Virus record (IMG/VR): IMGVR_UViG_3300044644_001125 | Coordinates: 124,001 to 188,000 of that record | Direction: 5' to 3' (one strand) | DNA length: 64,000 bases | In this document: in pieces, positions 1 to 64,000 of the stretch | Numbering within the stretch: the first letter of the stretch is position 1 | How the letters are laid out: each line of letters starts with the position of its first letter | The notes under the pieces: generated by a model | Told to the model about the DNA's origin: nothing | The model's database searches: none | What the model saw: the letters and a program-made list of their open reading frames with translations, nothing else | Translations under genes and position numbers: made by a program

Positions 1-136
1 TATTATGGTTATGATTGCGAGGCACGTTAGTGCCGAGCTAATCTCTCTTTTTCTGTTATAAGGATAAATAAGTGTAGTCCACGGATTTGGCGATCCTGAC
101 TACTTTAGAACTATTAACTTTAGAGGAGTTCCAACT

Positions 137-1444
137 ATGACTATTTATGCCAAAATTTTAGCAACAAAAGAACACAACGAACGTCAACTAAGAATCTACG
201 TAAAATACATCGCAAAATGTGCAGTATTAAACGAGAATCTTTCAGAAGATACCTACACAGAGCTTCATCATATCTGCCCTAGAGTATTCTTTCCTGAATA
301 CAAAAATCTAAAAGATCATCCTTGGAATGGGATACGATTAACACTAGGCCAACACTTCACAGCCCATTTGATTCTTTCAAACGCATATACGTTTAACGGT
401 GCTATGTCTCAAGCATTTTACCTTATGTGCACACAGAATGGAAGTAAAGGTCAAGCAGTTGTTGATAGGTTCAAAAACTTGAAAACCTACTACGAAGATG
501 CTCGTAACCTAGTCATCAACTCTCAACGCGGTTTAACTATGGTTAAAAACAAAGAAACCGGTGTGTTTGGTCTGATTCCGGTAGAAGAGTACACTGCAAA
601 TCCTGATTTATACGAAACTGCCACTACTGGCATGGTAACAGTTCGCGATATTGAAACCGGTGAAATAATGAGTATGTCATGCGAAATTTACCACGCGAAT
701 AAGGACAAGTTTACTGCCATGAATACTGGAATCGTGCACGTCACAGACAAATTGACTGGTGAGAAGAAACGCATACCATCAGAAGAATATCAAGCAAATA
801 AAGAAAGCTACACAACTTCTGGGTCTGGAGTGACTACTGTTAGAGAATTAGCAACTGGTATTGTAATGAGTGTACCCGTCGATGAGTACTCAAACAATAA
901 AGATCGATTCGAAAGCATTGTTACTGGAACTACAACTGCAAGATTAATAAGCACCGGTGAGATGGTTGTTATCCCAGTAGAAACATACCATGCAAATCGT
1001 GATTTATACGAAACTGCTACTACTGGTCTATTGACTGCAAAAAACAAATTAACAGGTGAATCTGTTAGATTGACCAGAGAGGAATATGAGGCAAATAAGG
1101 ATTTGTATCACTTCCACACATCTGGAGTGTCAGTTATATCGACTATTACCGGTAAGAAATCGCGCATATCATGGGATGAATTTGAAAACAATCCTACCTT
1201 GTATTATAGAGTAAGCAATGTACGGTCAATATACGAACTAGGGAGTTACTCAAAACCAATAGATTATGTAAAACTACCACACGAAGTCAGTAATAAGTCC
1301 AGTTGGGTTCATAACCCAACCACTGGTGAATGTAAAAAGATATCAAAACACGAATACGTTGAATTAGATTGGTTAGCTGGTATCACACCAGAATATAAAA
1401 AACAATTAGAACGTGAACGTTACCATGCTAACAAAGTAAAGTAA
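137..1444 (+). CDS. HNH homing-endonuclease-like protein with seven ~33-aa C-terminal repeats
   Basis: N-terminal ELHHICPR..NGIRLT..QHFTAH HNH motif; repeats of TTG.vtv.d..TGE...i..eeY..N.dlY; TAAATA and GAGGAG upstream. Confidence 0.75.
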   Translation: MTIYAKILATKEHNERQLRIYVKYIAKCAVLNENLSEDTYTELHHICPRVFFPEYKNLKDHPWNGIRLTLGQHFTAHLILSNAYTFNGAMSQAFYLMCTQNGSKGQAVVDRFKNLKTYYEDARNLVINSQRGLTMVKNKETGVFGLIPVEEYTANPDLYETATTGMVTVRDIETGEIMSMSCEIYHANKDKFTAMNTGIVHVTDKLTGEKKRIPSEEYQANKESYTTSGSGVTTVRELATGIVMSVPVDEYSNNKDRFESIVTGTTTARLISTGEMVVIPVETYHANRDLYETATTGLLTAKNKLTGESVRLTREEYEANKDLYHFHTSGVSVISTITGKKSRISWDEFENNPTLYYRVSNVRSIYELGSYSKPIDYVKLPHEVSNKSSWVHNPTTGECKKISKHEYVELDWLAGITPEYKKQLERERYHANKVK

Positions 1445-1451
1445 TTATCTT

Positions 1452-1802
1452 TTAGTACCCTGTCGTGTTGGAATCATTGCGTGGTTCCTGCACTTCAGGT
1501 TTTTGATGGAACTTCTTTCTATCAGGTTTTTCCGGTTGAAACTTTTGAAATTTACCAGAAGTTGATCTTACTGGTGGCGAAATTTTAAATTTTCCATCTC
1601 TTTGATCCGCTGCATTCTTTGCACAAGATTTAGAAAATGAAGGATGACCATTATTTGAAATGCAGTTGGATGGGTCCGTTATTTTGTGTTTTTTGGACCA
1701 GTCAAATCCACTTTTCGACCCGGAACAGTCTTTCGTGCACGGTAATCCGTTGTATGATAACCCTGAATAGGTCAACTCTGTTATAATTTCATGTATTCTC
1801 AT
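1452..1802 (-). CDS. late hypothetical protein with capsid-targeting-like N-terminus
   Basis: MRIHEIITE start; TAAATA at 1808-1813 (minus); CTKDCSG motif. Confidence 0.55.
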   Translation of the reverse strand: MRIHEIITELTYSGLSYNGLPCTKDCSGSKSGFDWSKKHKITDPSNCISNNGHPSFSKSCAKNAADQRDGKFKISPPVRSTSGKFQKFQPEKPDRKKFHQKPEVQEPRNDSNTTGY

Positions 1803-1976
1803 GTTTGTATTTATTCACTAAAAGATAATCAACCCAACTAGCTCGAGCCTATCGGCTCTCGCAAATTCACATAACCCAACAAGCTCGGCACTAACGTGCC
1901 TCGCAATCAACAATTCAACCTATATTATATCACATCTAACATAACCACCCAATAAATACCTATAGGTACTAAAACT

Positions 1977-2732
1977 ATGGAGGGTTTGTACGTGAAGAAA
2001 TTACTAACCGTGGCTATCAATAGCTACAATGTTGCACCGCTACGCGGTTGCGTAAATGACAGCAATAATATACTAAATGTGTGCGCAGCTAATGGTTATC
2101 AAACAGTTCAACTTATTGAAGACCAAGCAACCAAACACAATATTATGACTAAGTTACTAGAAATCAGCAAAGAACTAGTTGACGGAGATAAGTTTATGTT
2201 TCACTACTCTGGTCATGGTTCACAAATTCCATGCAACGATGGCACTGAAACCGATGGTTTAATGGAAGTGCTTTGCCCATTTGATTTAATCAATCCGAAT
2301 GGTAGTTGGAACAATACATTCATCATGGATAACGAGTTACATGATATATTCTGTCAGTTTGCACCAGGTGTTGAAATCGAATGCTTACTTGATTGCTGTC
2401 ATTCAGGTACTGCAACTAGAGATTTAAAACCAAATGTTGCTTATCGTTATATTAGTGCAGGTGTTATCAACTCAGAACCTATGGTTATTAAGTTTAATGT
2501 CTCTTGTACACGTGAAGTTATCTGTTGGTCTGGGTGTAAAGACGAACAAACATCTGCTGATGCATTCTTAGATGGTACGTATCAAGGTGCATTTACAGCA
2601 GCACTGCTAAAAACTACAGGTACTAGACGTGAACGATTTGCAATGCTTACTGCTATTTTAAAGCAAGTTGGCTTTCCGCAAGAGCCGCAGTTAACTTGCG
2701 CGGAATCTCTGTTGGATCAACCTTTGTTTTAA
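1977..2732 (+). CDS. metacaspase / peptidase C14 family
   Basis: LRGCVND, FHYSGHG (His), LDCCHSG (Cys), SGCKDEQTSAD, GAFT motifs; true start may be GTG at 1992. Confidence 0.9.
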   Translation: MEGLYVKKLLTVAINSYNVAPLRGCVNDSNNILNVCAANGYQTVQLIEDQATKHNIMTKLLEISKELVDGDKFMFHYSGHGSQIPCNDGTETDGLMEVLCPFDLINPNGSWNNTFIMDNELHDIFCQFAPGVEIECLLDCCHSGTATRDLKPNVAYRYISAGVINSEPMVIKFNVSCTREVICWSGCKDEQTSADAFLDGTYQGAFTAALLKTTGTRRERFAMLTAILKQVGFPQEPQLTCAESLLDQPLF

Positions 2733-2867
2733 TTCTGTACTGGCTTGCTATTTCGGATACTGCGGCATGCCAATTGGCTTCAGTATCCAAACTACCATTT
2801 AACCACCGGTAATAAGCAGCTTCTTCGACCATCTTGCTGTATTGTGTGTAATTAACTAAACCGCTTC

Positions 2868-3869
2868 TCATCTTACACCTACCAAGTTTGATTTAAAGAT
2901 TTCCCAGCAATTCTCCCAAGTCCATTTGGCAGCACTAGACTTCACTGTCTCACGGTCCAAATGTAAGCATTTCGTGATAGCATACTCTAAGTTTTCATTC
3001 ATCACGCCATTGACTCCTTGCACAAGTATATCAATTGGACCAGGAACTGGATACGCAGCAACACCACACCCCATAGCCAGCGCTTCGATAATAACAATCC
3101 CGAATGTATCTACACGGCTTGTGAATACAAATACATCTGCTTGGTTATAATACTCTGCTAACTCAACACCATGTTTGTATCCAACGAAGTTTACTAGCGG
3201 ATAACGTTCCTCAAGCTCTGCTCTATGTGGACCATCACCAATAACAGTAATTGCATAAGCAGGATTAACCGATAACTCACATAAGTCTTCAATGCCTTTT
3301 TCTTTAGAGACTCGACCAACTGAAAGTAACTTAATCTCGTTATCAGAAGTTCTTGGTTCAGTTGGAATGAACTTTTCTCGGTCAACGCCACGTGTCCAAG
3401 GAATAACAGGAACTTTGAAACCGTGTACTTGTAATTCTTTAACCATACTCGTAGTTGTAGTTAATACTAAATTAGAACGAGCATGGAACCAACGAACATA
3501 AGCATAGGTTAAGAACTCAGGAATGTTATACAGCGTCTTAACAAACTCTGGAAAACGCGTATGATAGGATGTGTTGTATTTGTACCCATTAAAACAGCAC
3601 CAGTTACGAACTGCCACCCCAATAGGCCCTTCGGTACTGATGTGAATAAAATCTGGGTTAATTGATTTGATAAGTTTACCAACCCCAAATGGAATGCTTA
3701 ACTTGACTTCTGGGTATCTAGGTGCAGAAAAGTAACAGAAGTCACTAGGTGTAATATACTTTACCTGATAACCATCTAGCAGTGCTTGCTTTTCAATATT
3801 AACAAAGGTAGTTACTACCCCGTTGATTTGACCATGAAGATTGTCTGATACTATTAAAATTGTTTGCAT
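2868..3869 (-). CDS. glycosyltransferase family 4 (GT-B)
   Basis: QINGVV, HISTEGPIG, SYHTRFPE, VGRVSKEK, DTFGIVIIEALAMG motifs. Confidence 0.9.
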   Translation of the reverse strand: MQTILIVSDNLHGQINGVVTTFVNIEKQALLDGYQVKYITPSDFCYFSAPRYPEVKLSIPFGVGKLIKSINPDFIHISTEGPIGVAVRNWCCFNGYKYNTSYHTRFPEFVKTLYNIPEFLTYAYVRWFHARSNLVLTTTTSMVKELQVHGFKVPVIPWTRGVDREKFIPTEPRTSDNEIKLLSVGRVSKEKGIEDLCELSVNPAYAITVIGDGPHRAELEERYPLVNFVGYKHGVELAEYYNQADVFVFTSRVDTFGIVIIEALAMGCGVAAYPVPGPIDILVQGVNGVMNENLEYAITKCLHLDRETVKSSAAKWTWENCWEIFKSNLVGVR

Positions 3870-4208
3870 TCTGCGACTACCTTGAACCCTGAGAATTTTA
3901 GTTTGTACTCTAACGTTTTAGCTGTTTGAATACATTCTTGTTCTGATTTTAAATTTAGTTTGATTTCCCCTGGAATGTCAGTTGGATCAAACAGGTTAAT
4001 TGCGAGTAAGACTAAGGTCCACATACTTTAACTCCGTTGTTTGGTTAGTTTGTATTCTCTATCTTGTTTTATCATCTCTTTGATGATGATTGGTGATATT
4101 AAAATCACGATGATGGTTACAACGGTATTAACTGCAATTGTGAAAAGACATTTGCCCACTTGTTTCTCCTAACTTAAATGTATTTAAGAAGAGTATAACA
4201 TGTAAGTA

Positions 4209-4601
4209 TTACAGGAGTGTGTCAGTTGGTTCTAAAAGATAATCTAAATCATCTTTTAGGTCAGGGAATTGGTTCTTTAGCCTAGCAGCCAATGACTTCT
4301 GTAGTTTGTTATTCTTAGTATTACCAGTACCAGATTCGTTATGTGAGAACAAACCAAACAAATATAGTTTTGATGGTGAACCAGCTATTCGGTATACTAT
4401 GCTAATATCCTGTGACAAATGCGCATGTTTAAGTTTCATTTTTCCAAGAGGACCATCCGAGTTGTATGGATAATCAGACGATCCAAATTTCTGGGCTGGG
4501 TTTTGTGCTTTCATTCGAATGAAGTCATTTGCCTTATTTTCCAATGTTCGATACTTAATAAGTGATTCGTCATACGCAGGACACATTTCAACCTTAAGCA
4601 T
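4209..4601 (-). CDS. RelE/YafQ-like mRNA interferase (putative)
   Basis: HAHLSQDISIVYRI..LFGLFSH resembles YafQ CHI.PD..LIY..GSH; start MLKVE overlaps upstream stop. Confidence 0.55.
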   Translation of the reverse strand: MLKVEMCPAYDESLIKYRTLENKANDFIRMKAQNPAQKFGSSDYPYNSDGPLGKMKLKHAHLSQDISIVYRIAGSPSKLYLFGLFSHNESGTGNTKNNKLQKSLAARLKNQFPDLKDDLDYLLEPTDTLL

Positions 4602-4758
4602 CAGCTTCACCACTGCAGATTTTTCTATTATGTGCAATAGCTTCTTCGACTGTCATTTCAGTCCATGGTCCATTAAGTGCAGCATCCAATATCTTAGCAC
4701 GGTCTTCATCACTGAACAACTGATCATCGTCAGGTCTTGCAAATTCATTTAATCTCAT
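4594..4758 (-). CDS. small acidic protein, putative antitoxin
   Basis: directly upstream of and overlapping the YafQ-like gene; one copy of SDEDRAKI..NGPWTEMTVEE motif. Confidence 0.4.
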   Translation of the reverse strand: MRLNEFARPDDDQLFSDEDRAKILDAALNGPWTEMTVEEAIAHNRKICSGEADA

Positions 4759-5077
4759 CGTTTTCTCCTCTTGTATTTTCACAAAGTTTTCGGGTATGCT
4801 CTATCATCTCATCTGCCGTTCTAGTAACCCATTTGCCATTTTCAGCAGCATCTAAAACTGTAGCAATATCTTCTTCACTAAAATGATCGCCACACGCGCA
4901 GTATTCTACATCTTCTTCATTATCTTTTAGTGCAGACTGGGCAATCTTATCATGCAACTCAAGTAACTCTTCTAAAGTCATTTTAGTCCAAGGACCATTC
5001 TCAGACGCGATTATTCTAGCAATATCCGCTTCACTAATCAAGTCATATTCGTTTGTGAATTCTTCATCTTCGTCCAT
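4745..5077 (-). CDS. acidic protein with two copies of the antitoxin-like motif
   Basis: SEADIARI..ENGPWTKMTLEE and SEEDIATV..ENGKWVTRTADE. Confidence 0.45.
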   Translation of the reverse strand: MDEDEEFTNEYDLISEADIARIIASENGPWTKMTLEELLELHDKIAQSALKDNEEDVEYCACGDHFSEEDIATVLDAAENGKWVTRTADEMIEHTRKLCENTRGENDEIK

Positions 5078-5268
5078 ATCAAAACCTATCCAAGTTGTCT
5101 TTAACCCATTTTAGAACACTTATGCGTTCATTATCTTTTAGGTCACTGCAAAGTACGGATGCTTTAATCGCATCTCCACGTACAGTGATTATCATTCGCG
5201 GTTTTGAATCAATCGTATCTGACCAAGAAATGGATTCTCCAATTTTCAAATAGCCGTTTAGTTTTGTA

Positions 5269-5661
5269 TCATCTGGTGCCAGTATCATATAGTCTCTCTT
5301 TTATACTTAATATTGAAATCATGTGTAAGTTCTTGAGTTCTTCTTTCTCTTCGCATTCAGGTAATACATCTAAATCAAAATACCTAAACGCGCTGTCATC
5401 TTGTAAAGCTGCATTTAAACAAACCGCAGGTGTTAACTCATAAACATACAGCAGAGCTTCTAAGTTTTGTGCAACTGCTGCTTCACAAATAGCAGCAGTT
5501 TGTTGTTCTACAAATTGAAGTGCTAATCCGTTTTGAGTCACTGCAGCCAAACAAATTTCAAAAGTCTGCGTATCGACCCATTCCAAAGTCATGCCATCAC
5601 GCCGTACCGACGCAAGACATTGTTCAACTGTTTGATTAGGAATAGCACGTAAATCGATCAT
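5269..5661 (-). CDS. DUF4116-like repeat protein
   Basis: repeats QT.EICLAAV.QNGLAL.FV. Confidence 0.75.
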   Translation of the reverse strand: MIDLRAIPNQTVEQCLASVRRDGMTLEWVDTQTFEICLAAVTQNGLALQFVEQQTAAICEAAVAQNLEALLYVYELTPAVCLNAALQDDSAFRYFDLDVLPECEEKEELKNLHMISILSIKERLYDTGTR

Positions 5662-5827
5662 ACCGGCAAGACTTGAATGGTTACACTTATCTTTTCATCT
5701 AACGCTTCGATAAACGAATCATCATGGATTAATTCCTGCATAGTCAAGTCGATCATATTCTCGACCATCCCGACGTTAGCCCTTCCATCGCCACCACATT
5801 CAATGGTAAACATATACTGATATTTTC

Positions 5828-6391
5828 TCACGCAAACTGCTCCTCTATACTCGCTGTTATCCCAAAAATAGAATCTAATTCTGGATCGATTAGGTTCTTA
5901 ACTGTCTCTGACGAGTAATGACTAATGTCAACAAAATCATCTAACCCATTGTCCCAAATACCACAATAACCCAATCTTCTTTCCCAATAATAAGCAACCA
6001 CATCAAACCCAAGTTCAACCAACCGTTCATACACATCAAATGGTGCTGTATCAACAGTATCGAACTCTAGTACGGCAGTCCCATCAACCACTTCCGATTT
6101 CAAGAATGTAGAATCGATATCACGTGTACATCCCCATTCTGCAATACAAAACTCGTAAGCATCGGAATAGCCAAACTTAACTCTATTGGCTTCTCTAGTC
6201 AAGTCAATGTCTTCAGACTCAACGTCCAAAAACAATTCACGCGGAATTGGCATCAACGCACGTAACAAACCAGAACCATTAAAACCAGCCACTGCTTTAT
6301 CCAATAAAGCAGCATCTGAATGTTGTAACTTTACAATGTTAGTAACTTTGTTTAACATAACAACTCCTAGATTACTCGGATGATTGACCAT
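5828..6391 (-). CDS. YubB/DUF1281-like ferredoxin-fold protein
   Basis: MPIP.EL, EWG, EFDT...P, AYYWE..GYCG pattern. Confidence 0.5.
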   Translation of the reverse strand: MVNHPSNLGVVMLNKVTNIVKLQHSDAALLDKAVAGFNGSGLLRALMPIPRELFLDVESEDIDLTREANRVKFGYSDAYEFCIAEWGCTRDIDSTFLKSEVVDGTAVLEFDTVDTAPFDVYERLVELGFDVVAYYWERRLGYCGIWDNGLDDFVDISHYSSETVKNLIDPELDSIFGITASIEEQFA

Positions 6392-6860
6392 TTTCTATTT
6401 TCTGTGCATGATACTTTAAAATATCACCTAATGAGTTTAAGTACTCAGCTGTTTGCATCGGTGTTTCTGCAGTTTTTAATCTGAATAACCCAGTCTCAAT
6501 AATACTAATAATACTTTCAAGTTTAGCAGGTGGACTTTCTGTTTTGTTCTGCCAAGCATAATCAACTTTCAGCAAGTCTATAGTTTCAAGAACCTTGTCA
6601 ACTGCCTTTGCGTCATACCCACCAATAATCCAAGAGTGCAAATGAAATGGCGTAGTAATCGTATCCCAGTCATAGATAGTCGCTACTATACCATCCTCGA
6701 ACTGGATTGTCCACATGCAAGTGACTTTCGAATCTACTGGGTCTGGTGATGGTCCAATGTTTGGTTGTCCAAAGGTATTGACTAAGGTATCGTAGTCAGT
6801 GGCTATCTGGCCTTGTTGATGGGCACCAGTGGCATTGACTTGGTCTGTTGTGAACTTCAT
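6372..6860 (-). CDS. hypothetical phage protein
   Basis: 162-aa ORF; YDTLV.TFG.P..KV..W...ATIYDW pattern. Confidence 0.6.
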   Translation of the reverse strand: MKFTTDQVNATGAHQQGQIATDYDTLVNTFGQPNIGPSPDPVDSKVTCMWTIQFEDGIVATIYDWDTITTPFHLHSWIIGGYDAKAVDKVLETIDLLKVDYAWQNKTESPPAKLESIISIIETGLFRLKTAETPMQTAEYLNSLGDILKYHAQKIENGQSSE

Positions 6861-7087
6861 ACTAATCCTCTTTTGTGGTTGTTTAAGGCTATTTAACTGG
6901 TTTGTAAAAGGCTAAGAAATACAAGATGACTAAGATCGAATCGTTAAACAGAAAGAATTTCAAATCAGCTTCAAAAGTTTCAATTTCTTTTAGATATTCG
7001 TCAACTATTATTGCTGCAGATAGGGCAAACATTAAGGGTACTCCTACATCTGCTATTCGTTTGTGCATGGCTTTTCTCCTAGGTATA

Positions 7088-7381
7088 CTAGTATATATCT
7101 CGCACTGGTACAATACTATAATGCAATTTTAATTTCTCGCCATCACCCAGTTCCAGGTATCCAGATCTTATGTCAACTATACCAGTATCACAGATGTACC
7201 AAAAGTCTAAGTATGCAAACGTCGAAACTCCATGGACTTTTCCACGTATCGAAAATAATTCCGCATAAGTAGGAAATCTCCAGCCTACTTGATCGTTTAT
7301 AACAAGTGAGAAACAATACAACTTTGCTTCATTTATGGTCAAATCTTTCCAGTATTCGATTGGTGCTATTTGTATAGTCAT
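7088..7381 (-). CDS. mini DUF1566/Lcl-like family protein (dispersed copy)
   Basis: IAP.EY..EAKLYCFSL..GWRFPT..VPVRD. Confidence 0.75.
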   Translation of the reverse strand: MTIQIAPIEYWKDLTINEAKLYCFSLVINDQVGWRFPTYAELFSIRGKVHGVSTFAYLDFWYICDTGIVDIRSGYLELGDGEKLKLHYSIVPVRDIY

Positions 7382-7693
7382 TGTTTGTAATTATAACTTA
7401 AAGATAATTGATGTCAAGTTCATGATTGATTGCGAGGCCTGATAGGGCCGAGCCTAATGTTAATGCGTTATTTGCTCTTCTTGATTAATGTAATTACTTG
7501 CGAGGCCTGATAGGGCCGAGCCTTGCTGTATTTTGCGAGGCCTGATAGGGCCGAGCCTTTGTTTAGGTAGATTCTATTATCTTTTAGAAAGGTTGTCAAG
7601 AGGTTTTCTTAGTGGAAGGATAAATAAGGGTGTAACTCGCGGATGGCCGTCCCAGTTACTCTAATGCTTTCAATCTTACAGGAGAACATCAGC

Positions 7694-8755
7694 ATGACTA
7701 TTTATACGTTTGAAAAAGTAACAGAATTACTTACAGAATTAAACTTGGAAACAGTTTATCACGGGAAACGTGAACCTCATATCAAATCTAAGTATCCAGA
7801 TATACACCGAGCAGTTTATGATACAACCTCGTTCTTGGTAAAACCAACGTTTACTGAACGTTTATTCTACTATGCAAACGGTGTAACATCAATTGAACAA
7901 ATACCAGAATGTAAATGGTGTGGAAAACCTGTCAATTACAGTATACAGGCTCGTGCATTTAATGATTTTTGTTCAAGTAACACTGGATGTGGTTTTAAAT
8001 ATTTCTGTGAACAGAATGGTGTTGAGGGTTCAGCTCAGTTGCAATCAGTTAAAGATTCGTATAAAGCAACCTGTTTAAAAAAACACGGTGTTGATAATGC
8101 GAGTAAATCACCTGCAGTTCGTGCTAAGATATCAGCTGGTAAGAAAGCTGGAAAAGATAGAGCAATGGTAGATCTAGTTGAACATCTCGGATGTACTCCG
8201 TTGAATATGACAAAGGACGAGTATTATCTAGCAGTAACTCGTATTACCGAACACGCATATTCCAGAAATATCGACACCCTAGACCCAGATAGACTAAGAT
8301 CACCCGATTACCATATCGACCACCAAGTCAGTATTTTTTATGGGTACCAAAACGAAATTCCTCCATTTATAATTGGTGATATAACCAATCTTAGAATGAT
8401 GGATCGCACTAGTAATATATCTAAAGGATATCGTAATTCTATTACAATTCACGAACTAATTGCGAAATATAACAACCACTATGGCACCGACGAGCAAGCA
8501 CCATTAACCGAAAATCTTGAAATACCTAAAGCTCAAATCGGTGTTGATAATGGTTTGAAGATGACGTACTACGTTGAAGAAGCAGGTGTATGTCATGTAT
8601 GCGGTGGTGAGGCTCATTATATGCGAAAAGATGATGGATCCCACCAGTGTACACCACAGAAGAAGCATTGTCCAGAGATGCAAAAATACTACCTTGAACT
8701 AAAAAAACAGAGATACAAACAGAAAAGACTTTTGGAAAATCAAACGTCTCAGTAA
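7694..8755 (+). CDS. HNH homing-endonuclease-like protein
   Basis: CKWCG zinc finger, TCLKKHGVDN, HIDH..NLR..NISKG HNH; RBS AGGAG before ATG 7694; TAAATA at 7621. Confidence 0.75.
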   Translation: MTIYTFEKVTELLTELNLETVYHGKREPHIKSKYPDIHRAVYDTTSFLVKPTFTERLFYYANGVTSIEQIPECKWCGKPVNYSIQARAFNDFCSSNTGCGFKYFCEQNGVEGSAQLQSVKDSYKATCLKKHGVDNASKSPAVRAKISAGKKAGKDRAMVDLVEHLGCTPLNMTKDEYYLAVTRITEHAYSRNIDTLDPDRLRSPDYHIDHQVSIFYGYQNEIPPFIIGDITNLRMMDRTSNISKGYRNSITIHELIAKYNNHYGTDEQAPLTENLEIPKAQIGVDNGLKMTYYVEEAGVCHVCGGEAHYMRKDDGSHQCTPQKKHCPEMQKYYLELKKQRYKQKRLLENQTSQ

Positions 8756-8805
8756 TTTGAACAAAAGCCAGTAGACTCAACATCCACTGGCTTTTCTATT
8801 ATCTT

Positions 8806-10008
8806 TTAGTCTGTATAGTGAACGGTTTGTCCATACGAAGCGGTAGCGGATTCATTACCGAATACGATAAACAATGTATCCACTAGTTCACCGATGGCTG
8901 GCACCTCGTCGCTCACATACAGGTCAGTAAAATTAAGGAGTTTTTTAGGGCTTAGATTATTCTCTTTTAGGTATTCTAAAATACATCTATAATCTGTGCC
9001 ACCACCACCAACTGGTTCATAAGTTAACAAATCACCAGCATTGTCATGCGTAATTAAAATTGGATTGTAAATGTCAACATCATAACAGAATAAATGAATT
9101 TTATAATCAGTATACTGACTCATGATACCAGAGATCTCACCTAAGAATATAGAGATTTCGTTTTGTCCAATAGATCCACTCATGTCTAAAGCAATTGCAA
9201 TGTCAATCGTTTGTTCTGGAATCATACCAGGTAGAATAGCTCCAGATGCCCAACCTTTACGACTAGGTCTACTGAATGAATAGTTACTACGAACAATCGA
9301 TTGAATGTTCATCTGTAATAGTTCACGCCAATTCATTTTAGGTTCAGTCATATCTTGAATCAGTCTTTTAATAGCAGCAGGTACATTACCAGCGGCGGCC
9401 GCATGTGCTTGGACCATCGCTTCTTTCAAAGAATCTCTGATCTCCTGCCATTCTGCTTTTGAAAACTTAGGTCTACCGCTACCTTCTTTACCATCTTCGT
9501 CGCCGTCGCCATCACCGCTATCATCTTGAGAGAGGTGGTCGTCTAATGAATCCATGCCTGCGAGTATGTCATCGAGTGACACTACGGTCGCGTTTTCAAT
9601 AAGTAATTCGTAGATCTCCTCCCAAGATTTTCCACGATAGACTGGATCCAAGCACAGAGGAACTTGATCAATAACCGTTCCAATCTTTTCATCTACGAGC
9701 AGTATGTTTATGGCGAAATCTTGGGCTATATTTGACAACCGAGCATCTCGTGAGCCACGCCGCAAAAAATGTTCAAAACAAATGTGAAGAATCTCATGAC
9801 CGAATAAGAATTCAAGTTGTTTAACTGATAGTTTTTCAACGAATTCGGTGTTGTAATAGAAGTCTTTCCCATTAGTGGCCGCCGTTTGGCACCACGAACT
9901 GCTCTCCACAAGTTTCATCCGAGATGCCAAATTACCAAAAAAGCTAGCCCGTAGCATGAGACCGATGCGAGCAACCGTGAGTTTTTCTTCGATGGGAGTT
10001 AGTAACAT
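8806..10008 (-). CDS. DUF2201-type metallopeptidase-like plus VWA domain protein
   Basis: TAATNG, HEILH (HExxH), DMSGS MIDAS, GGGGTD, FTD. Confidence 0.85.
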   Translation of the reverse strand: MLLTPIEEKLTVARIGLMLRASFFGNLASRMKLVESSSWCQTAATNGKDFYYNTEFVEKLSVKQLEFLFGHEILHICFEHFLRRGSRDARLSNIAQDFAINILLVDEKIGTVIDQVPLCLDPVYRGKSWEEIYELLIENATVVSLDDILAGMDSLDDHLSQDDSGDGDGDEDGKEGSGRPKFSKAEWQEIRDSLKEAMVQAHAAAAGNVPAAIKRLIQDMTEPKMNWRELLQMNIQSIVRSNYSFSRPSRKGWASGAILPGMIPEQTIDIAIALDMSGSIGQNEISIFLGEISGIMSQYTDYKIHLFCYDVDIYNPILITHDNAGDLLTYEPVGGGGTDYRCILEYLKENNLSPKKLLNFTDLYVSDEVPAIGELVDTLFIVFGNESATASYGQTVHYTD

Positions 10009-10039
10009 AATGTATATTCCTGTTGTTTAGTTGTTAAGG

Positions 10040-10205
10040 TGAGTGTATTGTAGCTAAAAGATAATTGACTGTCAAGTTGTTTCTAAAAGATAACTAAAAG
10101 ATAATTGATTCATAATGCACCATATACTAAAAGATAATTGGTATATCTGGGACCTAAAAGATAATTGACTGTCAAGATGTTTCTAAAAAATAACTAAAAG
10201 ATAAG
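10040..10205 (-). promoter_or_regulatory. sigma70 promoter region with multiple TAAAAGATAA sites
   Basis: minus strand TTGACAgtcaATTATCTTTTAGctACAAT; six copies of the motif in 165 bp. Confidence 0.65.
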
Positions 10206-10517
10206 GTACCCATAATACAAATCCAAGAATACCAAATCTACTTATCAAGTTTCATAACTACGGAACCGTTACAATTGTAGAATCCAACCTGATGTATATC
10301 ACGAGAAGCACCAAGGTATTCACAACCCGATTCTGTTGCTATTTGAGTTCTGGTATCTTTTCTAGTATAGTCCAAGTAACCACCGATTAGGGTGAAGGCT
10401 ACAGAGCCTACTAAGACAACTACAATGATAATAGCAAGTACGATATCTTTCATGTTTGAAGCCTCTATATAATTGAAAAGACTAAAAGATAATCCCTCAT
10501 CTTTTAGTCTATAAAGT

Positions 10518-10802
10518 TTAAGCTAAGATAGCCAGTACGTCATCTTCGATCATCTGGGTTAGGGTATCATCGTCGATTTTGATATCAGTACCAGCGGTTT
10601 TAAGGAATAGAACACGGTCACCGACTGCTACGTGCATTGGTCTTGTAGAGCCATCTGGCATTTCCTTACCTGGACCAGCTGCAATGACTTCACCGATACT
10701 TGGTTTTTCGGCAGCAGCACCAGGGAGTACAATACCGCCTGCGGTAACAGTTTCAGTTGGAATCTTTTTGATAAAGAGTCGGTCGTTTAAAGGTTGAATC
10801 AT
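10518..10802 (-). CDS. groES: co-chaperonin GroES
   Basis: PLNDR..TAGGIVLP..EKP..GEVIAAGPG..VGDRVLF. Confidence 0.95.
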   Translation of the reverse strand: MIQPLNDRLFIKKIPTETVTAGGIVLPGAAAEKPSIGEVIAAGPGKEMPDGSTRPMHVAVGDRVLFLKTAGTDIKIDDDTLTQMIEDDVLAILA

Positions 10803-10821
10803 AGGGAACCTCTTAGAATTG

Positions 10822-10851
10822 AAAAAAGGTAGCGGCTTTTACACCGCTACC
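10822..10851 (-). terminator. intrinsic terminator after AAA gene
   Basis: GGTAGCGG/CCGCTACC stem followed by a T-run on the minus strand. Confidence 0.7.
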
Positions 10852-10859
10852 AGAAGAAC

Positions 10860-11945
10860 TTACTTATCTGACATCGCTTGGATGATCAATTTGCCATATT
10901 TTTCAGAGAACTGGTGGAATGAAGGCATTTTGGTTGCATCGAATGGTAAGTTATAAGATACCAAGCCGGTTCTTGCACCCATCACAACTAATTCAGTTGG
11001 GAAGTTAGCCATCATGTAGGTAAAGAAGTTGTTAGCCATGTCATTCCAACCGGCTGCTTTCTTGTCAGCACGATCTTTTAACTCGTAGCAAAGTGAAATA
11101 GTCAACGAGTACATAGCTGAGATTTCTTTAACGTCTAGTTTAGTTACTTTACCATCTAAGATATCATCAGCAGTTGGCATTTTACCAGCGATTTTGCGAT
11201 GAGCCATAAACTTGATACTTAGACCATCACCGATAGCACCAGCAACTAAGGTATGTAAGGTTTCGCTATCGATAGTAGATTCATCATCTAGCAATTCAGA
11301 TACGAAAGACCAAGAGCGTGGTGTAGCGAATGCTTTACTAGAGCTTGCTGGTTTAAAGTCATACAAGTCTTGTTTAGCAAAACCCAAGTAACCAATAACT
11401 TCAGGATGGATTTGGTTTTGGATTGCCCATTCTTGCCAGTCATCGAAATCTGTGGTAGTTTCCAAATGGACGAAACGGTTTGCTAGAGGACTTGGCATAC
11501 GGAATGTTACACCTCTATCGCCATCGCGGTTACCAGCTGCCACAATATCTACACCTTCTGGTAAGACATAGTTACCTACTCTACGGTTTAAGATAAGTTG
11601 GTAAGCAGCGGCTTGAACTGCTGGTGGTGCTGAGTTTAATTCGTCTAAGAAGAGAATCGCAGTTGATTCTGGATCACTAGGTAATTCAGCAGGTTCTGCC
11701 CATAGCATGGTTTTAGCTTCTTGGTTGTAATAAGGAATACCTTTGATATCGGTAGGTTCCCAGAGTGCTAAACGGATGTCAATAACTTCACGGTGTTGTT
11801 CTTGACCGATTTGTTTGACCAGATCCGACTTACCAATGCCTGGTGCGCCCCAGACAAAAATAGGACGGCGTTTTTTGATTGAGTGTTGAATTGCTTTTTT
11901 TGCTGCTTTAGGGCCAACTAAACGTGTGCTGATATCTGTGCTCAT
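10860..11945 (-). CDS. MoxR-like AAA+ ATPase
   Basis: Walker A GAPGIGKS, Walker B LFLDE, AAGN, LANRF, TPRSW; likely partner of the VWA protein. Confidence 0.9.
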   Translation of the reverse strand: MSTDISTRLVGPKAAKKAIQHSIKKRRPIFVWGAPGIGKSDLVKQIGQEQHREVIDIRLALWEPTDIKGIPYYNQEAKTMLWAEPAELPSDPESTAILFLDELNSAPPAVQAAAYQLILNRRVGNYVLPEGVDIVAAGNRDGDRGVTFRMPSPLANRFVHLETTTDFDDWQEWAIQNQIHPEVIGYLGFAKQDLYDFKPASSSKAFATPRSWSFVSELLDDESTIDSETLHTLVAGAIGDGLSIKFMAHRKIAGKMPTADDILDGKVTKLDVKEISAMYSLTISLCYELKDRADKKAAGWNDMANNFFTYMMANFPTELVVMGARTGLVSYNLPFDATKMPSFHQFSEKYGKLIIQAMSDK

Positions 11946-11989
11946 TGTAATCTCGCTTTTGAAGTTAATGTTAAGGGTTTTTGTAAATC

Positions 11990-12590
11990 AGGTTGTAGTT
12001 TAAATCTAAAAGATGATGTTGTCAATCTTTATTTTAGAGTTTTTGAAATCTTTTCTGCTGGAATGCTCCATTCTTTCATTGTTCCATTATCAAATGTATT
12101 CTTTACGTAAGCAAAGAAACGTTTTTGCAATGCAGGATCCAACGAGTCCAATTTTTGTCTGGCGCTTGGAATGTCAATTATTTCTGATTTAAGCAACGCG
12201 GACCAAGAAATAGAAAGATCTCGTAGTTCTGCATCGGTAAATTCAGATGCATTGTTTTCTGGTATGATTAAAGAATCGATAATGTCAGTAGTCATGATAT
12301 TTACTCCAGTATTAATGTTAAGTGTAGTTTAAATCTAAAAGATGATGTTGTCAAGTATTTAATTTGGTTCGTTTCATCTTGGGTTACATTCTATTCCTAA
12401 AAGATAATGCTGTCAAGTGTTATTTTCTAGGTTTCTCGTCTCGGTGACGATGTGGCTATTATAGACTAAAATTAGATGTTGTCAACAGTTATTTTCAAAA
12501 AGTTTTCTAAACTGTTATTCAATTATCTTTTAGGTCAATACTGCCAACCACGAAACGAATCATACACTATAGGTATATAGGTGTCAACTG
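11990..12590 (-). promoter_or_regulatory. cluster of about five tandem sigma70 promoters
   Basis: repeated TGTCAA (TTGACA on minus) near 12020, 12350, 12412, 12480, 12582, several with ATCTTTTAG in the spacer. Confidence 0.6.
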
Positions 12591-12645
12591 ACTTTAAATA
12601 AAATCATACTAAATACAATATATCATTACCACTTGAACTAATAAA

Positions 12646-13929
12646 ATGACCAGCATCATCAAAACCAGTCAACATAGTACCAAGTTTGCCAATACAGGCA
12701 AGCAGGATATATTGTCTGAATTTTTAACCGAATATGATAGAATGATATGGTGGTTTGTTGATTACTTATGGGAAACTAAGATCGTGTGGGGATTAAATCA
12801 AGTACTAGACGTGAAGAATAATCGTTTAGATGTACCTAATTTTATCAATACCGCAGATATAGAATACCATTCCGATTTATCAGCTAGGGCTATAAAATTA
12901 GCATCTAGCGAAGCTCTCGCGTTAGTCAAAGGGCAAACAGAAAAAAGAAGAAAGCAATTCCACGTTCTAGCTAAAAACATGAAAATGGGAACTGTCGGAG
13001 AGGTTAAACGACTTCAATCAAAAATAGATAGCAATCCTCTCACAAAACCAACTACTAATTCCAAAAACCCAAGTGCTAGACTCGATAGTATGTGTTGCAA
13101 GTACATACCAACAGAATCGTCAATATTCGATGGATGGCTTAAACTCAAATCGATTGGTAAGGTATACGGTCATATCTTCATTCCAATTAAGTTAACCAAA
13201 CATTCTAATAAGTTAGCCAAGAAAGGATATTCGATGATGACAACTTGGCGCATTTGTAATAATGTGGTTTCTTCGACTTGGCAAATTGAAAGAAAACCAA
13301 GCAGTGGAACTAAAGTTTTAGGCGCTGACCAAGGAATTAGTACGTGTCTATCACTAAGCGATAGTCAGACCACTGGGGTTTGTAAACATGGACATGATTT
13401 AAAATCAATTATAAATAAGCTATCAAAAAAGAAAAAGGGTAGTAAGGCTTTTGCTAAGGCACAAGCCCATAGAACCAATTATATCAATTGGTCAATTAAC
13501 CAATTAAACCTACAAGATGTCAAAGAACTCAGGCTTGAAAAGTTATTTCAGATGAGGAAGGGTCATAATATAGGTAAACTATTAAGTCATTGGACTTACA
13601 CACAAATCAATGCACAGATAAAAAGCAGATGCGAGGAACTAGGCGTCCTAGTTACCGAGCAATCCGCTGTTTATAGAAGTCAGAGATGCAGTGATTGTGG
13701 TTGGACGCAGAAATCAAATAGGAAGGGAAAGGAGTTTATATGCAAGTCATGTGGCCATCACATCGATGCGGATATAAATGGCGCCCTTAATCACGAAGTG
13801 GACTTATATCCGCTCCCTATGGGATTTCGTCATTTGAATATGAATAGAAAAGGTTTCTTTTGGTATGAAACCCAGCTATTCGATTCAACTGGTCAGGAGA
13901 TTACAGTCCCTGACGTGAAAAATATATAA
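12646..13929 (+). mobile_element. tnpB: TnpB-family RNA-guided nuclease (divergent, no tnpA)
   Basis: RuvC-I GADQG, RuvC-II LEKL, zinc finger SQRCSDCG..CKSCG, RuvC-III DADING. Confidence 0.8.
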
Positions 13930-13951
13930 CTGTCAACCTTTTTCATAAGTA

Positions 13952-14575
13952 TTAACATTGTATAACTGTCAATCGTTTTACGTGATTTAATTTCGTAGTA
14001 TGATCCACATTGACTGATTTGATACTAGCATCAATATGATAGTGACCGTCTATAAACTCACGATTCCAAAATTCAACTAAGGTTTCACCTAGGATGGCTG
14101 TGACTTTATACTTACGATAGTTCTCGTTATAAACACAAGACACAACGGTAATCGTATCTATAACTTTATCACCAACATGGCCTGGTAAGGTTAGATAGGG
14201 TGTCATATCAACTGTTTGTCGTACCAAATCCATTTGCATTACCATTGGTAGACAAGCAACGACCGAAAACTCAAAAAGATGATGGCTTGTAAATGTATCC
14301 ATTTGAGCAATCTTTAGTGCTAGGTGTTGGAATTCTGATATGGTACCTGCGATTTCTAGGAACAGGTATCCTTTGATATGATTACGGCAATCGATAGCGG
14401 CTTGGTAGTCTTCATCGGTTGCTGGAATCTTATTCGTATAAAGCCATTGTTTGATTAGGGCTTTATTTGAAAGACGTGGAGATTCTGAACTCCATTCGTC
14501 TGAATTTTGAAGATACTCTCCATTGATTCGTTGGGCGGCGATAGCAGCTGCCCAAACTTGTTCGGCCTTGAACAT
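13952..14575 (-). CDS. hypothetical phage protein
   Basis: 207-aa ORF with GGAGG RBS. Confidence 0.6.
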   Translation of the reverse strand: MFKAEQVWAAAIAAQRINGEYLQNSDEWSSESPRLSNKALIKQWLYTNKIPATDEDYQAAIDCRNHIKGYLFLEIAGTISEFQHLALKIAQMDTFTSHHLFEFSVVACLPMVMQMDLVRQTVDMTPYLTLPGHVGDKVIDTITVVSCVYNENYRKYKVTAILGETLVEFWNREFIDGHYHIDASIKSVNVDHTTKLNHVKRLTVIQC

Positions 14576-14653
14576 TCCATCTACCTCCTTTACTTGATGT
14601 ATACTAGTATTTACCAGTTTTTTGGAGGTAGTGTGGTTGGATTGTGGTATTTT

Positions 14654-15499
14654 TTAATGTTTCATGATGGTAACATGAGCCATCTTTTGCCAAGTATCCG
14701 CAAATGACTTTTTAAGGTCTGCTGCTTTGAGAACTGTTCTAATGGATAATTCTCTTAGCTTGTCTGCATTACTCATAACAAAATGAACGATTTCGTCTTC
14801 GTGATGGGTTGGGAATTCATAGTCATCTAGTAGACCATCACTTACGATTTGTTTGATTCTAAGAATACGTTCATGTTGGGTATTCATCTTTAAGTCAATA
14901 AAGTGGCATCTTGATTCTAAAGCAGCCAAATGTTCTTGTAGCTTTTTGCTTTTGATAGAACCAAACTGGACATTAGTAATAAAGATAACACCTGCTTTAA
15001 ACTCAAATCTTTCTGGGATGTGTTCACGTCTTAAGAGGTGACTATCGGTATTCCAGCTGACCCATCGTCTTTTAGAAGTATCTAAACAGGCTTTAACGAT
15101 GTTAAGTGAAACTTCATCCATGAAGATACCATCAGCATCATCGAATACTAAAACATTACCTTCACCGCTGTATTCGTAGAGTTTACGGTATAAGCCCAAT
15201 GCACTGATAGCACCTTTAATGATTTCGTATTTTGGTTTTCTGTTGGCGATGGTATCGAACAAGTCTTGTTTAGAAAGGATATTCTCGACCCCAAAACTCT
15301 TGCCAACTCCTGGTGGGCCTGTGACAATTAAGGCCCTGATGTTGCCATCTTTTACTGCGGTGGTCATGTGGTCAAGAACTTCAAATCGTTCTCTGATTCT
15401 GGTGATGATTTGTTCGTCGGTTTCGGTTTCTGTAATTTTCATGTAATTGTCCTGTGATGTAGTAAATGTAAGTATATTTGATTTTGTAAGTAATGTCAA
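14654..15499 (-). CDS. P-loop (AAA-like) ATPase
   Basis: GPPGVGKS, LVFDD, IFITN, LESR. Confidence 0.85.
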   Translation of the reverse strand: MTLLTKSNILTFTTSQDNYMKITETETDEQIITRIRERFEVLDHMTTAVKDGNIRALIVTGPPGVGKSFGVENILSKQDLFDTIANRKPKYEIIKGAISALGLYRKLYEYSGEGNVLVFDDADGIFMDEVSLNIVKACLDTSKRRWVSWNTDSHLLRREHIPERFEFKAGVIFITNVQFGSIKSKKLQEHLAALESRCHFIDLKMNTQHERILRIKQIVSDGLLDDYEFPTHHEDEIVHFVMSNADKLRELSIRTVLKAADLKKSFADTWQKMAHVTIMKH

Positions 15500-16119
15500 T
15501 CTTTAGTATTTACGATTTCACATTTTATTTTCCAGTTACCGAATACTAGGTCATGGTCGTTTGGCACGTCATAACCTTCCTGATTTGCTTTTTCTACCAT
15601 CGCATCGACAAGATACTTGAATATTGGATCTGGCATCTTGGCAATATCCTCTCTTGTCAATGCGATTTTGACAGGTAACTTCTTCATCTGCAGTCGCGTT
15701 TGTAGTAATTTGAGTTGCGATTTAAAATAATGTATTCATCACACTCACGTTGTCTCCAAGTTTCAACATAGTTAAACTCTTCTTGTCTACGCATTTCGCG
15801 TTCACGTTGTAGTTCATAGTTGAATCTTAGTTCATCCATCTCACGTTGATTCGCTAGTTCTCTATGCAATTCTAAATTGTATTGATAGATAGCATCTTTA
15901 GGTGTACCGTATGGTACTGTTTCTGAGTAGAAGTAAGTACGTTCACCTGCGATAGATGCGGTTGAAGCTACTAATAAGGTCAATGCTGCAATTTTTGATT
16001 TCATTTTTTTCTCCTGGTTAAAAGTACGATGGCAGAATACTAATATTCTGCCATTTTGTCAACCTTTAGTTGATATAATTGATACCATCAACGCTAGTAT
16101 TACTGAAAGTGCCAGATAA

Positions 16120-16563
16120 CTAAGCATATTCTAATACGTCCGATACGGAAACCCAATCATCACTATCAGCAACATAGTACATCCAACCACGTTTTACGCG
16201 AACGTAGACATGTTTACTACCACGGTGCTTTGTATAGAAATCTTTAAGTTTATCTGCGTTAAAGAATTGTTCGCTGGTCAACTCGGTATCACCTAAGTCA
16301 CGACCATAGAACGTTGTTTCATCAGGTACTGGTGTTTCAATCCCTTGAACTTTCGTTGTTGGAATTACGGTTTCTGCTGTATGGATTGAACCGATGGTAG
16401 CACCTAATTCATAGACATCACCGTATCTAACTAGTGTATTTGAACGTACACAGTCGTAGTATTTGTCTAAAATAGCACCTACGTTTTCGGGTTCACCGTT
16501 TTGGTGAACGTAAATCCCTACAAACATATCCCCCTGTTGCACACCAATTGCACAAGCTGTCAT
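16120..16563 (-). CDS. hypothetical phage protein
   Basis: IYVH..G.P..VG..L..YY and FYGRD motifs. Confidence 0.6.
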   Translation of the reverse strand: MTACAIGVQQGDMFVGIYVHQNGEPENVGAILDKYYDCVRSNTLVRYGDVYELGATIGSIHTAETVIPTTKVQGIETPVPDETTFYGRDLGDTELTSEQFFNADKLKDFYTKHRGSKHVYVRVKRGWMYYVADSDDWVSVSDVLEYA

Positions 16564-16581
16564 CTTTTCTCCTACTGGAAG

Positions 16582-16887
16582 TTAATTACAAAAAACATTT
16601 GGTGATGCTGTTATGATGACTGCATCATAAGGTCCATCACCGATCTTATCACCGAGTCTCGCGGTGTGTCTGTTGGTACTGGTATTACCAGATGCCGTTA
16701 TAATAATACTGGTATGTCCACAATCTGTTTCAACTGTATCACCTAATCTAGCAACTTTTCGATTATTAGCAGATACGTTACCGGATGCAGTAATAATCTT
16801 GCCAGTTGTTTCAATTGGTGAAGCATGTGACGAATGTGAACAAGTACCTTGTGTTGTATCGCCTAGTCGTGCTACGCCTCTAGCCAT
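16582..16887 (-). CDS. PAAR-repeat spike tip protein (gp5.4-like)
   Basis: three ARLGD repeats, C..H / CGH metal ligands, ITASGNV. Confidence 0.85.
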   Translation of the reverse strand: MARGVARLGDTTQGTCSHSSHASPIETTGKIITASGNVSANNRKVARLGDTVETDCGHTSIIITASGNTSTNRHTARLGDKIGDGPYDAVIITASPNVFCN

Positions 16888-17531
16888 TAGATTGAATCCA
16901 GTTCGCCTAAAACACTTGGGTCAAAACCAGTATCAGCCAATGCTGCACTTGAAGCACCTGCTGAACCCAATGCTTTATCTGCAGCTGCTTTGATACTTGC
17001 TTCTGCTGGGAATGGGTCTTCTGAAGTCATGGAATCAATCATATCAGAAACACCACCACCGATTACTGAGGCTGCGCCCATAACCAACGAACACCCTCCA
17101 GCTATTATAGCACGAACTGCTTTACCAAGTACAGAGGCCATATCATCAATCACACCAATGATATCTGAGATAACTGATTTCAATTTGTTAATTGCACCAG
17201 TAATCATCGATCCAATCTTGGAAATGACTTCATTTATTTTGGCAATAGCTGCACTGGCTAGTTCACCAATTTTAGCCATGAATTCTTGAACTTTACCAGC
17301 AACATTTGCAATCATGTCGGTGATACCCTTCATCATAGAACCAATCTTAGCCATTGCGTCGGTAATACCTTTTTGAATATTGGCAAACATAGCAGACGTC
17401 TCGGCACTAACCATAGTGCCTAATGTTCCGAATATATCACATCCACTACCGGCTTTTGCAGTGAGTGAATCCATATCAGCTGACAACGCTTTTGTTGCAA
17501 CTGACATATCTGGTAAACCTGGAATACTCAT
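16887..17531 (-). CDS. amphipathic helical hypothetical protein coupled to PAAR
   Basis: 1-nt overlap with PAAR gene; ~11-residue periodic I/M/A/G pattern. Confidence 0.6.
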   Translation of the reverse strand: MSIPGLPDMSVATKALSADMDSLTAKAGSGCDIFGTLGTMVSAETSAMFANIQKGITDAMAKIGSMMKGITDMIANVAGKVQEFMAKIGELASAAIAKINEVISKIGSMITGAINKLKSVISDIIGVIDDMASVLGKAVRAIIAGGCSLVMGAASVIGGGVSDMIDSMTSEDPFPAEASIKAAADKALGSAGASSAALADTGFDPSVLGELDSI

Positions 17532-17986
17532 TTGGTCTCCCTCGTTAAAATTTGTTTAATTTTGAAAATGTCATCGGATGTTATACCCGTATGATCGTTT
17601 GTTCTGACAAACCGTGATTTTTGATATGGTAAGAACTCGTCAATATCATCGATTATCGCATAGTTGTAATCTTCTGCCTTAGAACATAACCACTTTTCTA
17701 TCTCGTATCCACGTCGATATCTATTCAATCCAGCATCCATAATACCATTTATTGGAGTTGTATCGATAATACGCGTTCTACAATGAAAACCGGTACGGTA
17801 AAGTAATTCCTTTATTTCAGCCAACGTGTGTATGACGCGCCATGATGAACTGATAACTACCTGGCAATCTAACTCGATGCACAAGTTTCTAACCATGATA
17901 ACCTTTTCTGGACAAAGGTGAATACCTTCAGCCAAGGATGCGGTATTGTTTAATACCCCGTCAAAATCCAGGAATATTAAGTTCAC
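17528..17986 (-). CDS. HAD-family phosphatase (RNA-repair Swiss-Army-knife type)
   Basis: FLDFDGVLN, VISSSWR, RGYEI, IIDD. Confidence 0.85.
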   Translation of the reverse strand: MNLIFLDFDGVLNNTASLAEGIHLCPEKVIMVRNLCIELDCQVVISSSWRVIHTLAEIKELLYRTGFHCRTRIIDTTPINGIMDAGLNRYRRGYEIEKWLCSKAEDYNYAIIDDIDEFLPYQKSRFVRTNDHTGITSDDIFKIKQILTRETK

Positions 17987-18500
17987 TTGGTTAAGCTATC
18001 AAGTAGCTTTTGCAATTGGGAATTTACAGTTTTGGTTTCTAATACGAACTCACGGTATTCGTCAATTAACTTACGTTCACGGTTTAACGTTTCGAGGATT
18101 TGCACTCGTAATTCTGTATTAATATCACATTGTTTCATGATAGATGAAATTGACAAAGCATAACCAACCAACATCGAAACCACCGAAATAACAGCATATA
18201 GTATCATAGTGCAATCCTCAACCGATAGCATCACGCTTCAGTTTCCACTTCTTCAGCAAAGAAGTCGGGCATTTCTAATGCCGCACGATGTAAGTCATAA
18301 GTACTTGGATAATGACGTAAAATGCTTCTAGCACGTGCTACTACGTCTTTGTTCATGTTTGGTCGAGTGCTGATATCTTTCAAGAATTGCCCAGCCATTT
18401 GGACTGCGCGATATCTTTCATCTGGTGATGTCATATGTTGATCCTCTGTTGTTTGTAAAATCTTAGTTTACCGGAATTGGTATGCCTTGTCAACAACTTT

Positions 18501-18659
18501 CTATGCTTTAGTTACAGCGCCTTGTACGCCAGATAAAGCCAATACAACTGCAATAATAGCTTGTGATTGGTCTGCTGTGTATAAGTTATATGCTGCACCT
18601 AGTGATACCAAAGAAACCCAAGTTGATGGTTCTTTTAATCTAGCTTTGATGTATTCCAT
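18501..18659 (-). CDS. small membrane protein, holin-like
   Basis: ARLKEPSTW plus two hydrophobic segments; TAAATA at ~18687 (minus). Confidence 0.45.
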   Translation of the reverse strand: MEYIKARLKEPSTWVSLVSLGAAYNLYTADQSQAIIAVVLALSGVQGAVTKA

Positions 18660-18896
18660 TTTAAAATCTCCTAAAGTTGACAACCGTATTTATCAATTTT
18701 TAGGAAGTTGATATTTAGGTTTTAGGCGTGAAGTACGAGGTTTAAAGCCGAGGAGGGCTGATCGCCCTCCTCGGAACAATTCAAGTTGATTTGCATATCT
18801 AAAAGATAATCGTAATAATCTTCAAGTTCAGATTGAACATCCGGTATGTACTCATTTTTTAATTGATGAGAACCGCCTTTTCCCATAATGCTTGGA

Positions 18897-19136
18897 CTAT
18901 GTCCAAGTGAGATTTTTGCCTTCACTTTTTACCACCTCGCTCCAATTATGGATATCGCGTAACGCGAAATCTCTGTAGTCTTGCTTTGCTACATCGTAAG
19001 CATGCAGCATCCATTGTTTCTGTGTATGAAACTTTGTTGTTCCAAAAAAGATACCTTTTGGTACAATGTTTCTATCAGCAGTTTCTCCGCGATAGTTTGT
19101 ATAGTTGATTGTTACTGTTTTTTCAGCTAATGACAT
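18897..19136 (-). CDS. stand-alone WYL domain protein
   Basis: YTNYRGE..R.I.P..WMLHAYD..RDFAL.DI. Confidence 0.75.
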   Translation of the reverse strand: MSLAEKTVTINYTNYRGETADRNIVPKGIFFGTTKFHTQKQWMLHAYDVAKQDYRDFALRDIHNWSEVVKSEGKNLTWT

Positions 19137-19235
19137 ACGTCCTCCTTATTGTTAAGATGCGTAGTATATAGGCAAAAACAGAAACTGTCAACCTTTAATA
19201 TTTAAGTAAATATAGCTATTAATCAGGAATAACCT

Positions 19236-20207
19236 ATGAGATTGTACGAATTAAAAGAATCCCAATACACCCGAGATGAGTTACTAGAACTTGACTGGGA
19301 TGAGCTATGCGAAATGGCCTATGGAGTCAAGACAGGTGATATTATCCAACTTGATCCACGAAAAATCAAAATCAAATATACTGATATGGAAAATCCACAG
19401 GACTTATTCAACAAGTATGGAATGGCTTGGGTTCGTACTGTTAAATTTGATGAGCCAGTTCAGGTATCTCTAGGATTGGATGGGAATCATACTAAAGAAG
19501 ATTGGTATTTAGAAGATGGGCATCACCGAGTATTCGCTGCTCGTAAACTAAAAATGCCAACTATCACCGCTGAAGTGGAACGCATTAACTTAAAAGCGGT
19601 TGAGAAGTTACTTGGATTTCCCAATGCGAAAAAACGTCGTATCAAAGAAGATGAAGATTATCGCGGTGAGCATACCGCACCTTATAATAATGGATATGAT
19701 AGACCGTTACATGATTTGACTGGTATCTATCCAGATGATATCTACACGAGTAATGCTGCTAGATTATATAGTTCAGGTGAATCTTACGACAATGCAAGTA
19801 TTAGTATCATGCAAGGTGCGCGTGGTAGACCTAATCAAGCAATTAAAATCTACCGCGCCGTACCTCACGAGTTAACCAACGATGAATTAATCAAAAAGTA
19901 TGAAAAAGAAAAAGCTCTGATGCTTAAAACTGGTAGACTTCCAACTGGTATCACTGGTTATACGAAAAGTCAGTACTACGAGTTTGTATCCAATGAGCTA
20001 GATCGATTAGCTAATGCACCTGCCACTGCTGCTACCAAAATAGGAATCAATCCAGGTGATTGGGTTTCTATTTCTAAGCAGTATGCTATTGATCACGGTA
20101 GAGCAAATCTTGGTAACAAGTTTAAAGTTATCACCAAGACTGTTAAAGCAAAAGACTTGTACACCGATGGTAACTCGATCCATGAATGGGGCTATTCCCC
20201 AATGTAA
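19236..20207 (+). CDS. late protein: ParB/Srx-like domain plus C-terminal domain, capsid-targeting-like N-terminus
   Basis: EDGHHRVFAA ParB-like motif; IYRAVP..INPGDWV; MRLYELKE start; TAAATA 19207-19212. Confidence 0.6.
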   Translation: MRLYELKESQYTRDELLELDWDELCEMAYGVKTGDIIQLDPRKIKIKYTDMENPQDLFNKYGMAWVRTVKFDEPVQVSLGLDGNHTKEDWYLEDGHHRVFAARKLKMPTITAEVERINLKAVEKLLGFPNAKKRRIKEDEDYRGEHTAPYNNGYDRPLHDLTGIYPDDIYTSNAARLYSSGESYDNASISIMQGARGRPNQAIKIYRAVPHELTNDELIKKYEKEKALMLKTGRLPTGITGYTKSQYYEFVSNELDRLANAPATAATKIGINPGDWVSISKQYAIDHGRANLGNKFKVITKTVKAKDLYTDGNSIHEWGYSPM

Positions 20208-20394
20208 TATTCTACACGTTTGTAGATAGTAACATCCAATTCTGCATCCCATGTATAGATATGATGATTGTAGTTACTGTCTACTAACTCGATTTTATCG
20301 TCTTTTTCTATAATCTGAATTAGTTTCAGAGTGGATAGTCCAATCATAACAGTGATCTCAAACGCTTTAGGTACTGAGTAGATAGTATCGTAGG

Positions 20395-20787
20395 TTAAGA
20401 TTTCTTTGAGTAAACTGAGTTTAATATTTTGCATAATAGTTTCCTTGTTGTTGAGTATTTACCGATATCACGAACTGGTCTGACCGGATAGACCCGATCA
20501 GGTTTCCATCCTAGTTCAGCATTAGAGTAATGCATTATTATCACATTCCCGTAAAACAAACCAGCTGCGCCAATTTCTTCGAAGGTAGGCAATCTCCAAC
20601 CTGTTTTACCATCGATGTTCAACGAAAAACAATACATGATTGCTTCATCATGAGTAACTTGGATTTGATATTCGAGTGGTGCTACTTCAAAATCCAGTAA
20701 CAGGAAATCAAGATGATAGCCTGTAAACCACCATCGGTTATCAAAATCTTGTAATCGTTTTAAATACTTGTTCATGGTTAGTTCCAT
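20395..20787 (-). CDS. mini DUF1566/Lcl-like family protein with N-terminal extension
   Basis: FEVAP.EY..MYCFSLNIDGKTGWRLPT..RPVRD. Confidence 0.7.
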   Translation of the reverse strand: MELTMNKYLKRLQDFDNRWWFTGYHLDFLLLDFEVAPLEYQIQVTHDEAIMYCFSLNIDGKTGWRLPTFEEIGAAGLFYGNVIIMHYSNAELGWKPDRVYPVRPVRDIGKYSTTRKLLCKILNSVYSKKS

Positions 20788-20845
20788 TATCTTTTAGGTT
20801 ACTGGCTAAATACCTTTATATTAACATATTATAGGTGACAAATAC

Positions 20846-21106
20846 ATGAGAATTTCAGAAGTAATCGCAGATTTAGAACTCGATGAAAACGCAGCTGGGT
20901 ACAAGAAACTAGGTACTAAGAAACGTTGTACTAGCATCAACCCAACATCAATGTCTGCAGTCGAATTAAGTAAATGCAAAGCTCGTGGTCATATCGCACG
21001 TTCTAATCATAGAAAGATTCGTGGTCAAGATGGTAAAATGCGTTCTGTCTACGGACAAAAAGAAAAAAGTGAACTATTCGGTGGAGAGTTCCCTTACGAC
21101 GATTAA
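20846..21106 (+). CDS. basic late protein with capsid-targeting-like N-terminus
   Basis: MRISEVIA..LDE; TAAATA 20807-20812. Confidence 0.55.
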   Translation: MRISEVIADLELDENAAGYKKLGTKKRCTSINPTSMSAVELSKCKARGHIARSNHRKIRGQDGKMRSVYGQKEKSELFGGEFPYDD

Positions 21107-21117
21107 GGATTAATCAA

Positions 21118-21861
21118 ATGATTTCACAGTTAACAGTATACAAGCAAGCACTACTAATGGCTCAACTGAGCAATTTAGCATATAACGATAACCAACTGTT
21201 TAACGACTTTGGTTATGATAGTATTTTTCTATCAACGAACGATTCAGAAGCCTATTTCCTTTGGAATGGTAGCGATGCTATCATTGTATGCCGTGGTACA
21301 CAACCGACTCAATGGAATGACATAAAGACAGATTTAGAATTTAAACTAGTTCCAAGTAGCAGCCATCATGGATTGGTTCATCATGGATTTAAACAATATG
21401 TAGACAACGTTTGGCCTGATTTACTTATCTTATTGAAAAAGTTTGGAAGCAATAGACAACTTTGGTGTACGGGTCATAGTTTAGGTGCAGCGATGGCAAC
21501 CTTGATTACGTCAAGATGCCATCAATTAACTTATCTACAAAATCCAGTGCTATTCACATTCGGTAGCCCAAGAGTCGGTAATGCTGAATACGTTGAGTTT
21601 ATGAATAGTTTGAATATCGAACATCATAGATGGGTTAATAACTCGGATATCGTTACTAGAAATCCAATAGGCAGTTATATTCATCATGGTGAATTAAATT
21701 ACATGGACCACGATGGACATGTAGCAGTGATGAGTTGGTTGCGTAGAGTGATTGACAGATTAAAAGGATTTTGGGTTGGTATTAAGAAAGGCCAGATTAA
21801 CTTCTATGAAAACCATTCTATTACCAACTACGTCAGGAATTTACAGGAGATATCAAAATGA
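21118..21861 (+). CDS. class 3 lipase
   Basis: CRGT, VHHGF, GHSLG nucleophile elbow, FGSPRVGN, DIV, NH. Confidence 0.9.
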   Translation: MISQLTVYKQALLMAQLSNLAYNDNQLFNDFGYDSIFLSTNDSEAYFLWNGSDAIIVCRGTQPTQWNDIKTDLEFKLVPSSSHHGLVHHGFKQYVDNVWPDLLILLKKFGSNRQLWCTGHSLGAAMATLITSRCHQLTYLQNPVLFTFGSPRVGNAEYVEFMNSLNIEHHRWVNNSDIVTRNPIGSYIHHGELNYMDHDGHVAVMSWLRRVIDRLKGFWVGIKKGQINFYENHSITNYVRNLQEISK

Positions 21862-22055
21862 AGAAACTAGTAGTTGTTCTTGCGTTATTAATGTCAGGTT
21901 GTGCTGCCATTAAAACAACAGAGTTAATATTATCAGAAGTAGTTGCGGATTACTGCAAGGCCCCAGAAGCAGGTAGAGCAATCATCCAAGCACAGGTTCA
22001 TTCAGTGCTTGATCCTAACACAATCAAAATTGTGTGCGCTGCTGACCAACAGTAA
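21858..22055 (+). CDS. small lipoprotein
   Basis: MKK + hydrophobic stretch + MSGC lipobox. Confidence 0.6.
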   Translation: MKKLVVVLALLMSGCAAIKTTELILSEVVADYCKAPEAGRAIIQAQVHSVLDPNTIKIVCAADQQ

Positions 22056-22062
22056 TTTGCCG

Positions 22063-22617
22063 ATGACTAAAGTTAGTTCAGGCTCGTTACTTATTGCACC
22101 ACCTACATTTCCAGAAGGATGTTTCACTGAAACAGTTCATTTGGTAACACACCATACAAAAGGTGGTACTTTTGCACTTTGCTTAAATCAACCAACAGAC
22201 TTGACACTTCAAGATGTTTTAGTTGACTTGAATATCGCGGCTGATGTTAACTTTCCAATGTATTGGGGTGGTCCAGTAGATCCAACTTCGGTTTGGATGC
22301 TACATGATGCTGAATGGGAATGTGGTAGTACAATTCAATTTCACAAAGATTGGGCAATGACTTCTAATAAAGACATGCTTTACATGATGGCTGATGGGAA
22401 TGTTCCCAAATATTTCAGACTCATGTATGGTTTTTGTTCTTGGGGTAGAGGTCAACTAGAAGCAGAATTGGCTGGGAATGAACCTTGGTCACCTAATACT
22501 TCTTGGTTAATTGCAGATAATCCAGACCCCTACTGGGTAATGGAAGAACCAATAGAAGACTTATGGCATTCAGCTACTATGCTAAGTGCACATCAAGCAG
22601 TAAACAAATGGCTTTAA
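22063..22617 (+). CDS. YqgE/AlgH (DUF179) family protein
   Basis: LLIAPP, LN.P, GGPV, GFCSWGRGQLEAE motifs; ATG at 22063. Confidence 0.85.
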   Translation: MTKVSSGSLLIAPPTFPEGCFTETVHLVTHHTKGGTFALCLNQPTDLTLQDVLVDLNIAADVNFPMYWGGPVDPTSVWMLHDAEWECGSTIQFHKDWAMTSNKDMLYMMADGNVPKYFRLMYGFCSWGRGQLEAELAGNEPWSPNTSWLIADNPDPYWVMEEPIEDLWHSATMLSAHQAVNKWL

Positions 22618-22631
22618 ACTAGAATGGGTAC

Positions 22632-22868
22632 CTAGGTACCCATTTCTCTTACTGGCCAACACAGCCTATTAAACGCATCGTGATCAGATTCGCAGTAAGC
22701 TAAACACCACATACTATCATTAGTTTGCTTATACAACTCACCTAACTCAACAATCGTTGGTAACCGCCAACCAGTCTTACCATCAATATTCAAAGAAAAA
22801 CAATAGAGTTTAGCATCACTGTACGACATTACCTGTTGATATTCAGTTGGCGTGGGTTCTAGTTTCAT
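22632..22868 (-). CDS. mini DUF1566/Lcl-like family protein
   Basis: DAKLYCFSLNIDGKTGWRLPT..WPVR. Confidence 0.75.
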   Translation of the reverse strand: MKLEPTPTEYQQVMSYSDAKLYCFSLNIDGKTGWRLPTIVELGELYKQTNDSMWCLAYCESDHDAFNRLCWPVREMGT

Positions 22869-23459
22869 TTGATATGAGCAACGTCATCGATGATAGTCAT
22901 AGTGCCCTTACAACAAATATTCCATTTTGTTTCTCCATACTCAACTGTAGTTGAATCAGTAACTGGTACTGTAATATTTAACGATTTAACCAAATTCTCA
23001 ACGCCATCTTCAAACACACGCCATACTAGTGGTGTTTCGTTATTGTGCTTGGTATTAAATCTAATGTGATATTCTTTCATTTTTGTTTCCTTTAAATAGG
23101 TATTTAATGCTCGCACCTAGCGGTGCTCGCAATATCTAAGTTAAGATACAAGTCGCGAGCACCGCTAGGTGCGAGCCAATGCAGTTATTTTTTCAACAAA
23201 TCAAACAACCCGTACTTAGACTTGGGTATCCACTTAGTTGCATTCGGTCCGCATATCTTTTCACTATACCTAGCAGTAGAGCAGTAACCTATGCTAGCTG
23301 GTGTGGTTTGTCCTAACACTGGATCGTATTCTGCATCAATAACATACAGTAAGCATTTGTAATTGTAACTTTTTGGATTACCAAACGTCATTACCTTATC
23401 AATCAAACTGATACTAGAGTAAACACAATCTTTACACAACAATTCTGATTGTTCAGTCA

Positions 23460-24779
23460 TTATATTTTTTCACCTCTTGAAAATCCACGGAATCTGATGA
23501 ATCGTGGAAAACGTAAACTAAAAGTGCCATCTTGATTTTGTGAAACTGCATCAGCACGAACTTCTACTACTTGACCAAGCATATTATCTTTACAAGCCCA
23601 GTTAGAAGTACGTTCTTCATCGGTAAATCCACCACCAACATTAACTGAAATCAATCTACCATCATCTTCACCTTCACAGATAATAGCACCTAAACGACCT
23701 TCGTTTTTACCAGTACCTTCTTCAAATCCAACAATGGCTAAGTCAACTGTAATAAATGGTTTGATTTTCAACCAAGAAGTTCCACGTTTACATTCATACT
23801 TTGCATCTGGGTCTTTAACCATTATACCTTCAAAACCTTCATCTAAGCATTTTTGATTAAAGTCTTTGAATTCCATTTCACCAATAAAAGTATCTAAGTC
23901 TACTTCAATCCATGGTACGATGCTTACGCAGCCTGTATCCTCAAATACACCTTTAAATGTATCTAACAAGTTTCTACGTCTGCGTTGACCCATTTCACTG
24001 ATACCAGCTTTAAACTCGACTAATGGCAGAATGTCAAATACGTGCAATACCGCATCATCTGTTTTTACATCATCTTTTCGATTAAGTTGTTTCATAAGTG
24101 CTTGAAAATTCTCACTCATGATTTCACCATCTATTACATAACTACGTCCGAAGTCATCGATTCGTTTTAATAAAGCATCTGTGATATGTGGGAAGTTAAC
24201 TAACTCTTTTCCATTACGAGTATACTGTTTTACTTCGCGTGCTTCGTAATCAATAATAGTCAAATTTCTCACACCATCCAACTTGTTATCGAGGATCTTC
24301 TTCCCAACCATCTTAGCATCGTGTTTCAACCCATCAGTTGCCAGTTGAACATCAAATACTGGAACTTTGTACTGTGGTTTTTTCGCTTTCTTAGCAACTG
24401 TATTAACCGTTTTCTCGGTAACACCACATCGCAAATCTTTAATCAAGATTCTACGATACCAGTTATTCCACTGGTCTTGTGTGGCAACGTCCATCGCTAA
24501 CTTAATAGCATCCCTTGCTTCGTTTCCTGTAATAGCACGGAATCTTAAGGCATCAGCCATTTCAACAAACGCAGTCCAAGGCAATCCTTGACCAGCATCT
24601 TCTTCTTTTACGGGTACTTGCTTAACACCAAATACAATTAAGTTATCCAATGCTAACTTAACACCTTCGAAAAACTCGTCTAGTTCTTCTTTCATTGCAT
24701 CGGCTAGTACTGCTTCTTTAGCCAATCTGCTGTTGTCACTTTCTAATTGTTTGATAATGTCTTGTGGTTGTGTTCTCAT
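23460..24779 (-). CDS. ATP-dependent DNA ligase
   Basis: KLDGVR adenylation motif, IDGEI, EGIMVK, WLKIK, SLRFPRF. Confidence 0.95.
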   Translation of the reverse strand: MRTQPQDIIKQLESDNSRLAKEAVLADAMKEELDEFFEGVKLALDNLIVFGVKQVPVKEEDAGQGLPWTAFVEMADALRFRAITGNEARDAIKLAMDVATQDQWNNWYRRILIKDLRCGVTEKTVNTVAKKAKKPQYKVPVFDVQLATDGLKHDAKMVGKKILDNKLDGVRNLTIIDYEAREVKQYTRNGKELVNFPHITDALLKRIDDFGRSYVIDGEIMSENFQALMKQLNRKDDVKTDDAVLHVFDILPLVEFKAGISEMGQRRRRNLLDTFKGVFEDTGCVSIVPWIEVDLDTFIGEMEFKDFNQKCLDEGFEGIMVKDPDAKYECKRGTSWLKIKPFITVDLAIVGFEEGTGKNEGRLGAIICEGEDDGRLISVNVGGGFTDEERTSNWACKDNMLGQVVEVRADAVSQNQDGTFSLRFPRFIRFRGFSRGEKI

Positions 24780-24889
24780 TGCTGTTTTCCGTTGTGGTTA
24801 ATGTTGGGTGAATTATATTGTAGTTAGTCTAGGTTGTCAAGTAGTTTTTGTTATTGGCTCGCACCTATCGGTGCTCGCAATCGTGTGGA

Positions 24890-25186
24890 TCAATTATCTT
24901 TTAGATCTCGTATGGCTCTGACGTGGTTGACGCTGTTCTTACCGTCGATGCCCCGGCCGTAATCCTGACCCATATGACCCCAGACGTAACTGCCATCGTA
25001 CTCGGTAGAGGTCCAGTACCAACGTTTTTCAAAATCATTTTCTGAATAATATATTTCATTCAATTCTTCCTTATTAGGCAACCGCCATCCAGTCTTACCA
25101 TCGATATTAAGAGAGAAGCAATATAATCTGGCATCATTCCAATTGAGTTTCGTTTCAGTAGATTTCGGTGCTATTTCAAAGTTCAT
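24890..25186 (-). CDS. DUF1566/Lcl-like protein with DGR-like variable region
   Basis: WNDARLYC..GWRLP..EL..YWTSTE..W..K..VRAIR; GC-rich, NNC-codon-rich 3' end. Confidence 0.8.
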   Translation of the reverse strand: MNFEIAPKSTETKLNWNDARLYCFSLNIDGKTGWRLPNKEELNEIYYSENDFEKRWYWTSTEYDGSYVWGHMGQDYGRGIDGKNSVNHVRAIRDLKDN

Positions 25187-25202
25187 GTTAGTCCATTATA
25201 TT

Positions 25203-25670
25203 TTAGTCGAAGCGAACAACGGTAACGTCTCTATACATAGACCATTCTTTGATCATGCGTAAAACTCGGATCTCGTCACCACCAGCCAGTCCACAACCAA
25301 TCAATGGAAATCCAAACTTAGTTTCTGGACTAAACCGTTTTGCTAAATTTTCAAGTACTAAACCAAATGCAGCATAATCGAAATGCGGACAAGTGGCTTG
25401 TCCGTAGTGATACTGGGTGTAAGCATTAACTACTTTACATACCGGAGTTTCTGCTATTGTAAAAGTACCAAGTTTGTTCTTGTCTCCCATATTTGTATTA
25501 CGGTCAACTACTGCAACTTCAGGCCAACGATTTGCAAGTTGTCTTGCAATCCCAGCTCCCATAGTATTAAAGCAGTTACAACCATGCACGATCACATCAA
25601 ATCGTTGTTGTAATGCCAATTGTATTAGATCACCTTTTACTACTCTCATTTTAATCTCCGTAGTAACCAA
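25203..25670 (-). CDS. macro domain protein (ADP-ribose hydrolase-like)
   Basis: GDL, HGCNC..MGAGIA, NAYTQ, PLIGCGLAGG. Confidence 0.9.
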   Translation of the reverse strand: MVTTEIKMRVVKGDLIQLALQQRFDVIVHGCNCFNTMGAGIARQLANRWPEVAVVDRNTNMGDKNKLGTFTIAETPVCKVVNAYTQYHYGQATCPHFDYAAFGLVLENLAKRFSPETKFGFPLIGCGLAGGDEIRVLRMIKEWSMYRDVTVVRFD

Positions 25671-26709
25671 TCAATTGGCCCAAACTCACAAACTTCTATT
25701 GCTTCCGGTGGAATTGGTTTAGGAATATTTCTACATTCATCTATATTCCCGTCAATCATACGTTTTATTACATCACGTTGTGCCATCAATGATCTACGTG
25801 TTTCACTGTGATCCACATACATAATTTCATTTCTCAACTTGTCTAATGTTGAATTGATATAATAGTATGTTTCTTGTGTCAATTGTCTATTCATTGCTCA
25901 ACTCCAAATTGTTCTTTAATGTTATCACTAATTGTAGATAACGCATCGTATGTCCATTCACTGGCTAATTCGCCAGCAGGACTATTGCCAACTGGAATCT
26001 GATAGGATTCAATTTGATCAATACATTCTTGGATAACCAACTCCGCAAACTGCTCTACATCCCTTGTCAAGTTGCTTGTACTCCAACCATCATCATCGAG
26101 TAGGTTGGCTTGGTATAAAAGTTCTTTAATTCTACCATTCATTGCTCAACTCCGAACTGTTCGTTGGTTATTGATTCAACCAACCGTGTAATATGATTTT
26201 CTATATGAGCAGCAAAGTGCTCAACCATTCTATGGTCACAGAAACCCACTGCGAAATCATCTGCGATCGCATTTGCTGCGTTTAATGCTGCTTGTTTAAT
26301 CTTGATATTCATGCTATCCATCATTTAACCCTAAAGTGATCTTCTAATACATTAATAGCCCATTCAAATCCGTGACTGTATCCATTTTTGTAATCAGTAC
26401 CGCAATCAAGCGATTCACTATACTCATCAAGAACTTTCACAGCTTCCTTAATAATCGATTCAGCAAACTTCATCATTTCAACTTCAGTGTATAAGTCTAG
26501 CGGACCAGATTCGTGCTGATAATCAACTGCAAATGGATTCGGTAATCTATCTCTAAGTTTGCTATACCCGTTTTCTTCTGAGTTGAGCCAAGCATCAAAT
26601 GCCTCGAAGCTCGTCAATGCCGCCACTGGGATTGAAACTGTTTTTGATTCAACTGCCTCTTTCATACGATCTAAATCAAAATTAAAATCCTCATGTTCGT
26701 TTTCCATAT

Positions 26710-27090
26710 TCATACCTTAGATATATTGTTTAAAAACAACTCAGTATCATCAAGGATACCGGTTTCATAGTCATTTAACAAGGCTTGATTCAGTTTAATC
26801 CAATCAAGTATTCGATTCATTGTTTTAGTAGTAATCCAATCCGCTACTTGCCGTGGGTCGTAATCCAAACTTGGAATCATGATTACGAAGCTATCCGGCA
26901 TGCTCATTTTGTTTGGTATGTTAGAAACCTTTACTCGTAAGCCATGCTGCTTCGGAGCCTTACCAACCCAAATGACAACATTCTCTATACCGTGCCGTTT
27001 TGGAAATACATTGGCCATCTCGTACAACTGATCTGATTCCCATTCAGTGGCAACCATGTCAATATATTTGCGTAATTCTTCGGTAATCAT
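26710..27090 (-). CDS. hypothetical phage protein
   Basis: GAGGAG RBS before ATG 27090; LYEMAN..IWVG..HG.RVKV. Confidence 0.55.
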   Translation of the reverse strand: MITEELRKYIDMVATEWESDQLYEMANVFPKRHGIENVVIWVGKAPKQHGLRVKVSNIPNKMSMPDSFVIMIPSLDYDPRQVADWITTKTMNRILDWIKLNQALLNDYETGILDDTELFLNNISKV

Positions 27091-27179
27091 GTTGTACTCC
27101 TCAGTTAATGTTGCTGTAAGTTTACGGTAGTTAGTATAGGTTGTCAAGTGTTTTATTGCTCGCGAGGTATCAAATTGGT

Positions 27180-27428
27180 TCAATTATCTTTTAGATCTCG
27201 AATAGGTCTAACAAAAAGTCTGCCATAACTCGCCTCATCATCGTCTGCTGTCCAATGATACCAAGTGGTTGCATACTCATTTTCTGATTCGTAAATCTCG
27301 TTTAGTTCTTCTCCTGTAGGTAATCTCCATCCAACTTTACCATCTATATTAAGAGAAAAGCAATACATCCTAGCTTCACCCAAAGTGGCTTCTATCTCTG
27401 TTGATTTTGGTGCTATTTCAAAGTACAT
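27180..27428 (-). CDS. mini DUF1566/Lcl-like family protein
   Basis: FEIAPKSTE..MYCFSLNIDGKVGWRLPT..RPIRDLKDN. Confidence 0.75.
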   Translation of the reverse strand: MYFEIAPKSTEIEATLGEARMYCFSLNIDGKVGWRLPTGEELNEIYESENEYATTWYHWTADDDEASYGRLFVRPIRDLKDN

Positions 27429-27730
27429 ACATCCCTCACAGGATAAGCCCAAACCGAATCACCATCGGTTTTGTAATACGTCAACGTCTCAAAATCAGTT
27501 AAATCAACTTGAGTCGCCTGATCATCGTCGGTACATTCAATAGTCCACACCCAAACTGATGGGTCATTAAAGTCTAAGTAAAACGTATCACGAATGCCTA
27601 TCAGTTCGTCAATTGTTGGTAATCTCCATCCAACCTTACCATCTATATTAAGACTAAAACAATACATCTTTGCTTCATCCCACGTCAACTCGTATTTTCG
27701 ATATTCTTCTGGTGCTATTTCAATACTCAT
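27413..27730 (-). CDS. mini DUF1566/Lcl-like family protein
   Basis: IEIAPEEY..WDEAKMYC..GWRLPTIDEL..YPVRD. Confidence 0.75.
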   Translation of the reverse strand: MSIEIAPEEYRKYELTWDEAKMYCFSLNIDGKVGWRLPTIDELIGIRDTFYLDFNDPSVWVWTIECTDDDQATQVDLTDFETLTYYKTDGDSVWAYPVRDVCTLK

Positions 27731-28023
27731 TGTAAACCCCTCACTGCAATTACTCGACCGTATACAGATTCTTTGTTACGAATGTCGTCTCTACCGAACA
27801 TCATATGTTTAATCCAAACCGCAGTAGTATTGTACTCGTATACAGCGGAAGACCAATACCAATGATCTTTATATGTATACCCACCTAAATGATATATCTC
27901 GGTTAACTCGGATAAGGTTGGTAATCTCCATCCAGTTTTACCGTTGATCTTAAGTGAAAAGCAATACAAACGAGCATCATCCCAGCTAGCTATTAGTTGC
28001 GTTGGTTCTATTTCAAATTTCAT
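27727..28023 (-). CDS. DUF1566/Lcl-like family protein
   Basis: WDDARLYC..GWRLPT..EL..YWSS..VIAVR. Confidence 0.8.
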   Translation of the reverse strand: MKFEIEPTQLIASWDDARLYCFSLKINGKTGWRLPTLSELTEIYHLGGYTYKDHWYWSSAVYEYNTTAVWIKHMMFGRDDIRNKESVYGRVIAVRGLQ

Positions 28024-28223
28024 TTCATATTCCTACTTGTTTAATTTCGGCCTATTATATAGCATGGTATTAAAATGTCAACCCTCAGTTTACTCCTTAT
28101 TATATAGATACATTACACCGTAGCGAGGAACGAAGTGACGAGCCATTAACCACTTGACAACCCAATCAATCAAATCTATAATATCAACCACTAAATATAC
28201 CAATACCCCAAAGGAGTTACCCA

Positions 28224-29015
28224 ATGCGAATTCACGAAATTGTTGAAGCAATAAAGAAAACCGATACCAAAACAGCTGACATACTCTCGTTCAATACCGA
28301 ACCAGAATTTCAACCAGCACCAGAGAAAGGTACGTCCAGACAAGCAATGCATTATAAGGATGTAACCAAACGTTCTAAAGATCTACAAGACGCAATCAAA
28401 AAGGTTGAAGCAGGTGAAATGTCTAAACAAGAATACGACACGCTTGTCAACAAGGTCAAAGCTGTTTACCCATATGAAGAAGTTCCTATGTATGCGGATA
28501 TTGAAAAAATCAAAGGCGTGATTACAAAAGACAAAACTGAAAAAGTAAAAGACCCAATGGAATTGCTACCAAAAGGATACCCAGTTGGCCTACGATTAGA
28601 CATCCCATCTTACCGTGATAAGAATACTTGGGTGGTTGCTGTTCACGAACAAAAGAAAGGTTGGGATGCTGGAACACCAATAGCCTATACGTCAACCGCA
28701 ATCATAACTAATGCAACTCTAGGTGTACATCCAAACGCGGCAATGAAGATCGCCAAAGGAAATGAAAAAGGTACAATCGCTGTGATGAAAGGTAATTGGG
28801 TACCAATGAGTTCCGAGCAAGCAAAAGCCTATGCAGAAAAAGCAATGAAAAATCCAGCATGGAAACAAGTGGGTATGGATCCAGAACGACATGCTTACTT
28901 CTATGATAGAAACAATATGCAACCTATCGTAGCAGCAGAACAACTAATCCAAGTAGGTGGTTTCGTTATTGCTTACCGCCCAACCTACGCGAATAAAACT
29001 GAATTCCCATACTAA
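28224..29015 (+). CDS. late protein with capsid-targeting-like N-terminus
   Basis: MRIHEIVEA; TAAATA 28192-28197; VGLRLDIP..WVV.VHE and QVGMDP.RH.YFY motifs. Confidence 0.6.
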   Translation: MRIHEIVEAIKKTDTKTADILSFNTEPEFQPAPEKGTSRQAMHYKDVTKRSKDLQDAIKKVEAGEMSKQEYDTLVNKVKAVYPYEEVPMYADIEKIKGVITKDKTEKVKDPMELLPKGYPVGLRLDIPSYRDKNTWVVAVHEQKKGWDAGTPIAYTSTAIITNATLGVHPNAAMKIAKGNEKGTIAVMKGNWVPMSSEQAKAYAEKAMKNPAWKQVGMDPERHAYFYDRNNMQPIVAAEQLIQVGGFVIAYRPTYANKTEFPY

Positions 29016-29170
29016 AAGATAATTAACCTAGGTTGCTTGGTATTATCGCGAGAGCCGGTATTGTTTATATCTGTATCGCGAGCCACGCTAGTGGCGAGCC
29101 ATTAACCACTTGACATTTCAGAAAATCCGTTTATACTACCAGAATCTTAACAAACCTGAGAATACACAAA

Positions 29171-30094
29171 ATGAATATTATCAACGAAATGCTATTTGGC
29201 TCACATCTATACGGATTGGATACTCCAAATTCCGACAAAGACTATAAGGGTATTGTTTTACCAAGTAAAAATCAATTACTACTTGGTAAGACAAGTTTCC
29301 ATGTAGATCACTCCACAAACAACAACGCAAGTAGAAATACAAAAGACGACGTAGATAAAACCTACTACTCACTTCAGTATTTCGTAGACCTAGCTTGCCA
29401 AGGTGAAACCGTTGCACTAGATATGCTACACGCAACAGATGACAAAGTTATCGTTAACTCTGATATTTGGAAATTTCTTGTTGATAACAGACATCGTTTC
29501 TACACCAAAAGCATGAAAGCATATATCGGATATGTTAGAAAACAAGCAGCCAAGTACGGTGCAAAAGGTAGCAGACTAGCAGAAATCGAACGAGTCCTAA
29601 ACATCGCTAATGCGGCAAACGACAACCAAACTGTTGGTGAATTAACCGTCACAGAAAGCGATGTGGTCAAATGGGTAGTGTACAAAGACAACTATTACTT
29701 AGAAGTCTGTGGTAGTAAGTATCAAGACAATCTAAAAATCCCATTCCTAAAACGAGACTTACAAAAACATTTTGATAAGTATGGTGAACGTACCAAGTTA
29801 GCCAAACTCAATGAAGGTATCGATTGGAAAGCCCTCTCGCACGCATTACGCGCGGGTTACCAAGCACGTGATATTTTCACAAAAGGTTACTTTGAATATC
29901 CATTGGCAGAATCCTCAATCCTAATGGACGTAAAACAAGGTAAATTGGACTTTAATGTGGTTGAACCTCTACTGTCAAATCTAGTAGACGAAGTAACCAT
30001 TCTGGCAAACCAATCCAACTACCCAGACAAAGTCGATAGAGAATTCTGGGATGATTTCATCATCGAAAGCCATTTGCAAATTTTCGATAAGTAA
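29171..30094 (+). CDS. Pol-beta nucleotidyltransferase (RlaP / Nuc-transf-like)
   Basis: FGSHLYG..SDKDYKG (GS..DxD), DWKALSHA.R. Confidence 0.85.
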   Translation: MNIINEMLFGSHLYGLDTPNSDKDYKGIVLPSKNQLLLGKTSFHVDHSTNNNASRNTKDDVDKTYYSLQYFVDLACQGETVALDMLHATDDKVIVNSDIWKFLVDNRHRFYTKSMKAYIGYVRKQAAKYGAKGSRLAEIERVLNIANAANDNQTVGELTVTESDVVKWVVYKDNYYLEVCGSKYQDNLKIPFLKRDLQKHFDKYGERTKLAKLNEGIDWKALSHALRAGYQARDIFTKGYFEYPLAESSILMDVKQGKLDFNVVEPLLSNLVDEVTILANQSNYPDKVDREFWDDFIIESHLQIFDK

Positions 30095-30119
30095 TCGAAT
30101 TGAACCTAATAGGAAATCT

Positions 30120-30395
30120 ATGAACTTTGAAATAGCACCAGTTTTCATCAAAGCAACTTGGGACGAAGCCCGAATGTATTGTTTTGCTCTTAATGTCAAT
30201 GGTAAGACCGGTTGGAGATTACCTACGATAGCTGAACTACATGAGATGCTAAGTCGAGGATTAATCGAACCCGGAAATTACTGGTCGTCTGAAGTTACTA
30301 CCAACAACCACATCAAGTATTTGTCACCAGTCAGTGTTAGGTTCGGCGTAAATGAATACCAATTAGGCGTTTATCCAGTTCGTGATTTAGATTAA
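30120..30395 (+). CDS. mini DUF1566/Lcl-like family protein
   Basis: FEIAP..WDEARMYC..GWRLPT..YWSS..YPVRD. Confidence 0.75.
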   Translation: MNFEIAPVFIKATWDEARMYCFALNVNGKTGWRLPTIAELHEMLSRGLIEPGNYWSSEVTTNNHIKYLSPVSVRFGVNEYQLGVYPVRDLD

Positions 30396-30703
30396 ATATT
30401 GACTTACTTTCTTAATCTGTTACAATAGCATTTTGATAGCGTGCGAGGCGAGATAGCCGCCGAGCATCTTGACAATATTAATATCGCGAGCACCGCTAGG
30501 TGCGAGTATCTTGACAATATTAATATCGCGAGCACCGCTAGGTGCGAGCCAATATATGTTTGTTTGCGGAGTATCTTGACAATATTAATGTTGCGAGCAC
30601 CGCTAGGTGCGAGCCAATGTAAAACTAATATGAATTAACGATTGACTTACTTTCTTATCAGGGTTATACTAACCTTTCTTACAATTTAAAACTTAGGAGT
30701 TAC

Positions 30704-31303
30704 ATGATGATGGTACCAATGGTAGTAGAGAACACAAGCAAAGGCAGGGTTTTTGATATTTTTAGCATGTGCCTCAAAGAAAACGTGGTGTTTATAAATG
30801 GACCTATTGCAACCGAGATGAGTCATGTTGTTGCTGCACAGTTATTATATCTTGAATCAGTTGACCCAGAAAAACCCATTTATATTTATATCAACTCATT
30901 CGGTGGGGAGTGCCGAAGTGGATTATTTTTATACGATACGATTCAGCACATAAAAAATCCAATAAAAACAGTAGCTTGCGGAGCGGTTTGTAGTATGGGA
31001 AGTTTCTTGGCTAATTCTGGTTCGCCTGGCCATAGGTATATTCTACCAAATGCAGCGGTGATGATTCATGCGGTCCGTGGGGGTTCTAACGGAAGTGTTC
31101 ACGATGCTATGATTCAAATGGAAGAAATGGTAAAATTAAACGATAAACTAACCGAATTATACGTGAAACACAATTCAAAAGGTAAAACAATCGAAGATTT
31201 CAAACAAGCGATGTCTCGCGATTATTGGTTAAGTGCAGAAGAAGCAATCGAATTTGGATTAGTTGATTCCATAATGACTTCACGAAAAGACTTACCACTC
31301 TAA
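30704..31303 (+). CDS. clpP: ClpP protease
   Basis: VPMVVE, AQLLYL, YINS.GG, CSMGS (Ser), MIH (His), RDYW..AEEA.EFGLVD. Confidence 0.9.
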   Translation: MMMVPMVVENTSKGRVFDIFSMCLKENVVFINGPIATEMSHVVAAQLLYLESVDPEKPIYIYINSFGGECRSGLFLYDTIQHIKNPIKTVACGAVCSMGSFLANSGSPGHRYILPNAAVMIHAVRGGSNGSVHDAMIQMEEMVKLNDKLTELYVKHNSKGKTIEDFKQAMSRDYWLSAEEAIEFGLVDSIMTSRKDLPL

Positions 31304-31307
31304 CTGA

Positions 31308-31337
31308 GAAAGGCCACCGCAAGGTGGCCTTTCTTTT
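31308..31337. terminator. bidirectional terminator
   Basis: AAGGCCACC-GCAA-GGTGGCCTT between convergent genes. Confidence 0.8.
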
Positions 31338-31340
31338 ATC

Positions 31341-32819
31341 CTATTTCTTACTAGGCTTTTTGTTCAACTTCTTTTCGAGTTTCTTGGCTTCCTTCGCTAT
31401 TCGTTTTTCTTCTTTAACTATAGCAGTCCAATCATTTTCCCACATAACAACCAAGTTGTATCCAAAATCAATTATCTCTTGGTCCATTCTACAAGAATGT
31501 TCGTACAATTCACCAAATGTTTTTCCATGTTTTATACTAAAAGATGATGGATCAAATACTGATGGGTTTCCATGATAATAATCGCCGTGAAATTGATATA
31601 TTGTATTCGTTTCAATGCAATACCCATCAACTGGTCTTGTTCGTTTCTCCGGTAATCTAAATTCTCTAACCAGTTCAAGTCCTAAACTATCCAACCATGC
31701 GTTAGCAGGTTTAGAACCATTAACACAACTATTCTTTACCTTTGGATTTTCTTTCTCGCATTCAGGGCATCCATACTTGTAGTGTTTACCAACTAGTATA
31801 GAAAAATCACCATGCACTGGGCAGGTAACTATAATAGGTACATTTTTAATATCACCACATAGTTCCACCTTCGAATAATCATATTTGAAATCATGAATCA
31901 AATTTAACTTTTCCACCAATTCTGGAACCTTTAAACTAACACGCTCACCCATCTCACGTCTGCTACAGGTATTACAACCCCAGCCGGTTAGATGTGATCT
32001 CGGGGATATTTCAAAATCACCATGCTCTTTGCAGGTAACAATTATTGTCGTTCCACGCGATTTTACATATACAGTTTTATCATATTCGTACCGGAAATCA
32101 TGTTTCTCATTCGCCTTGGCTACATATTCCTCAGTTGTTGTACGTCTATGTGGTCTTTCAACACCTTTAGTTTGTTCAGATATTGAATCTTTACCACATT
32201 TCGCACATCCATAGTAGGTGTGAGCATGTGCGGTTTGTGTGAATATCCCATGTTTTTCACATTCGATATTTATTTTCGTAGTACTATCGACATAATAGCT
32301 TTCAATATCTGGGTATGTATACTTTCCTTCGTGCTTTTCTTCGAATCTAACAAGCATTTCATCTAATGGTACTTTGCGACGTTCACTGCATTTCTCGCCT
32401 TTGCATTTTCCACACCCATGTTTATTAATATGGTCTGAAGGTTTTTGTAAAAAAGGCCCATGAACTAAGCAGTGTATCTCCACCTTCTTGTGCATGTGTT
32501 CATATTTCACCTGCGAGTAGTCAAATTTAGGATTTTCTATATTATCATGTGCTTCATTGAACTTTTCAATGACGTCTTCTTGGGACATTCTACTGTTTTT
32601 ACTATGCGCATCATTAGCACACTGCTTGCACCCATACATAGAGCGAACATGATCATACAATCTCTGTTCAAATAAACCATGAACTGGGCAATGTATCAAT
32701 ACCAGGCTATCTTTCCCAATATATTCGACACTTGAGTAATCGAATTTTCCATTGAACTTATTAGTTGCTTCTGCTATCATTCTTGCGGCGTAAGATTCGC
32801 CTCTGCTAAATACTGTCAT
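31341..32819 (-). CDS. homing-type endonuclease: five C..HG.F..C..C zinc repeats plus Vsr/PD-(D/E)xK-like domain
   Basis: YDYS.V.Y..I.C.VHG.F..GC..C repeats; VDGY..QFHGDYYHG..WEND. Confidence 0.75.
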   Translation of the reverse strand: MTVFSRGESYAARMIAEATNKFNGKFDYSSVEYIGKDSLVLIHCPVHGLFEQRLYDHVRSMYGCKQCANDAHSKNSRMSQEDVIEKFNEAHDNIENPKFDYSQVKYEHMHKKVEIHCLVHGPFLQKPSDHINKHGCGKCKGEKCSERRKVPLDEMLVRFEEKHEGKYTYPDIESYYVDSTTKINIECEKHGIFTQTAHAHTYYGCAKCGKDSISEQTKGVERPHRRTTTEEYVAKANEKHDFRYEYDKTVYVKSRGTTIIVTCKEHGDFEISPRSHLTGWGCNTCSRREMGERVSLKVPELVEKLNLIHDFKYDYSKVELCGDIKNVPIIVTCPVHGDFSILVGKHYKYGCPECEKENPKVKNSCVNGSKPANAWLDSLGLELVREFRLPEKRTRPVDGYCIETNTIYQFHGDYYHGNPSVFDPSSFSIKHGKTFGELYEHSCRMDQEIIDFGYNLVVMWENDWTAIVKEEKRIAKEAKKLEKKLNKKPSKK

Positions 32820-33288
32820 ATTGATGTCTCCTCTATAGACGTTGATTAGTAGTTCAAGATATTTCCCGATATCTTTTACTATGAGTATTTATCTTTTTGA
32901 ATCTAAAAGATAATGAAACCCAAGGAACCCGACTTAGATCGGGTTTCTTTTTGTCTAAAAGATAATGCCTTAAGGCTCGCACCTAGCGGTGCTCGCACCT
33001 CACAAATCCACCCACAATAGCTCCTCACAATATCCACCGTATACTTACATTGGCTCGCACCTAGCGGTGCTCGCGACCTCACAAATCCACCCACAATAGC
33101 TCGTCGCTAACGCTCCTCGCATCACTAAAATAAAATCCAACCTATCGGCACTCGCATCACTAAAATACAAACCAGCAACCTCACAAATCTAACCCACATC
33201 AAACCAACACCAAAAATACAAACAAATCCACTTGACATTCAACAAATCTCTAAGTACAATACGTAAAAAATACATTATAGGAACAAGC

Positions 33289-33561
33289 ATGGCAATTGAA
33301 ATAGCACCTGAAGAATACTGGAAAAAACTCGAATTTAATGATGCTAGGTTATATTTGTTTTCGTTGGTAATAGATAATCATGCAAATTGGCGATTTCCCA
33401 CACAAGATGAATGGCTTCACGAGATATACGACTTTACATCAGAATATAAGCAATTCTTTTCTGATTTTTGGCTACTAGAAGACTTGGCTTGCGTTACACC
33501 AGACAAATTAAATGAGTGGAAAGATCCGCTGTTTATAACCATACCAGTAAGAGACTTATAA
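33289..33561 (+). CDS. array unit 1
   Basis: MAIEIAPEEY..WRFPT..IPVRD. Confidence 0.75.
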   Translation: MAIEIAPEEYWKKLEFNDARLYLFSLVIDNHANWRFPTQDEWLHEIYDFTSEYKQFFSDFWLLEDLACVTPDKLNEWKDPLFITIPVRDL

Positions 33562-33833
33562 TGGCAAGACTAGACATAAAATTTGAACTCGCACCAGAGA
33601 AATACTGGAATTGTATGACGCATGAGGAAATCCGACTCTACTTGTTCTCATTGAATATTGATGGTACAACAGACTGGCGAGTACCCACTAACTACGAAAT
33701 TCTACAATTAAAAGGCATATGTTGGCAATCCGGTGAACTTGTTTGGTATAATGAAGCTGTTCTATATTTTAACAACCATCCAAGTAACGTCAGTGCATAC
33801 TACAAGTTAATTCCAGTGAGAGATAAAAGATGA
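33561..33833 (+). CDS. array unit 2
   Basis: FELAPEKY..DWRVPT..IPVRD; TAATG overlap. Confidence 0.75.
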   Translation: MARLDIKFELAPEKYWNCMTHEEIRLYLFSLNIDGTTDWRVPTNYEILQLKGICWQSGELVWYNEAVLYFNNHPSNVSAYYKLIPVRDKR

Positions 33834-34141
33834 TTGAAATAGCACCCAAAGAATATGAAATCCGATCAAGCTGGGACGATGCCCGTTTGTATTGTTTTGC
33901 TCTTCGCATAGATGGTAAAACTGGTTGGAGGTTGCCAACTGTTAAGGAGTTGAATAGTATCTGGGCTATGCCCGGCTGCGATTTTGCTAGATGGTATTAC
34001 TGGTCATCTGAAGAAGGTGACATTGGGTATGCTATTGATGTAGATTTTAATCGACAAGGTATAGATTATAAGTCATCGCCTGAGAATAAGGGATATGATG
34101 ATAACTTAGTTAGACCAGTAAGAGATCTAAAAGATGATTGA
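33830..34141 (+). CDS. array unit 3
   Basis: MIEIAP..GWRLPT..YWSS..RPVRDLKDD. Confidence 0.8.
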   Translation: MIEIAPKEYEIRSSWDDARLYCFALRIDGKTGWRLPTVKELNSIWAMPGCDFARWYYWSSEEGDIGYAIDVDFNRQGIDYKSSPENKGYDDNLVRPVRDLKDD

Positions 34142-34340
34142 GATAGGTGAAACAACAGATGCAAGATTGACCTACGCAGAAGCAGTGATGTATTGTTTTT
34201 GTTTAGGTGATGGTTGGAGATTGCCGACACGTCACGAATATTTCAATACAGACGAGGCAATGGCGTTTTCATGGTATAACGGTAAACAAAGCACGAGTCT
34301 GCGGCCAGTTACTCCAGTACGAGATCTAAAAGATGATTGA
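34134..34340 (+). CDS. array unit 4
   Basis: YCFCLGDGWRLPT..PVRDLKDD. Confidence 0.75.
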   Translation: MIEIGETTDARLTYAEAVMYCFCLGDGWRLPTRHEYFNTDEAMAFSWYNGKQSTSLRPVTPVRDLKDD

Positions 34341-34557
34341 AACAGAAATTGAAGTAGGTAAACCTGCAAAACCCATGACATATGATGAAGCGGTATTCTA
34401 TTGTTTTTGTTTAGGTGATGGTTGGAGATTGCCAACTGGCGAAGAATATATGCGTTTAAATCTGCAAATGTGTTGGTGGGAAGGTCAACGTTCATTAGGT
34501 GAAAGTTCATTAGGTGAATGGTTAGTTGTTCCAGTGCGAGATCTAAAAGATGATTGA
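34333..34557 (+). CDS. array unit 5
   Basis: YCFCLGDGWRLPT..PVRDLKDD. Confidence 0.75.
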   Translation: MIETEIEVGKPAKPMTYDEAVFYCFCLGDGWRLPTGEEYMRLNLQMCWWEGQRSLGESSLGEWLVVPVRDLKDD

Positions 34558-34765
34558 AACCAAATTTGAAATAGGTGTAAGATCAACAACAAAGATGACC
34601 TATGACGACGCAGTGATGTATTGTTTCTGTTTGGGTGATGGCTGGAGATTACCTACTATTGAAGAATTCGACGGCAATGTAAACTTCGTTTGGAACTTTA
34701 ATGACCAAACTAACCGTAATAACCGTTGGCATGTAATCCCAGTACGAGACTTACAAGATGATTGA
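34550..34765 (+). CDS. array unit 6
   Basis: YCFCLGDGWRLPT..PVRDLQDD. Confidence 0.75.
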   Translation: MIETKFEIGVRSTTKMTYDDAVMYCFCLGDGWRLPTIEEFDGNVNFVWNFNDQTNRNNRWHVIPVRDLQDD

Positions 34766-35015
34766 AATAGCACCTGAAGAATATTGGGTTGAATGTACGT
34801 GGCAAGAAATCAAACTGTACTTGTTTGTATTGACTATTGATGGTAAGCAGGATTGGAGATTACCAACCGAAGAGGAACAAGAGGATTGGTTTGTTAGCAT
34901 ACCGAATATCAAGGCTGAACGATGGACAATTACGGATACTTTGGATGAAGAATGGTATTCTCGAGTTGGATCCAAGTTTTTGTTAATCCCAGTACGAGAT
35001 CTAAAAGATGATTGA
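34758..35015 (+). CDS. array unit 7
   Basis: IDGKQDWRLPT..PVRDLKDD. Confidence 0.75.
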   Translation: MIEIAPEEYWVECTWQEIKLYLFVLTIDGKQDWRLPTEEEQEDWFVSIPNIKAERWTITDTLDEEWYSRVGSKFLLIPVRDLKDD

Positions 35016-35268
35016 GATAGCACCGGAAGAGTATTGGAAAAAATCGACCATCCACAATATCGATTTGTACTTGTTTGTTTTGACGATTGATGGTAAGATT
35101 GGCTGGAGATTGCCTACCAGCGACGAATGGATTTATTACGTGTATGATGCAAGTGACCCAAACCATTGGATGGGTAATTATTGGTTTTCAGATGAACTTG
35201 GTTATATTGAGGATCAGGGAGAACCTGAACTTGATATTATACCAGTAAGAGATCTAAAAGATGATTGA
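35008..35268 (+). CDS. array unit 8
   Basis: IDGKIGWRLPT..PVRDLKDD. Confidence 0.75.
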   Translation: MIEIAPEEYWKKSTIHNIDLYLFVLTIDGKIGWRLPTSDEWIYYVYDASDPNHWMGNYWFSDELGYIEDQGEPELDIIPVRDLKDD

Positions 35269-35473
35269 GATAGGTGAAACTACAAATTCAAGAATGACCT
35301 ACGCCGATGCCGTATTTTACTGTTTTTGTCTAGGTGGCGACTGGAGATTACCAACTGAAGGGGAATCCGCGCGTTATATACCAGGTCACATTGGTTGGTT
35401 AAAAGACGACTTCCTGCGCCATGGTGTTAGTCTTTGGCCCGTAACTCCAGTGCGAGATCTAAAAGATGATTGA
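35261..35473 (+). CDS. array unit 9
   Basis: YCFCLGGDWRLPT..PVRDLKDD. Confidence 0.75.
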   Translation: MIEIGETTNSRMTYADAVFYCFCLGGDWRLPTEGESARYIPGHIGWLKDDFLRHGVSLWPVTPVRDLKDD

Positions 35474-35717
35474 ACCCAAACTCGAAGTAGCACCTGAAGA
35501 GTACTGGATAGAAACCGAGGTGACTAATCTTATATTTTATCTTATGTTATTGGACATTGATGGTAACCGGGATTGGCGGGTCCCAACACTTGACGAAACT
35601 CGAGTTGTAAGAGTTCATGGCATTCGTGGGATGTGGAATTCTAATGATACGGTTGATAACATTTCCCACAAAATTAAATATTGGTTAATCCCAGTACGAG
35701 ATCTAAAAGATGATTGA
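35466..35717 (+). CDS. array unit 10
   Basis: IDGNRDWRVPT..PVRDLKDD. Confidence 0.75.
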   Translation: MIEPKLEVAPEEYWIETEVTNLIFYLMLLDIDGNRDWRVPTLDETRVVRVHGIRGMWNSNDTVDNISHKIKYWLIPVRDLKDD

Positions 35718-35949
35718 AGTAGCACAGAAAAACCAATGGCTCTCAGTTAGTCAAGCCGATGCTAAACTTCGGATGTTTGTTCTGGGTGATGGTTGGAGGT
35801 TTCCGACCTTCGTGGAAACCCACAGTCTGCAATTTCCAATGATGGTTTCACCAGTTTGGAATACAGATACTATTAATAACCCTGAGTTAGATAAGCATCA
35901 TGATGTTCGACGGGTGTTTATCCCAGTACGAGATCTAAAAGATGATTGA
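35710..35949 (+). CDS. array unit 11
   Basis: LGDGWRFPT..PVRDLKDD. Confidence 0.75.
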   Translation: MIEVAQKNQWLSVSQADAKLRMFVLGDGWRFPTFVETHSLQFPMMVSPVWNTDTINNPELDKHHDVRRVFIPVRDLKDD

Positions 35950-36181
35950 AGTAGCACAGAAAAAGCAATGGATTCCCCTTGTACGAGACGATGTTAAACT
36001 TCGTGTGTTTTTACTAGGTGATGGGTGGAGATTACCAACCTTTGACGAAACTCGACTGCTGCAATTTCCAACGATGACCACACCTTACTGGTATGCGGAT
36101 ATCATTAATAATCCAGAGTTAGATAAGGGTCGTAGCAATCGTCGATTACTTATCCCAGTACGAGATCTAAAAGATGATTGA
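35942..36181 (+). CDS. array unit 12 (close paralog of unit 11)
   Basis: MIEVAQK..LQFP..INNPELDK shared with unit 11. Confidence 0.75.
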   Translation: MIEVAQKKQWIPLVRDDVKLRVFLLGDGWRLPTFDETRLLQFPTMTTPYWYADIINNPELDKGRSNRRLLIPVRDLKDD

Positions 36182-36407
36182 AATAGCACCTGTTGAATAT
36201 CACAAAAAATTAACGTATACGGATGCCAAGTTATATTGTTTTTCTTTGAATATAGATGGTAAGGTTGGTTGGAGATTACCAACACAGAAAGAATTTTTCA
36301 ATAACCGAAACATATATGGTTGGTATGCTGATGGTGTAGGTGAACGAAGTGATCGATTAACTAATCTTGGAACTATTATCCCAGTACGAGATCTAAAAGA
36401 TGATTGA
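36174..36407 (+). CDS. array unit 13
   Basis: YCFSLNIDGKVGWRLPT..PVRDLKDD. Confidence 0.75.
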   Translation: MIEIAPVEYHKKLTYTDAKLYCFSLNIDGKVGWRLPTQKEFFNNRNIYGWYADGVGERSDRLTNLGTIIPVRDLKDD

Positions 36408-36609
36408 AATAGGTCCTAGAACAAATACTCCATTATCCAAAGAGGATGCGGAATTTTACTGTTTTTGCCTTGGTGACGGTTGGCGATTAGCAACAGCGGA
36501 TGAGTTTTACTCGATGCTTGGTAGTATTATTGGTTGTTACGATTCTTTTAGTGACCCAAATACCGTAAAATTATTCTTCACACCAGTACGAGATCTAAAA
36601 GATGATTGA
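36400..36609 (+). CDS. array unit 14
   Basis: YCFCLGDGWRLAT..PVRDLKDD. Confidence 0.75.
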   Translation: MIEIGPRTNTPLSKEDAEFYCFCLGDGWRLATADEFYSMLGSIIGCYDSFSDPNTVKLFFTPVRDLKDD

Positions 36610-36811
36610 GATAGGTGAACAATCAGAATTTAAAATGACCTACGACGAAGCAGTTATGTATTGTTTTTGTTTAGGTGATGGTTGGCGATTACCAAGTCAA
36701 GAAGAATACCACAAATACATCCCACCCTATTTTGGTGTAACTTGGTATCAAGAACATGGTTTGTGGTTTAATTTACCAGTAATCCCAGTGCGAGATATAA
36801 TCGATGATTGA
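36602..36811 (+). CDS. array unit 15
   Basis: YCFCLGDGWRLPS..PVRDIIDD. Confidence 0.75.
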   Translation: MIEIGEQSEFKMTYDEAVMYCFCLGDGWRLPSQEEYHKYIPPYFGVTWYQEHGLWFNLPVIPVRDIIDD

Positions 36812-37040
36812 GCAAGCACCCAAAGAATACGAAAAAGAGTTGACGTGGAATGCAGCAATCTTCTACTGTTTCTCACTTAATATTGAAGGTGATGTTGGTT
36901 GGAGATTACCGACTTATGAAGAAATACGTACTATCGTTGGTTACACGAATACGTGGAAATATTGGTACGGTGAAGTCAGAGATGACAGTGAGACTAAAAG
37001 ATATCGAGTAATCCCAGTGCGAGATCTAAAAGATGATTGA
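36804..37040 (+). CDS. array unit 16
   Basis: YCFSLNIEGDVGWRLPT..PVRDLKDD. Confidence 0.75.
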   Translation: MIEQAPKEYEKELTWNAAIFYCFSLNIEGDVGWRLPTYEEIRTIVGYTNTWKYWYGEVRDDSETKRYRVIPVRDLKDD

Positions 37041-37248
37041 AATCGGAAAAGCATCAGAATTTGGCATAAGTTATGACGAGGCAGTTTTGTATTGTTTTTG
37101 TTTGGGTGATGGTTGGAGGTTACCAACACAAGCGGAATACTACGCTAATCAGGAATCAGTTGGTGCATGCTGGTATCAAGGCGACCCGGCAAGCCATTTG
37201 GGTAAACTGTGGCCAGTAGTCCCAGTGCGAGATATAAAAGCGGATTGA
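37033..37248 (+). CDS. array unit 17
   Basis: YCFCLGDGWRLPT..PVRDIKAD. Confidence 0.75.
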   Translation: MIEIGKASEFGISYDEAVLYCFCLGDGWRLPTQAEYYANQESVGACWYQGDPASHLGKLWPVVPVRDIKAD

Positions 37249-37445
37249 ATCAATCGCGAGTGTCACCTAAATATCGGTATGAAATTCTTAATTTACGTCG
37301 CACTCACTTACGGTTTAGCATGGATATTAACCACGGTTATTGATCAAATCCAGCACTACAACATTCCTACCAAACACTGGTATGAGTTTGGTTACCTATT
37401 ATCTATTATTGTATTCACACACATAATTGCTTACTTTGTACGAAA

Positions 37446-38231
37446 ATGACTAGAATATACTACGCATCAGATTTACATTTAGAACATCGCCAATTGGATT
37501 ACGGGATTATACATCCGATTCCAAATAGCATTTTAGTATTAGCTGGTGATATTGTTCCTACTGCGAGTCTAATATTCCAACAGAATCACCCAGATCCTAC
37601 TAGTACTGATTTTGTTGACTTTTTTGAGATTATTTCGTTTAAGTACAAACATGTCATTTATGTTGCTGGGAATCATTCATTATATGGATCCCAATATAAC
37701 AGCATTGGTAACTTAAAACGCGCATTGGCTGAGTATACCAATATCCATGTTTTAGATTGCGAATCGATTACCTTAGAAGGTATTGATTTTTACGGTGGTA
37801 CGTGCTGGACTGACTTCAACCGAGAAGATCCACAAACCATGATGTTAGCACCAAGAACGTTAATGGACTTTCGTGTTATTAAAGAAGGCACTGGTAAGTT
37901 CTTACCTAGCACTGCGTTAGAATTACACAAACAATACTTGGTTGGATTAGACAAGTTCTTAAATACTACTAAGAACAAGACAGTTGTTGTGAGTCATCAT
38001 TCTCCATCACATGCGACTATTAATCCAATCTACAAAGACCAATACCACATGAATGGATTGTTCTCGTCGGATTTGACCGAATACATGGAAGGGATTGATT
38101 ATTTCATCTATGGTCACATGCATTCAGGCTTAGACGTGGTACATGGTGACTGCCACGTTATTACAAACCCTCGTGGGTATCCTCACGAACCAAGTCACCG
38201 CAATTTTCAAATGAGGTATTTTGACTTATGA
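37446..38231 (+). CDS. calcineurin-like metallophosphoesterase
   Basis: SDLH, LAGDI, GNH, HH.P, GHMH, NPRGY. Confidence 0.9.
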   Translation: MTRIYYASDLHLEHRQLDYGIIHPIPNSILVLAGDIVPTASLIFQQNHPDPTSTDFVDFFEIISFKYKHVIYVAGNHSLYGSQYNSIGNLKRALAEYTNIHVLDCESITLEGIDFYGGTCWTDFNREDPQTMMLAPRTLMDFRVIKEGTGKFLPSTALELHKQYLVGLDKFLNTTKNKTVVVSHHSPSHATINPIYKDQYHMNGLFSSDLTEYMEGIDYFIYGHMHSGLDVVHGDCHVITNPRGYPHEPSHRNFQMRYFDL

Positions 38232-38415
38232 CCATGCATTATACAAAACATCGTGATGTTAAGAAATCGTCATTAATAGATGGCTATGGTTCTGTATCTG
38301 GAATGGAAGGGCCATTCAGAGATAAACAAGATAAGGTTGTTTACTACGACCCATTGCAAGGTAAGTACCTTTCTGCTAAGGAAGTTTTTAAGTACTCTGC
38401 AGTTCACTAAAAGAT

Positions 38416-38440
38416 AAGGCACCGACATAGGTGCCTTTTT
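38416..38440. terminator. terminator between convergent genes
   Basis: AAGGCACC/GGTGCCTT stem plus T-run. Confidence 0.75.
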
Positions 38441-39030
38441 TAGTTAAAGTTGATTGGTAAATCGTAGTCAACAATCTTATCAGTTGGTTTGATCTGTTGC
38501 ACGTCTGAGATTTTCTGTAAGTTGAAAATAACGACCATCATTTCATTCCACCCAAAAGCATTTGGTACTAGTAGATAATCGATGCCATTGTCTACAAAGA
38601 ACTGACTTAAGTTAACAGTATCGGTTGCCTTAATTGCTTTTTCATTCAAAATGACGTTATTGAATACATACGCTGGTATCATGTTATTTTGATTGTACTT
38701 CTCAAGTCGTTGCATAATGTCGTTACGTTTTGCTTTAGTTACGAATTGGTTAACAAACCCAAGTGCCTTATCATGTTCGACATGCGATTTATTCGCATCC
38801 GTGCCTTTAGTCAAGGTAAGCAGATATAGTTTTCGTGAACCTTTGCTGTATTTTCTGGCAGTGTCGTAATGGGTGGTTGCGTACAAACCAGCACCATATT
38901 CAAATCTACCGGTTTTTTGTGGAATTAAGACTAAGTCACTGGTTAAGTTTCCACCATGCCACAAACTCATGGTTCCTGGCTCTTTTGATAATTCAACTGT
39001 GTTTTCTGTTACAAACTCGGATATTCGCAT
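38440..39030 (-). CDS. putative ADP-ribosyltransferase-like protein with capsid-targeting-like N-terminus
   Basis: LWHG..GAGLYAT..A.KY..E.VI H-Y-E-like pattern; MRISEFVTE; TAAATA 39057-39062. Confidence 0.55.
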   Translation of the reverse strand: MRISEFVTENTVELSKEPGTMSLWHGGNLTSDLVLIPQKTGRFEYGAGLYATTHYDTARKYSKGSRKLYLLTLTKGTDANKSHVEHDKALGFVNQFVTKAKRNDIMQRLEKYNQNNMIPAYVFNNVILNEKAIKATDTVNLSQFFVDNGIDYLLVPNAFGWNEMMVVIFNLQKISDVQQIKPTDKIVDYDLPINFN

Positions 39031-39145
39031 TTAGTTACTCTCTTGTTAGTATCCGGTATTTATGGCTCGCACCTAGCGGTGCTCGCTACCAAACAAAATC
39101 CAATTAAACCTTGACATCCCTTATCTTTTAGCTATAATACGACCC

Positions 39146-39466
39146 ATGATTGAATTTGCCCCAGACGAATATTGTACATACTTAAATTGGTACGATGCCA
39201 AGGTCTACTGTTTTGCTTTGACGATTGATGGTAAGACTGGTTGGCGATTACCTACGTTTGAAGAATTTGCAGAATGGAATGCCAGTTCTGAGTATGCTGG
39301 CGTTCGTGAGTTTGATATCGCGTTACCTGTACATTTCTGTTGGACTTCAACAGAAAATGAAGATCAACAAGATACCGTGTGGGTTCACTGTGATCAAGGT
39401 ATTATCTACAGCACAGAGGGCAAGGAATATCGCAGATTAACAAAACCGTGTAGAACATTCTCTTGA
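39146..39466 (+). CDS. mini DUF1566/Lcl-like family protein
   Basis: WYDAKVYC..GWRLPT..CWTSTE; own sigma70 promoter at 39111. Confidence 0.75.
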   Translation: MIEFAPDEYCTYLNWYDAKVYCFALTIDGKTGWRLPTFEEFAEWNASSEYAGVREFDIALPVHFCWTSTENEDQQDTVWVHCDQGIIYSTEGKEYRRLTKPCRTFS

Positions 39467-40957
39467 CATCCGGTAAATATAGGGTATACTACTTCACATG
39501 TCAACCAAGGAGACCAAATGTCGCAGCTACTCGATCGATTTACTAACTTTTTCAAGAAACAACCACCAGTTGAAATGACTGAACAGGAACGCATGATGTA
39601 CTACATTGAGCAAACCATTCAAAAAAGTAAACTTGAGGCTAAAGAGCATTGCACTGTTTGTATTTTTCAAACTCCTCGTGAAACACCAACCGGTGCTACT
39701 TTAGAATTGTTTCGACCAGAGTTAGTTATCCCAGATGATGCAATTTACATCGAGGATAGATTGATTAAGTTGGGACATTATTGTTCTACCAAGTACAACA
39801 GAAATTCAATAACCGTCTTTGTCTATTTTGACGAGGATCATTTTAACTTTTAAACAGGAGATACGATGGATGATTACTGGTCATACATTGGAGTTGGTGT
39901 AAGTTGTTTTGTATTAGGGTGGGTAATATCACATTGGTATTGCATTCGAACCTTTGGTGATATCTTAGAATACTTTGGTATTACGGTGGATGACTTGGAG
40001 AACATGAAAATCGAAGAGTTGTTAGCCAAGAATGAAGACGAACCAGATGAAACCGAAGTAGCTATTACTGTTGAGACAGTTAACGGCCAACTATATGCTT
40101 ACACTAAAGAAAACCCAAGATTCCTTGCACAAGGCCGTAACCGCGAAGAATTGATTAATGCGTTAGGTGAGAAATTATCTGATGTAACCATCCTTATCTC
40201 TGAAGGAGATGAAGGTTTCGAATTAATGACTACCGAGAACTAAACTATGAATACTAACTTTATTGACGACATTGAACCAAAAACTGAAGAACAACGTTTA
40301 CGTAACATATTACTAGGCATTGCTACTTTGAATGCTGCTGATTATTGTACTGGTACTGAATTACAATGGGCTGAAGCTGCCCTGTTTAGAAAGGTTCGCC
40401 AAGTTGCTCACGAGGCATTGATGGAAGAACCAATTTGTTAATAGTTTATTTCCAATTTGGAAACAATTATTGCTACTTTTAAGCAATAAATACTATATTA
40501 CAACCCACAAGGAAACAATCATGAAAACATCGAACAAAAATCGATCAACTACTGCCCCTTACCTTTGGGGTCCTGGCGAAACAACCGTAGAACCACCTTC
40601 TGCGCATACTGTGGTAGAAAACCCATGGGTTTTACTATTCTCAACTGGTTTTGCTCTTTGGGTATTATCGGGGTTGATAGCATGAAAGAACATGGCACTA
40701 AACAAATCAATGCGTTAATGCACGACTTATCCATTGTTGCAACTGTGTTTTTAGTTGGAGCTACTACATTAATCCTGACATCATTAGGCTAAAAATGTCA
40801 CAAACTCAATTTGATATTATTGAAGATCAAGCTGAACAAATCAAACGTTACAAGGAAGTTGTATTTGGATTGTCAGTGGTGGTTGGAGTACAAACCACTT
40901 TGATACTAGGTGGTGCTCTACTCACCTACTATGCATATTACTATCTTTCTTGAAATC

Positions 40958-40984
40958 AAGGGCTACTACGGTAGCCCTTTTTTG
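40958..40984 (+). terminator. intrinsic terminator
   Basis: AAGGGCTAC-TACG-GTAGCCCTT stem-loop plus T-run. Confidence 0.8.
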
Positions 40985-41269
40985 TGTCTAAAAGATAATT
41001 GAAAATAATGGTTGACATTAGTATTCATTAGCGTTACAATTAACCATAGATTGAAATTACCCAAAAGCAGTGAACGAGATACCTTGAAAAATAGGTTGAC
41101 AATCCCCATTATAAAGTCTATACTTAATCATATTCTAGCTAAAAGCAGTTACACTAAAGTAGTTTACAGAGACCAACTCAATTATTATCGACACCCAGTC
41201 TATTAATTCTATTATCTTTTAGAGACCATCTCAAATCATATCGACACCAAGTCTATTATCTTTTAGGCA

Positions 41270-41745
41270 CCCGCCAACCCTTGCTCACCGAATTACTAGA
41301 ACTAACTTAGAAAGGTGAGAGAACTGTCAAGAAAGCCGTGCACAGGCGACCATAACGTGCCCTTAAACCCTAGTCTAATTGAATCATAGGGGATGGAAGT
41401 TCCGAAGTTGACAGCGGAGATATAACACACTACCCCGCCAGATGAGTTATGGGATACGCCTTCGTACAACCCATTTGTGTTATAGCGAAATTAGTAAAAA
41501 AGGCTAAAGATGGGTTGAGAAAACCCACGTCATATGAATGAGGTAGCAGTTGTTCATATGGCCACCGTCAGATTAATAAGACTGAGCTCGAGGTACCGGC
41601 TGACCGCCTCTGTAATTGCTCTACTGCTGCTGTGATGCGATACTTGTATGCAGAACAACTTTGGCTATGTTTATATAATGTAGCCAAAACAACTTAGAAG
41701 TCACCCGAGTTTTTCGGGTTAAGATGTTCAGCTCCTCATACTGCA
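41270..41745 (+). ncRNA. large structured non-coding RNA candidate (class unknown)
   Basis: no ORF; more than 10 nested helices; G-U wobbles favour + strand; two sigma70 promoters at ~41032 and ~41096. Confidence 0.6.
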
Positions 41746-41859
41746 GTATTAAAAGCCTCTATAATAGATCTATTAATGATTCTATTATAAATCTATAATT
41801 GTAGGAGCGTATAAGATAATTCTAAAAGATAATAGATCCATTACTTCCTACCTGCTTAA

Positions 41860-42190
41860 GCCACGCGCACATACATTTTTAGATTCCCTTATAGCTGTTT
41901 CCATTCGCGCACATACATTTTAGATCTATTCGAACCCATACATTATAGCTTTTTACCAGATGCACACATACATTATAAACTCCATTCGAACACATACATT
42001 TTAAACTAAAAGATAATTACCTAATAAGATCATCTATAAGGCCATAACTAAAGATCATCAATACAAAACATCATAACTAAAAGATAATAGTTCAAAGATA
42101 AACATCATCTATAAGACAATCATAATTCAATCATCTTTTAGTAATAAACATCATCTATAAGACAATCATTGTTACATTATCTTTTAGTAT
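41860..42190. repeat. iteron-like direct repeats (candidate origin)
   Basis: five CATACATT copies; two ATAAACATCATCTATAAGACAATCAT; several TAAAAGATAA sites. Confidence 0.55.
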
Positions 42191-42430
42191 TATTCTTTCA
42201 AATGGGCAGTTACGTCCAAAATCTGGTGAGTTCATATCAGTTCAATTAAATACTAGTTGACATCATATCTATTTGCAGTTACTATCTGCATCACTTCCTA
42301 AAGGAGAATACCAATGGATCCAGATTTACCACGTGACGTAACCTTGGCTATAGCATTCATTATAACTGTTTGCTTCATTTACTTCGTTTGGGAAGAATAA
42401 CCTTTTAACTAATTAACGAGAGATAGTCCG

Positions 42431-42937
42431 ATGGGAATGTTTGACAGCTTTTATATAGAAGATAATGAAGAAATTCAAACCAAGCAATTAGATTGCTTGC
42501 TACATGGGTATTCATTAGGGGATCCAGTTCAGTCTTATGAAAACTTTGATGGACCTACTGGCAATTACTACTTATTCGAGGAGCACGAGAATGTTGGGCT
42601 GATAGTCATTAATAACATTTTCATTGACTGGGTTCGTACCGATGATACCAGACAAGCCACTAGAGAGTTATTCAATAGTTATCTGGAAAAACCTGACTTA
42701 GTGGCATTGAAGTTGTCTGATATTATCAAAGAACGACTTTACCCAGCCAAGCAGAAGGTTAATAAGAAACTACATAATATCCGTAGTGCAGTTCGTGAGT
42801 ACGAGATGTTTAAAGAAAACCCAGATGTAGAGCTAAGATACAGTATGTTGTTCGGTGACTTTAGTAAGTTTAAAGAAGGTGAGACCTTAGAGTCTGTTAT
42901 TGCCAATTATCTAAAAAATGAGGAAACCAATGAATAA
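42431..42937 (+). CDS. hypothetical phage protein
   Basis: MGMFD..QTK.LDC.L..Y motif. Confidence 0.6.
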   Translation: MGMFDSFYIEDNEEIQTKQLDCLLHGYSLGDPVQSYENFDGPTGNYYLFEEHENVGLIVINNIFIDWVRTDDTRQATRELFNSYLEKPDLVALKLSDIIKERLYPAKQKVNKKLHNIRSAVREYEMFKENPDVELRYSMLFGDFSKFKEGETLESVIANYLKNEETNE

Positions 42938-44027
42938 CTTCCCAGTTATTACTAACTTGGCTGAGTTCAAAGCCCAAGTTGGTGAGGTAAAAGGTATTGA
43001 GTTCAAAACTGATGCCAATGGATATACCGTTGCTTCGTATCATATACTCGAAAGCGACGTGTTCAAGAATGAGTATGCACGTGAATGTCGTGGTATTACC
43101 TTTGACCCATCTGGAAAAGTTGTATCAAGACCATTCCACAAGTTCTTTAATTTAAACGAAAACCAGTTTACTCAAGAGGGTGTATTAGATTGGAACTCAG
43201 TAACTTCGGTTATGGACAAAATGGACGGCAGTATGATCACTCCTGTTTTGATTGATGGTTCAATTATCTTCAAAACTAAAAGATCATTTACCTCAGCTGA
43301 AGCCAATTACGCTAATGAGAAGTTCTGCTACAAGTCACACCAGTATCAATTCTCTAAGTTTATGTGTGAACAAGGATTCACACCCATTTTCGAATTGACT
43401 TCACGAGCCAATCGAATTGTTTGTTCGTACAAAGAACCTGCGTTGACTTTGTTAGCCATTAGATCAAATGAGACCGGTGAATATTTTTCACGTGATGATC
43501 TTGTTCTATTAGCAAAAGGTTGGGAAATACCATATGTTAAGTCCTTTATAACTGAATACGAGTTATCTGGTTTATATTGGTTTAAAAATTCAGTAGTGAC
43601 GGATACTAATAAGGAAGGATATGTAATCCAGTTTTCAAATGGCCAAATGGTCAAAATGAAAACTAACTGGTATATGACCTTACATCATGTTGTTACGTTT
43701 ACTACTGAACGCAATGTAGCAGAGATGGTTGTATCTGAGAAAGTTGATGACTTCAAAGCGTATATTGCCAGTATCGATGAACCTGAAATGATGGAAACGG
43801 TTAATCGGGTTGAAAAACGTGTAGTTACTGAGATCAATGATATTATAGTTGATGTTGATGAAATTATCGATTTGAAAGAGTTTGATAACCCAAAAGACTT
43901 TGCTCTTAAGTATCGTAGCCATCCACTATTCTACTTGTTGATGAATTCTTTCAAAGGTAAGGAAAATGATTGGGTTGACTACTTTTTGAAATATCGGTTA
44001 AAATCATATTCTACCGAGTGTATTTGA
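42930..44027 (+). CDS. T4 Rnl1-like RNA ligase
   Basis: RECRG, SRPFHKFFN, KMDGS, FEL..NRIV, EGYV, VKMK. Confidence 0.9.
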   Translation: MNNFPVITNLAEFKAQVGEVKGIEFKTDANGYTVASYHILESDVFKNEYARECRGITFDPSGKVVSRPFHKFFNLNENQFTQEGVLDWNSVTSVMDKMDGSMITPVLIDGSIIFKTKRSFTSAEANYANEKFCYKSHQYQFSKFMCEQGFTPIFELTSRANRIVCSYKEPALTLLAIRSNETGEYFSRDDLVLLAKGWEIPYVKSFITEYELSGLYWFKNSVVTDTNKEGYVIQFSNGQMVKMKTNWYMTLHHVVTFTTERNVAEMVVSEKVDDFKAYIASIDEPEMMETVNRVEKRVVTEINDIIVDVDEIIDLKEFDNPKDFALKYRSHPLFYLLMNSFKGKENDWVDYFLKYRLKSYSTECI

Positions 44028-45892
44028 AATGTTACAGTTGAATGACAAAACCCTTGACAACCCTAAATATTAGATTACAAATGCCTAACTTCACAGTTGG
44101 GCATTATCTTTTAGGAGGCAGTATGAAAGACCAAATTGACGTATTAATCGAAGAAGTATCAAATAGATTCAGTAATTTAGAAATAACCAAAACAGAAGAT
44201 ACCATCACGTTAACCGAAAATGGTATTGTTTTCGGGAAAGTTAAAGCACATTTCACTGCAGATGATCATTTCATCGGATGGGCAATTAATTGCTTGCTCA
44301 AAGAAGAAATCTGTAGTAAACTCTACCCGAAAACTTGGGAGTGCCAACGAATGATGAACAAAGTGTTTAACACCCAACAGGATGCTTTACATGAGTTGAT
44401 CAGATTTTATGCACTAGGATTTAAACTATTAAACAGAGAATCAGAATGCAGCCATTAATTTACGCAGTCGGAATAGCCGCAGTAGTTGCGATAATCGCAT
44501 ACGAAGTGGTACATTATATACCATATATCATCAGTCACATAACAGAAATACTTGCTCACATCGCAGTTGGATTGGTTGTAGTAGGTACCGGATATTTTAT
44601 CACCCATTTTGGAATTGTTGAGGAAAACAAATGAAACAAGAAACCTTTACCATCATCGCGTGTTCTGCGATGTTCACCGGAGTTATCATGACGTTAACTG
44701 ATTATAACCCTATTTTCGGAGCATATATCACCATTATCGCGTCAGTTTCTTGGATTGTCGGTATTGCTACTGGCTATGTTAAACTTACAACCGAGGAATA
44801 ACCAATGGCTGAAGTGCTTACTTTACAATCGTTTGACGAAGAACCGTCTAAGAACAAGTTAGTTATCTTTAACTTTAATAAAAACGAGTATGGCATCACC
44901 AAAACATTAACGGATGTTACTGCTAGGGAATCCAATAAAGGTAAACTAGTGTTTCATCTGGTCTTTGATATCAAAGATAACATTAAGCATACTAAGTTCA
45001 CGGATGCCAACAGTGATGTTGAAAACATTCGAGTTATCAAAGTTAACTTATCAACTGCTGTACGAGATACTCACGAGATTTACGCTGGTGAGATGATTCG
45101 TTATTTGGAAGAGTTGATCTTTGAAGAAGACTATCGTTGGCCCAATGTTGTTGTAATTGATTCGTCTGACGAGATAGTCGGAACTAACGTAGTGAACAAG
45201 TTGTTGAAACTGGCAACGGATACCAATATTGATATCTATACTGCTACTCGTTTAAGAAGTAAGAACTATTCGACAGGGAATATATGAGATACGTAATCTT
45301 ATTCTTATTAGCTGGATCTGTAATGGCTGAAGATTTTAAAGTAGATCCCATCCAATATGATATCCCAGCTTCTAAATGGGTTCCTGCTGCTCGCTGGTAT
45401 GAAAGCAAAGGTCATTGTACTGATCCAATGAATCTATTTGAAGTATGCCAAAGTAAAGGCGCTTTGCTTTTTCACCAAAAGGTTGCTGATTACAAGAAGA
45501 AAGTTGTGTTGGCTGCCGCAGCGAAATCTAAAGCAGTTGTGGTTAAAGCTAAACCTTTGAAAAAGGCGAGTAAACATGCTTAAGATATCGCCTATTATTG
45601 TAATCCTAAGTTTAATAACATTGATTGGGTTTGTTCTGGTGGCAATCCGAGAGAATGGGGCATTTGTAGGGCTGGCTATTATCGCTACTAGTATATTCTT
45701 AACCTGCTTTCTGTTGTATTTCACCGAACATTATTTGAGTTTAGTGCTTAAGTAACCATCATTTATGGCAGGATTTGCCAAATAATCCTGCCACCAACCT
45801 CCTGTAATTTCCAAAACCACAATCTCAAAAAGCAGGCTAAATACATGATACCAAAGTCAGTATTAACTGCCCATTTTTGAGATAAAGCCCAC

Positions 45893-46342
45893 ATGCGAGC
45901 AAAAGAATTTATAGTTAACGTAAATGTGCCGATTCGGATTAAACTTGCCGGAAACGGCCAGCCCGATATCGATATGCCTGGATATAGTAGCCAGCCGCAG
46001 AATATTAACATTAATTTACCAGATAGCAATACAAAGCCATCCGGTAATCAAACCAATCTCGATAAATTGAGTGGTAGAGCGAGTGGGTACGGCGATCATC
46101 CTAAAGAACGTGAAGTTAAAACGGTAAGCTATGATGAACCGAAAGATCCACAGGAATTGGAACAAAATCCAATCTTTGTACCACCACTGCAGCAACAAAT
46201 TGAAATACAAAAAGCACAAGCTGGGAAACAAAGCCCAGTTATCTCTGACTTACTTCAAGATGAAGAAGAACCAGACGAAGGCAATAACTATTATGATGAA
46301 TCCGATGATTACTCTGAGATAGTTACTAGAAATCAACGTTAA
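45893..46342 (+). CDS. late hypothetical protein, capsid-targeting-like N-terminus
   Basis: MRAKEFI; FVPPLQQQIE..K; TAAATA 45838-45843. Confidence 0.55.
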   Translation: MRAKEFIVNVNVPIRIKLAGNGQPDIDMPGYSSQPQNININLPDSNTKPSGNQTNLDKLSGRASGYGDHPKEREVKTVSYDEPKDPQELEQNPIFVPPLQQQIEIQKAQAGKQSPVISDLLQDEEEPDEGNNYYDESDDYSEIVTRNQR

Positions 46343-46363
46343 TCAAGGAATGGTGAATCACTA

Positions 46364-47134
46364 ATGTCCATTCAGAAGATTAAAGCAGGCCGTGTAAAAT
46401 CAGTAAGCGTTGATGATTACGTTGGCGACAAAGGTACCTTATTTTATGATGAGGACCTTGGTGACTTGCGTCTTTCAGATGGAGTCACACTAGGTGGTAT
46501 TCCTTTAAATTCAGGTAGTAGTTCTTCTGGTACTACACGTACTGTATTAACACCAAATATGCCACCTGTTGGCGTCGCTGGTGCTATGTGGTACAACCCA
46601 GATACTTCTACTTTGTATATTAGTCAAGGTGTTTCTTGGATCCCTATAACTTCACCTGATTCTGATGACATAAGTAGTGTACATGATATTCCATTGGGCA
46701 ATGGTTTATATGTAAGTCAAAGTGGTGAACTTAGTGTTGACTTTTCTATAATTACAGTTCCAGTTGCAACTGAAAATTCCTACGGTGTTGTGAAAGTTGG
46801 TAATGGTTTGAATATAGATCAAGCCGGTGTTCTTAGTGTTGATTTGACTACAACTCCAGAATCATTACCGACAGCAACACAAACTGCAATTGGTGCTATC
46901 AAAGTCGGTACTGGTTTGGCTGTTGATACTACTGGGTCGTTAAATGTTAATTTATCACCTACTCAATTACCAATAGCGACAACAACTAGCCCAGGTGCTA
47001 TCACATTGGGTCCTGGACTTGGATTAACTGAAGATGGTGCAGTCACGGTAACAGTATATACAAATAATGATGGTGGAACGCCTGTATCAAACTATGGTGG
47101 TATTACACCCTATGATGGTGGAGGAGTTATCTAA
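46364..47134 (+). CDS. tail-fibre-associated virion protein
   Basis: [11 protein letters not shown]-domain; P.AT...G.IKVG.GL repeats. Confidence 0.65.
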
Positions 47135-48213
47135 TGGCAATTTCAATTCAACTTAGACGTGGTTTAGCAATTGAATGGTCTACAGTCAATCCGTTATTGG
47201 CTGAAGGCGAGTTGGCAGTTGAACTAGATACTGGTCTATATAAACTTGGTGATGGTGTTCGTCTTTGGAACGACTTACCTTATTCATCAGGTCCTCCTGG
47301 TCCACAAGGTCCGCAGGGTATTCAAGGTCTAGTTGGTCCAAAAGGTGCTGATGGTATAATCGGTCATGATGGTGCAGTTGGTCCACAAGGTCCTATTGGT
47401 CCCGAAGGTCCAGCCGGTCCTGCAGGCCCACGATACACTTTACCTAAAGCAACAGATTGTAAACTAGGTGGTGTAATGATCGGCGATGGTTTAATCGTCG
47501 ATTCTTCTGGAAAAATATCAGTAGATCCAAGTTTTACTAGTGCAGTTAGTATATTAGTAGATGAAGATTTACCAGCCGGTTCTTATGTTAACTTCTTTAG
47601 TGATGCTGGTGTTGCTAAAGCAAGATTGGCTAGTGCTGTTTCAACTGAGTTTGAGGCATATGGTTTTGTTACAACTGCTTGGTTAGTCGGCGATATTGCC
47701 ACAGTCTATCTACAAGGTAAAAATGATATTGACGGTGCTGTTGTACCGATCGGTACTTTATTCCTTAGTACGGTACCAGGTGAATTTACAGATATTCCAC
47801 CAGTAAACGCTGGTAACATCGTACAGAAATTAGGGTATTCTTTCTGTGGATGTGCAATACAAACTACAATTGGTGTTGTGGTTGAGTTGGCAGTTCAATC
47901 TGCTTCGAAAAATGTTTTAGTATTAGACAATGGTCAGATTCGTGAATTGGGACCAGCTGAATCTATTTCAGGTGCAATCTATGGTATATTCACAACCGAG
48001 AAAATTGCGATAATAAACAATCAAATATTACTACCATCTGAACCTCAAGGAATGATTGTTCATGGTGTTATGATTGTTTACGATAATAATGGGGTTATTA
48101 CTGAATACGATAGCGTTTCTGTATCGAGTAGTAACGGTAAGTATTATGCTTCTTTAAATGAGTTATATGATGTAAATGGACATGGTGTGGTATCGTACTT
48201 AGCAAAGGGATAG
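47134..48213 (+). CDS. tail fibre with Mtd-N-like domain and collagen repeat
   Basis: IQLRRG..W..NPLL.EGE..ELDT..KLGDG..WNDLPY; G-X-Y run. Confidence 0.75.
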
Positions 48214-48501
48214 CAATGATAATAAGGGATTTTTACTTCGGGGCATGGGCCATCGAACGTGGGGTTGAGTATAGTATAACAGAAGGGAAATTAGAATTGA
48301 AAATAAGCAAATCAGAATTCGATGCACTACAAGCGGAATATATCGCAACTGTCAAACCGGTTCTTGACCAAGTTAGGTCAATCATACGAATGATTAACCA
48401 ATCACGTTAAACTTAAATCCCTGTTTTAACAGGGATTTTTCATTATGGTATATCTTAATTTAAACGATTTAAAGCTATAATATAGCAATCATCGTAAGAA
48501 G

Positions 48502-49779
48502 TCAACCACCCAACGATATACATTCGTAGAGTTTGCCCACTCCAACGACTAACTGCGATATCGCCGCAGATCTCTCGATTTTAGTAGTCATTTTCTGTAA
48601 GGCCTCTGGGATTACTCCCACATCGCCAGTTGCGTGCGATGATAACTGGACCCCATAAGTAAGGCGTTGCCCTTCATGGAGTATATTCGTGGCAGCATTT
48701 AGATCCCGGTCATGGACTTCGCCACACGAGGGGCATTCCCATTCACGTGTATTTAAATCCAAGGATTCGAGTTTATGACCGCAGCAAGAACAGGTCTTAC
48801 TACTTGGATAAAAACGACCCACTTCTTGAACTAGAACACCAGCCCATTCCGCTTTATATTTGATCATCTCTGAAAGAGTAGACCAAGCAATTTCATGGAT
48901 TACTCTGCTGAGTTTCCGGTTCTTAAGTAGATTACTGACTGCCAAATCTTCTAAGTAGATCACATCATTGGTAGCCACTATGTACTTACTAAGGATGTGA
49001 TAATACTCATTTCGCTGTCGCGTAATCTTGGAATGCAACCGAGCCACTTGAATACGAAGTTTCTCGTGGTTTTTGCTGCCTTTGGTAGTTCTTGCGAACT
49101 GCTTTTGTTTGCGTTTTAATAACTGCTTGGTTTTCGCATGATACAGCAACGCATCTGGTTTAAGGAATCGAAGACCACTTGAAGTGATCATCAAATCTTT
49201 AATACCTAAATCAAAACCGACTTCTCGGTTTTTGTAATCTTGGGTTGGTACATCGGTTTCTATTAGCACAGAGGCATAATATCTGCCATCTTGGTTTTTA
49301 GAAACGGTTACCGATTTAATCTTAGCATCGGCTGGTAATGGTCTATGAATAACTGCTTTTACTTCTTTTAATTTTGGTAGCGTGATGAAGTTATCCGATA
49401 CTCTAATACCTTTCCCACTGGTTCGGTATGACTGACGGCCATGCTTTGATTTGAATGAAGGTGGTTTTACTTTTGAACCTTTTCTTTTCCCCGTAATGGA
49501 CTCGAAGAAATTCTTATACGCTGTCGCCAAGTCCATCGCTGCTCCCTGAAGGGCTAGGCTGTCTACTTCTTTCAAAAACTCAAATTCTTTCTTCAATGTA
49601 GGTAGAAGATTATTCATATCTACCCAGGTAAGATGTTTCTGATTGTTCTTAAATCTATCTTGTTGATCTGCTAATAAGTAATTTGATACCCAACGTTTGC
49701 AGCCAAATATCTTCGATATCAGAACTTTTTGTTCTGCCGATGGGTATATTCGATATTTGTATGCAAGTAATTGTTTCAT
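48502..49779 (-). mobile_element. tnpB: IS200/IS605-type TnpB (no tnpA)
   Basis: AYKYRIYP HTH, GFDLG, LEDL, SSKTCSCCG, DRDLNAA; probable right end ..GGTGGTTGAC at 48501. Confidence 0.9.
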
Positions 49780-50004
49780 GTTTGTATTTATGCATTTGCA
49801 AATATCTGTTTTTGATTAAAATCAAGCATTTCAACCCATTTTTCAAAATAGTATGTAAATACTTATATCAAAACTCAAATGATTTGAGTTCACTTTCTAT
49901 CCTAATGGATAATCCCCGCTTGATACTATCAATGGTGATAGTACAGCTATTCTCAGTTTACTTGTCTAAGGAAAAACAAGGCCAATAAAAAGGAGATTTT
50001 TAAA

Positions 50005-51249
50005 ATGGCAATTATCGTTCGTAACAAGAGTACCATTTATGGTTTAAACGCTGACTTAGCAGCACTTCAAGCTGCTGATGCTGCTGAATTAGCACGCGCT
50101 CAAGCTGCTGAAATAGTATTAACAAACGACTTAGCTTCTGAAGTAACTCGCGCTACTGGCGTTGAAGGTTCTTTAGCTGCATTGCAAACTTCTGTAAAAA
50201 CAAACTTAGTAGCTGCTATCAATAGTGAAATCAGCCGTGCTGTTGCTGCTGAATTAGTATTAACAAATGGTTTGGCTCAAGAATTGGTTGACCGCGCTGC
50301 TGGCGATGCTAACTTACAAGGTCAAATTGACTCTTTAACTACTGCTTCTAGCGCTGCTCTTCAAGCTGCTATCGATGCTGAAGTTATCGCTCGTACAAAT
50401 GCAGACAATGCTCTTCAAGCTGCTATCGATGCAGAGGCTTCTGCTCGTGACGCTGCTGTTGTAGCTGAAGCTGCTGCACGTACTGCTGCTGACGCGGTAT
50501 TACAATCTGAAATTGACAACATCATCAGCAACGTTGATCCAGTTGCTTTAGATTCATTAACTGAAATCGTTGCTTCTTTCCAAGCAATGGATGGCGACTT
50601 GTCAGACGCTATCGCTGCGTTGTCTTCTGGTTCTTCTTCTGCATTGACAGACGAAATCAACCGCGCTACTGCTGCTGAAGGCGTTCTTACAACTAACCTA
50701 GCTGCTGAAGCTGCACGTGCATTAGCTGCTGAAGCTGCGCTTGCTGGTGACTTAGCTGCTGAAATTTCACGCGCTCTTGCTGCTGAAGCTGCTCTTCAAT
50801 CTAACATCACTGCTGCTCTTTCAACAACTGCTGCTAACTTAGCTTCTGCTGTTGCTACTGCTGCTGCTGATTTGGCTACTGAAACTGCTCGCGCTACTGC
50901 TGCTGAAGGTGTATTAACTGACGCACTTGCTGCTGAAGTTGTTCGCGCTACTGCTGCTGAAACTGCTCTTGACGTTTACTTCAAAGCTGCTGCTGCTGTT
51001 CCTGTATTGGAAAGCCGTATCGTTTCTTCTAACAAAATCACATTGTCTTTCGCTCCACAACAAGGCGTTAATGGCGTTATGAACTTTGCTACAGTTCGTT
51101 ATATCGACGACAACGGCGTTGCATATGACGCACCTGTAACTGTTGACTCTTCAGACGCTTCTGGCAAAACATTAGCGATTTCTGTTGACACTAGTGGTCA
51201 ATGGGATGGATTCACTGTTTACGTTCAATACGTTCACGCAATTGTTTAA
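50005..51249 (+). CDS. Ala-rich coiled-coil virion fibre protein
   Basis: E..RA.AAE repeats, ALDSLTEI motif, strong GCT/ACT codon bias. Confidence 0.7.
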   Translation: MAIIVRNKSTIYGLNADLAALQAADAAELARAQAAEIVLTNDLASEVTRATGVEGSLAALQTSVKTNLVAAINSEISRAVAAELVLTNGLAQELVDRAAGDANLQGQIDSLTTASSAALQAAIDAEVIARTNADNALQAAIDAEASARDAAVVAEAAARTAADAVLQSEIDNIISNVDPVALDSLTEIVASFQAMDGDLSDAIAALSSGSSSALTDEINRATAAEGVLTTNLAAEAARALAAEAALAGDLAAEISRALAAEAALQSNITAALSTTAANLASAVATAAADLATETARATAAEGVLTDALAAEVVRATAAETALDVYFKAAAAVPVLESRIVSSNKITLSFAPQQGVNGVMNFATVRYIDDNGVAYDAPVTVDSSDASGKTLAISVDTSGQWDGFTVYVQYVHAIV

Positions 51250-51371
51250 TTGATAGATTTAATATAGGATACTTTTAGTATCCATTTGGACACTAAAACG
51301 CATCAAATATGTTAACCCAATGTATTTGGTGCGTTTTTATAAGATGTAAACATATAAGGAGATTTAAAAAT

Positions 51372-54300
51372 ATGGCTATTATTATTGCAAATGATGGAGA
51401 TAGAGTAGTCGCTACCATCGCAGACCGTAATGCAATTGCTAAGAAATTTGACGGTATGCAAGTTACTGTTCAAGATGCAATCGCTGACGTTATTGCGGGA
51501 GAAGGCGAAGCACTTTATCAATGGTCTGCATCAAAATCAAAATGGATTTTGATCGGCAAAGAAAACATTGACAGCTTAGAATTCATTTCTGAATCAGGCG
51601 TTTTAGTTGATGGTAAAGTTACAACCTCTGAACATCCACAATCAGGTTTAGTTTGGGATTGTTATGTTATTGGGCAAGATGGTTCAGTTGTTGCTGATAT
51701 CACTGCTCCTAGTATTATCAACAACGAAATCAACATCGGCACCTTAATGTATGATGGATTAACTATCCACTTTTCATACGGTTTTGGTAGAATTCAAGCT
51801 ACAGTTGCGGCTTTAATTGATGTTTATAACTTAGGAAGTTTAGATTCAAGCACACCTTCTAACATGAGCGGTTTCGTTTATGGTACAGGTACAATGATTT
51901 CTGCTAAATCGTTAACTGCTTCTGATGTTACTGATTTCACAACTGAAGTTGCTGCGTTAACTCAAGCATCTATCGATGCGAAAGCCCCTATTGCCAATCC
52001 TACTTTCACTGGCACTGTTTCTGGTATCACTAAAGGTATGGTTGGTCTTGGTAATGTTGACAATACAAGCGATATTAACAAACCAGTATCTACTGCTCAA
52101 CAAACTGCTTTAGACACTAAAGCTGAATTGGCTGGTTCTGCTACTCAAGATTTCTCTGCTAACGTTGTTACTGTTTCTGGTAACATTTTACCAGCTGGTG
52201 CTAATATTGACATCGGTTCTTCTACTCAAAGATTCAAAACAATCTTTGTTGATGAAGCAAAATTGTCTACAAACACATTGTATATCGGTGATACTGCTAT
52301 TTTGGGTACAACTGCACAAACTGTTAACATTCACACTGATCCAGGTCAAAGTTTAGATATCCAAACTTCTGGTTCTGGTACAACTGTTATCCAATCTGTA
52401 AGAGGCGTTAACGTTTCTACCACAGGCATGAACTCTCCTGTTCAATTAAATGCTTATGGCGTTGGTTCTAATGTTGTATTAGGCGCAACTAACGAAATCC
52501 AAATGACAGCAAGCGGAATCGCGTTGAACGCTCCTGTTACCGCTTCTAGCTTAACATCTACTGGTAATTTGACAGTTGGTGGTAACTTAGTTGTTAATGG
52601 TACACAAACTACTATTAATTCTACTACTGTTACGACTAAAGATAACATCATTATCTTAAACAATGGTGAAGCTGGTTCAGGTGTAACTGCTGGAACTGCT
52701 GGTTTCCGCGTAGACCGTGGCGATTTAGTTGATTATGAATTGTCTTTCGACGAATCTGATGATTTCTTCAAAATCGGTGCACAGGGTTCAACTGAAATCA
52801 TTGCAACTCGCCCATGGGCAACTACAACTTTTGCTGCTGCTAATCACAACCACACAGTTGATTCATTAAGCAACGTCACAATTGCTGGTAAAGCTACTAA
52901 TGACGTATTCAAATGGAGCGGTACTGCTTGGGTTAATGGTCAAGTTACTAAAACTGAAGTTGGTTTAGGTAATGTTGATAACACTGCTGATTCAGCTAAA
53001 CCAGTTTCTACTGCTCAAGCGGCTGCTTTGGCATTAAAAGCAGACGCGGCTAATCCTACATTCACTGGTACTGTAACTGGCGTTACTGCTACTATGGTTG
53101 GTTTAGGTTCAGTAGACAATGTTAAACAATTACCATATAGTCAAGCATTGGCTATTACTGGTGATGCTACTGCTTCTAGCACAAACTTAAGCACTGGAAC
53201 TATCGCTGTTACTTTAGCTTCTGTTGGTACTGCTGGTTCTTACTTCAAAGTTACTACAGACGCAAAAGGTCGTGTAACTGCAGGTAATACTGCTCTAGTT
53301 GCTGCTGATATTCCTGATTTAGCTTGGAGTAAAATCACTTCTGGTACTCCAACTACATTAGCTGGTTATGGTATCACTGACGCGCAAGCTGTAAACACAA
53401 AATTAACAAGCATTGCTGGTTTATCTAACTTAGCAACTGGTCTTGTTAAATTTACAAATGGCACAGCTTCTATCGATTCAACTGCTTATTTGACTTCTCA
53501 AACTGTTACAGCTACCATGGTTGGTTTGAACAATGTTGAAAACACTGCTGATGCTAATAAACCTGTATCTACTGCTCAACAAGCTGCTTTAGATCTTAAA
53601 GCTCCTTTGGCAAGCCCAACTTTCACTGGAACAGTTGGTGGTATCACTAAATCAATGGTCGGTTTAGGCTTAGTAGATAACACTGCTGATTTAAGCAAAC
53701 CAATTTCTACAGCAACTCAAACTGCTTTAGATCTTAAAGCGCCTTCTGCTAACCCAACTTTCACTGGTACTGTTTCTGGTATTACGAAAAGCATGGTTGG
53801 TTTGGCTAACGTTAATAACACTGCCGACTTAGCTAAACCAATTTCTACAGCAACTCAAACTGCTTTAGATTTAAAAGCTGATCAAGCTACCACTTACACC
53901 AAAACTGAAACAGATAGCCGTATCCAAGCTGTTGTTGGCGCGGCTCCTGCTGCGTTAGATACATTGGTTGAATTGGCATCTGCTTTAGGTAATGACGCAA
54001 GTTACGCTTCTACTATCACAAGCTCATTGGCATTAAAAGCTCCTTTAGCAAGTCCAACTTTCACTGGTACTGTTTCTGGTATCACTGCTTCTATGGTTGG
54101 TCTTGGTTCAGTTACTAACGACAAACAGTTGAAAGATAGCCAAACATTGGCTGTTACTGGAGACGCAACTGCGTCTGCTACTGCTTTGAATACTGGAACT
54201 ATCGCTTTAACATTGGCGACTGTTACTGATTCAGGTACAGGTTCATTCAAAAAAGTAACTGTTAATGGTAAAGGTTTGGTTACAGGTACTGCTTCTGTTG

Positions 54301-55031
54301 CTCAAGCTGATATCACTGGCTTGTTAGGTGCTGGTTCTATTACTAACACAATGTTGGCTAATGGCGCGGTTGCTAACTTGTCTGGTACTAACACTGGCGA
54401 CGAAACAGCTGCTACAATTAAAACCAAATTGGGTATTTCTACTCTTTCTGGTTCTAACACTGGTGACCAAACCATTACCTTGACTGGTGATGCTAGCGGT
54501 TCTGGTACAGGTTCATTTGCTGTTACGTTATCTTCAGTTGGTACAGCTGGTTCTTACTATAAAGTAACTACTGATGCGAAAGGTCGTGTAACTGCTGGTG
54601 TTTCTGCTTTAGTTGCTGCTGACATTCCTGCTTTGGATTGGGCGAAAATCACTTCTGGTAAACCAACTACTTTAGCTGGTTACGGTATTACTGATGCTGG
54701 TTATTTGAACATTCCGCAAGTAAGTAACTCAGCTAACTACACAACTGTATTAACTGATTCTGGTAAACATTTGTTACACCCAGCTGCTGATACAACTGCT
54801 AGAACATTCACTATTGCCGCGAATGCTTCTGTAGCTTATCCAATTGGTACAACTATTGCGTTTGTTAACCAAAACGGTGCTGGTGCGTTAACTATTGCTA
54901 TCGCAACTGACACAATGAGATTGGCAGGTGCTGGTACAACAGGAAGTAGAACCCTAGCAGCTAACGGTATTGCTACCGCTGTTAAAATTACATCTACTGA
55001 ATGGATTATCAGTGGAACAAACTTGACCTAA
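51372..55031 (+). CDS. long tail fibre protein
   Basis: repeats KAP.A.PTFTGTV.GITK.MVGL.NVDNT.D..KP.STA.Q.ALD; KPTTLAGYGITD; APAALDTL.ELA; AGGAG RBS before 51372. Confidence 0.85.
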   Translation: MAIIIANDGDRVVATIADRNAIAKKFDGMQVTVQDAIADVIAGEGEALYQWSASKSKWILIGKENIDSLEFISESGVLVDGKVTTSEHPQSGLVWDCYVIGQDGSVVADITAPSIINNEINIGTLMYDGLTIHFSYGFGRIQATVAALIDVYNLGSLDSSTPSNMSGFVYGTGTMISAKSLTASDVTDFTTEVAALTQASIDAKAPIANPTFTGTVSGITKGMVGLGNVDNTSDINKPVSTAQQTALDTKAELAGSATQDFSANVVTVSGNILPAGANIDIGSSTQRFKTIFVDEAKLSTNTLYIGDTAILGTTAQTVNIHTDPGQSLDIQTSGSGTTVIQSVRGVNVSTTGMNSPVQLNAYGVGSNVVLGATNEIQMTASGIALNAPVTASSLTSTGNLTVGGNLVVNGTQTTINSTTVTTKDNIIILNNGEAGSGVTAGTAGFRVDRGDLVDYELSFDESDDFFKIGAQGSTEIIATRPWATTTFAAANHNHTVDSLSNVTIAGKATNDVFKWSGTAWVNGQVTKTEVGLGNVDNTADSAKPVSTAQAAALALKADAANPTFTGTVTGVTATMVGLGSVDNVKQLPYSQALAITGDATASSTNLSTGTIAVTLASVGTAGSYFKVTTDAKGRVTAGNTALVAADIPDLAWSKITSGTPTTLAGYGITDAQAVNTKLTSIAGLSNLATGLVKFTNGTASIDSTAYLTSQTVTATMVGLNNVENTADANKPVSTAQQAALDLKAPLASPTFTGTVGGITKSMVGLGLVDNTADLSKPISTATQTALDLKAPSANPTFTGTVSGITKSMVGLANVNNTADLAKPISTATQTALDLKADQATTYTKTETDSRIQAVVGAAPAALDTLVELASALGNDASYASTITSSLALKAPLASPTFTGTVSGITASMVGLGSVTNDKQLKDSQTLAVTGDATASATALNTGTIALTLATVTDSGTGSFKKVTVNGKGLVTGTASVAQADITGLLGAGSITNTMLANGAVANLSGTNTGDETAATIKTKLGISTLSGSNTGDQTITLTGDASGSGTGSFAVTLSSVGTAGSYYKVTTDAKGRVTAGVSALVAADIPALDWAKITSGKPTTLAGYGITDAGYLNIPQVSNSANYTTVLTDSGKHLLHPAADTTARTFTIAANASVAYPIGTTIAFVNQNGAGALTIAIATDTMRLAGAGTTGSRTLAANGIATAVKITSTEWIISGTNLT

Positions 55032-55138
55032 TAGAATTCCTGGGAACGATACGGTAATGTGCTGTATCGTTTCCCAGCTAAATATCTTTTTTGAGGATTT
55101 AAAAACATGAATAAAACAAAAATTAAAGGGAGAATTCT

Positions 55139-57367
55139 ATGTCTGGGATATTAAGTATATTAGCTGCTAGTGGTGGATATGCTCCTCCGTTTGGTAGTGG
55201 TGGGACAACAGTCCCAGACAAGCCAACCAACGTTGCTGCTACTGCTGGTGATTCTTCTGCTACTGTAACGTTCACAGCGCCAAACAACGGCGGTTCTGCT
55301 ATTACTGGTTATACTGTGAAAGCCTTTACTGGTGGCGTTTATACTGGTATTTCTCAGTCTGGTGTTAGCACCACTATTACTGTTACTGGTCTAACTAACG
55401 GTACTGCTTATACATTCACTGTAAAAGCGACTAATGCTATTGGTACTGGTCTTGAATCTACTGCTAGTTCTTCAATTAGTCCTACAAATCAAACCTTCGT
55501 AGACGATGTATTCTCAACCTATCTCTACACCGGCAACGGCTCAACGCAAACCATCACTAACGGTATTGACTTGGCTGGTAAAGGTGGATTGGTGTGGGGG
55601 AAATCCAGAAGCAACACGCGTGGAAATGAAATGTGGGATACGGCAAGAGGAGCTAACAAGTTACTTATTACTTACGCCACCGCTGCTGAAATCACATATA
55701 CACAAGGTGTTACAGTATTTAATAACAATGGATTTACGGTAGGAAGTGACACTGAAGTAAATGAAAATGGTACATCCTACGCCTCATGGACATTCCGCAA
55801 AGCCGCGAAGTTTTTTGATGTGGTGACTTATACGGGTGATGGTACTACCAATAAAGTTATAAATCATAATTTAGGTTCTGTTCCCGGAATGATAATTACT
55901 AAGCGAACAGACGGGACTGGTAATTGGACGGTATGGCATCGAGCATATAGTAATGATACAAAATCTTATATGTATCTAAATCTTACTGACGCTTTGGCTT
56001 ATGCTTCTGGTGCTACACCTATAACTATTGATGCCTCATCATTCACTATTGGGACAAATCAAATTTTTGGCAACGGGAGTGGGTGGCAATACGTTGCCTA
56101 CCTATACGCTCACGACACGTCATCCACTGGGATTATTCAGTGTGGGTCGTTTACAACGGACGGTAGCGGTAATGCGACTGTGAATTTGGGTTGGGAGCCG
56201 CAGTTTTTTCTTACAAAATGCGCAACTAACCCTGGATTTGCTAAAAACTGGTCTATTTATGACACCATGCGGGGGTGGGTGGCACAACCTTCATCCGCTG
56301 GTAATTTTCAAGCTAATTTAGTCCCTAATACGACTGCGGCAGAAAGCACAGGAAACACATCACAACCAAAATCAACAGGTGTTAACATAGAAGAAGGTAT
56401 TGCATCTCAAACTTTCATCTATATGGCAATCCGTCGCCCAAACAAGCCGCCTACAACGGGGACGCAGGTGTTTAGTCCTATTACGTCTAATGATGACAGC
56501 GTATTTTCATCAACTAACTTTCCCGTAGATTCAGTATTTGAAGCTAAACGCAGCGGAGATACCTATAACTCTACATGGTGGGACAGGTTGCGTGGAGCAG
56601 CAATGGCATTACATACATCATCTACTATGGCAGAGGCGAACTTCGGAGGAAGTGCCAAAATGTTCCAGAGCAATACCGGAGTTGGTCCATGTACTCTTTA
56701 TGGTACAGGTATAAATGTAATCCAGTACGCTTTCAAACGCGCCCCCGGATTCTTTGATGAGGTTTGTTATACGGGGACTGGAGCAAGCAATGACCCTGGA
56801 AGGTTGCAAAACCATAATTTAACGGTTGCACCAGAATTGATAATTACCAAAAAACGCAGTGCAGTTAGCGATTGGACTGTGACGGCTTACAATGCTTTAG
56901 GTTCAAATAAATGGTGTGCTTTAAATGACGTAAATACATATACACCTACGACACCTCCCCTTTGGATAGCAGAAGCACCCACGTCAACAGTATATAATGT
57001 AGGTGGCGCACTTGATTCTGCTAGTGCAACATTTGTTACTTACCTATTCGCCACACTCGCTGGCATATCTAAAGTAGGTTCTTACACTGGCAATGGTGGA
57101 ACTCAGGCTATTCCTTGCGGATTTACATCAGGTTCAAGATTCGTCATGATTAAGAGAACGGACTCTACAGGCGATTGGTTAATCGTTGACTCTGCTAGAG
57201 GTATTAATGCTAACCAAGATCCGTTGTTAAAATTGAATTCAACTGCTGCTGAAGTAACCACGGATGATTGGATTGATGCTGATACGTCTGGTTTTGTTGT
57301 TAACCAAACTTCAGCTGCAAATGCTAACGTTTCTGGTGCTACTTACATTTTCTTAGCCGTGGCCTAG
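55139..57367 (+). CDS. FN3-containing virion/receptor-binding-like protein
   Basis: FN3 (P..V.AT..F.AP.NGGS.ITGY..GLTNGT.YTF.V.A.N); repeated YTG.G..I.H.L..P..II.KR modules. Confidence 0.75.
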   Translation: MSGILSILAASGGYAPPFGSGGTTVPDKPTNVAATAGDSSATVTFTAPNNGGSAITGYTVKAFTGGVYTGISQSGVSTTITVTGLTNGTAYTFTVKATNAIGTGLESTASSSISPTNQTFVDDVFSTYLYTGNGSTQTITNGIDLAGKGGLVWGKSRSNTRGNEMWDTARGANKLLITYATAAEITYTQGVTVFNNNGFTVGSDTEVNENGTSYASWTFRKAAKFFDVVTYTGDGTTNKVINHNLGSVPGMIITKRTDGTGNWTVWHRAYSNDTKSYMYLNLTDALAYASGATPITIDASSFTIGTNQIFGNGSGWQYVAYLYAHDTSSTGIIQCGSFTTDGSGNATVNLGWEPQFFLTKCATNPGFAKNWSIYDTMRGWVAQPSSAGNFQANLVPNTTAAESTGNTSQPKSTGVNIEEGIASQTFIYMAIRRPNKPPTTGTQVFSPITSNDDSVFSSTNFPVDSVFEAKRSGDTYNSTWWDRLRGAAMALHTSSTMAEANFGGSAKMFQSNTGVGPCTLYGTGINVIQYAFKRAPGFFDEVCYTGTGASNDPGRLQNHNLTVAPELIITKKRSAVSDWTVTAYNALGSNKWCALNDVNTYTPTTPPLWIAEAPTSTVYNVGGALDSASATFVTYLFATLAGISKVGSYTGNGGTQAIPCGFTSGSRFVMIKRTDSTGDWLIVDSARGINANQDPLLKLNSTAAEVTTDDWIDADTSGFVVNQTSAANANVSGATYIFLAVA

Positions 57368-57370
57368 TAT

Positions 57371-58117
57371 ATGACTATACCGTTTTTCTATATTTTAAGA
57401 CATAACGTCACTAATATTAGATATGCCGGTATAAAGTTTGCAAAAGGTTGCAATCCAAGCGACCTTTTGCGGACTTACTTTACTTCGTCAGCTATAGTTA
57501 AACCAATGCTATTGGAAGATAGAACATGTTTTTCTATCGAACAGATTATCGAATTTGAAACCAAAGAACAGGCAATTGACTTCGAGGAAGCGTTTTTAAC
57601 CGAGCGTCAAGCACATTTATCGCCAGAATGGTATAATCAATCGGCTGGTAGGGCAATAAACCCTGATAGAGTGGTTGAAACCTGTATGGAAAAATATGGG
57701 GTTGATAATTGGATGAAATCCGAAGAAGCAAAAAGTCAAAAACTGGGTTTTAAAGAGGGTAATACGCATGGATGTTTTCCTAGAAGTGATGAAACTAAGA
57801 AGAAAATGTCAGAAAGTTTTACAGGTAGAGTTTATTCCGACGAGCATAACGAAAAACTTCGGCAGTCAAAGTTGGGCACGAAAGCGTCTGATGAAACTAA
57901 GCAGAAACTATCTGATATACGGAAAGGGAAACCTAGACCGGCGTCGTTTTCAGCAAAAATGTCCGAAAAGATGAAAGGAGAAAACAATCCAATGTTTGGT
58001 AAAGTAAGTCCGAATAAAGGAAAAACTCTTGAGAAATTCGAATGTGAGTGTTGTGGTGCGCATGTTTCTAAAGCAAATTACAATAAATGGCATGGCGAAA
58101 ACTGTAAAAAGCAATAA
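57371..58117 (+). CDS. GIY-YIG(Seg)-like homing endonuclease with NUMOD3 repeats
   Basis: FYI..YAG..YFTSS, WYN, SDETK.K.S repeats, NPMFGK, C..CG..WHGENCK. Confidence 0.8.
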   Translation: MTIPFFYILRHNVTNIRYAGIKFAKGCNPSDLLRTYFTSSAIVKPMLLEDRTCFSIEQIIEFETKEQAIDFEEAFLTERQAHLSPEWYNQSAGRAINPDRVVETCMEKYGVDNWMKSEEAKSQKLGFKEGNTHGCFPRSDETKKKMSESFTGRVYSDEHNEKLRQSKLGTKASDETKQKLSDIRKGKPRPASFSAKMSEKMKGENNPMFGKVSPNKGKTLEKFECECCGAHVSKANYNKWHGENCKKQ

Positions 58118-58219
58118 GAAGTAAATCCAGTTTGAAACTAAAACCATCACTGTTTAACCGCAGTGGTGGTTTTTTATTACCCTAAATAATACTTTAACCA
58201 CTTACATTATGAGACCAAA

Positions 58220-58405
58220 ATGAACAAAACTCTTCACTTCTTATCTGGTATTCCTCGCAGTGGCTCTACGGTTCTTGCTGCTATTCTTAACCAAAACCCA
58301 GCAACTCATGTTTCTACCACTTCTGGTCTAGTACATGCATTAGACGGTCTAGCTAACACTTGGCATTCTGCTGGTTTACTTAATGAGAACGATCCTGATA
58401 GAACT
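58220..58405 (+). pseudogene. 5' fragment of sulfotransferase-family gene interrupted by TnpB element
   Basis: FLSGIPRSGSTVL..ILNQNP PAPS-binding motif; frame runs into element hairpins after DPDRT. Confidence 0.75.
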
Positions 58406-58522
58406 CGGTATGGAAACCGAGTGACCCCTAGGGTCATCTAATTGGCATGAGCGGCTACTGTCTTACCCGTTATTATACCGACCATGTTCACCAAGTCAAC
58501 TTACATTTAACTAAATAGAGAT

Positions 58523-59791
58523 ATGAGCACATCTACTAAAATCACTGGATATAAAACGAAATGCCTGTTAAATCAGGTACAGATCGCTTTGTTCGATAAA
58601 TCAGTAGATGGTTGTGTATTCGCATATAACGAATTTCTTGCATTGGTGAATGCCGAATATGCCATAACTGGTAAGATTTCTACCAAATGCTGTAGTGTTA
58701 AAGAATTAAGAAATAACAACCCGTGGTTAAAAGAACTATCTACTAGAGTAATAGATGGAGCTCGTCTCAATCTTATCGATGCATTTAGCCGGTTCTTTAC
58801 GAAGCAAAATGACTTTCCTGTTTTTAAAAACCGGTATAGCAAGAAATCACTAAGACATGCCGGTGATTGTTATCTGTACATGAAAAATGGACGTATGTAT
58901 GCAGTTATTCCAAAAATTGGTCATGTAAAGCTATTAACTGATTTTTCGGATTCGCCTAATCAATTCGATTATACAACCGTTAGCGGTGTAACCCTTTCAC
59001 AAGACAGTCTTGGAAACTTTTATGCCTCATTTCATGCGAAATCAGTAACGGCTCATTTACCGAAGACCTATAAATCAGTTGGTATTGATCCAGGTCTTAC
59101 TACTTTTGCGACCTTAAGTACTGGTAAAAAGATCAAGAATCCAAGATTTCGTGAAATAACTGAAGATCGTATGAAAACGCTTCAGCGTAAACTCGCAAAA
59201 TGCACCAAGAACTCAAGAAGATATAACAAGTATAAGAAACAAATAGCTGCATTGCACCAGAAATCAGCAAATCAATTAAATGACTTCCATAAAAAGACAT
59301 CAACTAAAATAACCAAAGGCTACGACAACATCTATATTGAGGAAACTCAGACCAAAAACATGATGTCTCGTGGTAAAAAGAAAACAAAAAGCCCTAGACG
59401 CCTAGGGAAATCATTCGCTCAAGCCGGAATCAGTGCATTCCGTGAAATCTTGATAAGAAAGGCGGAGCTTGTTGGTAAACAAGTACATCTTGTACCAGCT
59501 CGCAATACAACAAAAACTTGTAGTAGTTGTGGTCATATCCACAACGATTTAACGCTTAAAGATCGGTCATGGTCTTGCCCCGTTTGTGGTGTTGAACATG
59601 ACCGAGATATAAATGCTGCCCGAAACATTTTACGAATAGGGCAGCAACGGTTTACCGGAGGTGGACTTGTTGCACAGGGCAACATTACCGGGTTACCTAA
59701 TCAAAAAAGGACGCAGCAAAGCGGGTTAAGTCCCGTTAGCAAAAGTACCAGTGCAACTACTAGCAGTACCAGTAGTCTACCTGTTATTTAA
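58523..59791 (+). mobile_element. tnpB: IS200/IS605-type TnpB (no tnpA)
   Basis: GIDPG, YIEE, TTKTCSSCG, DRDINAA; left hairpins 58404-58436; probable right end TTCAC 59881-59885. Confidence 0.9.
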
Positions 59792-59886
59792 ACGTCTATT
59801 CACGGTTTATCTCGTGAACCGAGGACACAAAGTCCGAAGTTTACATGGATGCCGCGAAATACCGAGAGAGGTCTTATCGATTCACT

Positions 59887-60012
59887 GAAGGCCGATTTGC
59901 GGATACCAATGCGTTGTTTGAAAACCCATCTAACGTAAATATCACAATACCAGCAGGATTAACAGTAGACGAAGAGATCGAACTAATCCTAGCAGACCTT
60001 GATTTAGACTAA
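59887..60012 (+). pseudogene. 3' remnant of the interrupted gene (APS-kinase-like tail)
   Basis: EGRFADTNALFENP..stop, recalled as the C-terminus of phage adenylylsulfate-kinase-like domains. Confidence 0.5.
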
Positions 60013-60037
60013 ATACCCAAACAATTGAGGATTATCG

Positions 60038-60265
60038 ATGGACACCATACAACTAGACGTACCACTTTTTATTAGACTACTTGAACTCGCAAGAGAAGAC
60101 GTTAAGCAGGATGCTGACTTGCATGACGTTGCGGAAATTGTAACAAAACTATCCCAGCGCGGTACTGTTACAATGGCTAATTACAACGAGATTGTTAAAT
60201 TCATGCAGGAACAAGGAAAAGAAGACGAATTAGATACGGTTAAACGTTTAGGTGGTATTGGCTAA
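60038..60265 (+). CDS. conserved hypothetical phage protein
   Basis: LDVPLFIRLLE.ARED..D.DLH; TAAATA upstream. Confidence 0.6.
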   Translation: MDTIQLDVPLFIRLLELAREDVKQDADLHDVAEIVTKLSQRGTVTMANYNEIVKFMQEQGKEDELDTVKRLGGIG

Positions 60266-60678
60266 TGCAAACAATTAATATGGGTTCTACACCCAACGAC
60301 AGAACAGGTGATAGCTTGTATACTGCATTTAACAAGGTAAATGATAACTTTGTTGAGTTATATGGATTATCTAATATTAATAAGCCAGTCAGGGAAGTAA
60401 CTGATAGCAGCGGTGAACAAACCATTGATATGCTTGTGGATGGTATTGTAAAAATAGCAGCTTATCGTGATACTATTCTATCTTTTACTAATATCGTACC
60501 AGGAAGAGAAATTGTGGTTATCATTACCGCCAATGGTGATGTGAATGTATCGTATGGAACTGATGTTATATCAACCGATGGTGCAACTTCGACATTAATC
60601 ATCGATGGAAATACTGCTATTTTAAAGTATTATTCTACTGGTGTGTCACAAGCCGCTATCTTCTTACAAAGAAACTAA
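60265..60678 (+). CDS. baseplate/fibre-attachment-like protein
   Basis: INMG..PND.TGD.L..AF.KVN.NF.ELY, similar to T4 gp9/gp10 N-terminus. Confidence 0.7.
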   Translation: MQTINMGSTPNDRTGDSLYTAFNKVNDNFVELYGLSNINKPVREVTDSSGEQTIDMLVDGIVKIAAYRDTILSFTNIVPGREIVVIITANGDVNVSYGTDVISTDGATSTLIIDGNTAILKYYSTGVSQAAIFLQRN

Positions 60679-60681
60679 AAA

Positions 60682-61440
60682 ATGAAAAAACTACTTTTGC
60701 TGTTGTTACCAGTTGTTGCGTTGGCTAACCCAATTGATGAGAAGTGTCCACAGTTTGTGTCTAACGGTGCACCAGTAAGTAATAGAGCAAATACGCTATA
60801 TCTTTGTAAGCAAAACTACGCAATCAATTATAGAACAGATACTAAAACAGCAGAATATGTCGTTGAACATCCTACCATTGCATCGATAAAAGGACCTGCT
60901 AAAAGACAAGATAACTTCCATCCTGATACATCGTTACCCAAGCAGTATCAAAGTACAATGGCTGATTACAATGCCACTGGATATGATAGAGGTCATTTAG
61001 CACCTGCGGGTGATAATACAACTAATGCTAGTATAATGAGTGAAAGTTTCGCATTATCTAACATGGTACCGCAAAACCCAAGTAATAATCGTATTATATG
61101 GAATAACTTAGAAACTAAGATTCGTAACTTGGTATTAACTGGTCATGAGGTTTATGTTTCCAGTGGTACATATTATCAACCTGGGTATAAAACTGTTGGT
61201 GTTGATAAAGTTGGAGTACCCGATTTCTTATGGAAGGTTGTTTATGATAAAACAAGTAATCGAGTAATTGCATTTTTAATACCAAATATCGCATTGAACG
61301 TAAAGGATTTACCAAAGTTTGTTATCCCAGTCACTGAACTTGAAAACTTGATTGGTATTAACTTCTTGCCTTTGCTACCAAATGCTACTAATATAGAATC
61401 TGTCACTAGTTCTTTTAAGGACTGGCCAGTATTCAACTGA
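60682..61440 (+). CDS. secreted DNA/RNA non-specific endonuclease (NucA/EndoG family)
   Basis: signal peptide; GYDRGHLAP, SNMVPQ, W..LE, VP..LWK. Confidence 0.92.
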   Translation: MKKLLLLLLPVVALANPIDEKCPQFVSNGAPVSNRANTLYLCKQNYAINYRTDTKTAEYVVEHPTIASIKGPAKRQDNFHPDTSLPKQYQSTMADYNATGYDRGHLAPAGDNTTNASIMSESFALSNMVPQNPSNNRIIWNNLETKIRNLVLTGHEVYVSSGTYYQPGYKTVGVDKVGVPDFLWKVVYDKTSNRVIAFLIPNIALNVKDLPKFVIPVTELENLIGINFLPLLPNATNIESVTSSFKDWPVFN

Positions 61441-61572
61441 TCACCGACTACCTTAGAATCGTGAGTTTTTTTGCGATAGGTGAAGGTCTGCCGCTAACCT
61501 GAATGCAACGGAGTCGTGCCCCTAGTATTCGAATAGCGGCATTTTTTTAATTAAATCAAGCTAAATACTATT

Positions 61573-61842
61573 ATGAAACCGCAAACACGATCCATCTTAC
61601 AAGAGTTGAACGATATTGCAGATGTACGCAATACCGAATCACTAATTGAAAGCAGAGCAATGAATGTAATAACTTCAGCAATCAACTTGCTTGAAAGTAT
61701 TCATAAACATTACGATGCTGAAACTGCTGGCGAGTTGGAACGTAGACTGGTTAATTCTATTAAGGGTTCAGACCCGTCCAAATTCACGCGTGGAATTCGT
61801 AAGATTTCTGAAGCGAGAAAAACCAAACGAAAATTGGTCTAG
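61573..61842 (+). CDS. conserved late hypothetical protein
   Basis: TRSIL.EL..IESRA..; TAAATA 61562. Confidence 0.6.
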   Translation: MKPQTRSILQELNDIADVRNTESLIESRAMNVITSAINLLESIHKHYDAETAGELERRLVNSIKGSDPSKFTRGIRKISEARKTKRKLV

Positions 61843-61919
61843 TAAGCCAATTCCCTCGAAATCAACCTAAATACTAATGCCGGTTCCTGAGCGGAACCTT
61901 ATGATAAGGAGAAATAATC

Positions 61920-62339
61920 ATGGCTAGCCAAACAAGAGTAAACGGTCTCGCAGGAGACGTAGGTGTATTAAACGGTGCAACTGGTGCTATCATCGGTGCA
62001 AGTACAAAATTCTACAACATCGTTGTAAAAAATGTTGGTGGTACACCAATCAATTTACAACCATTGGATGATGCTCCAAACGAAGCATTTGAAAAAATCA
62101 TGCGCGTTATGCCAAGTGGTATTTTAGCATTCTACGCACCAGCGGACACATCTGGTGTTATCAGCGTAGTTGTTGATGGTCACGCTGCACCTGTAGCTAC
62201 TACTGGTGATGCAACTAAACCAGGCTTACAAGAAATCATTCGTGCATTAGGTACAACTGTTGGTGCATCTGATGGTTTATCTGGTGTTGACGTATCTGGT
62301 ACTACTGTAACTTTAGGTACTGCATTCACTGTAGCTTAA
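61920..62339 (+). CDS. small highly expressed virion protein (putative)
   Basis: TAAATA, AAGGAG RBS, biased codons, terminator downstream. Confidence 0.55.
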   Translation: MASQTRVNGLAGDVGVLNGATGAIIGASTKFYNIVVKNVGGTPINLQPLDDAPNEAFEKIMRVMPSGILAFYAPADTSGVISVVVDGHAAPVATTGDATKPGLQEIIRALGTTVGASDGLSGVDVSGTTVTLGTAFTVA

Positions 62340-62382
62340 TCATTTTTCGGAATTCCTCACCTTTGGGGGCCAGGGATGGGTT

Positions 62383-62411
62383 AAAAAGGGCGGTTTTACC
62401 GCCCTTTTTTT
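62383..62411 (+). terminator. intrinsic terminator
   Basis: AAAGGGCGG-TTTTA-CCGCCCTTT plus T-run. Confidence 0.8.
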
Positions 62412-62428
62412 CGTCCTCTAAATACTAA

Positions 62429-62824
62429 ATGGAAACTTATCAAGTAATAACTACCGTTGATATTACCGTGTACTCATCGGATGAGTATGAAATCTCACAG
62501 CTATCAAAAAACCAAAGAGCTAACTTCAATAGTCTAACACAAGCTATTGGATTGAGAAGCAACTTAGAATGGGATTCTTTACCCGTAAAATACACTGGAA
62601 GTTTACCAGACCCAATCGAAGGCAAGGCAAATCACTGGATTTGGGAGTTCACAACCGAACGAGATCAAGTCTTTTTAAAGGATGACAACCCAGTTGGGCA
62701 TCTTATTGATGACATCAATGGGGTTCCAATCATAGCAAATTTAACCAATACAGTCGATATTTACCCTGCTGCGTTTTGCACTCTAGGAAGGCAATGTAAC
62801 GTCTGGTTAGCCAAAATCGGCTAA
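62429..62824 (+). CDS. late hypothetical protein
   Basis: 131-aa ORF directly after TAAATA. Confidence 0.6.
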   Translation: METYQVITTVDITVYSSDEYEISQLSKNQRANFNSLTQAIGLRSNLEWDSLPVKYTGSLPDPIEGKANHWIWEFTTERDQVFLKDDNPVGHLIDDINGVPIIANLTNTVDIYPAAFCTLGRQCNVWLAKIG

Positions 62825-62832
62825 ATACTAGT

Positions 62833-63183
62833 ATGAGACTACAAACATGGAAGGTACTGTTGAGCTTAACATTGGGCGCGATATCTGGTATTATCGGAGT
62901 CTCTGTTTGGGCATTAGAAACAAATAATTATGACCTAACCAGACTAGGATTACTTATTCTATTCGCCATATGTGTATTAGGATCGGGTTGGATAATACTA
63001 ACACTTGCTACCGTATTTAAAACAATTGAACATACTCTTCTATCAGTCGATGAAATTAAAGAAGGTTTACTTGAGGCACAGCAACTACTTCGTGAATATG
63101 AAGAAGCATCATGCGCCTGTCATGGAGACCTCCTTGATGACGGCGACACAATTGAAGAATTTTTGTCTAACGACAACCGCTAA
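62833..63183 (+). CDS. two-TM membrane protein
   Basis: two hydrophobic helices; TAAATA 62822. Confidence 0.55.
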   Translation: MRLQTWKVLLSLTLGAISGIIGVSVWALETNNYDLTRLGLLILFAICVLGSGWIILTLATVFKTIEHTLLSVDEIKEGLLEAQQLLREYEEASCACHGDLLDDGDTIEEFLSNDNR

Positions 63184-63205
63184 CGTTATTTTAGGAGATA
63201 ATACG

Positions 63206-63451
63206 ATGGCATCTGCACCACGAACAACACAATTAGAAAGAGAAAGTTTAGAAGCACATGTTGATTTGTGCGCGATCCGGTACGAACAACTCGATACTAG
63301 ATTAACTAACTTAGAAACCAAGGTTGATAATGTTCATGAGGACATTCTTAATGGTCAGAAAAGTTTAGTTAAAGTTATCGTGGGAACTGCAGGTACCGTT
63401 ATCACTGGAATTATCTCAATCGTAATTGCGTTATTAACAAAAACTAACTAA
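63206..63451 (+). CDS. coiled-coil protein with C-terminal TM (holin/XhlA-like)
   Basis: AGGAG RBS; LEAHVDLCA.RY..L; hydrophobic C-terminus. Confidence 0.55.
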   Translation: MASAPRTTQLERESLEAHVDLCAIRYEQLDTRLTNLETKVDNVHEDILNGQKSLVKVIVGTAGTVITGIISIVIALLTKTN

Positions 63452-63461
63452 GGTTGTTATC

Positions 63462-63905
63462 ATGGCGTCACTATCTAAAAGATTAACAAACGTCATCAAT
63501 GCAACACATAAGAAATTAATCGAGAATAATCGCATATTACCAGTAGAAGTACCTGAAGGAATTCTAGTCGGAAACGTACTGATAGTATGCGATAATTCGG
63601 TTAAACATTTAATTCAAAGCAACGAATTTGTCTACCGAGATATTCACCTAAACAACGCCACTATTGCAATGGCTAATCTACTAGCCACAAATGCACCAAA
63701 ATTCAAGATAACCGAAATATACGAAGCCGACCGAGAATACTCCCGTTGGTTTATGGATAGTCAACTACTTAAAACTCGATACCACCAAGCAGAAGCCGCA
63801 TTAGAATTTCAAACAGCAGAGATATTCCTAGCAAGGTATACCGAAAGCATTGATAAAGCACTGTCTGCTAAGAAAAGAGTTAACCTCCTAATTAGAAACA
63901 GCTAA
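63462..63905 (+). CDS. hypothetical protein
   Basis: 147-aa ORF in late operon. Confidence 0.55.
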   Translation: MASLSKRLTNVINATHKKLIENNRILPVEVPEGILVGNVLIVCDNSVKHLIQSNEFVYRDIHLNNATIAMANLLATNAPKFKITEIYEADREYSRWFMDSQLLKTRYHQAEAALEFQTAEIFLARYTESIDKALSAKKRVNLLIRNS

Positions 63906-64000
63906 ATACGTTATCTATCTTTAGGAACCCAAAAAAATGAAAACAACTGATATCTTTAAAATCAACCGAGCATCGCATCGTCTAAATGAATCGATGGAGA

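What the first reader, a model, noticed from the sequence alone, without database searches (positions are those of the whole stretch)
17..39086. Dispersed 22-nt hairpin family GCGAG-N4-GNTA-N4-CGAGC with tandem G.A mismatches and covarying stem
Seen: 19 copies. Plus strand: 17, 7432, 7500, 7535, 23155, 28123, 29078, 30443, 30486, 30528, 30593. Minus strand: 1841, 1883, 23109, 24857, 32975, 33053, 33099, 39065. None seen beyond 39.1 kb. Inner stems covary (GCAC/GTGC, CACC/GGTG, AGCC/GGCT, CCAC/GTGG, GCCT/GGGC) with loops GTTA, GCTA, GATA or GAA. The outer GCGAG/CGAGC arms pair only via tandem G.A mismatches, so the fold is strand-specific. Almost all copies lie on the sense strand upstream of a promoter; those at 23109 and 39065 abut TAAATA, and those at 28123 and 29078 are both followed by CATTAACCACTTGACA. 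Known: sheared GA pairs and GNA/GNNA loops stabilise ssDNA hairpins (N4 vRNAP promoters; ColE1 primosome assembly sites are GAGCG-rich). Inference: an ssDNA signal for priming, transcription or recombination, or a REP-like mobile unit.
Basis: partly seen in the sequence, partly recalled or inferred. Interest (0 to 1): 0.75.

Follow-up and report, generated by a model that had tools for sequence, protein, structure and literature searches.

The report
REP-like hairpin family in jumbo phage
A 22-base DNA unit that folds into one specific hairpin is scattered about 50 times between the genes of an uncultured 327-kb lake phage and its relatives, where its position, orientation and 13 fixed bases are kept while its inner stem is swapped; this is a phage counterpart of bacterial REP elements whose reader is still unknown.

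Summary
The motif GCGAG-N4-GNTA-N4'-CGAGC occurs 16 times exactly in the window, against 0 expected. The window lies in a 327-kb lake-metagenome jumbo phage with a T4 gp23-type capsid protein (PA5oct/RaK2 group).

Genome-wide there are about 52 copies, and 51 of them are intergenic. The four inner pairs covary: 99.6% of cells are paired and at least 11 different stems occur. Both strands fold, but the tandem G.A strand is more stable as RNA (-11.8 versus -8.8 kcal/mol).

Related contigs at 68-99% nucleotide identity keep copies at orthologous sites. Orientation is conserved in 56 of 56 comparisons, but the inner stem is often replaced. One exact 22-nt presence/absence allele and one core swap with identical flanks exist.

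The family was not found in PA5oct, a Vibrio relative, the cultured-phage collection or 401 Burkholderiaceae genomes. No HUH, tyrosine or serine recombinase and no T7-like RNA polymerase was found.

Copies lie at transcription-unit boundaries. Their orientation follows transcription only weakly and does not follow GC skew.

Verdict: a lineage-specific, REP/PeSL-like boundary hairpin. It is not an N4-type promoter or a priming signal. Whether it acts as RNA or as single-stranded DNA, and what binds it, remain unresolved.

The parts
17..38 (+). Copy with stem GCAC/GTGC and loop GTTA. It is the second of two copies upstream of the HNH gene 137-1444.
   Evidence: 39.8 bits; the relative L369 carries a different core between identical flanks
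1841..1862 (-). Copy with stem AGCC/GGCT and loop GATA.
1883..1904 (-). Copy with stem GCAC/GTGC and loop GTTA. It is inverted relative to the copy at 17.
7432..7453 (+). Copy with stem GCCT/GGGC (G-T wobble). First of a three-copy array.
7500..7521 (+). Second copy of the three-copy array.
7535..7556 (+). Third copy of the three-copy array.
23109..23130 (-). Copy with stem CACC/GGTG and loop GCTA, followed by TAAATAC. One half of an outward-facing inverted pair.
23155..23176 (+). Partner of the inverted pair. It is antisense to both flanking genes and lies 8 nt from a stop codon.
24857..24878 (-). Copy with stem CACC and loop GATA. It lies 16 nt upstream of a 12/12 consensus sigma70 promoter (24840-24812, minus strand).
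28123..28143 (+). Degenerate 21-nt copy with a GAA loop and 2 of 4 inner pairs. It sits between divergent consensus promoters (28081 minus strand, 28154 plus strand).
   Evidence: 20 bits
29042..29061 (+). Truncated copy. This stretch is deleted in a related population in run X2.
29078..29099 (+). Copy with stem CCAC/GTGG. It lies 10 nt upstream of the promoter at 29110-29137. The orthologue in L335/L345 has stem TGCC.
30443..30465 (+). Degenerate 23-nt copy. It is the first of a four-copy array, about 10 nt downstream of the predicted start of the promoter at 30399-30426.
   Evidence: 12.6 bits
30486..30507 (+). Copy ending in CGAGT, giving a G-T closing pair.
30528..30549 (+). Copy within the 42-nt repeat unit.
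30593..30614 (+). Last copy of the array. It lies 27 nt upstream of the promoter at 30642-30670, which drives clpP.
32975..32996 (-). Copy followed by the 12-mer and an intrinsic terminator.
33053..33074 (-). Middle copy of the array.
33099..33120 (-). Copy whose inner stem holds a second tandem G.A (GAGC/GCGA).
   Evidence: 28.9 bits
39065..39086 (-). Copy followed by TAAATAC. It lies 24 nt upstream of the opposite-strand promoter at 39111-39138.

Best explanation
The family is a lineage-specific set of miniature extragenic palindromes, a phage analogue of bacterial REP elements and of the stem-loop part of T4-type PeSL cassettes.

Anatomy (shown): each copy is a discrete 22-nt unit. On one strand it folds into G-C, C-G, a tandem sheared G.A ('CGAG block'), G-C, four free but paired base pairs, and a GNTA loop.

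Genomic behaviour (shown): copies lie only between genes, at the edges of transcription units in the variable, early-gene parts of the genome. They sit after stop codons or terminators, upstream of sigma70 or late promoters, or just before ribosome-binding sites. Position, orientation and the 13 fixed bases persist across relatives down to about 70-75% nucleotide identity. The inner stem is repeatedly replaced by another fully paired variant.

Mechanism (inferred): the folded single strand is read by a factor specific for both sequence and shape, which contacts the CGAG block and the G..TA loop. The working form is most likely the transcript. There the hairpin would punctuate read-through and polycistronic RNAs, acting as a barrier to exonucleases, an attenuator or insulator, or a protein operator. 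This role tolerates either orientation because both strands fold.

DNA-level consequences (inferred): because the copies are repeated palindromes, they also provoke short-patch conversion, exact loss or gain, and array expansion. This contributes to cassette shuffling, as proposed for PeSLs.
For: The copies are real and structured. RNA fold energy is -11.8 kcal/mol on the sense strand and -8.8 on the antisense strand. With DNA parameters it is -5.5 and -4.7.

51 of 52 copies are intergenic, although only 14.1% of the genome is intergenic (P=2e-42). Copies cluster at 80-163, 224-261 and 319-327 kb, among small genes and sigma70 promoters, and are absent from the 164-224 kb block.

Six of the 8 best promoters in window 22-40 kb have a copy within 27 nt upstream of the -35 box. 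The late-type motif TAAATA[CA] lies downstream on the same strand 9 times, against 1.6 expected.

Retention at orthologous sites is 25/39, 38/42 and 30/36 in the <80%, 80-90% and >=90% identity bins. Orientation is conserved in 56/56 comparisons, while the stem is the same in only 7/17, 10/17 and 18/22.

Compensatory changes occur at single orthologous sites: TGCC to AGCC, and G-C to A-T at the 'invariant' pair at genome 94472.

Indel and swap alleles exist, and array copy number varies between relatives.

The PeSL papers describe stem-loops next to sigma70 promoters in hyperplastic regions, associated with indels and degraded or duplicated copies (PMC2839356, PMC4122927). The CGAG block is a structurally characterised, stable motif in DNA (PMC10085684).
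Against: No transcript ends could be measured. The one metatranscriptome holding the region gave only contigs without direction.

Orientation follows transcription only weakly: 17-21 sense versus 9 antisense in informative contexts, and p=0.23 against the local gene strand. That is unexpected for a purely RNA cis-element.

The loop is GNTA, not one of the extra-stable RNA loops such as GNRA or UNCG.

Copies are not interchangeable with intrinsic terminators: a canonical terminator is present in 27% of regions with a sense copy, against 21% overall. Copies also lack a U-tract.

No candidate binding protein was found.

This phage has a separate, more PeSL-like repeated promoter-leader cassette that mostly lacks the hairpin.
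Confidence: 0.5

Rival explanations
1. The unit works as folded single-stranded DNA or as an extruded cruciform arm. It would be the recognition site of a hairpin-specific DNA enzyme that excises, inserts or exchanges the 22-nt unit or the cassettes between units, in the manner of REP/RAYT or integron attC sites. On this reading the fixed bases reflect what the mobilising machinery needs, not a function at each locus.
For: An exact 22-nt presence/absence allele exists without target duplication or microhomology. A core swap occurs between identical flanks. One variant sits at more than 20 unrelated loci. Neighbouring copies share a variant within a genome but carry a different one in a relative. 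One copy has an inverted core. Inverted pairs and arrays occur. The c-GNNA-g loop and the Y-GA-R tandem are the stable DNA forms (PMC10085684; loop stability from my own knowledge of the DNA tetraloop literature). TnpB elements move in this lineage although the genome holds no tnpA, so a transposase supplied in trans is conceivable.
Against: No Y1 HUH, tyrosine or serine recombinase was found in a 92%-complete genome. The ends of the resident TnpB elements carry a different hairpin. The pattern is at chance level in 401 Burkholderiaceae genomes. Only one exact empty site was found among about 75 orthologous pairs, and cores diverge no faster than flanks (0.016 versus 0.020 differences per nt). 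Position and orientation are conserved in 56/56 comparisons, which fits locus-level function or conversion better than repeated re-insertion.
Confidence: 0.25
2. The unit is an RNA operator for one dedicated regulatory protein, for example a boxB/N-type antiterminator or a translational repressor, acting on early transcripts.
For: Invariant loop and internal-loop bases with a free helix are typical of protein-RNA operators. Seven of 8 copies next to an intrinsic terminator lie on its 5' side. Tight hairpin-SD-ATG spacing (14-28 nt) occurs in the sense orientation only, 11 cases to 1.
Against: Five of those 11 cases are paralogous duplicates. Antisense copies are conserved in relatives. About 50 sites and arrays of up to 4 copies are unlike known nut sites. 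No RegA or L7Ae homologue was found.
Confidence: 0.15
3. The unit is an N4-type single-stranded hairpin promoter or a primosome/priming signal.
Against: No T7/N4-like RNA polymerase Pfam hit was found. The relative PA5oct depends on host RNA polymerase (PMC7318152). Distance to genes and promoters is variable. Both orientations occur. There is no link to GC skew. Tandem arrays and copies placed directly after stop codons do not fit either role.
Confidence: 0.03
4. The unit is a double-stranded operator for a dimeric DNA-binding protein.
For: It is a near-palindrome located close to promoters.
Against: The half-sites are kept asymmetric (GA versus TC) in all copies. The inner 4 bp covary instead of being conserved. 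G-T wobbles are tolerated on one strand only. The operator-like role is better filled by the separate 12-mer.
Confidence: 0.03

Closest known systems
REP / BIME / REPIN elements of bacterial chromosomes
   Same: Both are short extragenic imperfect palindromes in tens of copies. Both occur solo, as inverted doublets and in tandem clusters. Both sit at operon boundaries and after stop codons. Mismatches give the hairpin a strand identity. Sub-families of variants exist. The element is transcribed and usable in either orientation.
   Different: This unit is 22 nt rather than about 35 nt. It has no GTAG foot. No RAYT (Y1 HUH) gene is present in the genome. It lies in a virus genome. Its inner stem is hypervariable yet always paired. 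Its orientation is fixed at orthologous sites.
PeSL (promoter-early stem-loop) cassettes of T4-type phages (PMC2839356, PMC4122927)
   Same: Both are intergenic stem-loops just upstream of sigma70-type early promoters in hyperplastic regions of large myoviruses. Both are associated with indels, duplicated or degraded copies and cassette differences between close relatives.
   Different: PeSL stem-loops are G-run/C-run terminator-like stems of loose sequence, always placed upstream of the promoter. Here the unit has 13 fixed bases with non-canonical pairs. It occurs with or without a promoter and in either orientation. Ordinary intrinsic terminators exist separately. The phage belongs to the PA5oct/RaK2 group, not the Tevenvirinae.
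Integron attC sites
   Same: Both are folded single-strand sites in which conserved outer boxes flank a variable but paired centre, and unpaired bases mark the strand. Both lie between small gene cassettes.
   Different: No integrase was found. The unit is 22 nt rather than 57-141 nt. The cassettes here carry their own promoters. Recombination at these sites has not been shown.
N4 virion-RNA-polymerase hairpin promoters
   Same: Both are small, unusually stable DNA hairpins upstream of early genes.
   Different: N4 hairpins have a 3-nt loop and lie at a fixed distance from the start on the template strand, read by a dedicated polymerase. None of these features is met here.
DNA 'CGAG block' hairpins (PMC10085684) and the d(GCGAGC)2 / r(GGCGAGCC)2 duplexes
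   Same: They share the identical local structure: C-G, sheared G.A, A.G, G-C formed by two CGAG tracts.
   Different: Those are structural models or a human promoter repeat. They are not a dispersed genomic family.

Membership tests
REP/RAYT (REPIN) system | Many extragenic palindromic copies, including inverted doublets | tested here: met
   About 52 copies, 51 of them intergenic. Inverted pairs occur at window 23109/23155, genome 245257/245329 and 106849/106876, and in relatives.
REP/RAYT (REPIN) system | A cognate RAYT (Y1 HUH transposase) gene in the same genome | tested here: not met
   The PF01797 six-frame search of the 92%-complete genome gave no match at E<=1, while the control genomes matched.
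REP/RAYT (REPIN) system | Conserved GTAG-type tetranucleotide at the foot of the hairpin | tested here: not met
   The flanks show only a weak T at -2 and a C at +1.
PeSL cassette | Stem-loop immediately upstream of a sigma70-like early promoter in hyperplastic regions | tested here: inconclusive
   7 copies lie 9-27 nt upstream of a same-strand consensus promoter, and about 10 lie upstream of an opposite-strand one. The remainder have no strict promoter nearby.
PeSL cassette | Association with insertions, deletions and replacements between close relatives | tested here: met
   Relevant loci are at genome 23.5 kb, 28.5 kb, 226.4 kb, 322.4 kb and 324.2 kb.
PeSL cassette | The stem-loop terminates transcription; mini-circles form between cassettes | not testable with these tools
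   This needs reporter assays and inverse PCR on infected cells. No U-tract follows the hairpin.
Intrinsic terminator | G+C-rich hairpin followed by a U-tract | tested here: not met
   The 20 nt downstream are A-rich (38% A, 29% T). Canonical terminators occur separately and are not replaced by the hairpin.
N4-type hairpin promoter | Phage-encoded single-subunit RNA polymerase that reads the hairpin | tested here: not met
   PF00940 gave no match. The caveat is that this family's controls were silent and N4 vRNAP is divergent. The relative PA5oct uses host polymerase (PMC7318152).
N4-type hairpin promoter | Stem of 5-7 bp with a 3-nt loop, at a fixed distance from the transcription start | tested here: not met
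   The loop is 4 nt in 50 of 52 copies, and distances to starts and promoters are variable.
Integron attC | Tyrosine recombinase IntI | tested here: not met
   PF00589 gave no match, while all 14 control genomes matched.
IS200/IS605 ends or PATE | The hairpin matches the LE/RE hairpins of resident elements, and TnpA is present | tested here: not met
   The TnpB element ends carry a CTCGGC/GCCGAG hairpin with a 6-nt loop, unlike this unit. No TnpA was found.
Rfam RNA families | Match to a curated covariance model | tested here: not met
   Nothing was found on the hairpins at gathering threshold. Only a 15.9-bit chance hit appeared at E<=10.

The most novel reading that the evidence does not exclude
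The 22-nt hairpin could be a self-contained mobile or recombination unit of a virus genome, the smallest known of its kind. It would be excised, inserted and exchanged precisely as a folded single strand by an enzyme that none of the searched families represents. That enzyme could be phage-encoded and unrecognised, or supplied in trans by the host, as must be the case for the lineage's tnpA-less TnpB elements. Alternatively the unit serves as an attC-like crossover point for gene-cassette exchange in jumbo phages.
Probability: 0.15. Interest if true: 0.85.

Novelty: new variant of a known kind. Interest (0 to 1): 0.6.

Why it matters
Dispersed, structure-conserved hairpin families are well known in bacterial chromosomes but are hardly described in phages. 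This case is unusually clean. The unit is a defined 22-mer with 13 fixed bases and a textbook CGAG block, over a free but always paired helix. Its position and orientation are conserved across a clade while the core is exchanged. That gives a tractable handle on two open problems. The first is how transcription units are insulated and shuffled in the hyperplastic regions of giant phages. The second is how small palindromes spread and stay uniform without a recognisable transposase. It also provides a ready-made bait, as a DNA or RNA oligonucleotide with G.A-to-Watson-Crick controls, for fishing out an unknown nucleic-acid-binding protein.

Tried and rejected
Sequencing runs: read laying on window 28001-34000 with one metatranscriptome and three DNA runs gave only Logan contigs without direction. 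The apparent joints were paralogous loci and assembly breaks at the repeats, so nothing could be said about RNA ends.

Cultured-phage collection: megablast and short-query blastn found no relatives carrying the unit.

A sample of 401 Burkholderiaceae genomes was at control level. The true host is unknown, so this does not exclude a host REP.

Enzyme and binder searches: no hit for Y1 HUH, tyrosine recombinase, serine recombinase, L7Ae, RegA or T7-like RNA polymerase.

Terminator equivalence: rejected, because the hairpin shows no anticorrelation with canonical terminators and has no U-tract.

Other ideas tested:
- Rho-site idea: upstream flanks are G/T-rich and C-poor.
- Extension of the stem into the flanks: not supported.
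- CRISPR-repeat or anti-CRISPR decoy idea (the TGCC variant resembles a type I-F repeat hairpin): dropped, because the conserved parts differ and the spacing is irregular.
- Link to HNH genes: the three genes behind multi-copy arrays are not paralogues.
- Gene conversion among paralogous cassettes as the cause of the exact 22-nt indel: unlikely, because the left flank is unique to that locus.

Analogous families in relatives: PA5oct and Vibrio phage 2.275.O have no analogous family and no high-copy 11-mers.

Full report
**What the window is.** The window is bases 124001-188000 of a single 327,256-bp contig. The contig is best represented in lake-water metagenomes. It encodes a T4 gp23-type major capsid protein (PF07068, E=3e-96). 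The closest cultured matches for that protein are Sinorhizobium phage Phosso, Vibrio phage 2.275.O and the Pseudomonas PA5oct group, at 68-72% amino-acid identity. Related contigs join its end to its start. G+C content is 38%. PA5oct is reported to depend on the host RNA polymerase and to use TTGAC/TATAATA promoters (PMC7318152). This genome likewise holds 235 near-consensus sigma70 promoters, concentrated at 70-170 kb. It also has a strongly gene-oriented TAAATAC motif 16-38 nt before start codons, 62 sense against 3 antisense, which I read as a late promoter.

**Check of the observation.** GCGAG-N4-GNTA-N4-CGAGC has 16 exact matches in the window, against 0.00 expected.
- 30486 differs by one base.
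- 28123 and 30443 are degenerate copies.
- A covariance model built from 80 copies and run without filters returns the same 19 places plus a truncated copy at 29042. It finds nothing beyond 39.1 kb.

Genome-wide there are about 52 copies.
- 47 carry all 13 fixed bases, and 46 of those have four perfect inner pairs.
- The six copies with one or two changes in fixed positions are all fully paired.
- One of these six, at genome 94472, changes the 'invariant' G-C next to the G.A pairs to A-T on both sides.

On 71 distinct sequences, 99.6% of cells pair. All four inner pairs show double changes. No shuffle, and no version with the pairing partners slid out of register, comes close. The same architecture occurs once in PA5oct and five times in the Vibrio phage, and those few hits share no sequence.

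**Structure.** As RNA the unit folds as ((..(((((....)))))..)) at -11.8 kcal/mol. The complementary strand reaches -8.8, or -7.6 for the G-T wobble variant. With DNA parameters the values are -5.5 and -4.7. The outer element is two CGAG tracts facing each other. This is the 'CGAG block' (C-G, sheared G.A, A.G, G-C) solved by NMR in DNA hairpins (PMC10085684). From my own knowledge, the same tandem is sheared in r(GGCGAGCC)2, and c-GNNA-g is among the most stable DNA tetraloops. Structure alone therefore does not decide between RNA and DNA. The third loop base is always T, which suggests a specific contact.

**Where the copies lie.** 51 of 52 are intergenic, although only 14.1% of the genome is (P=2e-42). 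They cluster at 80-163, 224-261 and 319-327 kb, and none lies in the 164-224 kb block. They occupy the edges of transcription units in four kinds of place:
- 0-14 nt after stop codons;
- next to intrinsic terminators, with 7 of 8 such copies having the terminator on their 3' side;
- 9-27 nt upstream of the -35 box of consensus promoters, which holds for six of the eight best promoters in window 22-40 kb;
- upstream of TAAATA[CA] (9 observed against 1.6 expected), or 5 nt before a Shine-Dalgarno sequence.

The 20 nt upstream are T-rich and the 20 nt downstream are A-rich. The copies are not substitutes for terminators.

A second, far more abundant motif is the 12-mer CTAAAAGATAAT, with 139 exact copies. 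It has a polar relation to the hairpin: on the strand where it reads ATTATCTTTTAG, the hairpin is always on its 5' side, in 19 of 19 cases.

**Orientation.** In divergent intergenic regions any orientation counts as 'sense to the downstream gene', so only co-directional contexts are informative. There the ratio is 17-21 sense to 9 antisense. Over 43 independent loci, copy strand is unrelated to GC skew (p=0.76) and only weakly related to local gene strand (odds ratio 2.3, p=0.23).

**Relatives.** The unit is found in IMG/VR contigs and in 56 low-GC metagenome loci that align to this genome at 68-99% identity. Further stems occur there (TCGC, CCGC, GCGT, and GCCC beside the wobble form GCCT), and all four loop N bases are seen.
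- Copies in relatives map within 150 nt of a genome copy in 25/39 cases (flanks <80% identical), 38/42 (80-90%) and 30/36 (>=90%).
- In 56 unique orthologous comparisons the orientation is conserved in all 56, including the antisense loci.
- The inner stem is identical in only 7/17, 10/17 and 18/22 comparisons for the same three identity bins, and the replacement is always another paired variant.
- Single compensatory steps also occur, for example TGCC/GGCA to AGCC/GGCT at genome 326632 against L050.

**Turnover.**
- At genome 324198 the unit is present here and in L238 but exactly absent in L097 and L236. Those two contigs come from two different samples. The flanks are joined as ...atctt|caatagg..., with no duplication or microhomology. 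The left flank is unique in the genome, so conversion from a paralogue is unlikely.
- At 226366 the unit is present here and in L004 (with a different stem) but missing, imprecisely, in L239 and L240, whose flanks are 97-98% identical.
- At window 17 the core and the two following bases differ from L369 at 7 of 12 core positions, while at least 25 nt on each side are identical.
- Neighbouring copies share one variant within a genome and another variant in a relative.
- Arrays vary in copy number.
- One copy has an inverted core.
- At 23.5 and 28.5 kb at least seven relatives carry copies that this genome lacks.
- L021 and L097 carry an extra promoter-ORF-terminator cassette bracketed by copies at the 322.4 kb site.
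- Among close pairs, cores are nevertheless as stable as flanks.

**What it is not.** No Y1 HUH, tyrosine or serine recombinase, L7Ae, RegA or T7-like polymerase was detected. The resident TnpB elements end in a different hairpin. No Rfam family matches. PA5oct, the Vibrio phage and the cultured-phage collection lack the unit. 401 Burkholderiaceae genomes are at control level.

**Interpretation.** The combination fits a REP-like element, and in phage terms the stem-loop component of PeSL-type cassettes (PMC2839356, PMC4122927). The relevant features are:
- a discrete unit that is strictly extragenic and lies at unit boundaries;
- solo copies, inverted pairs and tandem arrays;
- variant sub-families;
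- conserved position and orientation, with concerted replacement of the core.

It differs from both models in having a fixed non-canonical core. It differs from REPs in lacking a RAYT. The long-term retention of 13 bases plus pairing at orthologous sites argues for a reader of the folded strand.

I favour the transcript as the working form, with confidence 0.5 for the overall model. The reasons are its higher stability as RNA, tolerance of G-U pairs on one strand only, and placement inside read-through RNA and leaders. However, the weak coupling to transcription direction, the DNA-optimal loop and the precise indel keep a single-stranded-DNA reading alive, at 0.25. The steps from 'conserved folded unit at boundaries' to 'stabiliser, attenuator or operator' and to 'recombination hot spot' are inferences. 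No RNA end, protein or recombination event was observed directly.

Noticed in passing
29 exact copies in the window (e.g. 1818, 4232, 10054-10154, 32903, 32955 on the + strand; 1444, 7576, 24893 on the - strand). 139 genome-wide.: The 12-mer CTAAAAGATAAT is the most repeated word in the genome. The 11-mer core occurs 169 times and the variant CTAAAAGATGA 49 times. It is mostly intergenic and lies in both orientations relative to genes. It often forms an inverted pair bracketing the -35 of a sigma70 promoter, with ATTATCTTTTAG running into the -10. It looks like an operator or 'stoperator'-type site for a regulator of early promoters. PA5oct and the Vibrio relative have nothing like it.
   Followed up: partly
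window 41335-41485 (+): Full-length match to Rfam RF01718, Polynucleobacter-1 sRNA (69.7 bits against a gathering score of 37), inside the phage genome. This may be a hint to a freshwater Burkholderiales host, or a captured host RNA.
   Followed up: no
window 12646-13929 (+), 48502-49779 (-), 58523-59791 (+); relative L057 7664-9174: Three TnpB (OrfB_IS605 / Cas12f-TNB) genes are present, with no tnpA anywhere in the genome. In relative L057 a 1.5-kb copy sits exactly after the ATG start codon of the gene at genome 41164, which is an empty site here. The element is therefore mobile in this lineage.
   Followed up: partly
genome-wide; in the window e.g. after 23109, 39065, 1841 and 7535: TAAATAC lies 16-38 nt before start codons, 62 times in sense and 3 in antisense. 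It is a late-promoter-like motif reminiscent of T4 TATAAATA.
   Followed up: partly
window 137-1444 (+) with 1452-1802 (-); window 30704-32819: An HNH homing-endonuclease gene plus a small ORF is bracketed by inverted hairpin arrays of a single variant (GCAC-GTTA). clpP plus a DUF723 gene is bracketed by inverted CACC-GCTA arrays. Both arrangements resemble terminal inverted repeats.
   Followed up: partly
window 33830-34141 and about 30 paralogues (genome 97, 109, 149-158, 225-240, 308-309, 324-326 kb): A large paralogous family of ~100-aa Lcl_C/DUF1566 proteins (GWRLP motif). Many of the genes are separated by the hairpin and a 12-mer variant.
   Followed up: partly
window 30704-31303, 1977-2732, 29171-30094, 42918-44027, 23460-24779: The phage encodes ClpP, a caspase-like C14 peptidase, an RlaP-type nucleotidyltransferase, a T4 RnlA-like RNA ligase and an ATP-dependent DNA ligase. 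A ClpA/B-like AAA protein lies at genome 240530-242107.
   Followed up: no
genome 78-101 kb (outside the window; loci L230, L231): About 30 copies of a promoter-plus-leader cassette (TTGACA-N17-TAnnnT followed by ...ACCTTAACAAAGCACTACGGAG... and ATG). This is a more classical PeSL-type repeat, and it mostly lacks the hairpin.
   Followed up: no
genome 319102-319123 (+), locus L235 about 1102-1123: A copy with normal outer arms but an inverted core (CCGC-TATC-GCGG), 24 nt downstream of a normal copy.
   Followed up: no
window 35684-36189: A 232-nt tandem repeat of 2.2 copies at 78% identity. It contains a 12-mer variant and the start of Lcl_C-type genes.
   Followed up: no

What the first reader, a model, noticed from the sequence alone, without database searches (positions are those of the whole stretch)
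1444..44115. TAAAAGAT(A/G)AT motif shared by promoter spacers, intergenic regions and the array junctions
Seen: roughly 50 copies by eye in both orientations. There are six in 10055-10205; copies inside -35/-10 spacers (TTGACAgtcaATTATCTTTTAGctACAAT near 10060, also 12007, 12336, 12399, 39121); inverted pairs at 4233/4249 and 10484/10497; and a cluster around the candidate origin. It also encodes the LKDD/LKDN ends of the lectin-like genes. I did not spot it in the 45-63 kb structural block. Inference: a binding site for one phage protein (repressor, nucleoid or segregation factor, or recombinase). Its presence at most cassette junctions may couple it to array rearrangement.
Basis: partly seen in the sequence, partly recalled or inferred. 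Interest (0 to 1): 0.65.

Follow-up and report, generated by a model that had tools for sequence, protein, structure and literature searches.

The report
Twelve-base regulatory word in jumbo phage
A freshwater jumbo phage repeats one exact 12-base word (CTAAAAGATRAT) about 184 times, at set positions in its early promoters and at gene ends, most likely as the docking site of a phage-made gene regulator, which would be an unusually large and uniform control system for a phage.

Summary
TAAAAGATRAT occurs 47 times in the window against 0.26 expected. That leaves 32 after removing the 15 lectin-gene junction copies. The full unit is the 12-mer CTAAAAGATRAT. It is the commonest 12-mer of the 327-kb genome (184 copies; reversed control 1) and is almost invariant.

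It is confined to early and non-structural regions. It takes fixed positions at host-type (TTGACA-N17-TAnnnT) promoters: 0 or 2 nt upstream of -35, or inverted inside the spacer, often supplying the TAG of the -10. It also sits on stop or start codons at gene ends, in all three reading frames. It is under purifying selection between relatives. Related phages with the same promoter type lack it.

Best reading: an asymmetric box for a phage-encoded DNA-binding regulator. It resembles mycobacteriophage stoperators and P1 C1 operators, embedded in PeSL-like promoter cassettes. Candidate binders are two AraC-type proteins encoded 16-18 kb before the window. This assignment is inferred and binding is untested.

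Mosaic breakpoints are modestly enriched at the box. No recombinase, ParB N-domain, MotA or AsiA gene was found.

The parts
1444..1455 (-). Box whose TAA is the stop codon of ORF 1452-1802(-). It abuts the end of HNH-type ORF 137-1444(+).
1818..1829 (+). Intergenic box, inverted relative to ORF 1452-1802(-), 16 nt upstream of that ORF's start.
4232..4259 (.). Tight inverted pair (12-4-12) inside the 3' end of ORF 4209-4637(-).
4919..5141 (-). Two in-frame sense copies (LKDN), at 4919-4930 and 5130-5141, in ORFs 4745-5077 and 5079-5288.
7571..7599 (-). Sigma70-like promoter TTGACA-17-TAGAAT with the box (7576-7587) in forward orientation in the spacer. The last T of the box is the first T of the -10.
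8798..8809 (-). Box whose TAA is the stop codon of HNH endonuclease gene 8806-10008(-).
10047..10205 (-). Upstream region of the HNH gene: promoter TTGACA(10075-10070)-17-TACAAT(10052-10047) with the box 10054-10065 in its spacer. A roughly 100-bp duplicated unit brings the total to 4 exact and 4 near copies, all in one orientation.
10479..10510 (-). Tight inverted pair (12-2-12, one arm degenerate) forming a 14-bp hairpin with a T-rich tail. It looks like a terminator and lies just after the GroES-like gene 10518-10802(-).
11997..12025 (-). Promoter TTGACA-17-TAAACT of the MoxR-like ATPase gene (10860-11945), with the inverted box 12006-12017 two nt after the -35.
12326..12354 (-). Promoter TTGACA-17-TAAACT of ORF 12029-12295, with the inverted box 12335-12346 in the spacer.
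12388..12416 (-). Promoter TTGACA-17-TAGAAT with the inverted box 12397-12408 in the spacer.
12522..12533 (-). Forward box about 25 nt downstream of the -10 of promoter 12587-12559.
18799..18810 (+). Antisense copy inside ORF 18722-18925(-).
20786..20797 (-). Box whose final AT plus the next G forms the ATG listed as the start of ORF 20395-20787(-).
24893..24904 (-). 3' end (RDLKDN-stop) of Lcl_C gene 24890-25186(-).
27183..27194 (-). 3' end (RDLKDN-stop) of Lcl_C-family gene 27180-27452(-).
29012..29023 (+). Box whose TAA is the stop codon of ORF 28224-29015(+).
31537..31548 (+). Antisense copy inside HNH endonuclease gene 31341-32819(-).
32903..32966 (+). Two boxes 52 nt apart that flank a hairpin with a T-run, upstream of the HNH gene 31341-32819(-).
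33823..37037 (+). Tandem array of about 16 small Lcl_C (DUF1566) genes. Thirteen junctions carry the exact G-variant of the box, which encodes LKDD and supplies both the ATG of the next gene and the TGA stop (ATGATTGA overlap). One junction has an 11-mer only and three are degenerate.
39111..39138 (+). Promoter TTGACA-16-TATAAT of ORF 39146-39466, with a 1-mismatch inverted box (39120-39131) in the spacer.
40988..42187 (.). One of four genomic copies of a roughly 1.2-kb noncoding repeat. In order it holds a terminator, a box, two strong promoters (41012-41040 and 41096-41124), two inverted boxes (41211, 41255), the Polynucleobacter-1 sRNA (41335-41485), a conserved RNA region with a terminator, short ~30-nt repeats and iteron-like repeats, and five more boxes (41822-42187).
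44103..44114 (-). Last copy before the structural block. It is inverted on the + strand and sits immediately 5' of a GGAGG Shine-Dalgarno sequence and an ATG, inside or at the start of ORF 44042-44458.

Best explanation
CTAAAAGATRAT is most likely the recognition box of one phage-encoded, sequence-specific DNA-binding regulator, probably a monomer reading an asymmetric site. The box is wired into the phage's host-sigma70-type early promoters and gene boundaries. Placed 0 or 2 nt upstream of the -35, it is where class-II activators sit. Inverted inside the spacer or over the -10, a bound protein would exclude RNA polymerase. Pairs bracketing the -35, and arrays spaced about three helical turns apart, would allow cooperative binding. 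Co-directional copies on stop codons and at every junction of the lectin-gene array could act as roadblocks, like stoperators. The sequence analysis directly shows the word's abundance, sharpness, geometry, selection and lineage specificity. Protein binding and its regulatory sign are inferred. The binder may be one of two AraC/XylS-type two-HTH proteins encoded outside the window, at genome positions 105771-106373 and 106901-107605, with roughly 30% probability. A side effect of 184 identical words inside conserved promoter cassettes is recombination that adds, removes and swaps gene cassettes.
For: Abundance and sharpness: 139 + 45 exact copies, and single-mismatch neighbours are nearly absent except at positions 10 and 12. 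Distribution: the box is absent from structural blocks, and its density tracks intergenic TTGACA (rho 0.70, P 6e-6). Fixed geometry: box-gap 0 or 2-TTGACW occurs 14 times, TTGACW-gap 8-inverted box 12 times, and gap 2-4 10 times. There are 13 convergent pairs at start-to-start distances of 26-31 (six at 28), and tandem spacing is 27-35 nt. Five of the eight best promoter-like sites in window 7.4-12.7 kb hold the box in their spacer. Orientation: both orientations occur, with no bias for intragenic copies, which points to DNA-level rather than RNA-level reading. Selection: 44 of 51 and 17 of 21 aligned sites are identical in relatives at about 91% identity. Divergence is 3.8-4.9% in the box against 8.8-9.7% in its flanks, and intragenic copies show 0.5% against 5.2% for coding sequence. 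Lectin genes end on the box in all three frames. Not a core promoter part: a relative's ATPase orthologue has four TTGACA-N17 promoters with unrelated spacers, and relatives G006-G009 have 0-1 copies. Candidate binder: HTH_18 at 44.5 bits, above the cut-off, and a PDB profile match to AraC DNA-binding domains over residues 97-191. All seven metagenome contigs encoding homologues (61-98% identity) carry the exact box at 1.2-4 per kb. None of four box-less relatives encodes a homologue. Precedent for a monomer reading a 13-bp asymmetric site at more than 20 dispersed promoter and intergenic positions: PMC9283540.
Against: There is no binding, footprint or transcription-start data. Metatranscriptome contigs only show that the region is in RNA libraries. 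Near-total invariance over 12 positions in 184 sites is sharper than most regulator sites. About 25 copies lie deep inside long genes, and some in late genes, with no obvious promoter. The co-occurrence of the AraC-like genes with the box is confounded by shared ancestry, and the box-less relatives are only 32-53% complete. Only about 110 of roughly 480 proteins were scanned, so another binder may exist. The structure model of the candidate was poor (pLDDT 52.6). In about 30 paralogous promoters, the slot upstream of -35 holds either the box or a plain A-rich tract. That pattern also fits a passive UP-element role.
Confidence: 0.55

Rival explanations
1. The primary role is recombination. The box, with its promoter cassette, would be the crossover point that duplicates, deletes and exchanges gene cassettes. 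This would make it a PeSL-type mobile regulatory cassette or a site for an unrecognised recombinase.
For: Boxes sit at gene boundaries and at 13 of about 16 junctions of the lectin array. Twelve of 59 mosaic or indel boundaries lie within 5 nt of a box, against 5.8 expected. A 118-bp insert is flanked by two boxes where the relative has one, and homology breaks exactly at a box. Homing-endonuclease genes are flanked by boxes. PeSL precedent: PMC4122927, PMC2839356.
Against: The enrichment at breakpoints is only about twofold, and the test gave the observed data two chances (either genome). No serine or tyrosine recombinase was found. Microhomology needs no 12-position invariance and no fixed spacing to the -35. 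Intragenic copies are conserved without rearrangement. The array cassettes are old (60-84% identity), so they are not actively shuffling.
Confidence: 0.15
2. A passive promoter module read by the host. The box would be an A-tract or UP-element-like sequence contacted by the RNA polymerase alpha subunit, or a site for a host nucleoid protein, that boosts or shapes early promoters.
For: In about 30 paralogous early promoters, the slot just upstream of -35 holds either the box or a plain A-rich tract. The box contains an A4 tract. Its spacing to the -35 is fixed at 0 or 2 nt.
Against: UP elements and nucleoid-protein sites are degenerate, whereas this word is invariant. It also occurs inverted inside spacers, in coding sequence and on stop codons. 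Relatives with the same promoters and A-rich upstream tracts lack it. The paired-box pattern turned up only six isolated single hits, in unrelated bacterial genomes, none clustered as in the phage.
Confidence: 0.12
3. Replication, partition or packaging sites. The boxes would be iterons or a centromere-like loading site for a replication initiator or DNA-organising protein.
For: Dense clusters, with iteron-like repeats, lie in four copies of a noncoding repeat. Tandem arrays are spaced at about 3 helical turns. Intragenic copies are not tied to promoters. A protein with a ParB C-terminal-like region is encoded at window 19236-20207.
Against: The box is absent from about 45% of the genome, namely the structural blocks. 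Its geometry is fixed relative to the -35 and -10. No ParB N-domain was found. Pfam gave no hit for the ParB-like ORF.
Confidence: 0.07
4. An RNA-level signal, such as a processing, stability, or translation stop-and-restart cassette at gene junctions.
For: The word carries TAA or TGA in two frames and, in the G variant, an ATG. Twenty-seven co-directional copies overlap stop codons. Junction copies give the ATGATTGA overlap. Tight inverted pairs form terminator-like hairpins.
Against: About half the copies are antisense to local transcription or lie in untranscribed promoter spacers. There is no orientation bias inside genes. Single copies have no structure.
Confidence: 0.05
5. An enzymatic target on DNA. 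The box would be a site-specific nick (as in T5 or phiKMV-type phages) or a sequence-specific base-modification site.
For: The sharpness is restriction-site-like. The genome holds many HNH endonuclease genes. A queuine tRNA-ribosyltransferase (DpdA-like) gene is present.
Against: Nothing links any of these enzymes to the word. Promoter-locked geometry is not expected for nick or modification sites.
Confidence: 0.05

Closest known systems
Operator/stoperator sites of Cluster A mycobacteriophages (L5 gp71 repressor)
   Same: Both are asymmetric 12-13-bp sites with a tight consensus, dispersed at about 1 per 1.7-1.8 kb. Both lie in promoters and in short intergenic gaps at gene ends. In L5 a monomer with two DNA-binding domains reads the site, and the consensus is lineage-specific (PMC9283540, PMC6550527).
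   Different: This is a T4-related jumbo phage with no integrase, and it has six times more sites. Both orientations are used, with a position-dependent pattern rather than one orientation. No gp71 homologue was found. The Gram-negative-type promoters carry the box at fixed registers.
PeSL (promoter-early stem-loop) cassettes of T4-type phages
   Same: Both have near-consensus sigma70 early promoters with stem-loops and a shared leader with a Shine-Dalgarno sequence, repeated between small genes in plastic regions. Both are rare in structural modules and are associated with indels between close relatives (PMC4122927, PMC2839356).
   Different: PeSLs have no extra invariant word. Here a 12-mer that belongs to neither hexamer is the most conserved element. 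It occurs in both orientations, inside genes and on stop codons, and it outnumbers the promoters.
C1 repressor operators of phage P1 (from my own knowledge, not checked here)
   Same: More than a dozen asymmetric 17-bp operators are scattered over the genome. They are bound by a monomeric repressor, singly or as overlapping inverted pairs, and often overlap promoters.
   Different: P1 is temperate and has far fewer sites. No sequence or protein similarity was tested.
AraC/XylS-family boxes (MarA/SoxS marbox, ToxT toxbox; from my own knowledge)
   Same: A two-HTH domain binds an asymmetric, A/T-rich box as a monomer. Boxes work in either orientation depending on distance, abut or overlap the -35 for class II activation, and occur as direct or inverted pairs. 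The phage encodes two HTH_18 proteins.
   Different: Known boxes are degenerate and number a few to tens. Binding of the phage proteins to this word is untested.
T4 MotA/AsiA middle promoters
   Same: A phage-specific box is added to host sigma70 promoters in a T4-related phage.
   Different: The Mot box replaces the -35 at a single register and orientation. Here the -35 is intact, the registers differ, and no MotA C-domain or AsiA was found.

Membership tests
PeSL promoter-terminator cassettes (T4-type phages) | Repeated near-consensus sigma70 early promoter with a shared leader and Shine-Dalgarno sequence | tested here: met
   About 30 paralogous TTGACA-N17-TAnnnT promoters share a 26-nt leader. 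The scan tool finds them in the window.
PeSL promoter-terminator cassettes (T4-type phages) | Associated stem-loop | tested here: met
   8-bp-arm inverted repeats bracket the -10, with compensatory changes between promoters. Terminator hairpins lie just upstream of many boxes. The position differs from published PeSLs, where the stem-loop is upstream of the promoter.
PeSL promoter-terminator cassettes (T4-type phages) | Concentrated in plastic regions and linked to indels between close relatives | tested here: met
   Absent from structural blocks. Breakpoints are enriched about twofold, P about 0.01, with clean examples.
Cluster A mycobacteriophage operator/stoperator system | Many dispersed copies of one asymmetric 13-bp site in promoters and short intergenic gaps | tested here: met
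   184 copies of an asymmetric 12-mer: 95 intergenic, 28 on gene edges, about 41 in promoter registers.
Cluster A mycobacteriophage operator/stoperator system | Site orientation strictly follows the direction of transcription | tested here: not met
   56 forward against 38 inverted in co-directional contexts. Forward dominates at gene ends (41 against 16), and inverted dominates in promoter cores.
Cluster A mycobacteriophage operator/stoperator system | gp71-type repressor gene and temperate lifestyle (integrase) | tested here: not met
   phmmer and blastp of L5 gp71 against all ORFs gave nothing below E 0.44. No Phage_integrase or Resolvase hit.
AraC/XylS-type regulon (MarA/ToxT-like boxes) | Regulator with the two-HTH AraC DNA-binding domain encoded by the phage | tested here: met
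   P0001 matches HTH_18 at 44.5 bits (cut-off 33.6). P0002 matches HTH_18 and HTH_AraC below cut-off. The profile hits AraC DNA-binding domains in the PDB over residues 97-191.
AraC/XylS-type regulon (MarA/ToxT-like boxes) | Asymmetric box abutting or overlapping the -35 | tested here: met
   Box-gap 0 or 2-TTGACW occurs 14 times.
AraC/XylS-type regulon (MarA/ToxT-like boxes) | The regulator binds the box | not testable with these tools
   Only co-occurrence is available: 7 of 7 homologue-bearing contigs carry the box, and 0 of 4 box-less relatives carry a homologue. This is confounded by ancestry.
T4 MotA/AsiA middle-promoter system | MotA and AsiA genes, and a box at -30 replacing the -35 | tested here: not met
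   No MotCF or AsiA hit. The -35 TTGACA is retained and the registers differ.
ParB-parS / KorB-type sites | ParB N-terminal domain protein and a palindromic site | tested here: not met
   No ParB_N hit in the genome. The word is asymmetric. The ParB-like ORF matches only a C-terminal PHROG.
Site-specific recombination sites (hix/res/lox-type) | Cognate serine or tyrosine recombinase, and inverted half-sites with a 2-8 bp core | tested here: not met
   No recombinase was found. Only 3 tight pairs exist (gaps 2-4), and most pairs have 14-19-nt gaps.
TnpB-derived RNA-guided repressors (TldR) | Nuclease-dead TnpB, and a guide matching a TAM-flanked promoter target | tested here: not met
   Three window TnpB-like ORFs keep the RuvC D-E-D residues, and their 3' flanks hold no box-like guide. 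Criteria taken from 10.1101/2023.11.30.569447.

The most novel reading that the evidence does not exclude
A lytic, T4-related jumbo phage runs its whole early programme with a single-word code. One phage-encoded monomeric two-HTH (AraC-type) factor reads about 180 identical 12-bp boxes. Depending only on register and orientation, it activates promoters (box abutting the -35), shuts them off (box in the spacer or -10), and blocks elongation at gene ends. This would be a stoperator-like global system outside temperate actinophages. The same word also seeds cassette exchange.
Probability: 0.2. Interest if true: 0.8.

Novelty: new variant of a known kind. Interest (0 to 1): 0.6.

Why it matters
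Temporal control in jumbo phages that rely on host RNA polymerase is poorly understood. This lineage offers a very clean handle on it: one invariant 12-mer, about 184 sites, a small set of fixed promoter registers, and a short list of candidate binders. If a single factor reads it, the system would extend the stoperator and P1-C1 style of dispersed asymmetric operators to lytic T4-related phages of Gram-negative-type hosts. It would also give a compact, portable switch, one box per promoter with the sign set by position, for synthetic biology. The word marks cassette boundaries too, so it links regulation with the modular evolution of early 'ORFan' regions. The phage is common in lakes, with holders in 23 studies, so the biology is ecologically relevant. 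The host is not known, however, which limits experiments to heterologous systems.

Tried and rejected
- **Chance or composition:** rejected by shuffles and by Markov backgrounds of order 1-5.
- **Artefact of the lectin-gene array:** rejected. 32 window copies and about 158 genome copies lie elsewhere.
- **Peptide-level constraint (LKDD):** rejected. Family members end on the box in all three frames, and neighbouring codons vary synonymously.
- **Directional phage-specific promoter:** rejected, because both orientations are used equally in one-strand gene blocks. The likely late promoter is a different word, CTAAATAC. The T4 late box TATAAATA occurs only 7 times.
- **MotA/AsiA, sigma70-family sigma, HTH_3 repressor, ParB N-domain, resolvase, integrase:** none found in the genome.
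- **L5 gp71 homologue:** none.
- **RNA-guided TnpB/TldR targeting:** no support.
- **Host-genome origin of the word:** a scan of 185,579 species genomes for the paired pattern gave six unrelated palindromes.
- **Literature search for the word:** no phage paper.
- **Near-identical GenBank phage:** none.
- **Transcript ends from public metatranscriptomes:** only short contigs over coding regions, with no start-site information.
- **Structure of the AraC-like candidate:** the model was too poor to search with (pLDDT 52.6).
- **Close relatives of P0001 in IMG/VR by pattern search:** none returned.
- **PHROG and Pfam scans of about 110 proteins:** no other sequence-specific regulator found.

Full report
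**What the window is.** The window is bases 124001-188000 of a 327,256-bp IMG/VR virus record with 38% G+C. The capsid protein is T4 gp23-like. It is 66-72% identical to those of PA5oct, Vibrio phage 2.275.O and the Rak2/CBB-type jumbo phages. No near-identical GenBank phage exists. The DNA is found in lake-water metagenomes from 23 studies. The window holds early-type small genes, many homing endonucleases, three TnpB-like genes, DNA and RNA ligases, and a MoxR-like ATPase with GroES. From about 45 kb onward it holds tail-fibre genes.

**Observation.** TAAAAGATRAT occurs 47 times in the window, against 0.26 in dinucleotide shuffles and at most 2.3 under Markov orders 1-5. Fifteen copies are lectin-gene junctions, leaving 32. 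The true unit is CTAAAAGATRAT. It is the commonest 12-mer of the genome: 139 copies with A and 45 with G at position 10, 184 in all, against 1 for the reversed control. Single-mismatch neighbours are almost absent except at position 12 (C 21, G 8). Copies fill 30-170, 220-240 and 300-327 kb and avoid the structural blocks.

**Where the copies sit.** A rough gene map gives 95 intergenic copies, 28 on gene edges, 17 at co-directional 3' ends, and about 40 inside genes, split 21 sense and 19 antisense. In the sense direction only one frame is open. The other two frames contain TAA or TGA, so the uniform LKD[ND] reading is trivial.

**Geometry at promoters.**
- The phage uses near-consensus TTGACA-N17-TAnnnT promoters.
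- Relative to exact TTGACW, the box takes fixed registers. It lies forward 0 nt (4 times) or 2 nt (10 times) upstream of the -35. It lies inverted 8 nt after the -35 (12 times), where its TAG starts a TAGAAT-type -10. It lies inverted 2-4 nt after the -35 (10 times).
- Thirteen convergent pairs bracket the -35, at start-to-start distances of 26-31 (six at 28). Divergent pairs are rare. Tandem arrays are spaced 27-35 nt, about three helical turns.
- In window 7.4-12.7 kb, five of the eight best promoter-like sites carry the box in the spacer.
- Box density per 10 kb tracks intergenic TTGACA (rho 0.70).
- About 30 paralogous early promoters share a 26-nt leader. Their upstream slot holds either the box or a plain A-rich tract. 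Their spacer holds either the box or an 8-bp-arm inverted repeat with compensatory changes.

**Gene ends.**
- In co-directional gene runs, forward copies dominate at 3' ends (41 against 16), and 27 overlap the stop codon.
- The small paralogous genes are Pfam Lcl_C/DUF1566, with about 27 in the genome. Most end PVRDLKDD-stop. The G variant supplies the next gene's ATG.
- Some family members end PVRDL-stop, PVRDC-stop or RDI-stop on the box's TAA, or VRSKR-stop on its second stop. The word is therefore kept in all three frames, while adjacent Arg and Val codons vary. The constraint is on DNA, not on the peptide.
- Three array junctions have lost the word, so it is not indispensable at every junction.
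- Two tight inverted pairs form terminator-like hairpins.

**Relatives.**
- Two close relatives (90-97% nt; capsid 95% aa) carry 53 and 26 copies.
- Of aligned sites, 44 of 51 and 17 of 21 are identical, where the flanking divergence of about 9% predicts roughly a third. Intragenic copies diverge 0.5%, against 5.2% for coding sequence.
- Four more distant relatives (capsid 82-85%; 114-186 kb contigs) have 0-1 copies. The two examined by k-mer count have no hyper-repeated word; their commonest words are promoter hexamers with flanks.
- The ATPase orthologue in one of them (73% aa) sits behind four TTGACA-N17 promoters with unrelated spacers.
- The word is therefore an added, lineage-specific layer and not part of the core promoter.

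**Rearrangement.** Against the two close relatives, 12 of 59 block ends or long gaps lie within 5 nt of a box, against 5.8 for random intergenic positions (P about 0.01). The test is slightly generous because either genome could score. A 118-bp insert is flanked by two boxes where the relative has one. At another site, homology stops exactly at a box. This matches the PeSL picture of promoter cassettes as crossover points. No serine or tyrosine recombinase gene was found.

**Candidate binder.**
- The genome has no MotA C-domain, AsiA, HTH_3, ParB N-domain or sigma70 region 2, and no L5 gp71 homologue.
- Among about 110 proteins scanned, the only sequence-specific regulators are two AraC/XylS-type proteins in one early operon. 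These are genome 105771-106373 (P0001; HTH_18 at 44.5 bits, cut-off 33.6) and 106901-107605 (P0002). Their profile matches solved AraC DNA-binding domains across both HTH motifs.
- From my own knowledge, such domains bind asymmetric boxes as monomers, often abutting the -35.
- Homologues at 61-98% identity lie on seven metagenome contigs. All seven carry the exact 12-mer at 1.2-4 per kb. The four box-less relatives encode none.
- This is consistent with the assignment but is confounded by ancestry and by incomplete contigs. The AF2 model was too poor to use.

**Rivals.** The alternatives are recombination as the primary role, a passive UP-like module, replication or partition sites, an RNA-level signal, and a nick or modification target. 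None explains together the invariance, the use of both orientations, the fixed promoter registers and the absence from relatives. An RNA-guided TnpB/TldR mechanism was considered and found unsupported.

**Verdict.** The feature is real, highly non-random and under selection. It is most likely the box of a phage-encoded regulator embedded in PeSL-like early promoter cassettes. It works like stoperators or P1 C1 operators but fails their membership tests. Binding, regulatory sign and the identity of the binder remain to be shown.

Noticed in passing
window 41335-41485 (+); genome 35014-35164(-), 232703-232853(+), 310903-311053(+): Rfam Polynucleobacter-1 sRNA (68-80 bits) is present four times. 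Each copy lies inside a roughly 1.2-kb noncoding repeat, behind two strong sigma70-type promoters. Each is followed by about 250 nt of further conserved RNA-like sequence with a terminator, then short ~30-nt repeats and iteron-like repeats.
   Followed up: partly
genome 76.7-100.3 kb (about 30 sites); window 10009-10047: Early promoters share a 26-nt leader ending in GGAG. Many carry an 8-bp-arm inverted repeat bracketing the -10, with compensatory changes between promoters (GGGTACAG/CTGTACCC, GGTGATAG/CTATCACC, GCGAGTAG/CTACTCGC). This suggests a selected hairpin or cruciform at the -10.
   Followed up: partly
upstream of structural genes, e.g. window 60-63 kb and genome 0-30, 170-220, 240-300 kb: CTAAATAC occurs 20-35 nt upstream of 22 of 83 gene starts in the box-free blocks. 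T4's late box TATAAATA occurs only 7 times in the genome. CTAAATAC is a likely late-promoter word, and it shares CTAAA with the box.
   Followed up: partly
window 12646-13929(+), 48502-49779(-), 58523-59791(+): Three IS605-type TnpB-like ORFs have intact RuvC D-E-D residues and no adjacent TnpA. Two of them sit inside the tail-fibre block.
   Followed up: partly
genome 38937-41040 (locus L123:8937-11040): The large terminase appears split. A homing-endonuclease ORF is followed by an ORF that matches only the C-terminal part of the large-terminase PHROG profile. That ORF's listed ATG lies inside a G-variant box.
   Followed up: no
locus L136:2311-8679 (relative contig, ENA ERZ18647255): A related phage contig carries a type I-F-variant CRISPR-Cas module (Csy4, Cas7fv, Cas5fv, Cas3). 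It lies between lectin-gene arrays and the two AraC-like genes. The contig also has 27 exact boxes in 20.7 kb.
   Followed up: no
genome 73448-74209(-) (locus L125:3448-4209): A queuine tRNA-ribosyltransferase (DpdA-like) gene is present. It hints that the phage DNA may carry 7-deazaguanine modification.
   Followed up: no
window 39070-39087; also after boxes at window 24.9, 27.2 and 32.97 kb, and genome 224.7 and 237-238 kb: A recurrent GC-rich hairpin of the form GCGAGCACC-NNNN-GGTGCTCGC follows many gene ends. It looks like a family of repeated terminators distinct from the box.
   Followed up: no
locus L135:750-1160: In a contig encoding a 61%-identical AraC-like homologue, eight box variants (CCAAAAGATAAC, CTAAAAGATAGT) sit in a roughly 53-bp tandem repeat just downstream of the regulator gene, beside nine exact boxes.
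   Followed up: no
genome ends (1 and 327256): Relative G010 aligns across the record's two ends (its 31950-34658 to genome 324532-327254, and its 34485-38833 to genome 1-4352). The 'linear' record is therefore effectively a complete, circularly permuted genome.
   Followed up: partly

What the first reader, a model, noticed from the sequence alone, without database searches (positions are those of the whole stretch)
24890..25030. DGR-style variable-region footprint in one family member, with a downstream GATA-loop hairpin
Seen: the 3' end of 24890-25186 (minus) reads tac gat ggc agt tac gtc tgg ... cgg ggc atc gac ggt aag aac agc gtc aac cac gtc aga gcc. This is a GC-rich run of NNC/NNT codons in a gene whose 5' half is AT-rich, and most of these codons derive from AAC/AAT/CAG by changing only adenines. 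The hairpin GCGAGCACC-GATA-GGTGCGAGC lies 11 nt after the stop. Known: DGRs mutate template adenines (AAC to NNC), often target DUF1566 C-termini, and need a downstream hairpin (GRNA loop in BPP-1). Inference: this gene is or was a DGR target whose TR and RT lie outside the window or in the host, which could link the whole family to retro-mutagenesis. Caveat: the same hairpin also occurs at sites with no such gene.
Basis: partly seen in the sequence, partly recalled or inferred. Interest (0 to 1): 0.75.

Follow-up and report, generated by a model that had tools for sequence, protein, structure and literature searches.

The report
Orphaned DGR variable region in phage
The flagged gene carries the worn scar of a diversity-generating retroelement whose template and reverse transcriptase are absent from this complete 327-kb lake phage genome but are present, and look active, in sister phages.

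Summary
Gene 24890-25186 (-) encodes a 98-aa stand-alone Lcl_C/DUF1566 C-type-lectin-fold protein. Its last third is GC-rich and built from NNC/NNT codons, and a stem-loop lies 11 nt after the stop.

It is one of 75 paralogs in a 327-kb lake-water jumbo phage. Twelve paralogs carry a DGR footprint, and this is the only one in the window. In 13 close paralogs, codon positions 1-2 are scrambled while position 3 stays C or T column by column.

A template inferred from those columns found a real cassette (bAvd, TR, RT) in lake metagenomes. Its TR equals the inferred template. One such contig is 93.5% identical to this genome up to the insertion point in the tail module.

Against these TRs, the paralogs differ at 41.6% of adenine sites and 10.1% of other sites (p 3e-42). 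The best copies have 1 non-adenine mismatch in about 62.

This genome closes on itself and has no RT, Avd or TR. The flagged copy is among the most decayed (8-14 non-adenine mismatches plus indels). Its orthologs conserve the ex-VR, so it is a frozen former target.

The hairpin belongs to a covarying repeat with 50 copies genome-wide and is not DGR-specific.

The parts
24890..25186 (-). Gene for a 98-aa stand-alone Lcl_C/DUF1566 (C-type-lectin-fold) protein; no other domain found.
   Evidence: ORF. Pfam Lcl_C scores 45 bits against a cut-off of 34.9. AlphaFold2 model has pLDDT 89.3 and pTM 0.80. Best PDB match is the Legionella Lcl C-terminal domain 8q4e_A, TM 0.81, followed by C-type lectin-like domains.
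24914..25018 (-). Stretch homologous to the DGR template repeat (codons Y57 to A91): a former variable region, now decayed.
   Evidence: Alignments to TRs of L155, L156 and L159 give adenine sites changed 20/41 and other sites 8/54, with 2 gap columns. A second alignment gives 20/43 and 14/62.
24923..25000 (-).
   Evidence: GC 0.56 against 0.35 in the 5' part, and 14 of 26 codons are NNC. The codon table of 13 paralogs shows positions 1-2 variable and position 3 conserved.
24857..24878 (-). Stem-loop GCGAG-CACC-GATA-GGTG-CGAGC, one member of a genome-wide covarying repeat.
   Evidence: 9 copies of the 22-mer in the window. 50 sites in the genome with 11 fully complementary stem variants. RNA fold -12.7 kcal/mol, z -3.7. 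No T-run terminator.
24812..24840 (-). Consensus sigma-70-type promoter (TTGACA, 17 nt, TATAAT) just after the hairpin, upstream of the DNA ligase gene 23460-24779 (-).
   Evidence: 12 of 12 hexamer matches. The ligase carries Pfam DNA_ligase_A_M and OB_2.
27727..28023 (-). Family paralog in the window without a DGR footprint. Others of this kind include 22632-22868, 27180-27452 and 27413-27730 (all -), 30051-30395 and 33830-34141 (+).
   Evidence: phmmer list. Pfam Lcl_C. No adenine bias against the TRs, p > 0.1.

Best explanation
The gene is a frozen, decaying former target of a diversity-generating retroelement (DGR).

The DGR belongs to the pan-genome of this phage lineage but is missing from this genome. 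In sister phages, a cassette of target gene, bAvd, TR and RT sits in the tail module. By the established DGR mechanism, TR RNA is reverse-transcribed with random bases opposite adenines, and the cDNA overwrites the 3' end of Lcl_C/DUF1566 genes. This step is inferred here, not shown.

That process wrote AAC/AAT-derived NNC/NNT codons into the ligand-binding end of a set of small C-type-lectin-fold proteins.

This genome keeps 12-13 such written copies as fixed, different alleles. Some match extant TRs almost perfectly at non-adenine sites. The flagged one has since drifted by ordinary substitutions and indels and is now conserved among its orthologs.

The protein most likely acts as a small binding module with a fixed specificity; its ligand is unknown. 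The downstream stem-loop is a general intergenic element of this phage lineage, sitting between the gene and the next promoter.
For: 1. In 13 paralogs, the variable columns have entropy of 1.0-2.0 bits (mostly above 1.3) at codon positions 1-2. Position 3 is a column-specific C or T. 93.6% of codons in these columns are NNY.
2. A template inferred from these columns matched more than 120 canonical DGR TRs in viral contigs. 4 of 5 records tested carry RVT_1.
3. Adding the phage-specific 3' end gave one metagenome hit, L155. It reads VR, terminator, promoter, bAvd, TR, RT with SQFFAN and YVDD motifs. Its TR equals the inferred template, including which columns are AAT and which AAC.
4. The identical Avd is on a 271,688-bp scaffold and on L159. 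L159's first 1069 nt are 93.5% identical to genome 20690-19622.
5. DGR-bearing contigs carry the same lineage-specific hairpin.
6. Three TR alleles (TTC AAC AAT, ATG AAT AAT, ATG TCA AAT) correspond to the three VR subtypes in this genome.
7. Against the best TR, adenine sites are changed at 237/570 and other sites at 80/793: odds ratio 6.3, p 3e-42. Three copies have 1 non-adenine mismatch in 61-62.
8. In 7 DGR-bearing loci, TR and VR differ at 18-22 adenines and 1-2 other sites. Every sample has a different VR.
9. This genome has no RVT_1, bAvd or RT homolog, and no TR by an adenine-only mismatch scan. Its ends overlap by 176 nt and relatives bridge the junction.
10. Three orthologous VRs in 93-96% identical strains have 0-1 mismatch, while the rest of each aligned ~500-680-nt stretch (flanks plus the 5' part of the gene) has 17-32. 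Orthologs of the flagged gene conserve the ex-VR.
Against: - It is not shown that an ancestor of this exact genome carried the cassette. The written genes could have arrived by recombination with DGR-bearing strains.
- The 3' flank of the VRs here (GCCATCAGATCAAT) differs from that of VRs next to the cassette (GCCACCCGGAGA), which is absent here. The cognate TR allele for these copies may therefore not have been seen.
- One gene (genome 325548-325844) shows VR-local differences between close strains, so some recent change cannot be excluded.
- Only assembled contigs could be laid, not raw reads. Rare variants are invisible.
- The contig is a metagenome assembly and may merge strains.
Confidence: 0.8

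Rival explanations
1. The variable regions in this genome are still being rewritten in trans. The DGR would belong to a co-infecting sister phage, or less likely to the host, and the downstream hairpin would serve as the target-recognition structure.
For: - The cassette and the window sequence are both held by seven of the same lake runs: X3, X7, X10, X15, X20, X21, X22.
- Three paralogs differ from extant TRs at only 1 non-adenine site in 61-62.
- 7 of 13 VR-type genes have the hairpin within 100 nt downstream, against 7 of 62 other family genes (p 0.0017) and 17 of 326 other ORFs.
- The flagged copy's GATA loop and spacing are close to the 7-10 bp stem, GRNA loop and 4-34 bp distance described for phage DGRs (PMC3240598).
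Against: - Three orthologous VRs are unchanged between strains that differ by 4-7% in flanks.
- The flagged gene has indels and 8-14 non-adenine mismatches, and its orthologs conserve the ex-VR.
- The 3' flank shared by TR-adjacent VRs is absent from this genome.
- 36 of 50 hairpins are not near family genes, and most loops are GCTA, not GRNA.
- The hairpin enrichment may only reflect that it marks operon ends.
Confidence: 0.13
2. The gene is an active target of a DGR encoded elsewhere in the same phage genome, in a part not assembled.
For: CheckV rates the record 92% complete, and IMG/VR calls it linear.
Against: - The last 176 nt repeat the first 176 nt at 98.9%, and two independent contigs bridge end to start.
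- No RVT_1, bAvd, RT homolog or TR is found. The same RVT_1 search finds RTs in 4 of 5 control DGR records.
- At the place where relatives carry the cassette, two convergent genes abut.
Confidence: 0.03
3. There is no DGR history. The NNC/NNT pattern would come from diversifying selection, local GC-rich composition or gene conversion among paralogs.
For: - Mosaic paralog swaps and copy-number changes do occur in the arrays.
- Third-position divergence in the variable codons (0.33) equals that of synonymous sites elsewhere in the genes (0.34).
Against: - Selection alone does not explain column-specific third bases that equal those of a real TR.
- It does not explain a 6-fold excess of mismatches at TR adenines.
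- It does not explain that a template deduced from the paralogs retrieves a bAvd-TR-RT cassette.
Confidence: 0.03

Closest known systems
DGR targets of the DUF1566/CLec2 class ('category d' of Wu et al. 2018, PMC5758913; example Legionella LdtA)
   Same: The variable region is at the C-terminal end of a DUF1566 domain. The scaffold is the same: YWSSTE .. AW.Q.F..G.Q....K .. VRA.R. According to that paper, about half of these targets are short proteins made of the domain alone. The TR consensus shared with more than 120 viral DGRs matches the template inferred here.
   Different: The written genes here sit in a genome with no RT, Avd or TR. There are at least 12 of them, inside a 75-member family of about 98-aa proteins, in a lytic-looking jumbo phage. 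They record three different TR alleles.
Bordetella phage BPP-1 DGR (mtd, avd, TR, brt) and its target-site hairpin (Guo et al. 2011, PMC3240598)
   Same: In the sister phages: target gene, Avd, TR and RT in that order, adenine-only TR/VR differences, and location in the tail module. A GC-rich 4-nt-loop hairpin lies shortly after the flagged gene, with loop GATA fitting GRNA.
   Different: The hairpin here is a 50-copy genomic repeat with an interrupted stem and mostly GCTA loops. The VR next to the cassette is followed by a different, terminator-like hairpin. BPP-1 has one target, whereas these cassettes have up to four VR-like copies within 10 kb.
Legionella pneumophila Lcl C-terminal domain (PDB 8q4e)
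   Same: Same fold: TM 0.81 over 99 columns, 26% identity. Same Pfam family.
   Different: Lcl is the C-terminal domain of a larger surface protein. This is a free-standing 98-aa protein with no other domain found and with a DGR-derived end.
Promoter-stem-loop cassettes of T4-type phage plastic regions (PeSL; recalled from memory, not checked here)
   Same: A repeated stem-loop lies next to consensus early-type promoters in regions full of small genes.
   Different: No homology was tested. The element here has conserved GCGAG/CGAGC flanks, a GNTA loop and covarying stems.

Membership tests
Diversity-generating retroelement (complete system in this genome) | A reverse transcriptase of the DGR clade encoded in the same genome | tested here: not met
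   No RVT_1 at E<=1. No credible hit (best E 0.097) with DGR RTs by hmmsearch or tblastn, nor with the L159 RT. The same search finds RTs in 4 of 5 control DGR records. The genome closes on itself.
Diversity-generating retroelement (complete system in this genome) | A template repeat in the genome that differs from the VR only at its adenines | tested here: not met
   An adenine-only mismatch scan of both strands was run for all 13 VRs. The best non-self places have 12-26 non-adenine mismatches per 90 nt; those with 12-22 are paralogs and the rest are chance matches.
Diversity-generating retroelement (complete system in this genome) | Accessory variability determinant (Avd) | tested here: not met
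   No bAvd (PF22296) match at E<=1.
DGR variable region (product of mutagenic retrohoming) | Differences from a cognate TR concentrated at TR adenines | tested here: met
   Measured against TRs of sister-phage cassettes. Flagged gene: 20/41 adenine sites against 8/54 other sites (p 4e-4). Subgroup: 237/570 against 80/793 (p 3e-42). Best copies: 1 non-adenine mismatch in 61-62.
DGR variable region (product of mutagenic retrohoming) | VR at the C-terminal end of a C-type-lectin-fold target protein | tested here: met
   Pfam Lcl_C. Confident model whose best match is 8q4e, followed by CTLDs. The ex-VR covers residues 57-91 of 98.
DGR variable region (product of mutagenic retrohoming) | Present-day variation confined to the VR in the population | tested here: not met
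   Orthologs P0002-P0005 conserve GQDYGxGIDGKN and differ by indels. The X2 contig has 35 differences in 1082 nt, and only 2 of the listed ones fall in the ex-VR. Three other VRs have 0-1 change between strains. Only contigs were available, not raw reads.
DGR target-site hairpin (Guo et al. 2011) | 7-10 bp GC-rich stem, 4-nt GRNA loop, 4-34 bp after the VR, specific to the target | tested here: inconclusive
   The loop GATA fits GRNA. The stem has 5+2 pairs with a G.A/A.G interruption. It lies 35 nt after the last TR-homologous base. The element has 50 copies, 36 of them away from family genes, and its commonest loop GCTA does not fit. Consensus taken from PMC3240598.
Pfam Lcl_C / DUF1566 (PF07603) | Score above the curated gathering threshold | tested here: met
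   45.0 bits against 34.9, residues 10-93.

The most novel reading that the evidence does not exclude
A lineage of lake jumbo phages uses one DGR in its tail module to write diversity into a dispersed multigene family of free-standing, roughly 98-aa lectin-fold proteins, rather than only into a tail-fibre tip.

Written copies are then duplicated, exchanged and kept as a fixed, germline-like library of binders. This library persists and is used even in genomes that have lost the retroelement. Successive TR alleles are recorded in the paralogs.
Probability: 0.4. Interest if true: 0.75.

Novelty: new variant of a known kind. Interest (0 to 1): 0.6.

Why it matters
DGRs are usually catalogued by finding an RT with a nearby TR/VR pair, so written targets in genomes without the retroelement are missed.

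This case shows three things:
- A VR can be recognised, and its template reconstructed base by base, from paralogs alone.
- The reconstructed template can then be used to find the living element in other genomes.
- DGR presence is a strain-level polymorphism in a jumbo phage, while its products persist as a multigene family.

If the small lectin-fold proteins are binders with different specificities, this links hypermutation to the growth of a stable gene repertoire. That idea could be tested with the sequences identified here.

Tried and rejected
- GenBank phages: no DNA match to the region and no protein match to the gene. The ligase finds only about 33% identical hits in unrelated phages.
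- An AAC-dense window at genome 312410 is out-of-frame AAC in a Gln-rich 801-aa protein, not a TR.
- None of the paralogs acts as TR for the others. The best ordered pair has 17% non-adenine mismatches.
- The viral-contig and genome-contig scans for a TR with the phage-specific 3' end found nothing.
- I first argued that conserved third positions implied rewriting after the paralogs diverged. Measurement did not support this: 0.33 against 0.34 at synonymous sites. The mean mixes TR alleles and copies of different age.
- The distant complete relative G001 (372 kb, 128-nt terminal repeat, 36 family members) has no RT. It shares only 9% of the genome at 70% identity, so it says little.
- One ORF with YYDD contaminated my RT profile and produced a false hit in G001.
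- Read laying returned only short Logan contigs, so rare variants could not be assessed.
- Literature searches for orphan or relic DGR variable regions and for DUF1566 families in jumbo phages found nothing relevant.

Full report
**1. What is at the site**

On the minus strand, 24890-25186 is a 98-aa ORF. It scores above Pfam's threshold for Lcl_C/DUF1566, with 45 bits against 34.9. Modelled with 13 paralogs as its alignment, it folds confidently (pLDDT 89.3, pTM 0.80). The best solved match is the Legionella Lcl C-terminal domain 8q4e (TM 0.81), followed by many C-type lectin-like domains.

Codons 63-88 have GC 0.56 against 0.35 in the 5' part, and 14 of 26 are NNC. The stem-loop at 24857-24878 starts 11 nt after the stop. 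A perfect TTGACA-17-TATAAT promoter for the ligase gene follows it at 24840-24812.

**2. Genomic setting**

The window is part of a 327,256-bp IMG/VR phage record with 38% GC. Its last 176 nt repeat its first 176 nt at 98.9%. Contigs from other samples (L127, L131) run across the junction, so the genome is closed.

Sequencing runs that hold it are lake and freshwater metagenomes. No cultured phage is close. phmmer finds 75 ORFs of the same small-protein family in the genome, many in tandem arrays.

**3. The footprint is a family property**

In 32 aligned paralogs the N-terminal 62 residues are conserved and the next 30 or so are hypervariable. Third-position C rises from 17% to 38% in the variable part, p 2e-16.

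In the 13 closest paralogs the pattern is sharp:
- In the variable columns, positions 1-2 have 1.0-2.0 bits of entropy (mostly above 1.3). Position 3 is a fixed C in some columns and a fixed T in others.
- The codons TGG, CAG, TTC/ATG, GGC and AAG are held constant between the variable columns.
- 93.6% of codons in the variable columns are NNY.

Replacing each variable NNC/NNT by AAC/AAT gives an explicit predicted template.

**4. The predicted template exists**

A 30-nt core of the prediction matched more than 120 viral contigs. These are canonical AAC-rich DGR TRs. 4 of 5 records tested carry an RVT_1 reverse transcriptase with SQxxxN and YxDD motifs, which also serves as a positive control for the RT search.

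Adding the phage-specific 3' end (TAYGTTAGRGC) gave nothing in viral contigs or in 185,579 species genomes. It gave one hit in JGI metagenomes, L155.

Read on its minus strand, L155 contains, in order:
- the 3' end of a DUF1566 gene
- a terminator-like hairpin
- a consensus promoter
- a 116-aa bAvd
- a TR
- the start of an RT with SQFFAN and YVDD

The TR equals the predicted template at 94 of 96 bases from AAC AAT GGC to GTT AGA GCC. That includes which columns are AAT and which are AAC. The two predicted non-adenine bases that turned out to be adenine lie in variable columns.

**5. The cassette belongs to sister phages**

The identical Avd protein is recorded in 31 blocks of the contig collection. 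One is a 271,688-bp scaffold (L156), which also encodes several mini-proteins of the family.

In L159, the first 1069 nt are 93.5% identical to genome 20690-19622. That stretch holds a tail-sheath-family gene and a 128-aa gene, each about 95% identical in protein. Then follow the target gene (176 aa, Lcl_C), bAvd, TR, RT (379 aa, RVT_1) and a sulfotransferase. Other loci continue with a 905-aa glycosyl/methyltransferase and end at a homolog of the 1482-aa fibre-like protein.

In this genome the 128-aa gene and the 1482-aa gene abut with overlapping stops at 19610-19613. The roughly 9-kb island is simply absent. The DGR-bearing contigs also carry the lineage's characteristic stem-loop.

**6. 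TR/VR arithmetic**

In seven DGR-bearing loci, the adjacent VR differs from its own TR at 18-22 adenines and at 1-2 other bases (the TR's TAG against the VR's CGG in all seven; L156 has one more). Every sample has a different VR, which is the signature of an active element.

Three TR alleles occur: TTC AAC AAT, ATG AAT AAT and ATG TCA AAT. They match the three VR subtypes found among this genome's paralogs.

Against the best allele, the 13 paralogs differ at 237 of 570 adenine sites and 80 of 793 other sites: odds ratio 6.3, p 3e-42. Genome 324532-324822 has 24/44 against 1/62, 240057-240350 has 16/45 against 1/61, and 236965-237261 has 15/44 against 1/62.

Over all 75 ORFs there is a continuum, from 1.6% to about 50% non-adenine mismatch. 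Twelve ORFs keep a significant adenine bias. The flagged gene is the only one of these in the window.

**7. The flagged copy is old and no longer written**

It has 8-14 non-adenine mismatches, depending on the alignment, plus gaps. Scaffold residues are altered: Q to H, F to G and G to Y.

Its closest database relatives (P0002-P0005, 72-84% identical, same DLKDN end) all keep GQDYGxGIDGKN. They differ from it by a 4-6-residue indel in the 5' part of the ex-VR.

A 1082-nt contig from another lake covers the gene with 35 differences. Only two of the differences listed, 24911 and 24956, fall in the ex-VR; 595 further differences were not shown. A third lake holds a recombinant with a diverged N-terminal part.

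Elsewhere in the genome, three orthologous VRs are unchanged (0-1 mismatch) between strains, while the rest of each aligned stretch carries 17-32 mismatches. Two genes were replaced as whole mosaic units. One shows VR-local changes including a 3-nt indel.

Mean third-position divergence in the variable codons equals that of synonymous sites. The copies were therefore written at different times, some long ago.

**8. No machinery here**

There is no RVT_1, no bAvd and no credible hit (best E 0.097) with DGR RTs or with the lineage's own RT. There is no TR by an adenine-only mismatch scan. The 3' flank shared by TR-adjacent VRs (GCCACCCGGAGA) does not occur in this genome, whose VRs end in GCCATCAGATCAAT.

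**9. The hairpin**

It is a family of the form GCGAG, 4 nt, GNTA, 4 complementary nt, CGAGC.
- There are 50 sites in the genome and 16 in the window.
- There are 11 different inner stems, all fully Watson-Crick. That is real covariation.
- Loops are GCTA (26), GATA (14) and GTTA (8).
- It folds as 5 pairs, a tandem G.A mismatch and 2 pairs, at about -13 kcal/mol with z about -3.5.
- It has no T-run.
- It usually precedes CAAT plus a ribosome-binding site, or a promoter.

It is enriched after VR-type genes: 7/13, against 7/62 other family genes and 17/326 other ORFs. This may only reflect operon ends.

Guo et al. 2011 describe target hairpins with 7-10 bp stems, GRNA loops and a distance of 4-34 bp from the VR. 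The flagged copy nearly fits, but most copies do not. I regard a DGR role as unproven and unlikely to be its main role.

**10. Mechanism, shown and inferred**

Shown:
- homology of the ex-VR to TRs
- adenine-biased differences
- absence of the machinery in this genome
- presence of an active-looking cassette in sister genomes
- conservation of the flagged ex-VR among its orthologs
- the lectin fold

Inferred from established DGR biology:
- The copies were written by Avd/RT-mediated mutagenic retrohoming.
- The written residues form the ligand-binding surface.

Not known:
- the ligand
- whether the proteins are virion-borne or intracellular
- whether this genome lost the island or acquired written genes by recombination

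**11. Novelty**

The mechanism and the target class are known (Wu et al. 2018, category d). What differs is the configuration:
- an array of at least 12 written VRs in a closed jumbo-phage genome that lacks the retroelement
- those VRs sitting inside a 75-member family of free-standing mini-proteins
- a record of three TR alleles
- DGR presence or absence as a strain-level polymorphism

I found no description of this in the searchable literature, which is not proof of absence.

Noticed in passing
window 17-38, 1841-1904, 7432-7556, 23109-23176, 24857-24878, 29078-29099, 30486-30614, 32975-33074, 39065-39086: A structured repeat of the form GCGAG-N4-GNTA-N4'-CGAGC. It has 50 sites in the genome and 11 different, fully complementary inner stems, with conserved flanks that form a tandem G.A mismatch. 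It also occurs in related contigs. This looks like a protein- or RNase-recognised hairpin of unknown function.
   Followed up: partly
whole genome; in the window e.g. 20395-20787, 22632-22868, 27180-28023, 30051-30395, 33232-34340, 34550-35268, 36174-37248, 39146-39466: 75 ORFs of one Lcl_C/DUF1566 mini-protein family in a 327-kb phage, many in tandem with overlapping stop and start codons. 343 database clusters at E<=1e-10, almost all unnamed metagenome proteins.
   Followed up: partly
window 30486-30614: Three tandem units, each made of TTGACAATATTAATAT(C/G)T? plus the stem-loop, 42-65 nt apart. This may be a repeated promoter-like or operator-like array.
   Followed up: no
genome ends (outside the window): first and last 176 nt: The record IMG/VR calls 'linear, 92% complete' has a 176-nt terminal overlap with 2 mismatches. 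Contigs from other samples bridge it, so it is a closed or circularly permuted genome.
   Followed up: yes
L156 1-10752, L157, L158, L159 (sister-phage contigs): The DGR island also carries a sulfotransferase, a 905-aa glycosyl/methyltransferase, a 2OG-Fe(II) oxygenase and further Lcl_C genes with VR-like ends (up to four VR-like copies within 10 kb). It lies between a tail-sheath-family gene and a fibre-like gene.
   Followed up: partly
L159 about 1340-1410: A short TR-like fragment (AAT GGC AAT CAG AAT AAC AAC AAT AAG AAC AAC ...) lies upstream of the target gene, outside the annotated TR. It may be a remnant of a second template.
   Followed up: no
L124 6389-6463 against genome 237139-238401: A closely related strain lacks about 1.2 kb (three to four paralogs) of the tandem array. 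Two other paralogs are replaced by mosaic versions. The arrays change by unequal crossing-over.
   Followed up: partly
window 24968-25027 in run X4: In one lake sample, 60 nt of the 5' part of the ex-VR are replaced by 72 other letters, joined to an N-terminal part that is 21% diverged. This is a recombinant with another paralog.
   Followed up: no

What the first reader, a model, noticed from the sequence alone, without database searches (positions are those of the whole stretch)
33289..37248. 17-unit cassette array of hypervariable mini C-type-lectin-fold (DUF1566-like) genes with a DNA-conserved junction
Seen: 17 head-to-tail genes of 68-103 aa behind one sigma70 promoter. Each unit runs: junction CCAGTRMGAGATCTAAAAGATGATTGA (core exact at 12 junctions, giving an 8-nt ATGATTGA stop/start overlap), variable segment 1, conserved core (YC..GWRLPT, often TATTGTTTTTGTTTAGGTGATGGTTGG), variable segment 2, next junction. 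Junctions are near-identical even at synonymous sites while the variable segments are essentially unalignable. Two subtypes (LGDGW and IDGK.GW) are interleaved. Nine more copies are dispersed (7088, 20395, 22632, 24890, 27180, 27413, 27727, 30120, 39146). Known: WRLPT..EL..W..VR is the DUF1566/Lcl signature, a CLec fold used for ligand display in DGR targets. Inference: a phage-encoded repertoire of small cytoplasmic binders (no signal peptides; possibly anti-defence decoys or inhibitors) diversified by recombination through the junction and core repeats.
Basis: partly seen in the sequence, partly recalled or inferred. Interest (0 to 1): 0.9.

Follow-up and report, generated by a model that had tools for sequence, protein, structure and literature searches.

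The report
Jumbo-phage array of mini lectin-fold genes
A 327-kb lake-water phage carries 17 back-to-back genes (and at least 80 genome-wide) for tiny, very different versions of one lectin-like binding domain, which looks like an inherited repertoire of small binders reshuffled by recombination; what they bind is unknown.

Summary
Window 33289-37248 (+) holds 17 intact head-to-tail ORFs of 68-103 aa behind a sigma70-type promoter that is invariant in five related phages. Fourteen junctions have the 8-nt ATGATTGA stop/start overlap.

The units belong to the Lcl_C/DUF1566 C-type-lectin-like family. The short ones are truncated to about 70 aa yet model confidently (pLDDT 95).

The window is part of a 327,256-bp lake-water phage contig. 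That contig carries at least 80 family members in the half I could read.

Syntenic arrays in related phages have 8 to 26 units, in collinear order, with whole-unit gains and losses and clean chimeras. So recombination-driven birth-and-death is shown.

Each unit is under purifying selection between phages (dN/dS 0.08-0.40). Paralogue differences are old. There is no DGR-type hypermutation.

The junction's synonymous-site conservation is real: it uses rare codons (CGA, CTA). It is largely explained by three things: a Shine-Dalgarno sequence (GAGAT), the start/stop overlap, and a 12-nt motif (CTAAAAGATRAT). That motif is the most over-represented word of the whole early region (46 copies against 0.02 expected).

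Function as cytoplasmic binders or counter-defence proteins is inferred, not tested.

The parts
32903..32966 (+). Two direct copies of the 12-mer CTAAAAGATAAT (32903-32914 and 32955-32966) flanking a bidirectional terminator-like hairpin (32922-32949). This marks the upstream boundary of the transcription unit.
   Evidence: The same pair is present upstream of the arrays in L001, L004, L005 and L006.
33232..33260 (+). Sigma70-type promoter TTGACA-17-TACAAT of the array.
   Evidence: 11 of 12 consensus matches. -35 and -10 are invariant in five phages, including the distant L002. It is one of 9 strict consensus sites in the window against 0.37 expected.
33289..33561 (+). Unit 1, 90 aa, IDGK-type. 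Conserved anchor unit.
   Evidence: Orthologues are 90-99% identical in L001, L004 and L005.
33561..33833 (+). Unit 2, 90 aa, IDGK-type. Anchor unit.
33830..34141 (+). Unit 3, 103 aa, near full-size Lcl_C domain. Anchor unit.
   Evidence: Pfam Lcl_C 40.6 bits against a cut-off of 34.9. AF2 pLDDT 79.9; best PDB match is the Legionella Lcl C-terminal domain 8q4e, E 1.1e-3, TM 0.66.
34134..34340 (+). Unit 4, 68 aa, LGDGW-type. Its 5' half recurs with three different 3' halves in relatives.
34333..34557 (+). Unit 5, 74 aa, LGDGW-type.
34550..34765 (+). Unit 6, 71 aa, LGDGW-type. Its variable segment 2 is shared with units of the other core subtype in L001, L004 and L005 (mosaic).
34758..35015 (+). 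Unit 7, 85 aa, IDGK-type. The 5' half is 98% identical to L001 unit 14, but the 3' half only 70%.
35008..35268 (+). Unit 8, 86 aa, IDGK-type.
35261..35473 (+). Unit 9, 70 aa, LGDGW-type.
35466..35717 (+). Unit 10, 83 aa, IDGK-type.
35710..35949 (+). Unit 11, 79 aa, LGDGW-type. Tandem duplicate partner of unit 12.
   Evidence: TRF period 232, 78% matches.
35942..36181 (+). Unit 12, 79 aa, LGDGW-type.
36174..36407 (+). Unit 13, 77 aa, IDGK-type.
36400..36609 (+). Unit 14, 69 aa, LGDGW-type. Absent, together with unit 15, from a natural variant.
   Evidence: A contig in lake sample X4 joins 36392 to 36804. Units 13 and 16 are adjacent in L004 and L005.
36602..36811 (+). Unit 15, 69 aa, LGDGW-type. 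Junction variant (DIIDD).
36804..37040 (+). Unit 16, 78 aa, IDGK-type.
   Evidence: Pfam Lcl_C 32.5 bits, E 1.2e-7.
37033..37248 (+). Unit 17, 71 aa, LGDGW-type. Last unit.
   Evidence: AF2 pLDDT 95.1, pTM 0.82. Foldseek top hits are all of the C-type-lectin-like superfamily: poxvirus A33/A35 TM 0.69, Link module, phage DUF1566 probability 1.0.
34115..34141 (+). Representative junction, CCAGTRMGAGATCTAAAAGATGATTGA, repeated at the end of units 3-16. It combines four elements: the codons of the last beta-strand (PVRD); the Shine-Dalgarno-like GAGAT of the next unit; the 12-mer CTAAAAGATGAT (which translates as LKDD); and the ATG/TGA overlap.
37279..38231 (+). Genes that continue the same + strand unit: a 56-aa hydrophobic ORF (37279-37449) and a metallophosphoesterase (37446-38231). 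No terminator-like site was found between them and the array.
   Evidence: The synteny is kept in L001, L002, L004 and L005.
7088..7381 (-). Dispersed family copy, 97 aa, directly behind a consensus promoter (7417..7390).
20395..20787 (-). Dispersed family copy. The domain occupies residues 33-108 of the ORF.
22632..22868 (-). Dispersed family copy, 78 aa.
24890..25186 (-). Dispersed full-size copy, 98 aa. It ends in the consensus motif (DLKDN, stop).
27180..28023 (-). Cluster of three family copies (27727-28023, 27413-27730, 27180-27452) behind the promoter at 28081..28054.
30051..30395 (+). Dispersed family copy. The probable start is internal, near 30120.
39146..39466 (+). Dispersed family copy, 106 aa. 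Its ATG lies 7 nt after the -10 box of the promoter at 39111..39138.

Best explanation
The array is a translationally coupled operon that probably belongs to the early genes of a freshwater jumbo phage. It encodes 17 separate, soluble, mostly acidic single-domain proteins.

Shown:
- Each protein is a cut-down C-type-lectin-like domain of the Lcl_C/DUF1566 family.
- The conserved residues (N-terminal strand MIEI, helix ..A.LYCF.L, the W-R-L-P-T..E core, a Trp, and the C-terminal strand PVRD) make up the fold. The segment between WRLPT..E and PVRD differs completely from unit to unit.
- The array is the largest cluster of a family of at least 80 genes in this genome.
- It evolves by birth and death. 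Whole units are gained and lost. Halves of units are re-joined by unequal or illegitimate recombination, within the conserved junction, within the conserved core and occasionally elsewhere.
- Each resulting unit is then kept by purifying selection.

Inferred for expression: one host-RNA-polymerase promoter drives all units. Each unit is translated from its own GAGAT Shine-Dalgarno sequence and from an ATG that overlaps the previous stop. This, together with a clade-wide 12-nt DNA motif lying in the same bases, fixes the junction sequence.

Inferred for function: the units act as an inherited repertoire of small binders with distinct specificities. They are made in the cytoplasm early in infection. 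They most plausibly bind and neutralise variable host proteins (host take-over, counter-defence, or immunity against toxins). This is the germline counterpart of what DGRs achieve by mutagenesis on the same fold.
For: Anatomy and expression signals. The promoter is invariant in five phages. Strict sigma70 consensus sites are enriched, 9 against 0.37 expected, and four sit directly upstream of family genes.

Separate proteins, not one polyprotein:
- Other genes of this phage use GGAG/GAGA(T) Shine-Dalgarno sequences.
- Junction Arg codons are only CGA or AGA, which is what GAGAT requires.
- A TAA in the next unit's frame lies two codons before its ATG, which can be read directly from the junction sequence.

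Family and fold:
- Pfam Lcl_C passes the cut-off for unit 3. 7 of 17 units match at E<=0.1.
- An HMM built only from short units finds full-size copies at E 3e-15.
- AF2 gives pLDDT 95.1 for the 71-aa unit and 79.9 for the 103-aa unit.
- Foldseek: Lcl C-terminal domain 8q4e at E 1.1e-3, TM 0.66; poxvirus A33/A35, Link module and C-type lectins at TM 0.54-0.69; a phage DUF1566 protein at probability 1.0.
- The invariant R and E, six residues apart, match the conserved salt bridge described for Lcl (PMC11162425).

Expansion: at least 80 non-redundant members in 165.7 kb of the 327-kb contig.

Birth-and-death and shuffling:
- Arrays of 8 to 26 units lie at the same genomic place, with collinear orthologues.
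- L004 unit 4 equals the first 38 nt of L005 unit 4 plus the rest of L005 unit 5, the latter at 100% identity.
- 9 of 35 multi-member V2 clusters are joined to two or more V1 clusters.
- A two-unit deletion is present in a lake sample.

Selection: dN/dS between orthologues is 0.21 (V1), 0.08 (core), 0.30 (V2) and 0.40 (junction).

Solubility: no hydrophobic N-terminus. Median pI is 4.7.

Fold as a variable binding scaffold: DUF1566-type domains are DGR targets diversified at the C-terminus (PMC5758913).
Against: - There is no expression, localisation or binding data. No RNA run could be listed.
- The host is unknown. The only hint is a Polynucleobacter-1 RNA.
- Early timing rests only on promoter type and gene neighbourhood.
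- Cellular relatives of the domain are extracytoplasmic lipoproteins and adhesins (PMC11162425). A carbohydrate or envelope ligand therefore cannot be excluded.
- Foldseek E-values for the short unit are weak (>0.5 against PDB). The fold assignment rests on consistent top hits and on sequence homology.
- No match to known defence or anti-defence models.
- Translational coupling is inferred from sequence only. The dip in local RNA folding at starts is modest.
Confidence: 0.6

Rival explanations
1. The mini-lectins act outside the cytoplasm on glycans. They would be carried on the virion as accessory adhesins or decoration, or be released at lysis to bind host surface polysaccharide or debris. 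A repertoire would then match variable surface glycans and host range.
For: The domain family is an adhesin/lectin module in bacteria. Lcl binds glycosaminoglycans (PMC11162425). Bacterial relatives are lipoproteins with tandem domains. DGR targets with this fold are surface-exposed or tail-fibre proteins. Virion proteins need no signal peptide.
Against: The array and the dispersed copies sit behind sigma70-type promoters among nucleic-acid-metabolism and accessory genes, not in the tail-fibre block at 50-58 kb. No tail-fibre ORF in the window carries the domain. The units have no attachment domain. A count of 80 or more small virion proteins would be unusual.
Confidence: 0.15
2. The junction is a dedicated recombination signal. 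Units would be mobile cassettes excised and inserted at the 12-nt motif, either by a site-specific system or as mini-circles like those of PeSL elements in T4-type phages. The junction would be conserved for that reason.
For: The junction contains a motif that is massively over-represented genome-wide, 46 against 0.02 expected, mostly intergenic and in both orientations. Family genes elsewhere are often bounded by it. Whole-unit gains and losses have their ends in the junction. In T4-type phages, recombination between short regulatory cassettes shuffles genes and makes circles (PMC2839356).
Against: No integrase or recombinase lies next to any of the arrays (Pfam lists). The junction has no inverted-repeat structure beyond AGATCT. 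Its bases are already accounted for by Shine-Dalgarno sequence, overlap and coding. One clean crossover lies outside any motif. Block ends at junctions are expected from any homologous recombination between the longest shared repeats.
Confidence: 0.1
3. The expansion is largely neutral or selfish. Small genes would be amplified by slippage between repeats (a genomic accordion) without each copy having its own function.
For: Copy number is very labile between close relatives: 8 to 26 units, and one-unit differences between near-identical genomes. Fusions and chimeras are tolerated.
Against: All 17 frames are intact. Orthologous units are under purifying selection in every segment. Paralogues are old and distinct rather than recent identical copies. 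Order is conserved across phages.
Confidence: 0.08
4. The variable segment is diversified by a diversity-generating retroelement, or by another targeted hypermutation system acting on the lectin fold.
For: The fold and family are classic DGR targets, with the variable region at the C-terminus.
Against: No reverse transcriptase or template repeat was found within 10 kb of any array or among the larger ORFs of the window scanned with PHROGs or Pfam. V2 has dN/dS 0.30 between orthologues, with dS like the rest of the gene. Paralogue V2 differences are saturated at synonymous sites as well.
Confidence: 0.02

Closest known systems
Lcl_C / DUF1566 domain (Pfam PF07603); solved example: Legionella pneumophila Lcl C-terminal domain, PDB 8q4e
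   Same: Sequence signature W-R-L-P-T..E...W...VR. The conserved Arg-Glu pair. A C-type-lectin-like fold without disulfides. Best structural match of unit 3.
   Different: Most units are 68-86 aa and lack the beta-sheet part of the 117-position model. They have no collagen stalk, no signal peptide and no other domain. They are phage-encoded. Trimer formation and glycan binding are untested.
DGR variable proteins with the C-type-lectin fold (category 'd', CLec2: DUF1566/DUF823/Fib_succ_major; PMC5758913)
   Same: The same fold family is used as a scaffold in which the C-terminal part carries the diversity. Many such targets are short, single-domain proteins.
   Different: Here the diversity is stored as many germline paralogues and re-assorted by recombination. 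There is no reverse transcriptase, no template repeat and no adenine-directed mutagenesis. Each variant is evolutionarily stable.
Hyperplastic regions and PeSL regulatory cassettes of T4-type phages (PMC2839356, PMC4122927)
   Same: Small non-essential early genes behind strong sigma70-like promoters. Short conserved non-protein-driven sequences between genes. Gene gain, loss and replacement between close relatives by recombination at these sequences.
   Different: PeSLs are promoter-plus-terminator units that flank unrelated genes. Here the repeat is a translational junction inside an operon of paralogues, and the 12-mer's own function is unknown. Mini-circles were not tested.
gp38 adhesins of T-even phages: hypervariable segments between conserved glycine-rich motifs (PMC3157838)
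   Same: Conserved structural motifs alternate with interchangeable specificity segments. Modular exchange is thought to use the conserved motifs.
   Different: gp38 is a single tail-fibre-tip protein with a different fold. Here the modules are whole small genes and half-genes in arrays.
Polyimmunity loci (tandem arrays of paralogous SUKH or other immunity proteins, also in DNA viruses; PMC3113570) and poxvirus 'genomic accordions' (own knowledge)
   Same: Tandem arrays of small diversified binders whose number changes quickly. They are interpreted as answers to diverse or changing antagonists.
   Different: Unrelated folds. No toxin or defence partner is known here. The analogy is functional and untested.

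Membership tests
Pfam Lcl_C (PF07603, formerly DUF1566) | Score at or above the curated gathering cut-off (34.9 bits) | tested here: inconclusive
   Unit 3 passes (40.6 bits). Unit 16 scores 32.5 bits. 7 of 17 match at E<=0.1 and the rest score nothing. The short units are linked to full-size, Pfam-positive copies by an HMM of short units only (E down to 3e-15).
Pfam Lcl_C (PF07603, formerly DUF1566) | Conserved core residues: Trp-Arg...Glu, with the Arg and Glu that form the intra-domain salt bridge in Lcl | tested here: met
   W, R and E (R+6) are invariant in all 17 units and nearly so in 120 relatives. The feature is described in PMC11162425.
Pfam Lcl_C (PF07603, formerly DUF1566) | C-type-lectin-like fold | tested here: met
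   AF2 models have pLDDT 95.1 (71 aa) and 79.9 (103 aa). Unit 3 is best matched by Lcl-CTD 8q4e (E 1.1e-3, probability 1.0, TM 0.66). For the short unit, all top PDB and viral hits are C-type-lectin-like (TM 0.54-0.77), but with weak E-values.
Pfam Lcl_C (PF07603, formerly DUF1566) | Complete domain (about 95-117 positions, including the beta-strands after the second helix) | tested here: not met
   Fourteen units of 68-86 aa are clearly truncated. Where they match, they align only to model positions of about 19-64 plus the last strand. The DSSP of the 71-aa model shows two short strands and helices only. Unit 3 covers positions 22-117. The 90-aa units 1 and 2 are intermediate in length and their coverage was not examined.
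DGR target (variable protein) | Nearby reverse transcriptase and a template repeat about 90% identical to the variable region | tested here: not met
   No RT family appears among the called genes within 10 kb of the arrays in five phages. Among the larger ORFs of the window, 20 were scanned (PHROGs or Pfam) without an RT hit. No near-copy of any V2 lies outside its unit. The rest of the 327-kb genome was not fully examined.
DGR target (variable protein) | Ongoing hypermutation of the variable region | tested here: not met
   V2 dN/dS is 0.30 and dS 0.19, like the flanks, between orthologues.
PeSL-type mobile regulatory cassette (T4-type phages) | Cassette composed of a strong sigma70-like promoter plus a terminator stem-loop | tested here: not met
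   The junction holds neither. Promoter, hairpin and motif do occur together at the array's upstream border and at other intergenic sites.
PeSL-type mobile regulatory cassette (T4-type phages) | Recombination between cassettes causes gene gain, loss and replacement between close relatives | tested here: met
   Unit indels have ends inside the junction. The resolution is limited to the length of the shared repeat.
PeSL-type mobile regulatory cassette (T4-type phages) | Excised mini-circles | not testable with these tools
   Only assembler contigs of the lake runs were available.
Integron-like gene cassettes | Integrase next to the array, and attC-type imperfect inverted repeats at cassette boundaries | tested here: not met
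   There is no recombinase in the neighbourhoods. The junction has only the 6-nt palindrome AGATCT and weak predicted structure.

The most novel reading that the evidence does not exclude
A jumbo phage keeps a germline library of 80 or more minimal lectin-fold binders. Each would neutralise a different host immune, toxin or take-over target. The phage would renew the library by cassette-like shuffling at a clade-wide 12-nt signal that doubles as the translational junction. This would be a recombination-based counterpart of DGR diversification, and a ready-made natural scaffold of about 70 aa for binder engineering.
Probability: 0.15. Interest if true: 0.9.

Novelty: new variant of a known kind. 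Interest (0 to 1): 0.66.

Why it matters
Phages are known to diversify C-type-lectin-fold binders by retroelement mutagenesis. Here the same fold family is diversified in another way, as a very large inherited gene family re-assorted by recombination. Its units are cut down to about 70 residues, smaller than the compact lectin-like domains they resemble.

If the units are intracellular binders, the locus gives dozens of natural, individually conserved specificities to test against host defence or take-over targets. It also gives a very small stable scaffold.

It is also a clean natural example of how overlapping constraints can freeze a gene junction while the coding sequence on either side diverges beyond alignment. 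Those constraints are the ribosome-binding site, the start/stop overlap and a genome-wide DNA motif.

[quoted passage not shown] I found no paper describing such arrays.

Tried and rejected
- Near-identity DNA search of the array against GenBank phages found nothing. The ligase and phosphatase have only 30-35% relatives, so no cultured relative exists to lean on.
- A profile search of PDB sequences found nothing significant. Only fold comparison linked the units to solved structures.
- PADLOC found no hit for any unit. NCBIfam gave only sub-threshold adhesin hits.
- Polyprotein by frameshift or read-through is rejected. A TAA lies in the next frame two codons before each ATG, and each unit has its own Shine-Dalgarno sequence and ATG. 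Natural in-frame fusions do exist elsewhere (P0001).
- Tail-fibre 'silent cassette' donor is rejected. No tail-fibre ORF in the window carries the domain.
- Positive selection was not detected between orthologues or recent paralogues. Synonymous sites of V2 are saturated between paralogues.
- The 12-mer as a simple promoter or RNA signal is unlikely. Orientation relative to genes is mixed (19 of 34) and the distance to starts is not fixed.
- RNA accessibility of the junction is only a modest dip in local folding energy. The unpaired probability is no different from the surroundings.
- No metatranscriptome run was listed. Read-level population analysis was limited to assembler contigs, which break at every junction.
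- The search for related loci could not use the 17-unit alignment. Single units were used instead.
- The literature searches found no description of such arrays.

Full report
**1. The observation**

The region 33289-37248 contains 17 consecutive + strand ORFs of 68-103 aa. The 20-mer GAGATCTAAAAGATGATTGA is exact at 12 junctions and within three mismatches at four more. Shuffles give 0.01. From unit 3/4 to unit 16/17 (14 junctions) the next ATG lies 8 nt before the end of the previous TGA. Units 1/2 and 2/3 overlap by 1 and 4 nt.

A TTGACA-17-TACAAT site lies at 33232-33260. In an alignment with four related phages, its -35 and -10 boxes and the AGGA before the first ATG are invariant while the flanks diverge.

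A protein-guided codon alignment shows invariant E3, L, W, R, E, P, V, R and D. It also shows two interleaved core subtypes, LGDGW and IDGK.GW.

**2. The source**

The window is positions 124001-188000 of IMG/VR contig UViG_3300044644_001125 (327,256 bp). The sequence is held by many lake-water and freshwater metagenome runs.

The window encodes tail fibres, an ATP-dependent DNA ligase, a T4-type RNA ligase, ClpP, several HNH endonucleases and three TnpB-like ORFs. No cultured phage is close.

A Polynucleobacter-1 RNA (Rfam RF01718, 69.7 bits) at 41335-41485 is a hint to the host group.

**3. Family and fold**

- Sequence. Unit 3 passes the Pfam Lcl_C (ex-DUF1566) cut-off, and 7 of 17 units match at E<=0.1. 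The only other weak hits are to FGE-sulfatase and poxvirus A33R, both C-type-lectin-like families. An HMM built from 76 short-subtype sequences alone finds the full-size (about 96-105 aa) copies of the same genome at E down to 3e-15. The short units are therefore true, truncated members.
- 71-aa unit 17. AlphaFold2 with a 120-sequence alignment gives pLDDT 95.1 and pTM 0.82. All its top PDB hits are C-type-lectin-like: TSG-6 Link module, tunicate and mammalian C-type lectins, and poxvirus A33/A35 at TM 0.69. Their E-values are weak. In the viral library the best hit is a phage DUF1566 protein (probability 1.0).
- 103-aa unit 3. AlphaFold2 gives pLDDT 79.9. Its best PDB match is the Legionella Lcl C-terminal domain (8q4e, E 1.1e-3, TM 0.66).
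- Conserved pair. The invariant Arg and the Glu six residues later correspond to the conserved intra-domain salt bridge described for Lcl (PMC11162425).
- Cellular location. The units have no hydrophobic N-terminus: the maximum 12-residue hydropathy is <=1.68, against 3.07 for a bacterial lipoprotein relative. They are mostly acidic, with median pI 4.7.

**4. Size of the family**

In the 165.7 kb of the contig that I could fetch, the array profile finds 80 non-redundant ORFs. These parts were fetched by homology, so they are biased towards the family. The ORFs lie in clusters of 17 (this finding), 10, 8, 7, 5, 5 and 4, plus singles.

They fall into two classes:
- a fairly uniform full-size class, MNFEIAPKSTEI...YVRAIRSI;
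- the mini class with unalignable second halves.

A profile search of 5.8 billion clusters gave 813 small relatives. Among the 120 best listed, every hit with a recorded source comes from a metagenome collection. A search of 1.84 billion representatives gave 2719 hits. These include bacterial proteins with 2-16 tandem domains, one of them a lipoprotein. One representative genome of each of 185,579 cellular species holds no close relative.

**5. Comparison with related phages**

The same genomic slot, between ClpP (with or without a DUF723-HNH gene) and the metallophosphoesterase, holds arrays of different sizes:
- 26 units in L001;
- 13-14 units in L004;
- 14-15 units in L005;
- 8 units in the more distant L002.

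Orthologous units are 90-99% identical and collinear. Whole units are present or absent between them.

Chimeras are clear:
- L004 and L005 are near-identical through most of the array. L004 unit 4 equals the first 38 nt of L005 unit 4 followed by the rest of L005 unit 5, the latter at 100% identity. This is a one-unit deletion whose crossover lies in variable segment 1, at about 6 nt of shared sequence.
- Window unit 7 is 98% identical to L001 unit 14 in its 5' half and 70% in its 3' half. L004 carries both versions side by side.
- The 5' half of window unit 4 occurs with three different 3' halves.
- Among 179 distinct units, 9 of 35 multi-member V2 clusters are joined to two or more V1 clusters, and 14 V1 clusters to two or more V2 clusters.
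- A contig in lake sample X4 joins 36392 to 36804. It drops units 14 and 15, with both ends inside the junction.

Independent assemblies agree on unit order, so the array is not an assembly artefact.

**6. Selection**

Between orthologous units (27 pairs) dN/dS is 0.21 (V1), 0.08 (core), 0.30 (V2) and 0.40 (junction). dS is 0.19-0.35.

Between paralogues, and between the discordant halves of chimeras, synonymous sites of V2 are near saturation (pS 0.5-0.9).

The diversity is therefore old and maintained. It is re-assorted by recombination, not produced by ongoing hypermutation. No reverse transcriptase lies near any array.

**7. Why the junction is frozen**

- Arg is CGA (49) or AGA (7).
- Val is GTA or GTG, never GTT.
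- Leu/Ile is CTA, TTA or ATA.
- Lys is always AAA.

In the rest of the genome, CGA, CTA and GTA are minority codons. The WRLPT core of the same units uses codons in genomic proportions.

Three overlapping explanations fit the bases:
1. CGA/AGA followed by GAT spells GAGAT. Other genes of this phage have this sequence (as GGAGAT, GAGAT or GAGA) 6-10 nt before their ATG.
2. GATGATTGA is double-coding (DD-stop and MIE).
3. CTAAAAGATGAT is a copy of a 12-mer, CTAAAAGATRAT, that is not private to the array.

On point 3:
- The 12-mer occurs 46 times in the window against 0.02 expected, 34 of them outside the array.
- It is the top 10-mer even with the array masked.
- It occurs 135 times in the 165.7 kb of the contig read, and in 37 of the 38 related loci fetched by then.
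- All window copies lie in the accessory part (1-44 kb). Twenty-five of the 34 outside the array are intergenic.
- They occur in both orientations relative to genes (19 of 34 co-oriented). They are often inside the spacer of sigma70-type promoters, next to terminator hairpins, in tandem, or as inverted pairs.
- The C-terminal tail LKDD (LKDN in two dispersed copies) is simply this motif translated.
- The same junction is kept in the distant L002. Recent gene conversion alone therefore does not explain it.

I could not determine what the motif does. An orientation-independent protein-binding site (operator or architectural site) is the simplest reading. A role in recombination is possible.

**8. 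Mechanism**

Shown:
- the anatomy;
- family membership and fold;
- the expansion;
- unit turnover and chimeras;
- purifying selection;
- nucleotide-level constraint at the junction.

Inferred:
- Transcription from the single host-type promoter is early.
- Each unit is translated by coupling at its own ribosome site.
- The products are cytoplasmic single-domain binders whose variable half is the ligand surface. This follows from analogy with DGR targets of the same family, where the C-terminal part is varied (PMC5758913).
- Their targets are variable host factors.

The main rival is an extracellular or virion-associated glycan-binding role, suggested by what the domain does in bacteria.

**9. 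Comparison with what is known**

The domain family is known and is annotated in uncultured phages. Its function in phages is not known. The evolutionary mode resembles the hyperplastic regions and PeSL cassettes of T4-type phages (PMC2839356), the modular gp38 adhesins (PMC3157838), and polyimmunity arrays (PMC3113570).

Three things are new here:
- the scale: 17 in one operon, at least 80 per genome;
- the truncation of the fold to about 70 residues;
- the use of a paralogue library instead of a retroelement on this scaffold.

[quoted passage not shown] My literature searches found no description of such arrays.

**10. Verdict**

Fold, phage origin, absence of signal peptides and recombinational mosaicism are supported. 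A special recombination role for the junction is not needed, and the function is untested.
- Novelty: a new variant of a known kind.
- Interest: about 0.66.

Noticed in passing
window 1-44200, both strands (e.g. 10054-10165, 12006-12533, 32903/32955, 40988-42187): The 12-mer CTAAAAGATRAT is hugely over-represented: 46 copies against 0.02 expected, 34 of them outside the array. It is mostly intergenic and absent from the structural part (44-64 kb). It sits in the spacers of sigma70-like promoters, beside terminator hairpins, in tandem and as inverted pairs. It is present in 37 of the 38 related loci fetched by then. Its function is unknown.
   Followed up: partly
window 41335-41485 (+), inside the ORF-poor, repeat-rich stretch 40950-42430: Rfam Polynucleobacter-1 RNA (RF01718), 69.7 bits against a gathering score of 37. 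It lies in a 1.5-kb region with eight copies of the 12-mer and several other short direct repeats. This is a possible host hint (Polynucleobacter) and a possible regulatory or replication region.
   Followed up: no
source contig outside the window: about 116.8-119.3 kb, 224.4-226.3 kb, 230.3-232.4 kb, 236.7-240.4 kb, 308.6-309.5 kb, 324.2-326.6 kb (loci L013, L035, L015, L020, L030, L014): Further arrays of the same family: 4+5, 5, 8, 10, 3 and 7 genes. They bring the count to at least 80 in the half of the genome examined. The 10-gene array is made of uniform full-size copies (MNFEIAPKSTEI...).
   Followed up: partly
window 32973-33024 and 33052-33103; also near 24860 and 27150: A second intergenic repeat, GGCTCGCACCTAGCGGTGCTCGC-like (9 copies of its 10-mers in the window). 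It is present twice between the terminator hairpin and the array promoter.
   Followed up: no
window 31341-32819 (-): The DUF723/HNH endonuclease gene between ClpP and the array is present in L001, L004 and L005 but absent from L002. In L002 the array follows ClpP directly. It is probably a mobile homing-endonuclease insertion.
   Followed up: partly
window 39111-39146 (+) and 7417-7381 (-): Consensus promoters whose -10 box ends 7-8 nt before the ATG of a family gene, with no Shine-Dalgarno sequence. This suggests leaderless mRNAs for some dispersed copies.
   Followed up: no
window 47134-48213 (+): A 359-aa protein with an Mtd_N domain (N-terminus of the Bordetella-phage tropism determinant) followed by collagen repeats. 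Its C-terminal part does not match the array profile.
   Followed up: no
L008 6793-7254; proteins P0001, P0075, P0044: Natural derivatives of units in other samples. P0001 is an in-frame fusion of two units (153 aa). P0075 is a chimera joining the first part of a unit-14-type V2 to the tail of a unit-15-type V2. P0044 joins unit-3-type V1 to unit-16-type V2.
   Followed up: partly
window 36772-36801 (+): The variant junction of unit 15 (GATATAATCGATGA) creates a TATAAT box 17-18 nt after a TTTACC/TTACCA hexamer (10 of 12 matches). This is a possible weak internal promoter before unit 16.
   Followed up: no
window 12646-13929, 48502-49779, 58523-59791: Three ORFs match the PHROG transposase family phrog_506, which I take to be IS200/IS605 TnpB-like. 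Together with several HNH endonuclease genes (137-1444, 8806-10008, 31341-32819), they make an unusually high load of selfish elements for 64 kb.
   Followed up: no
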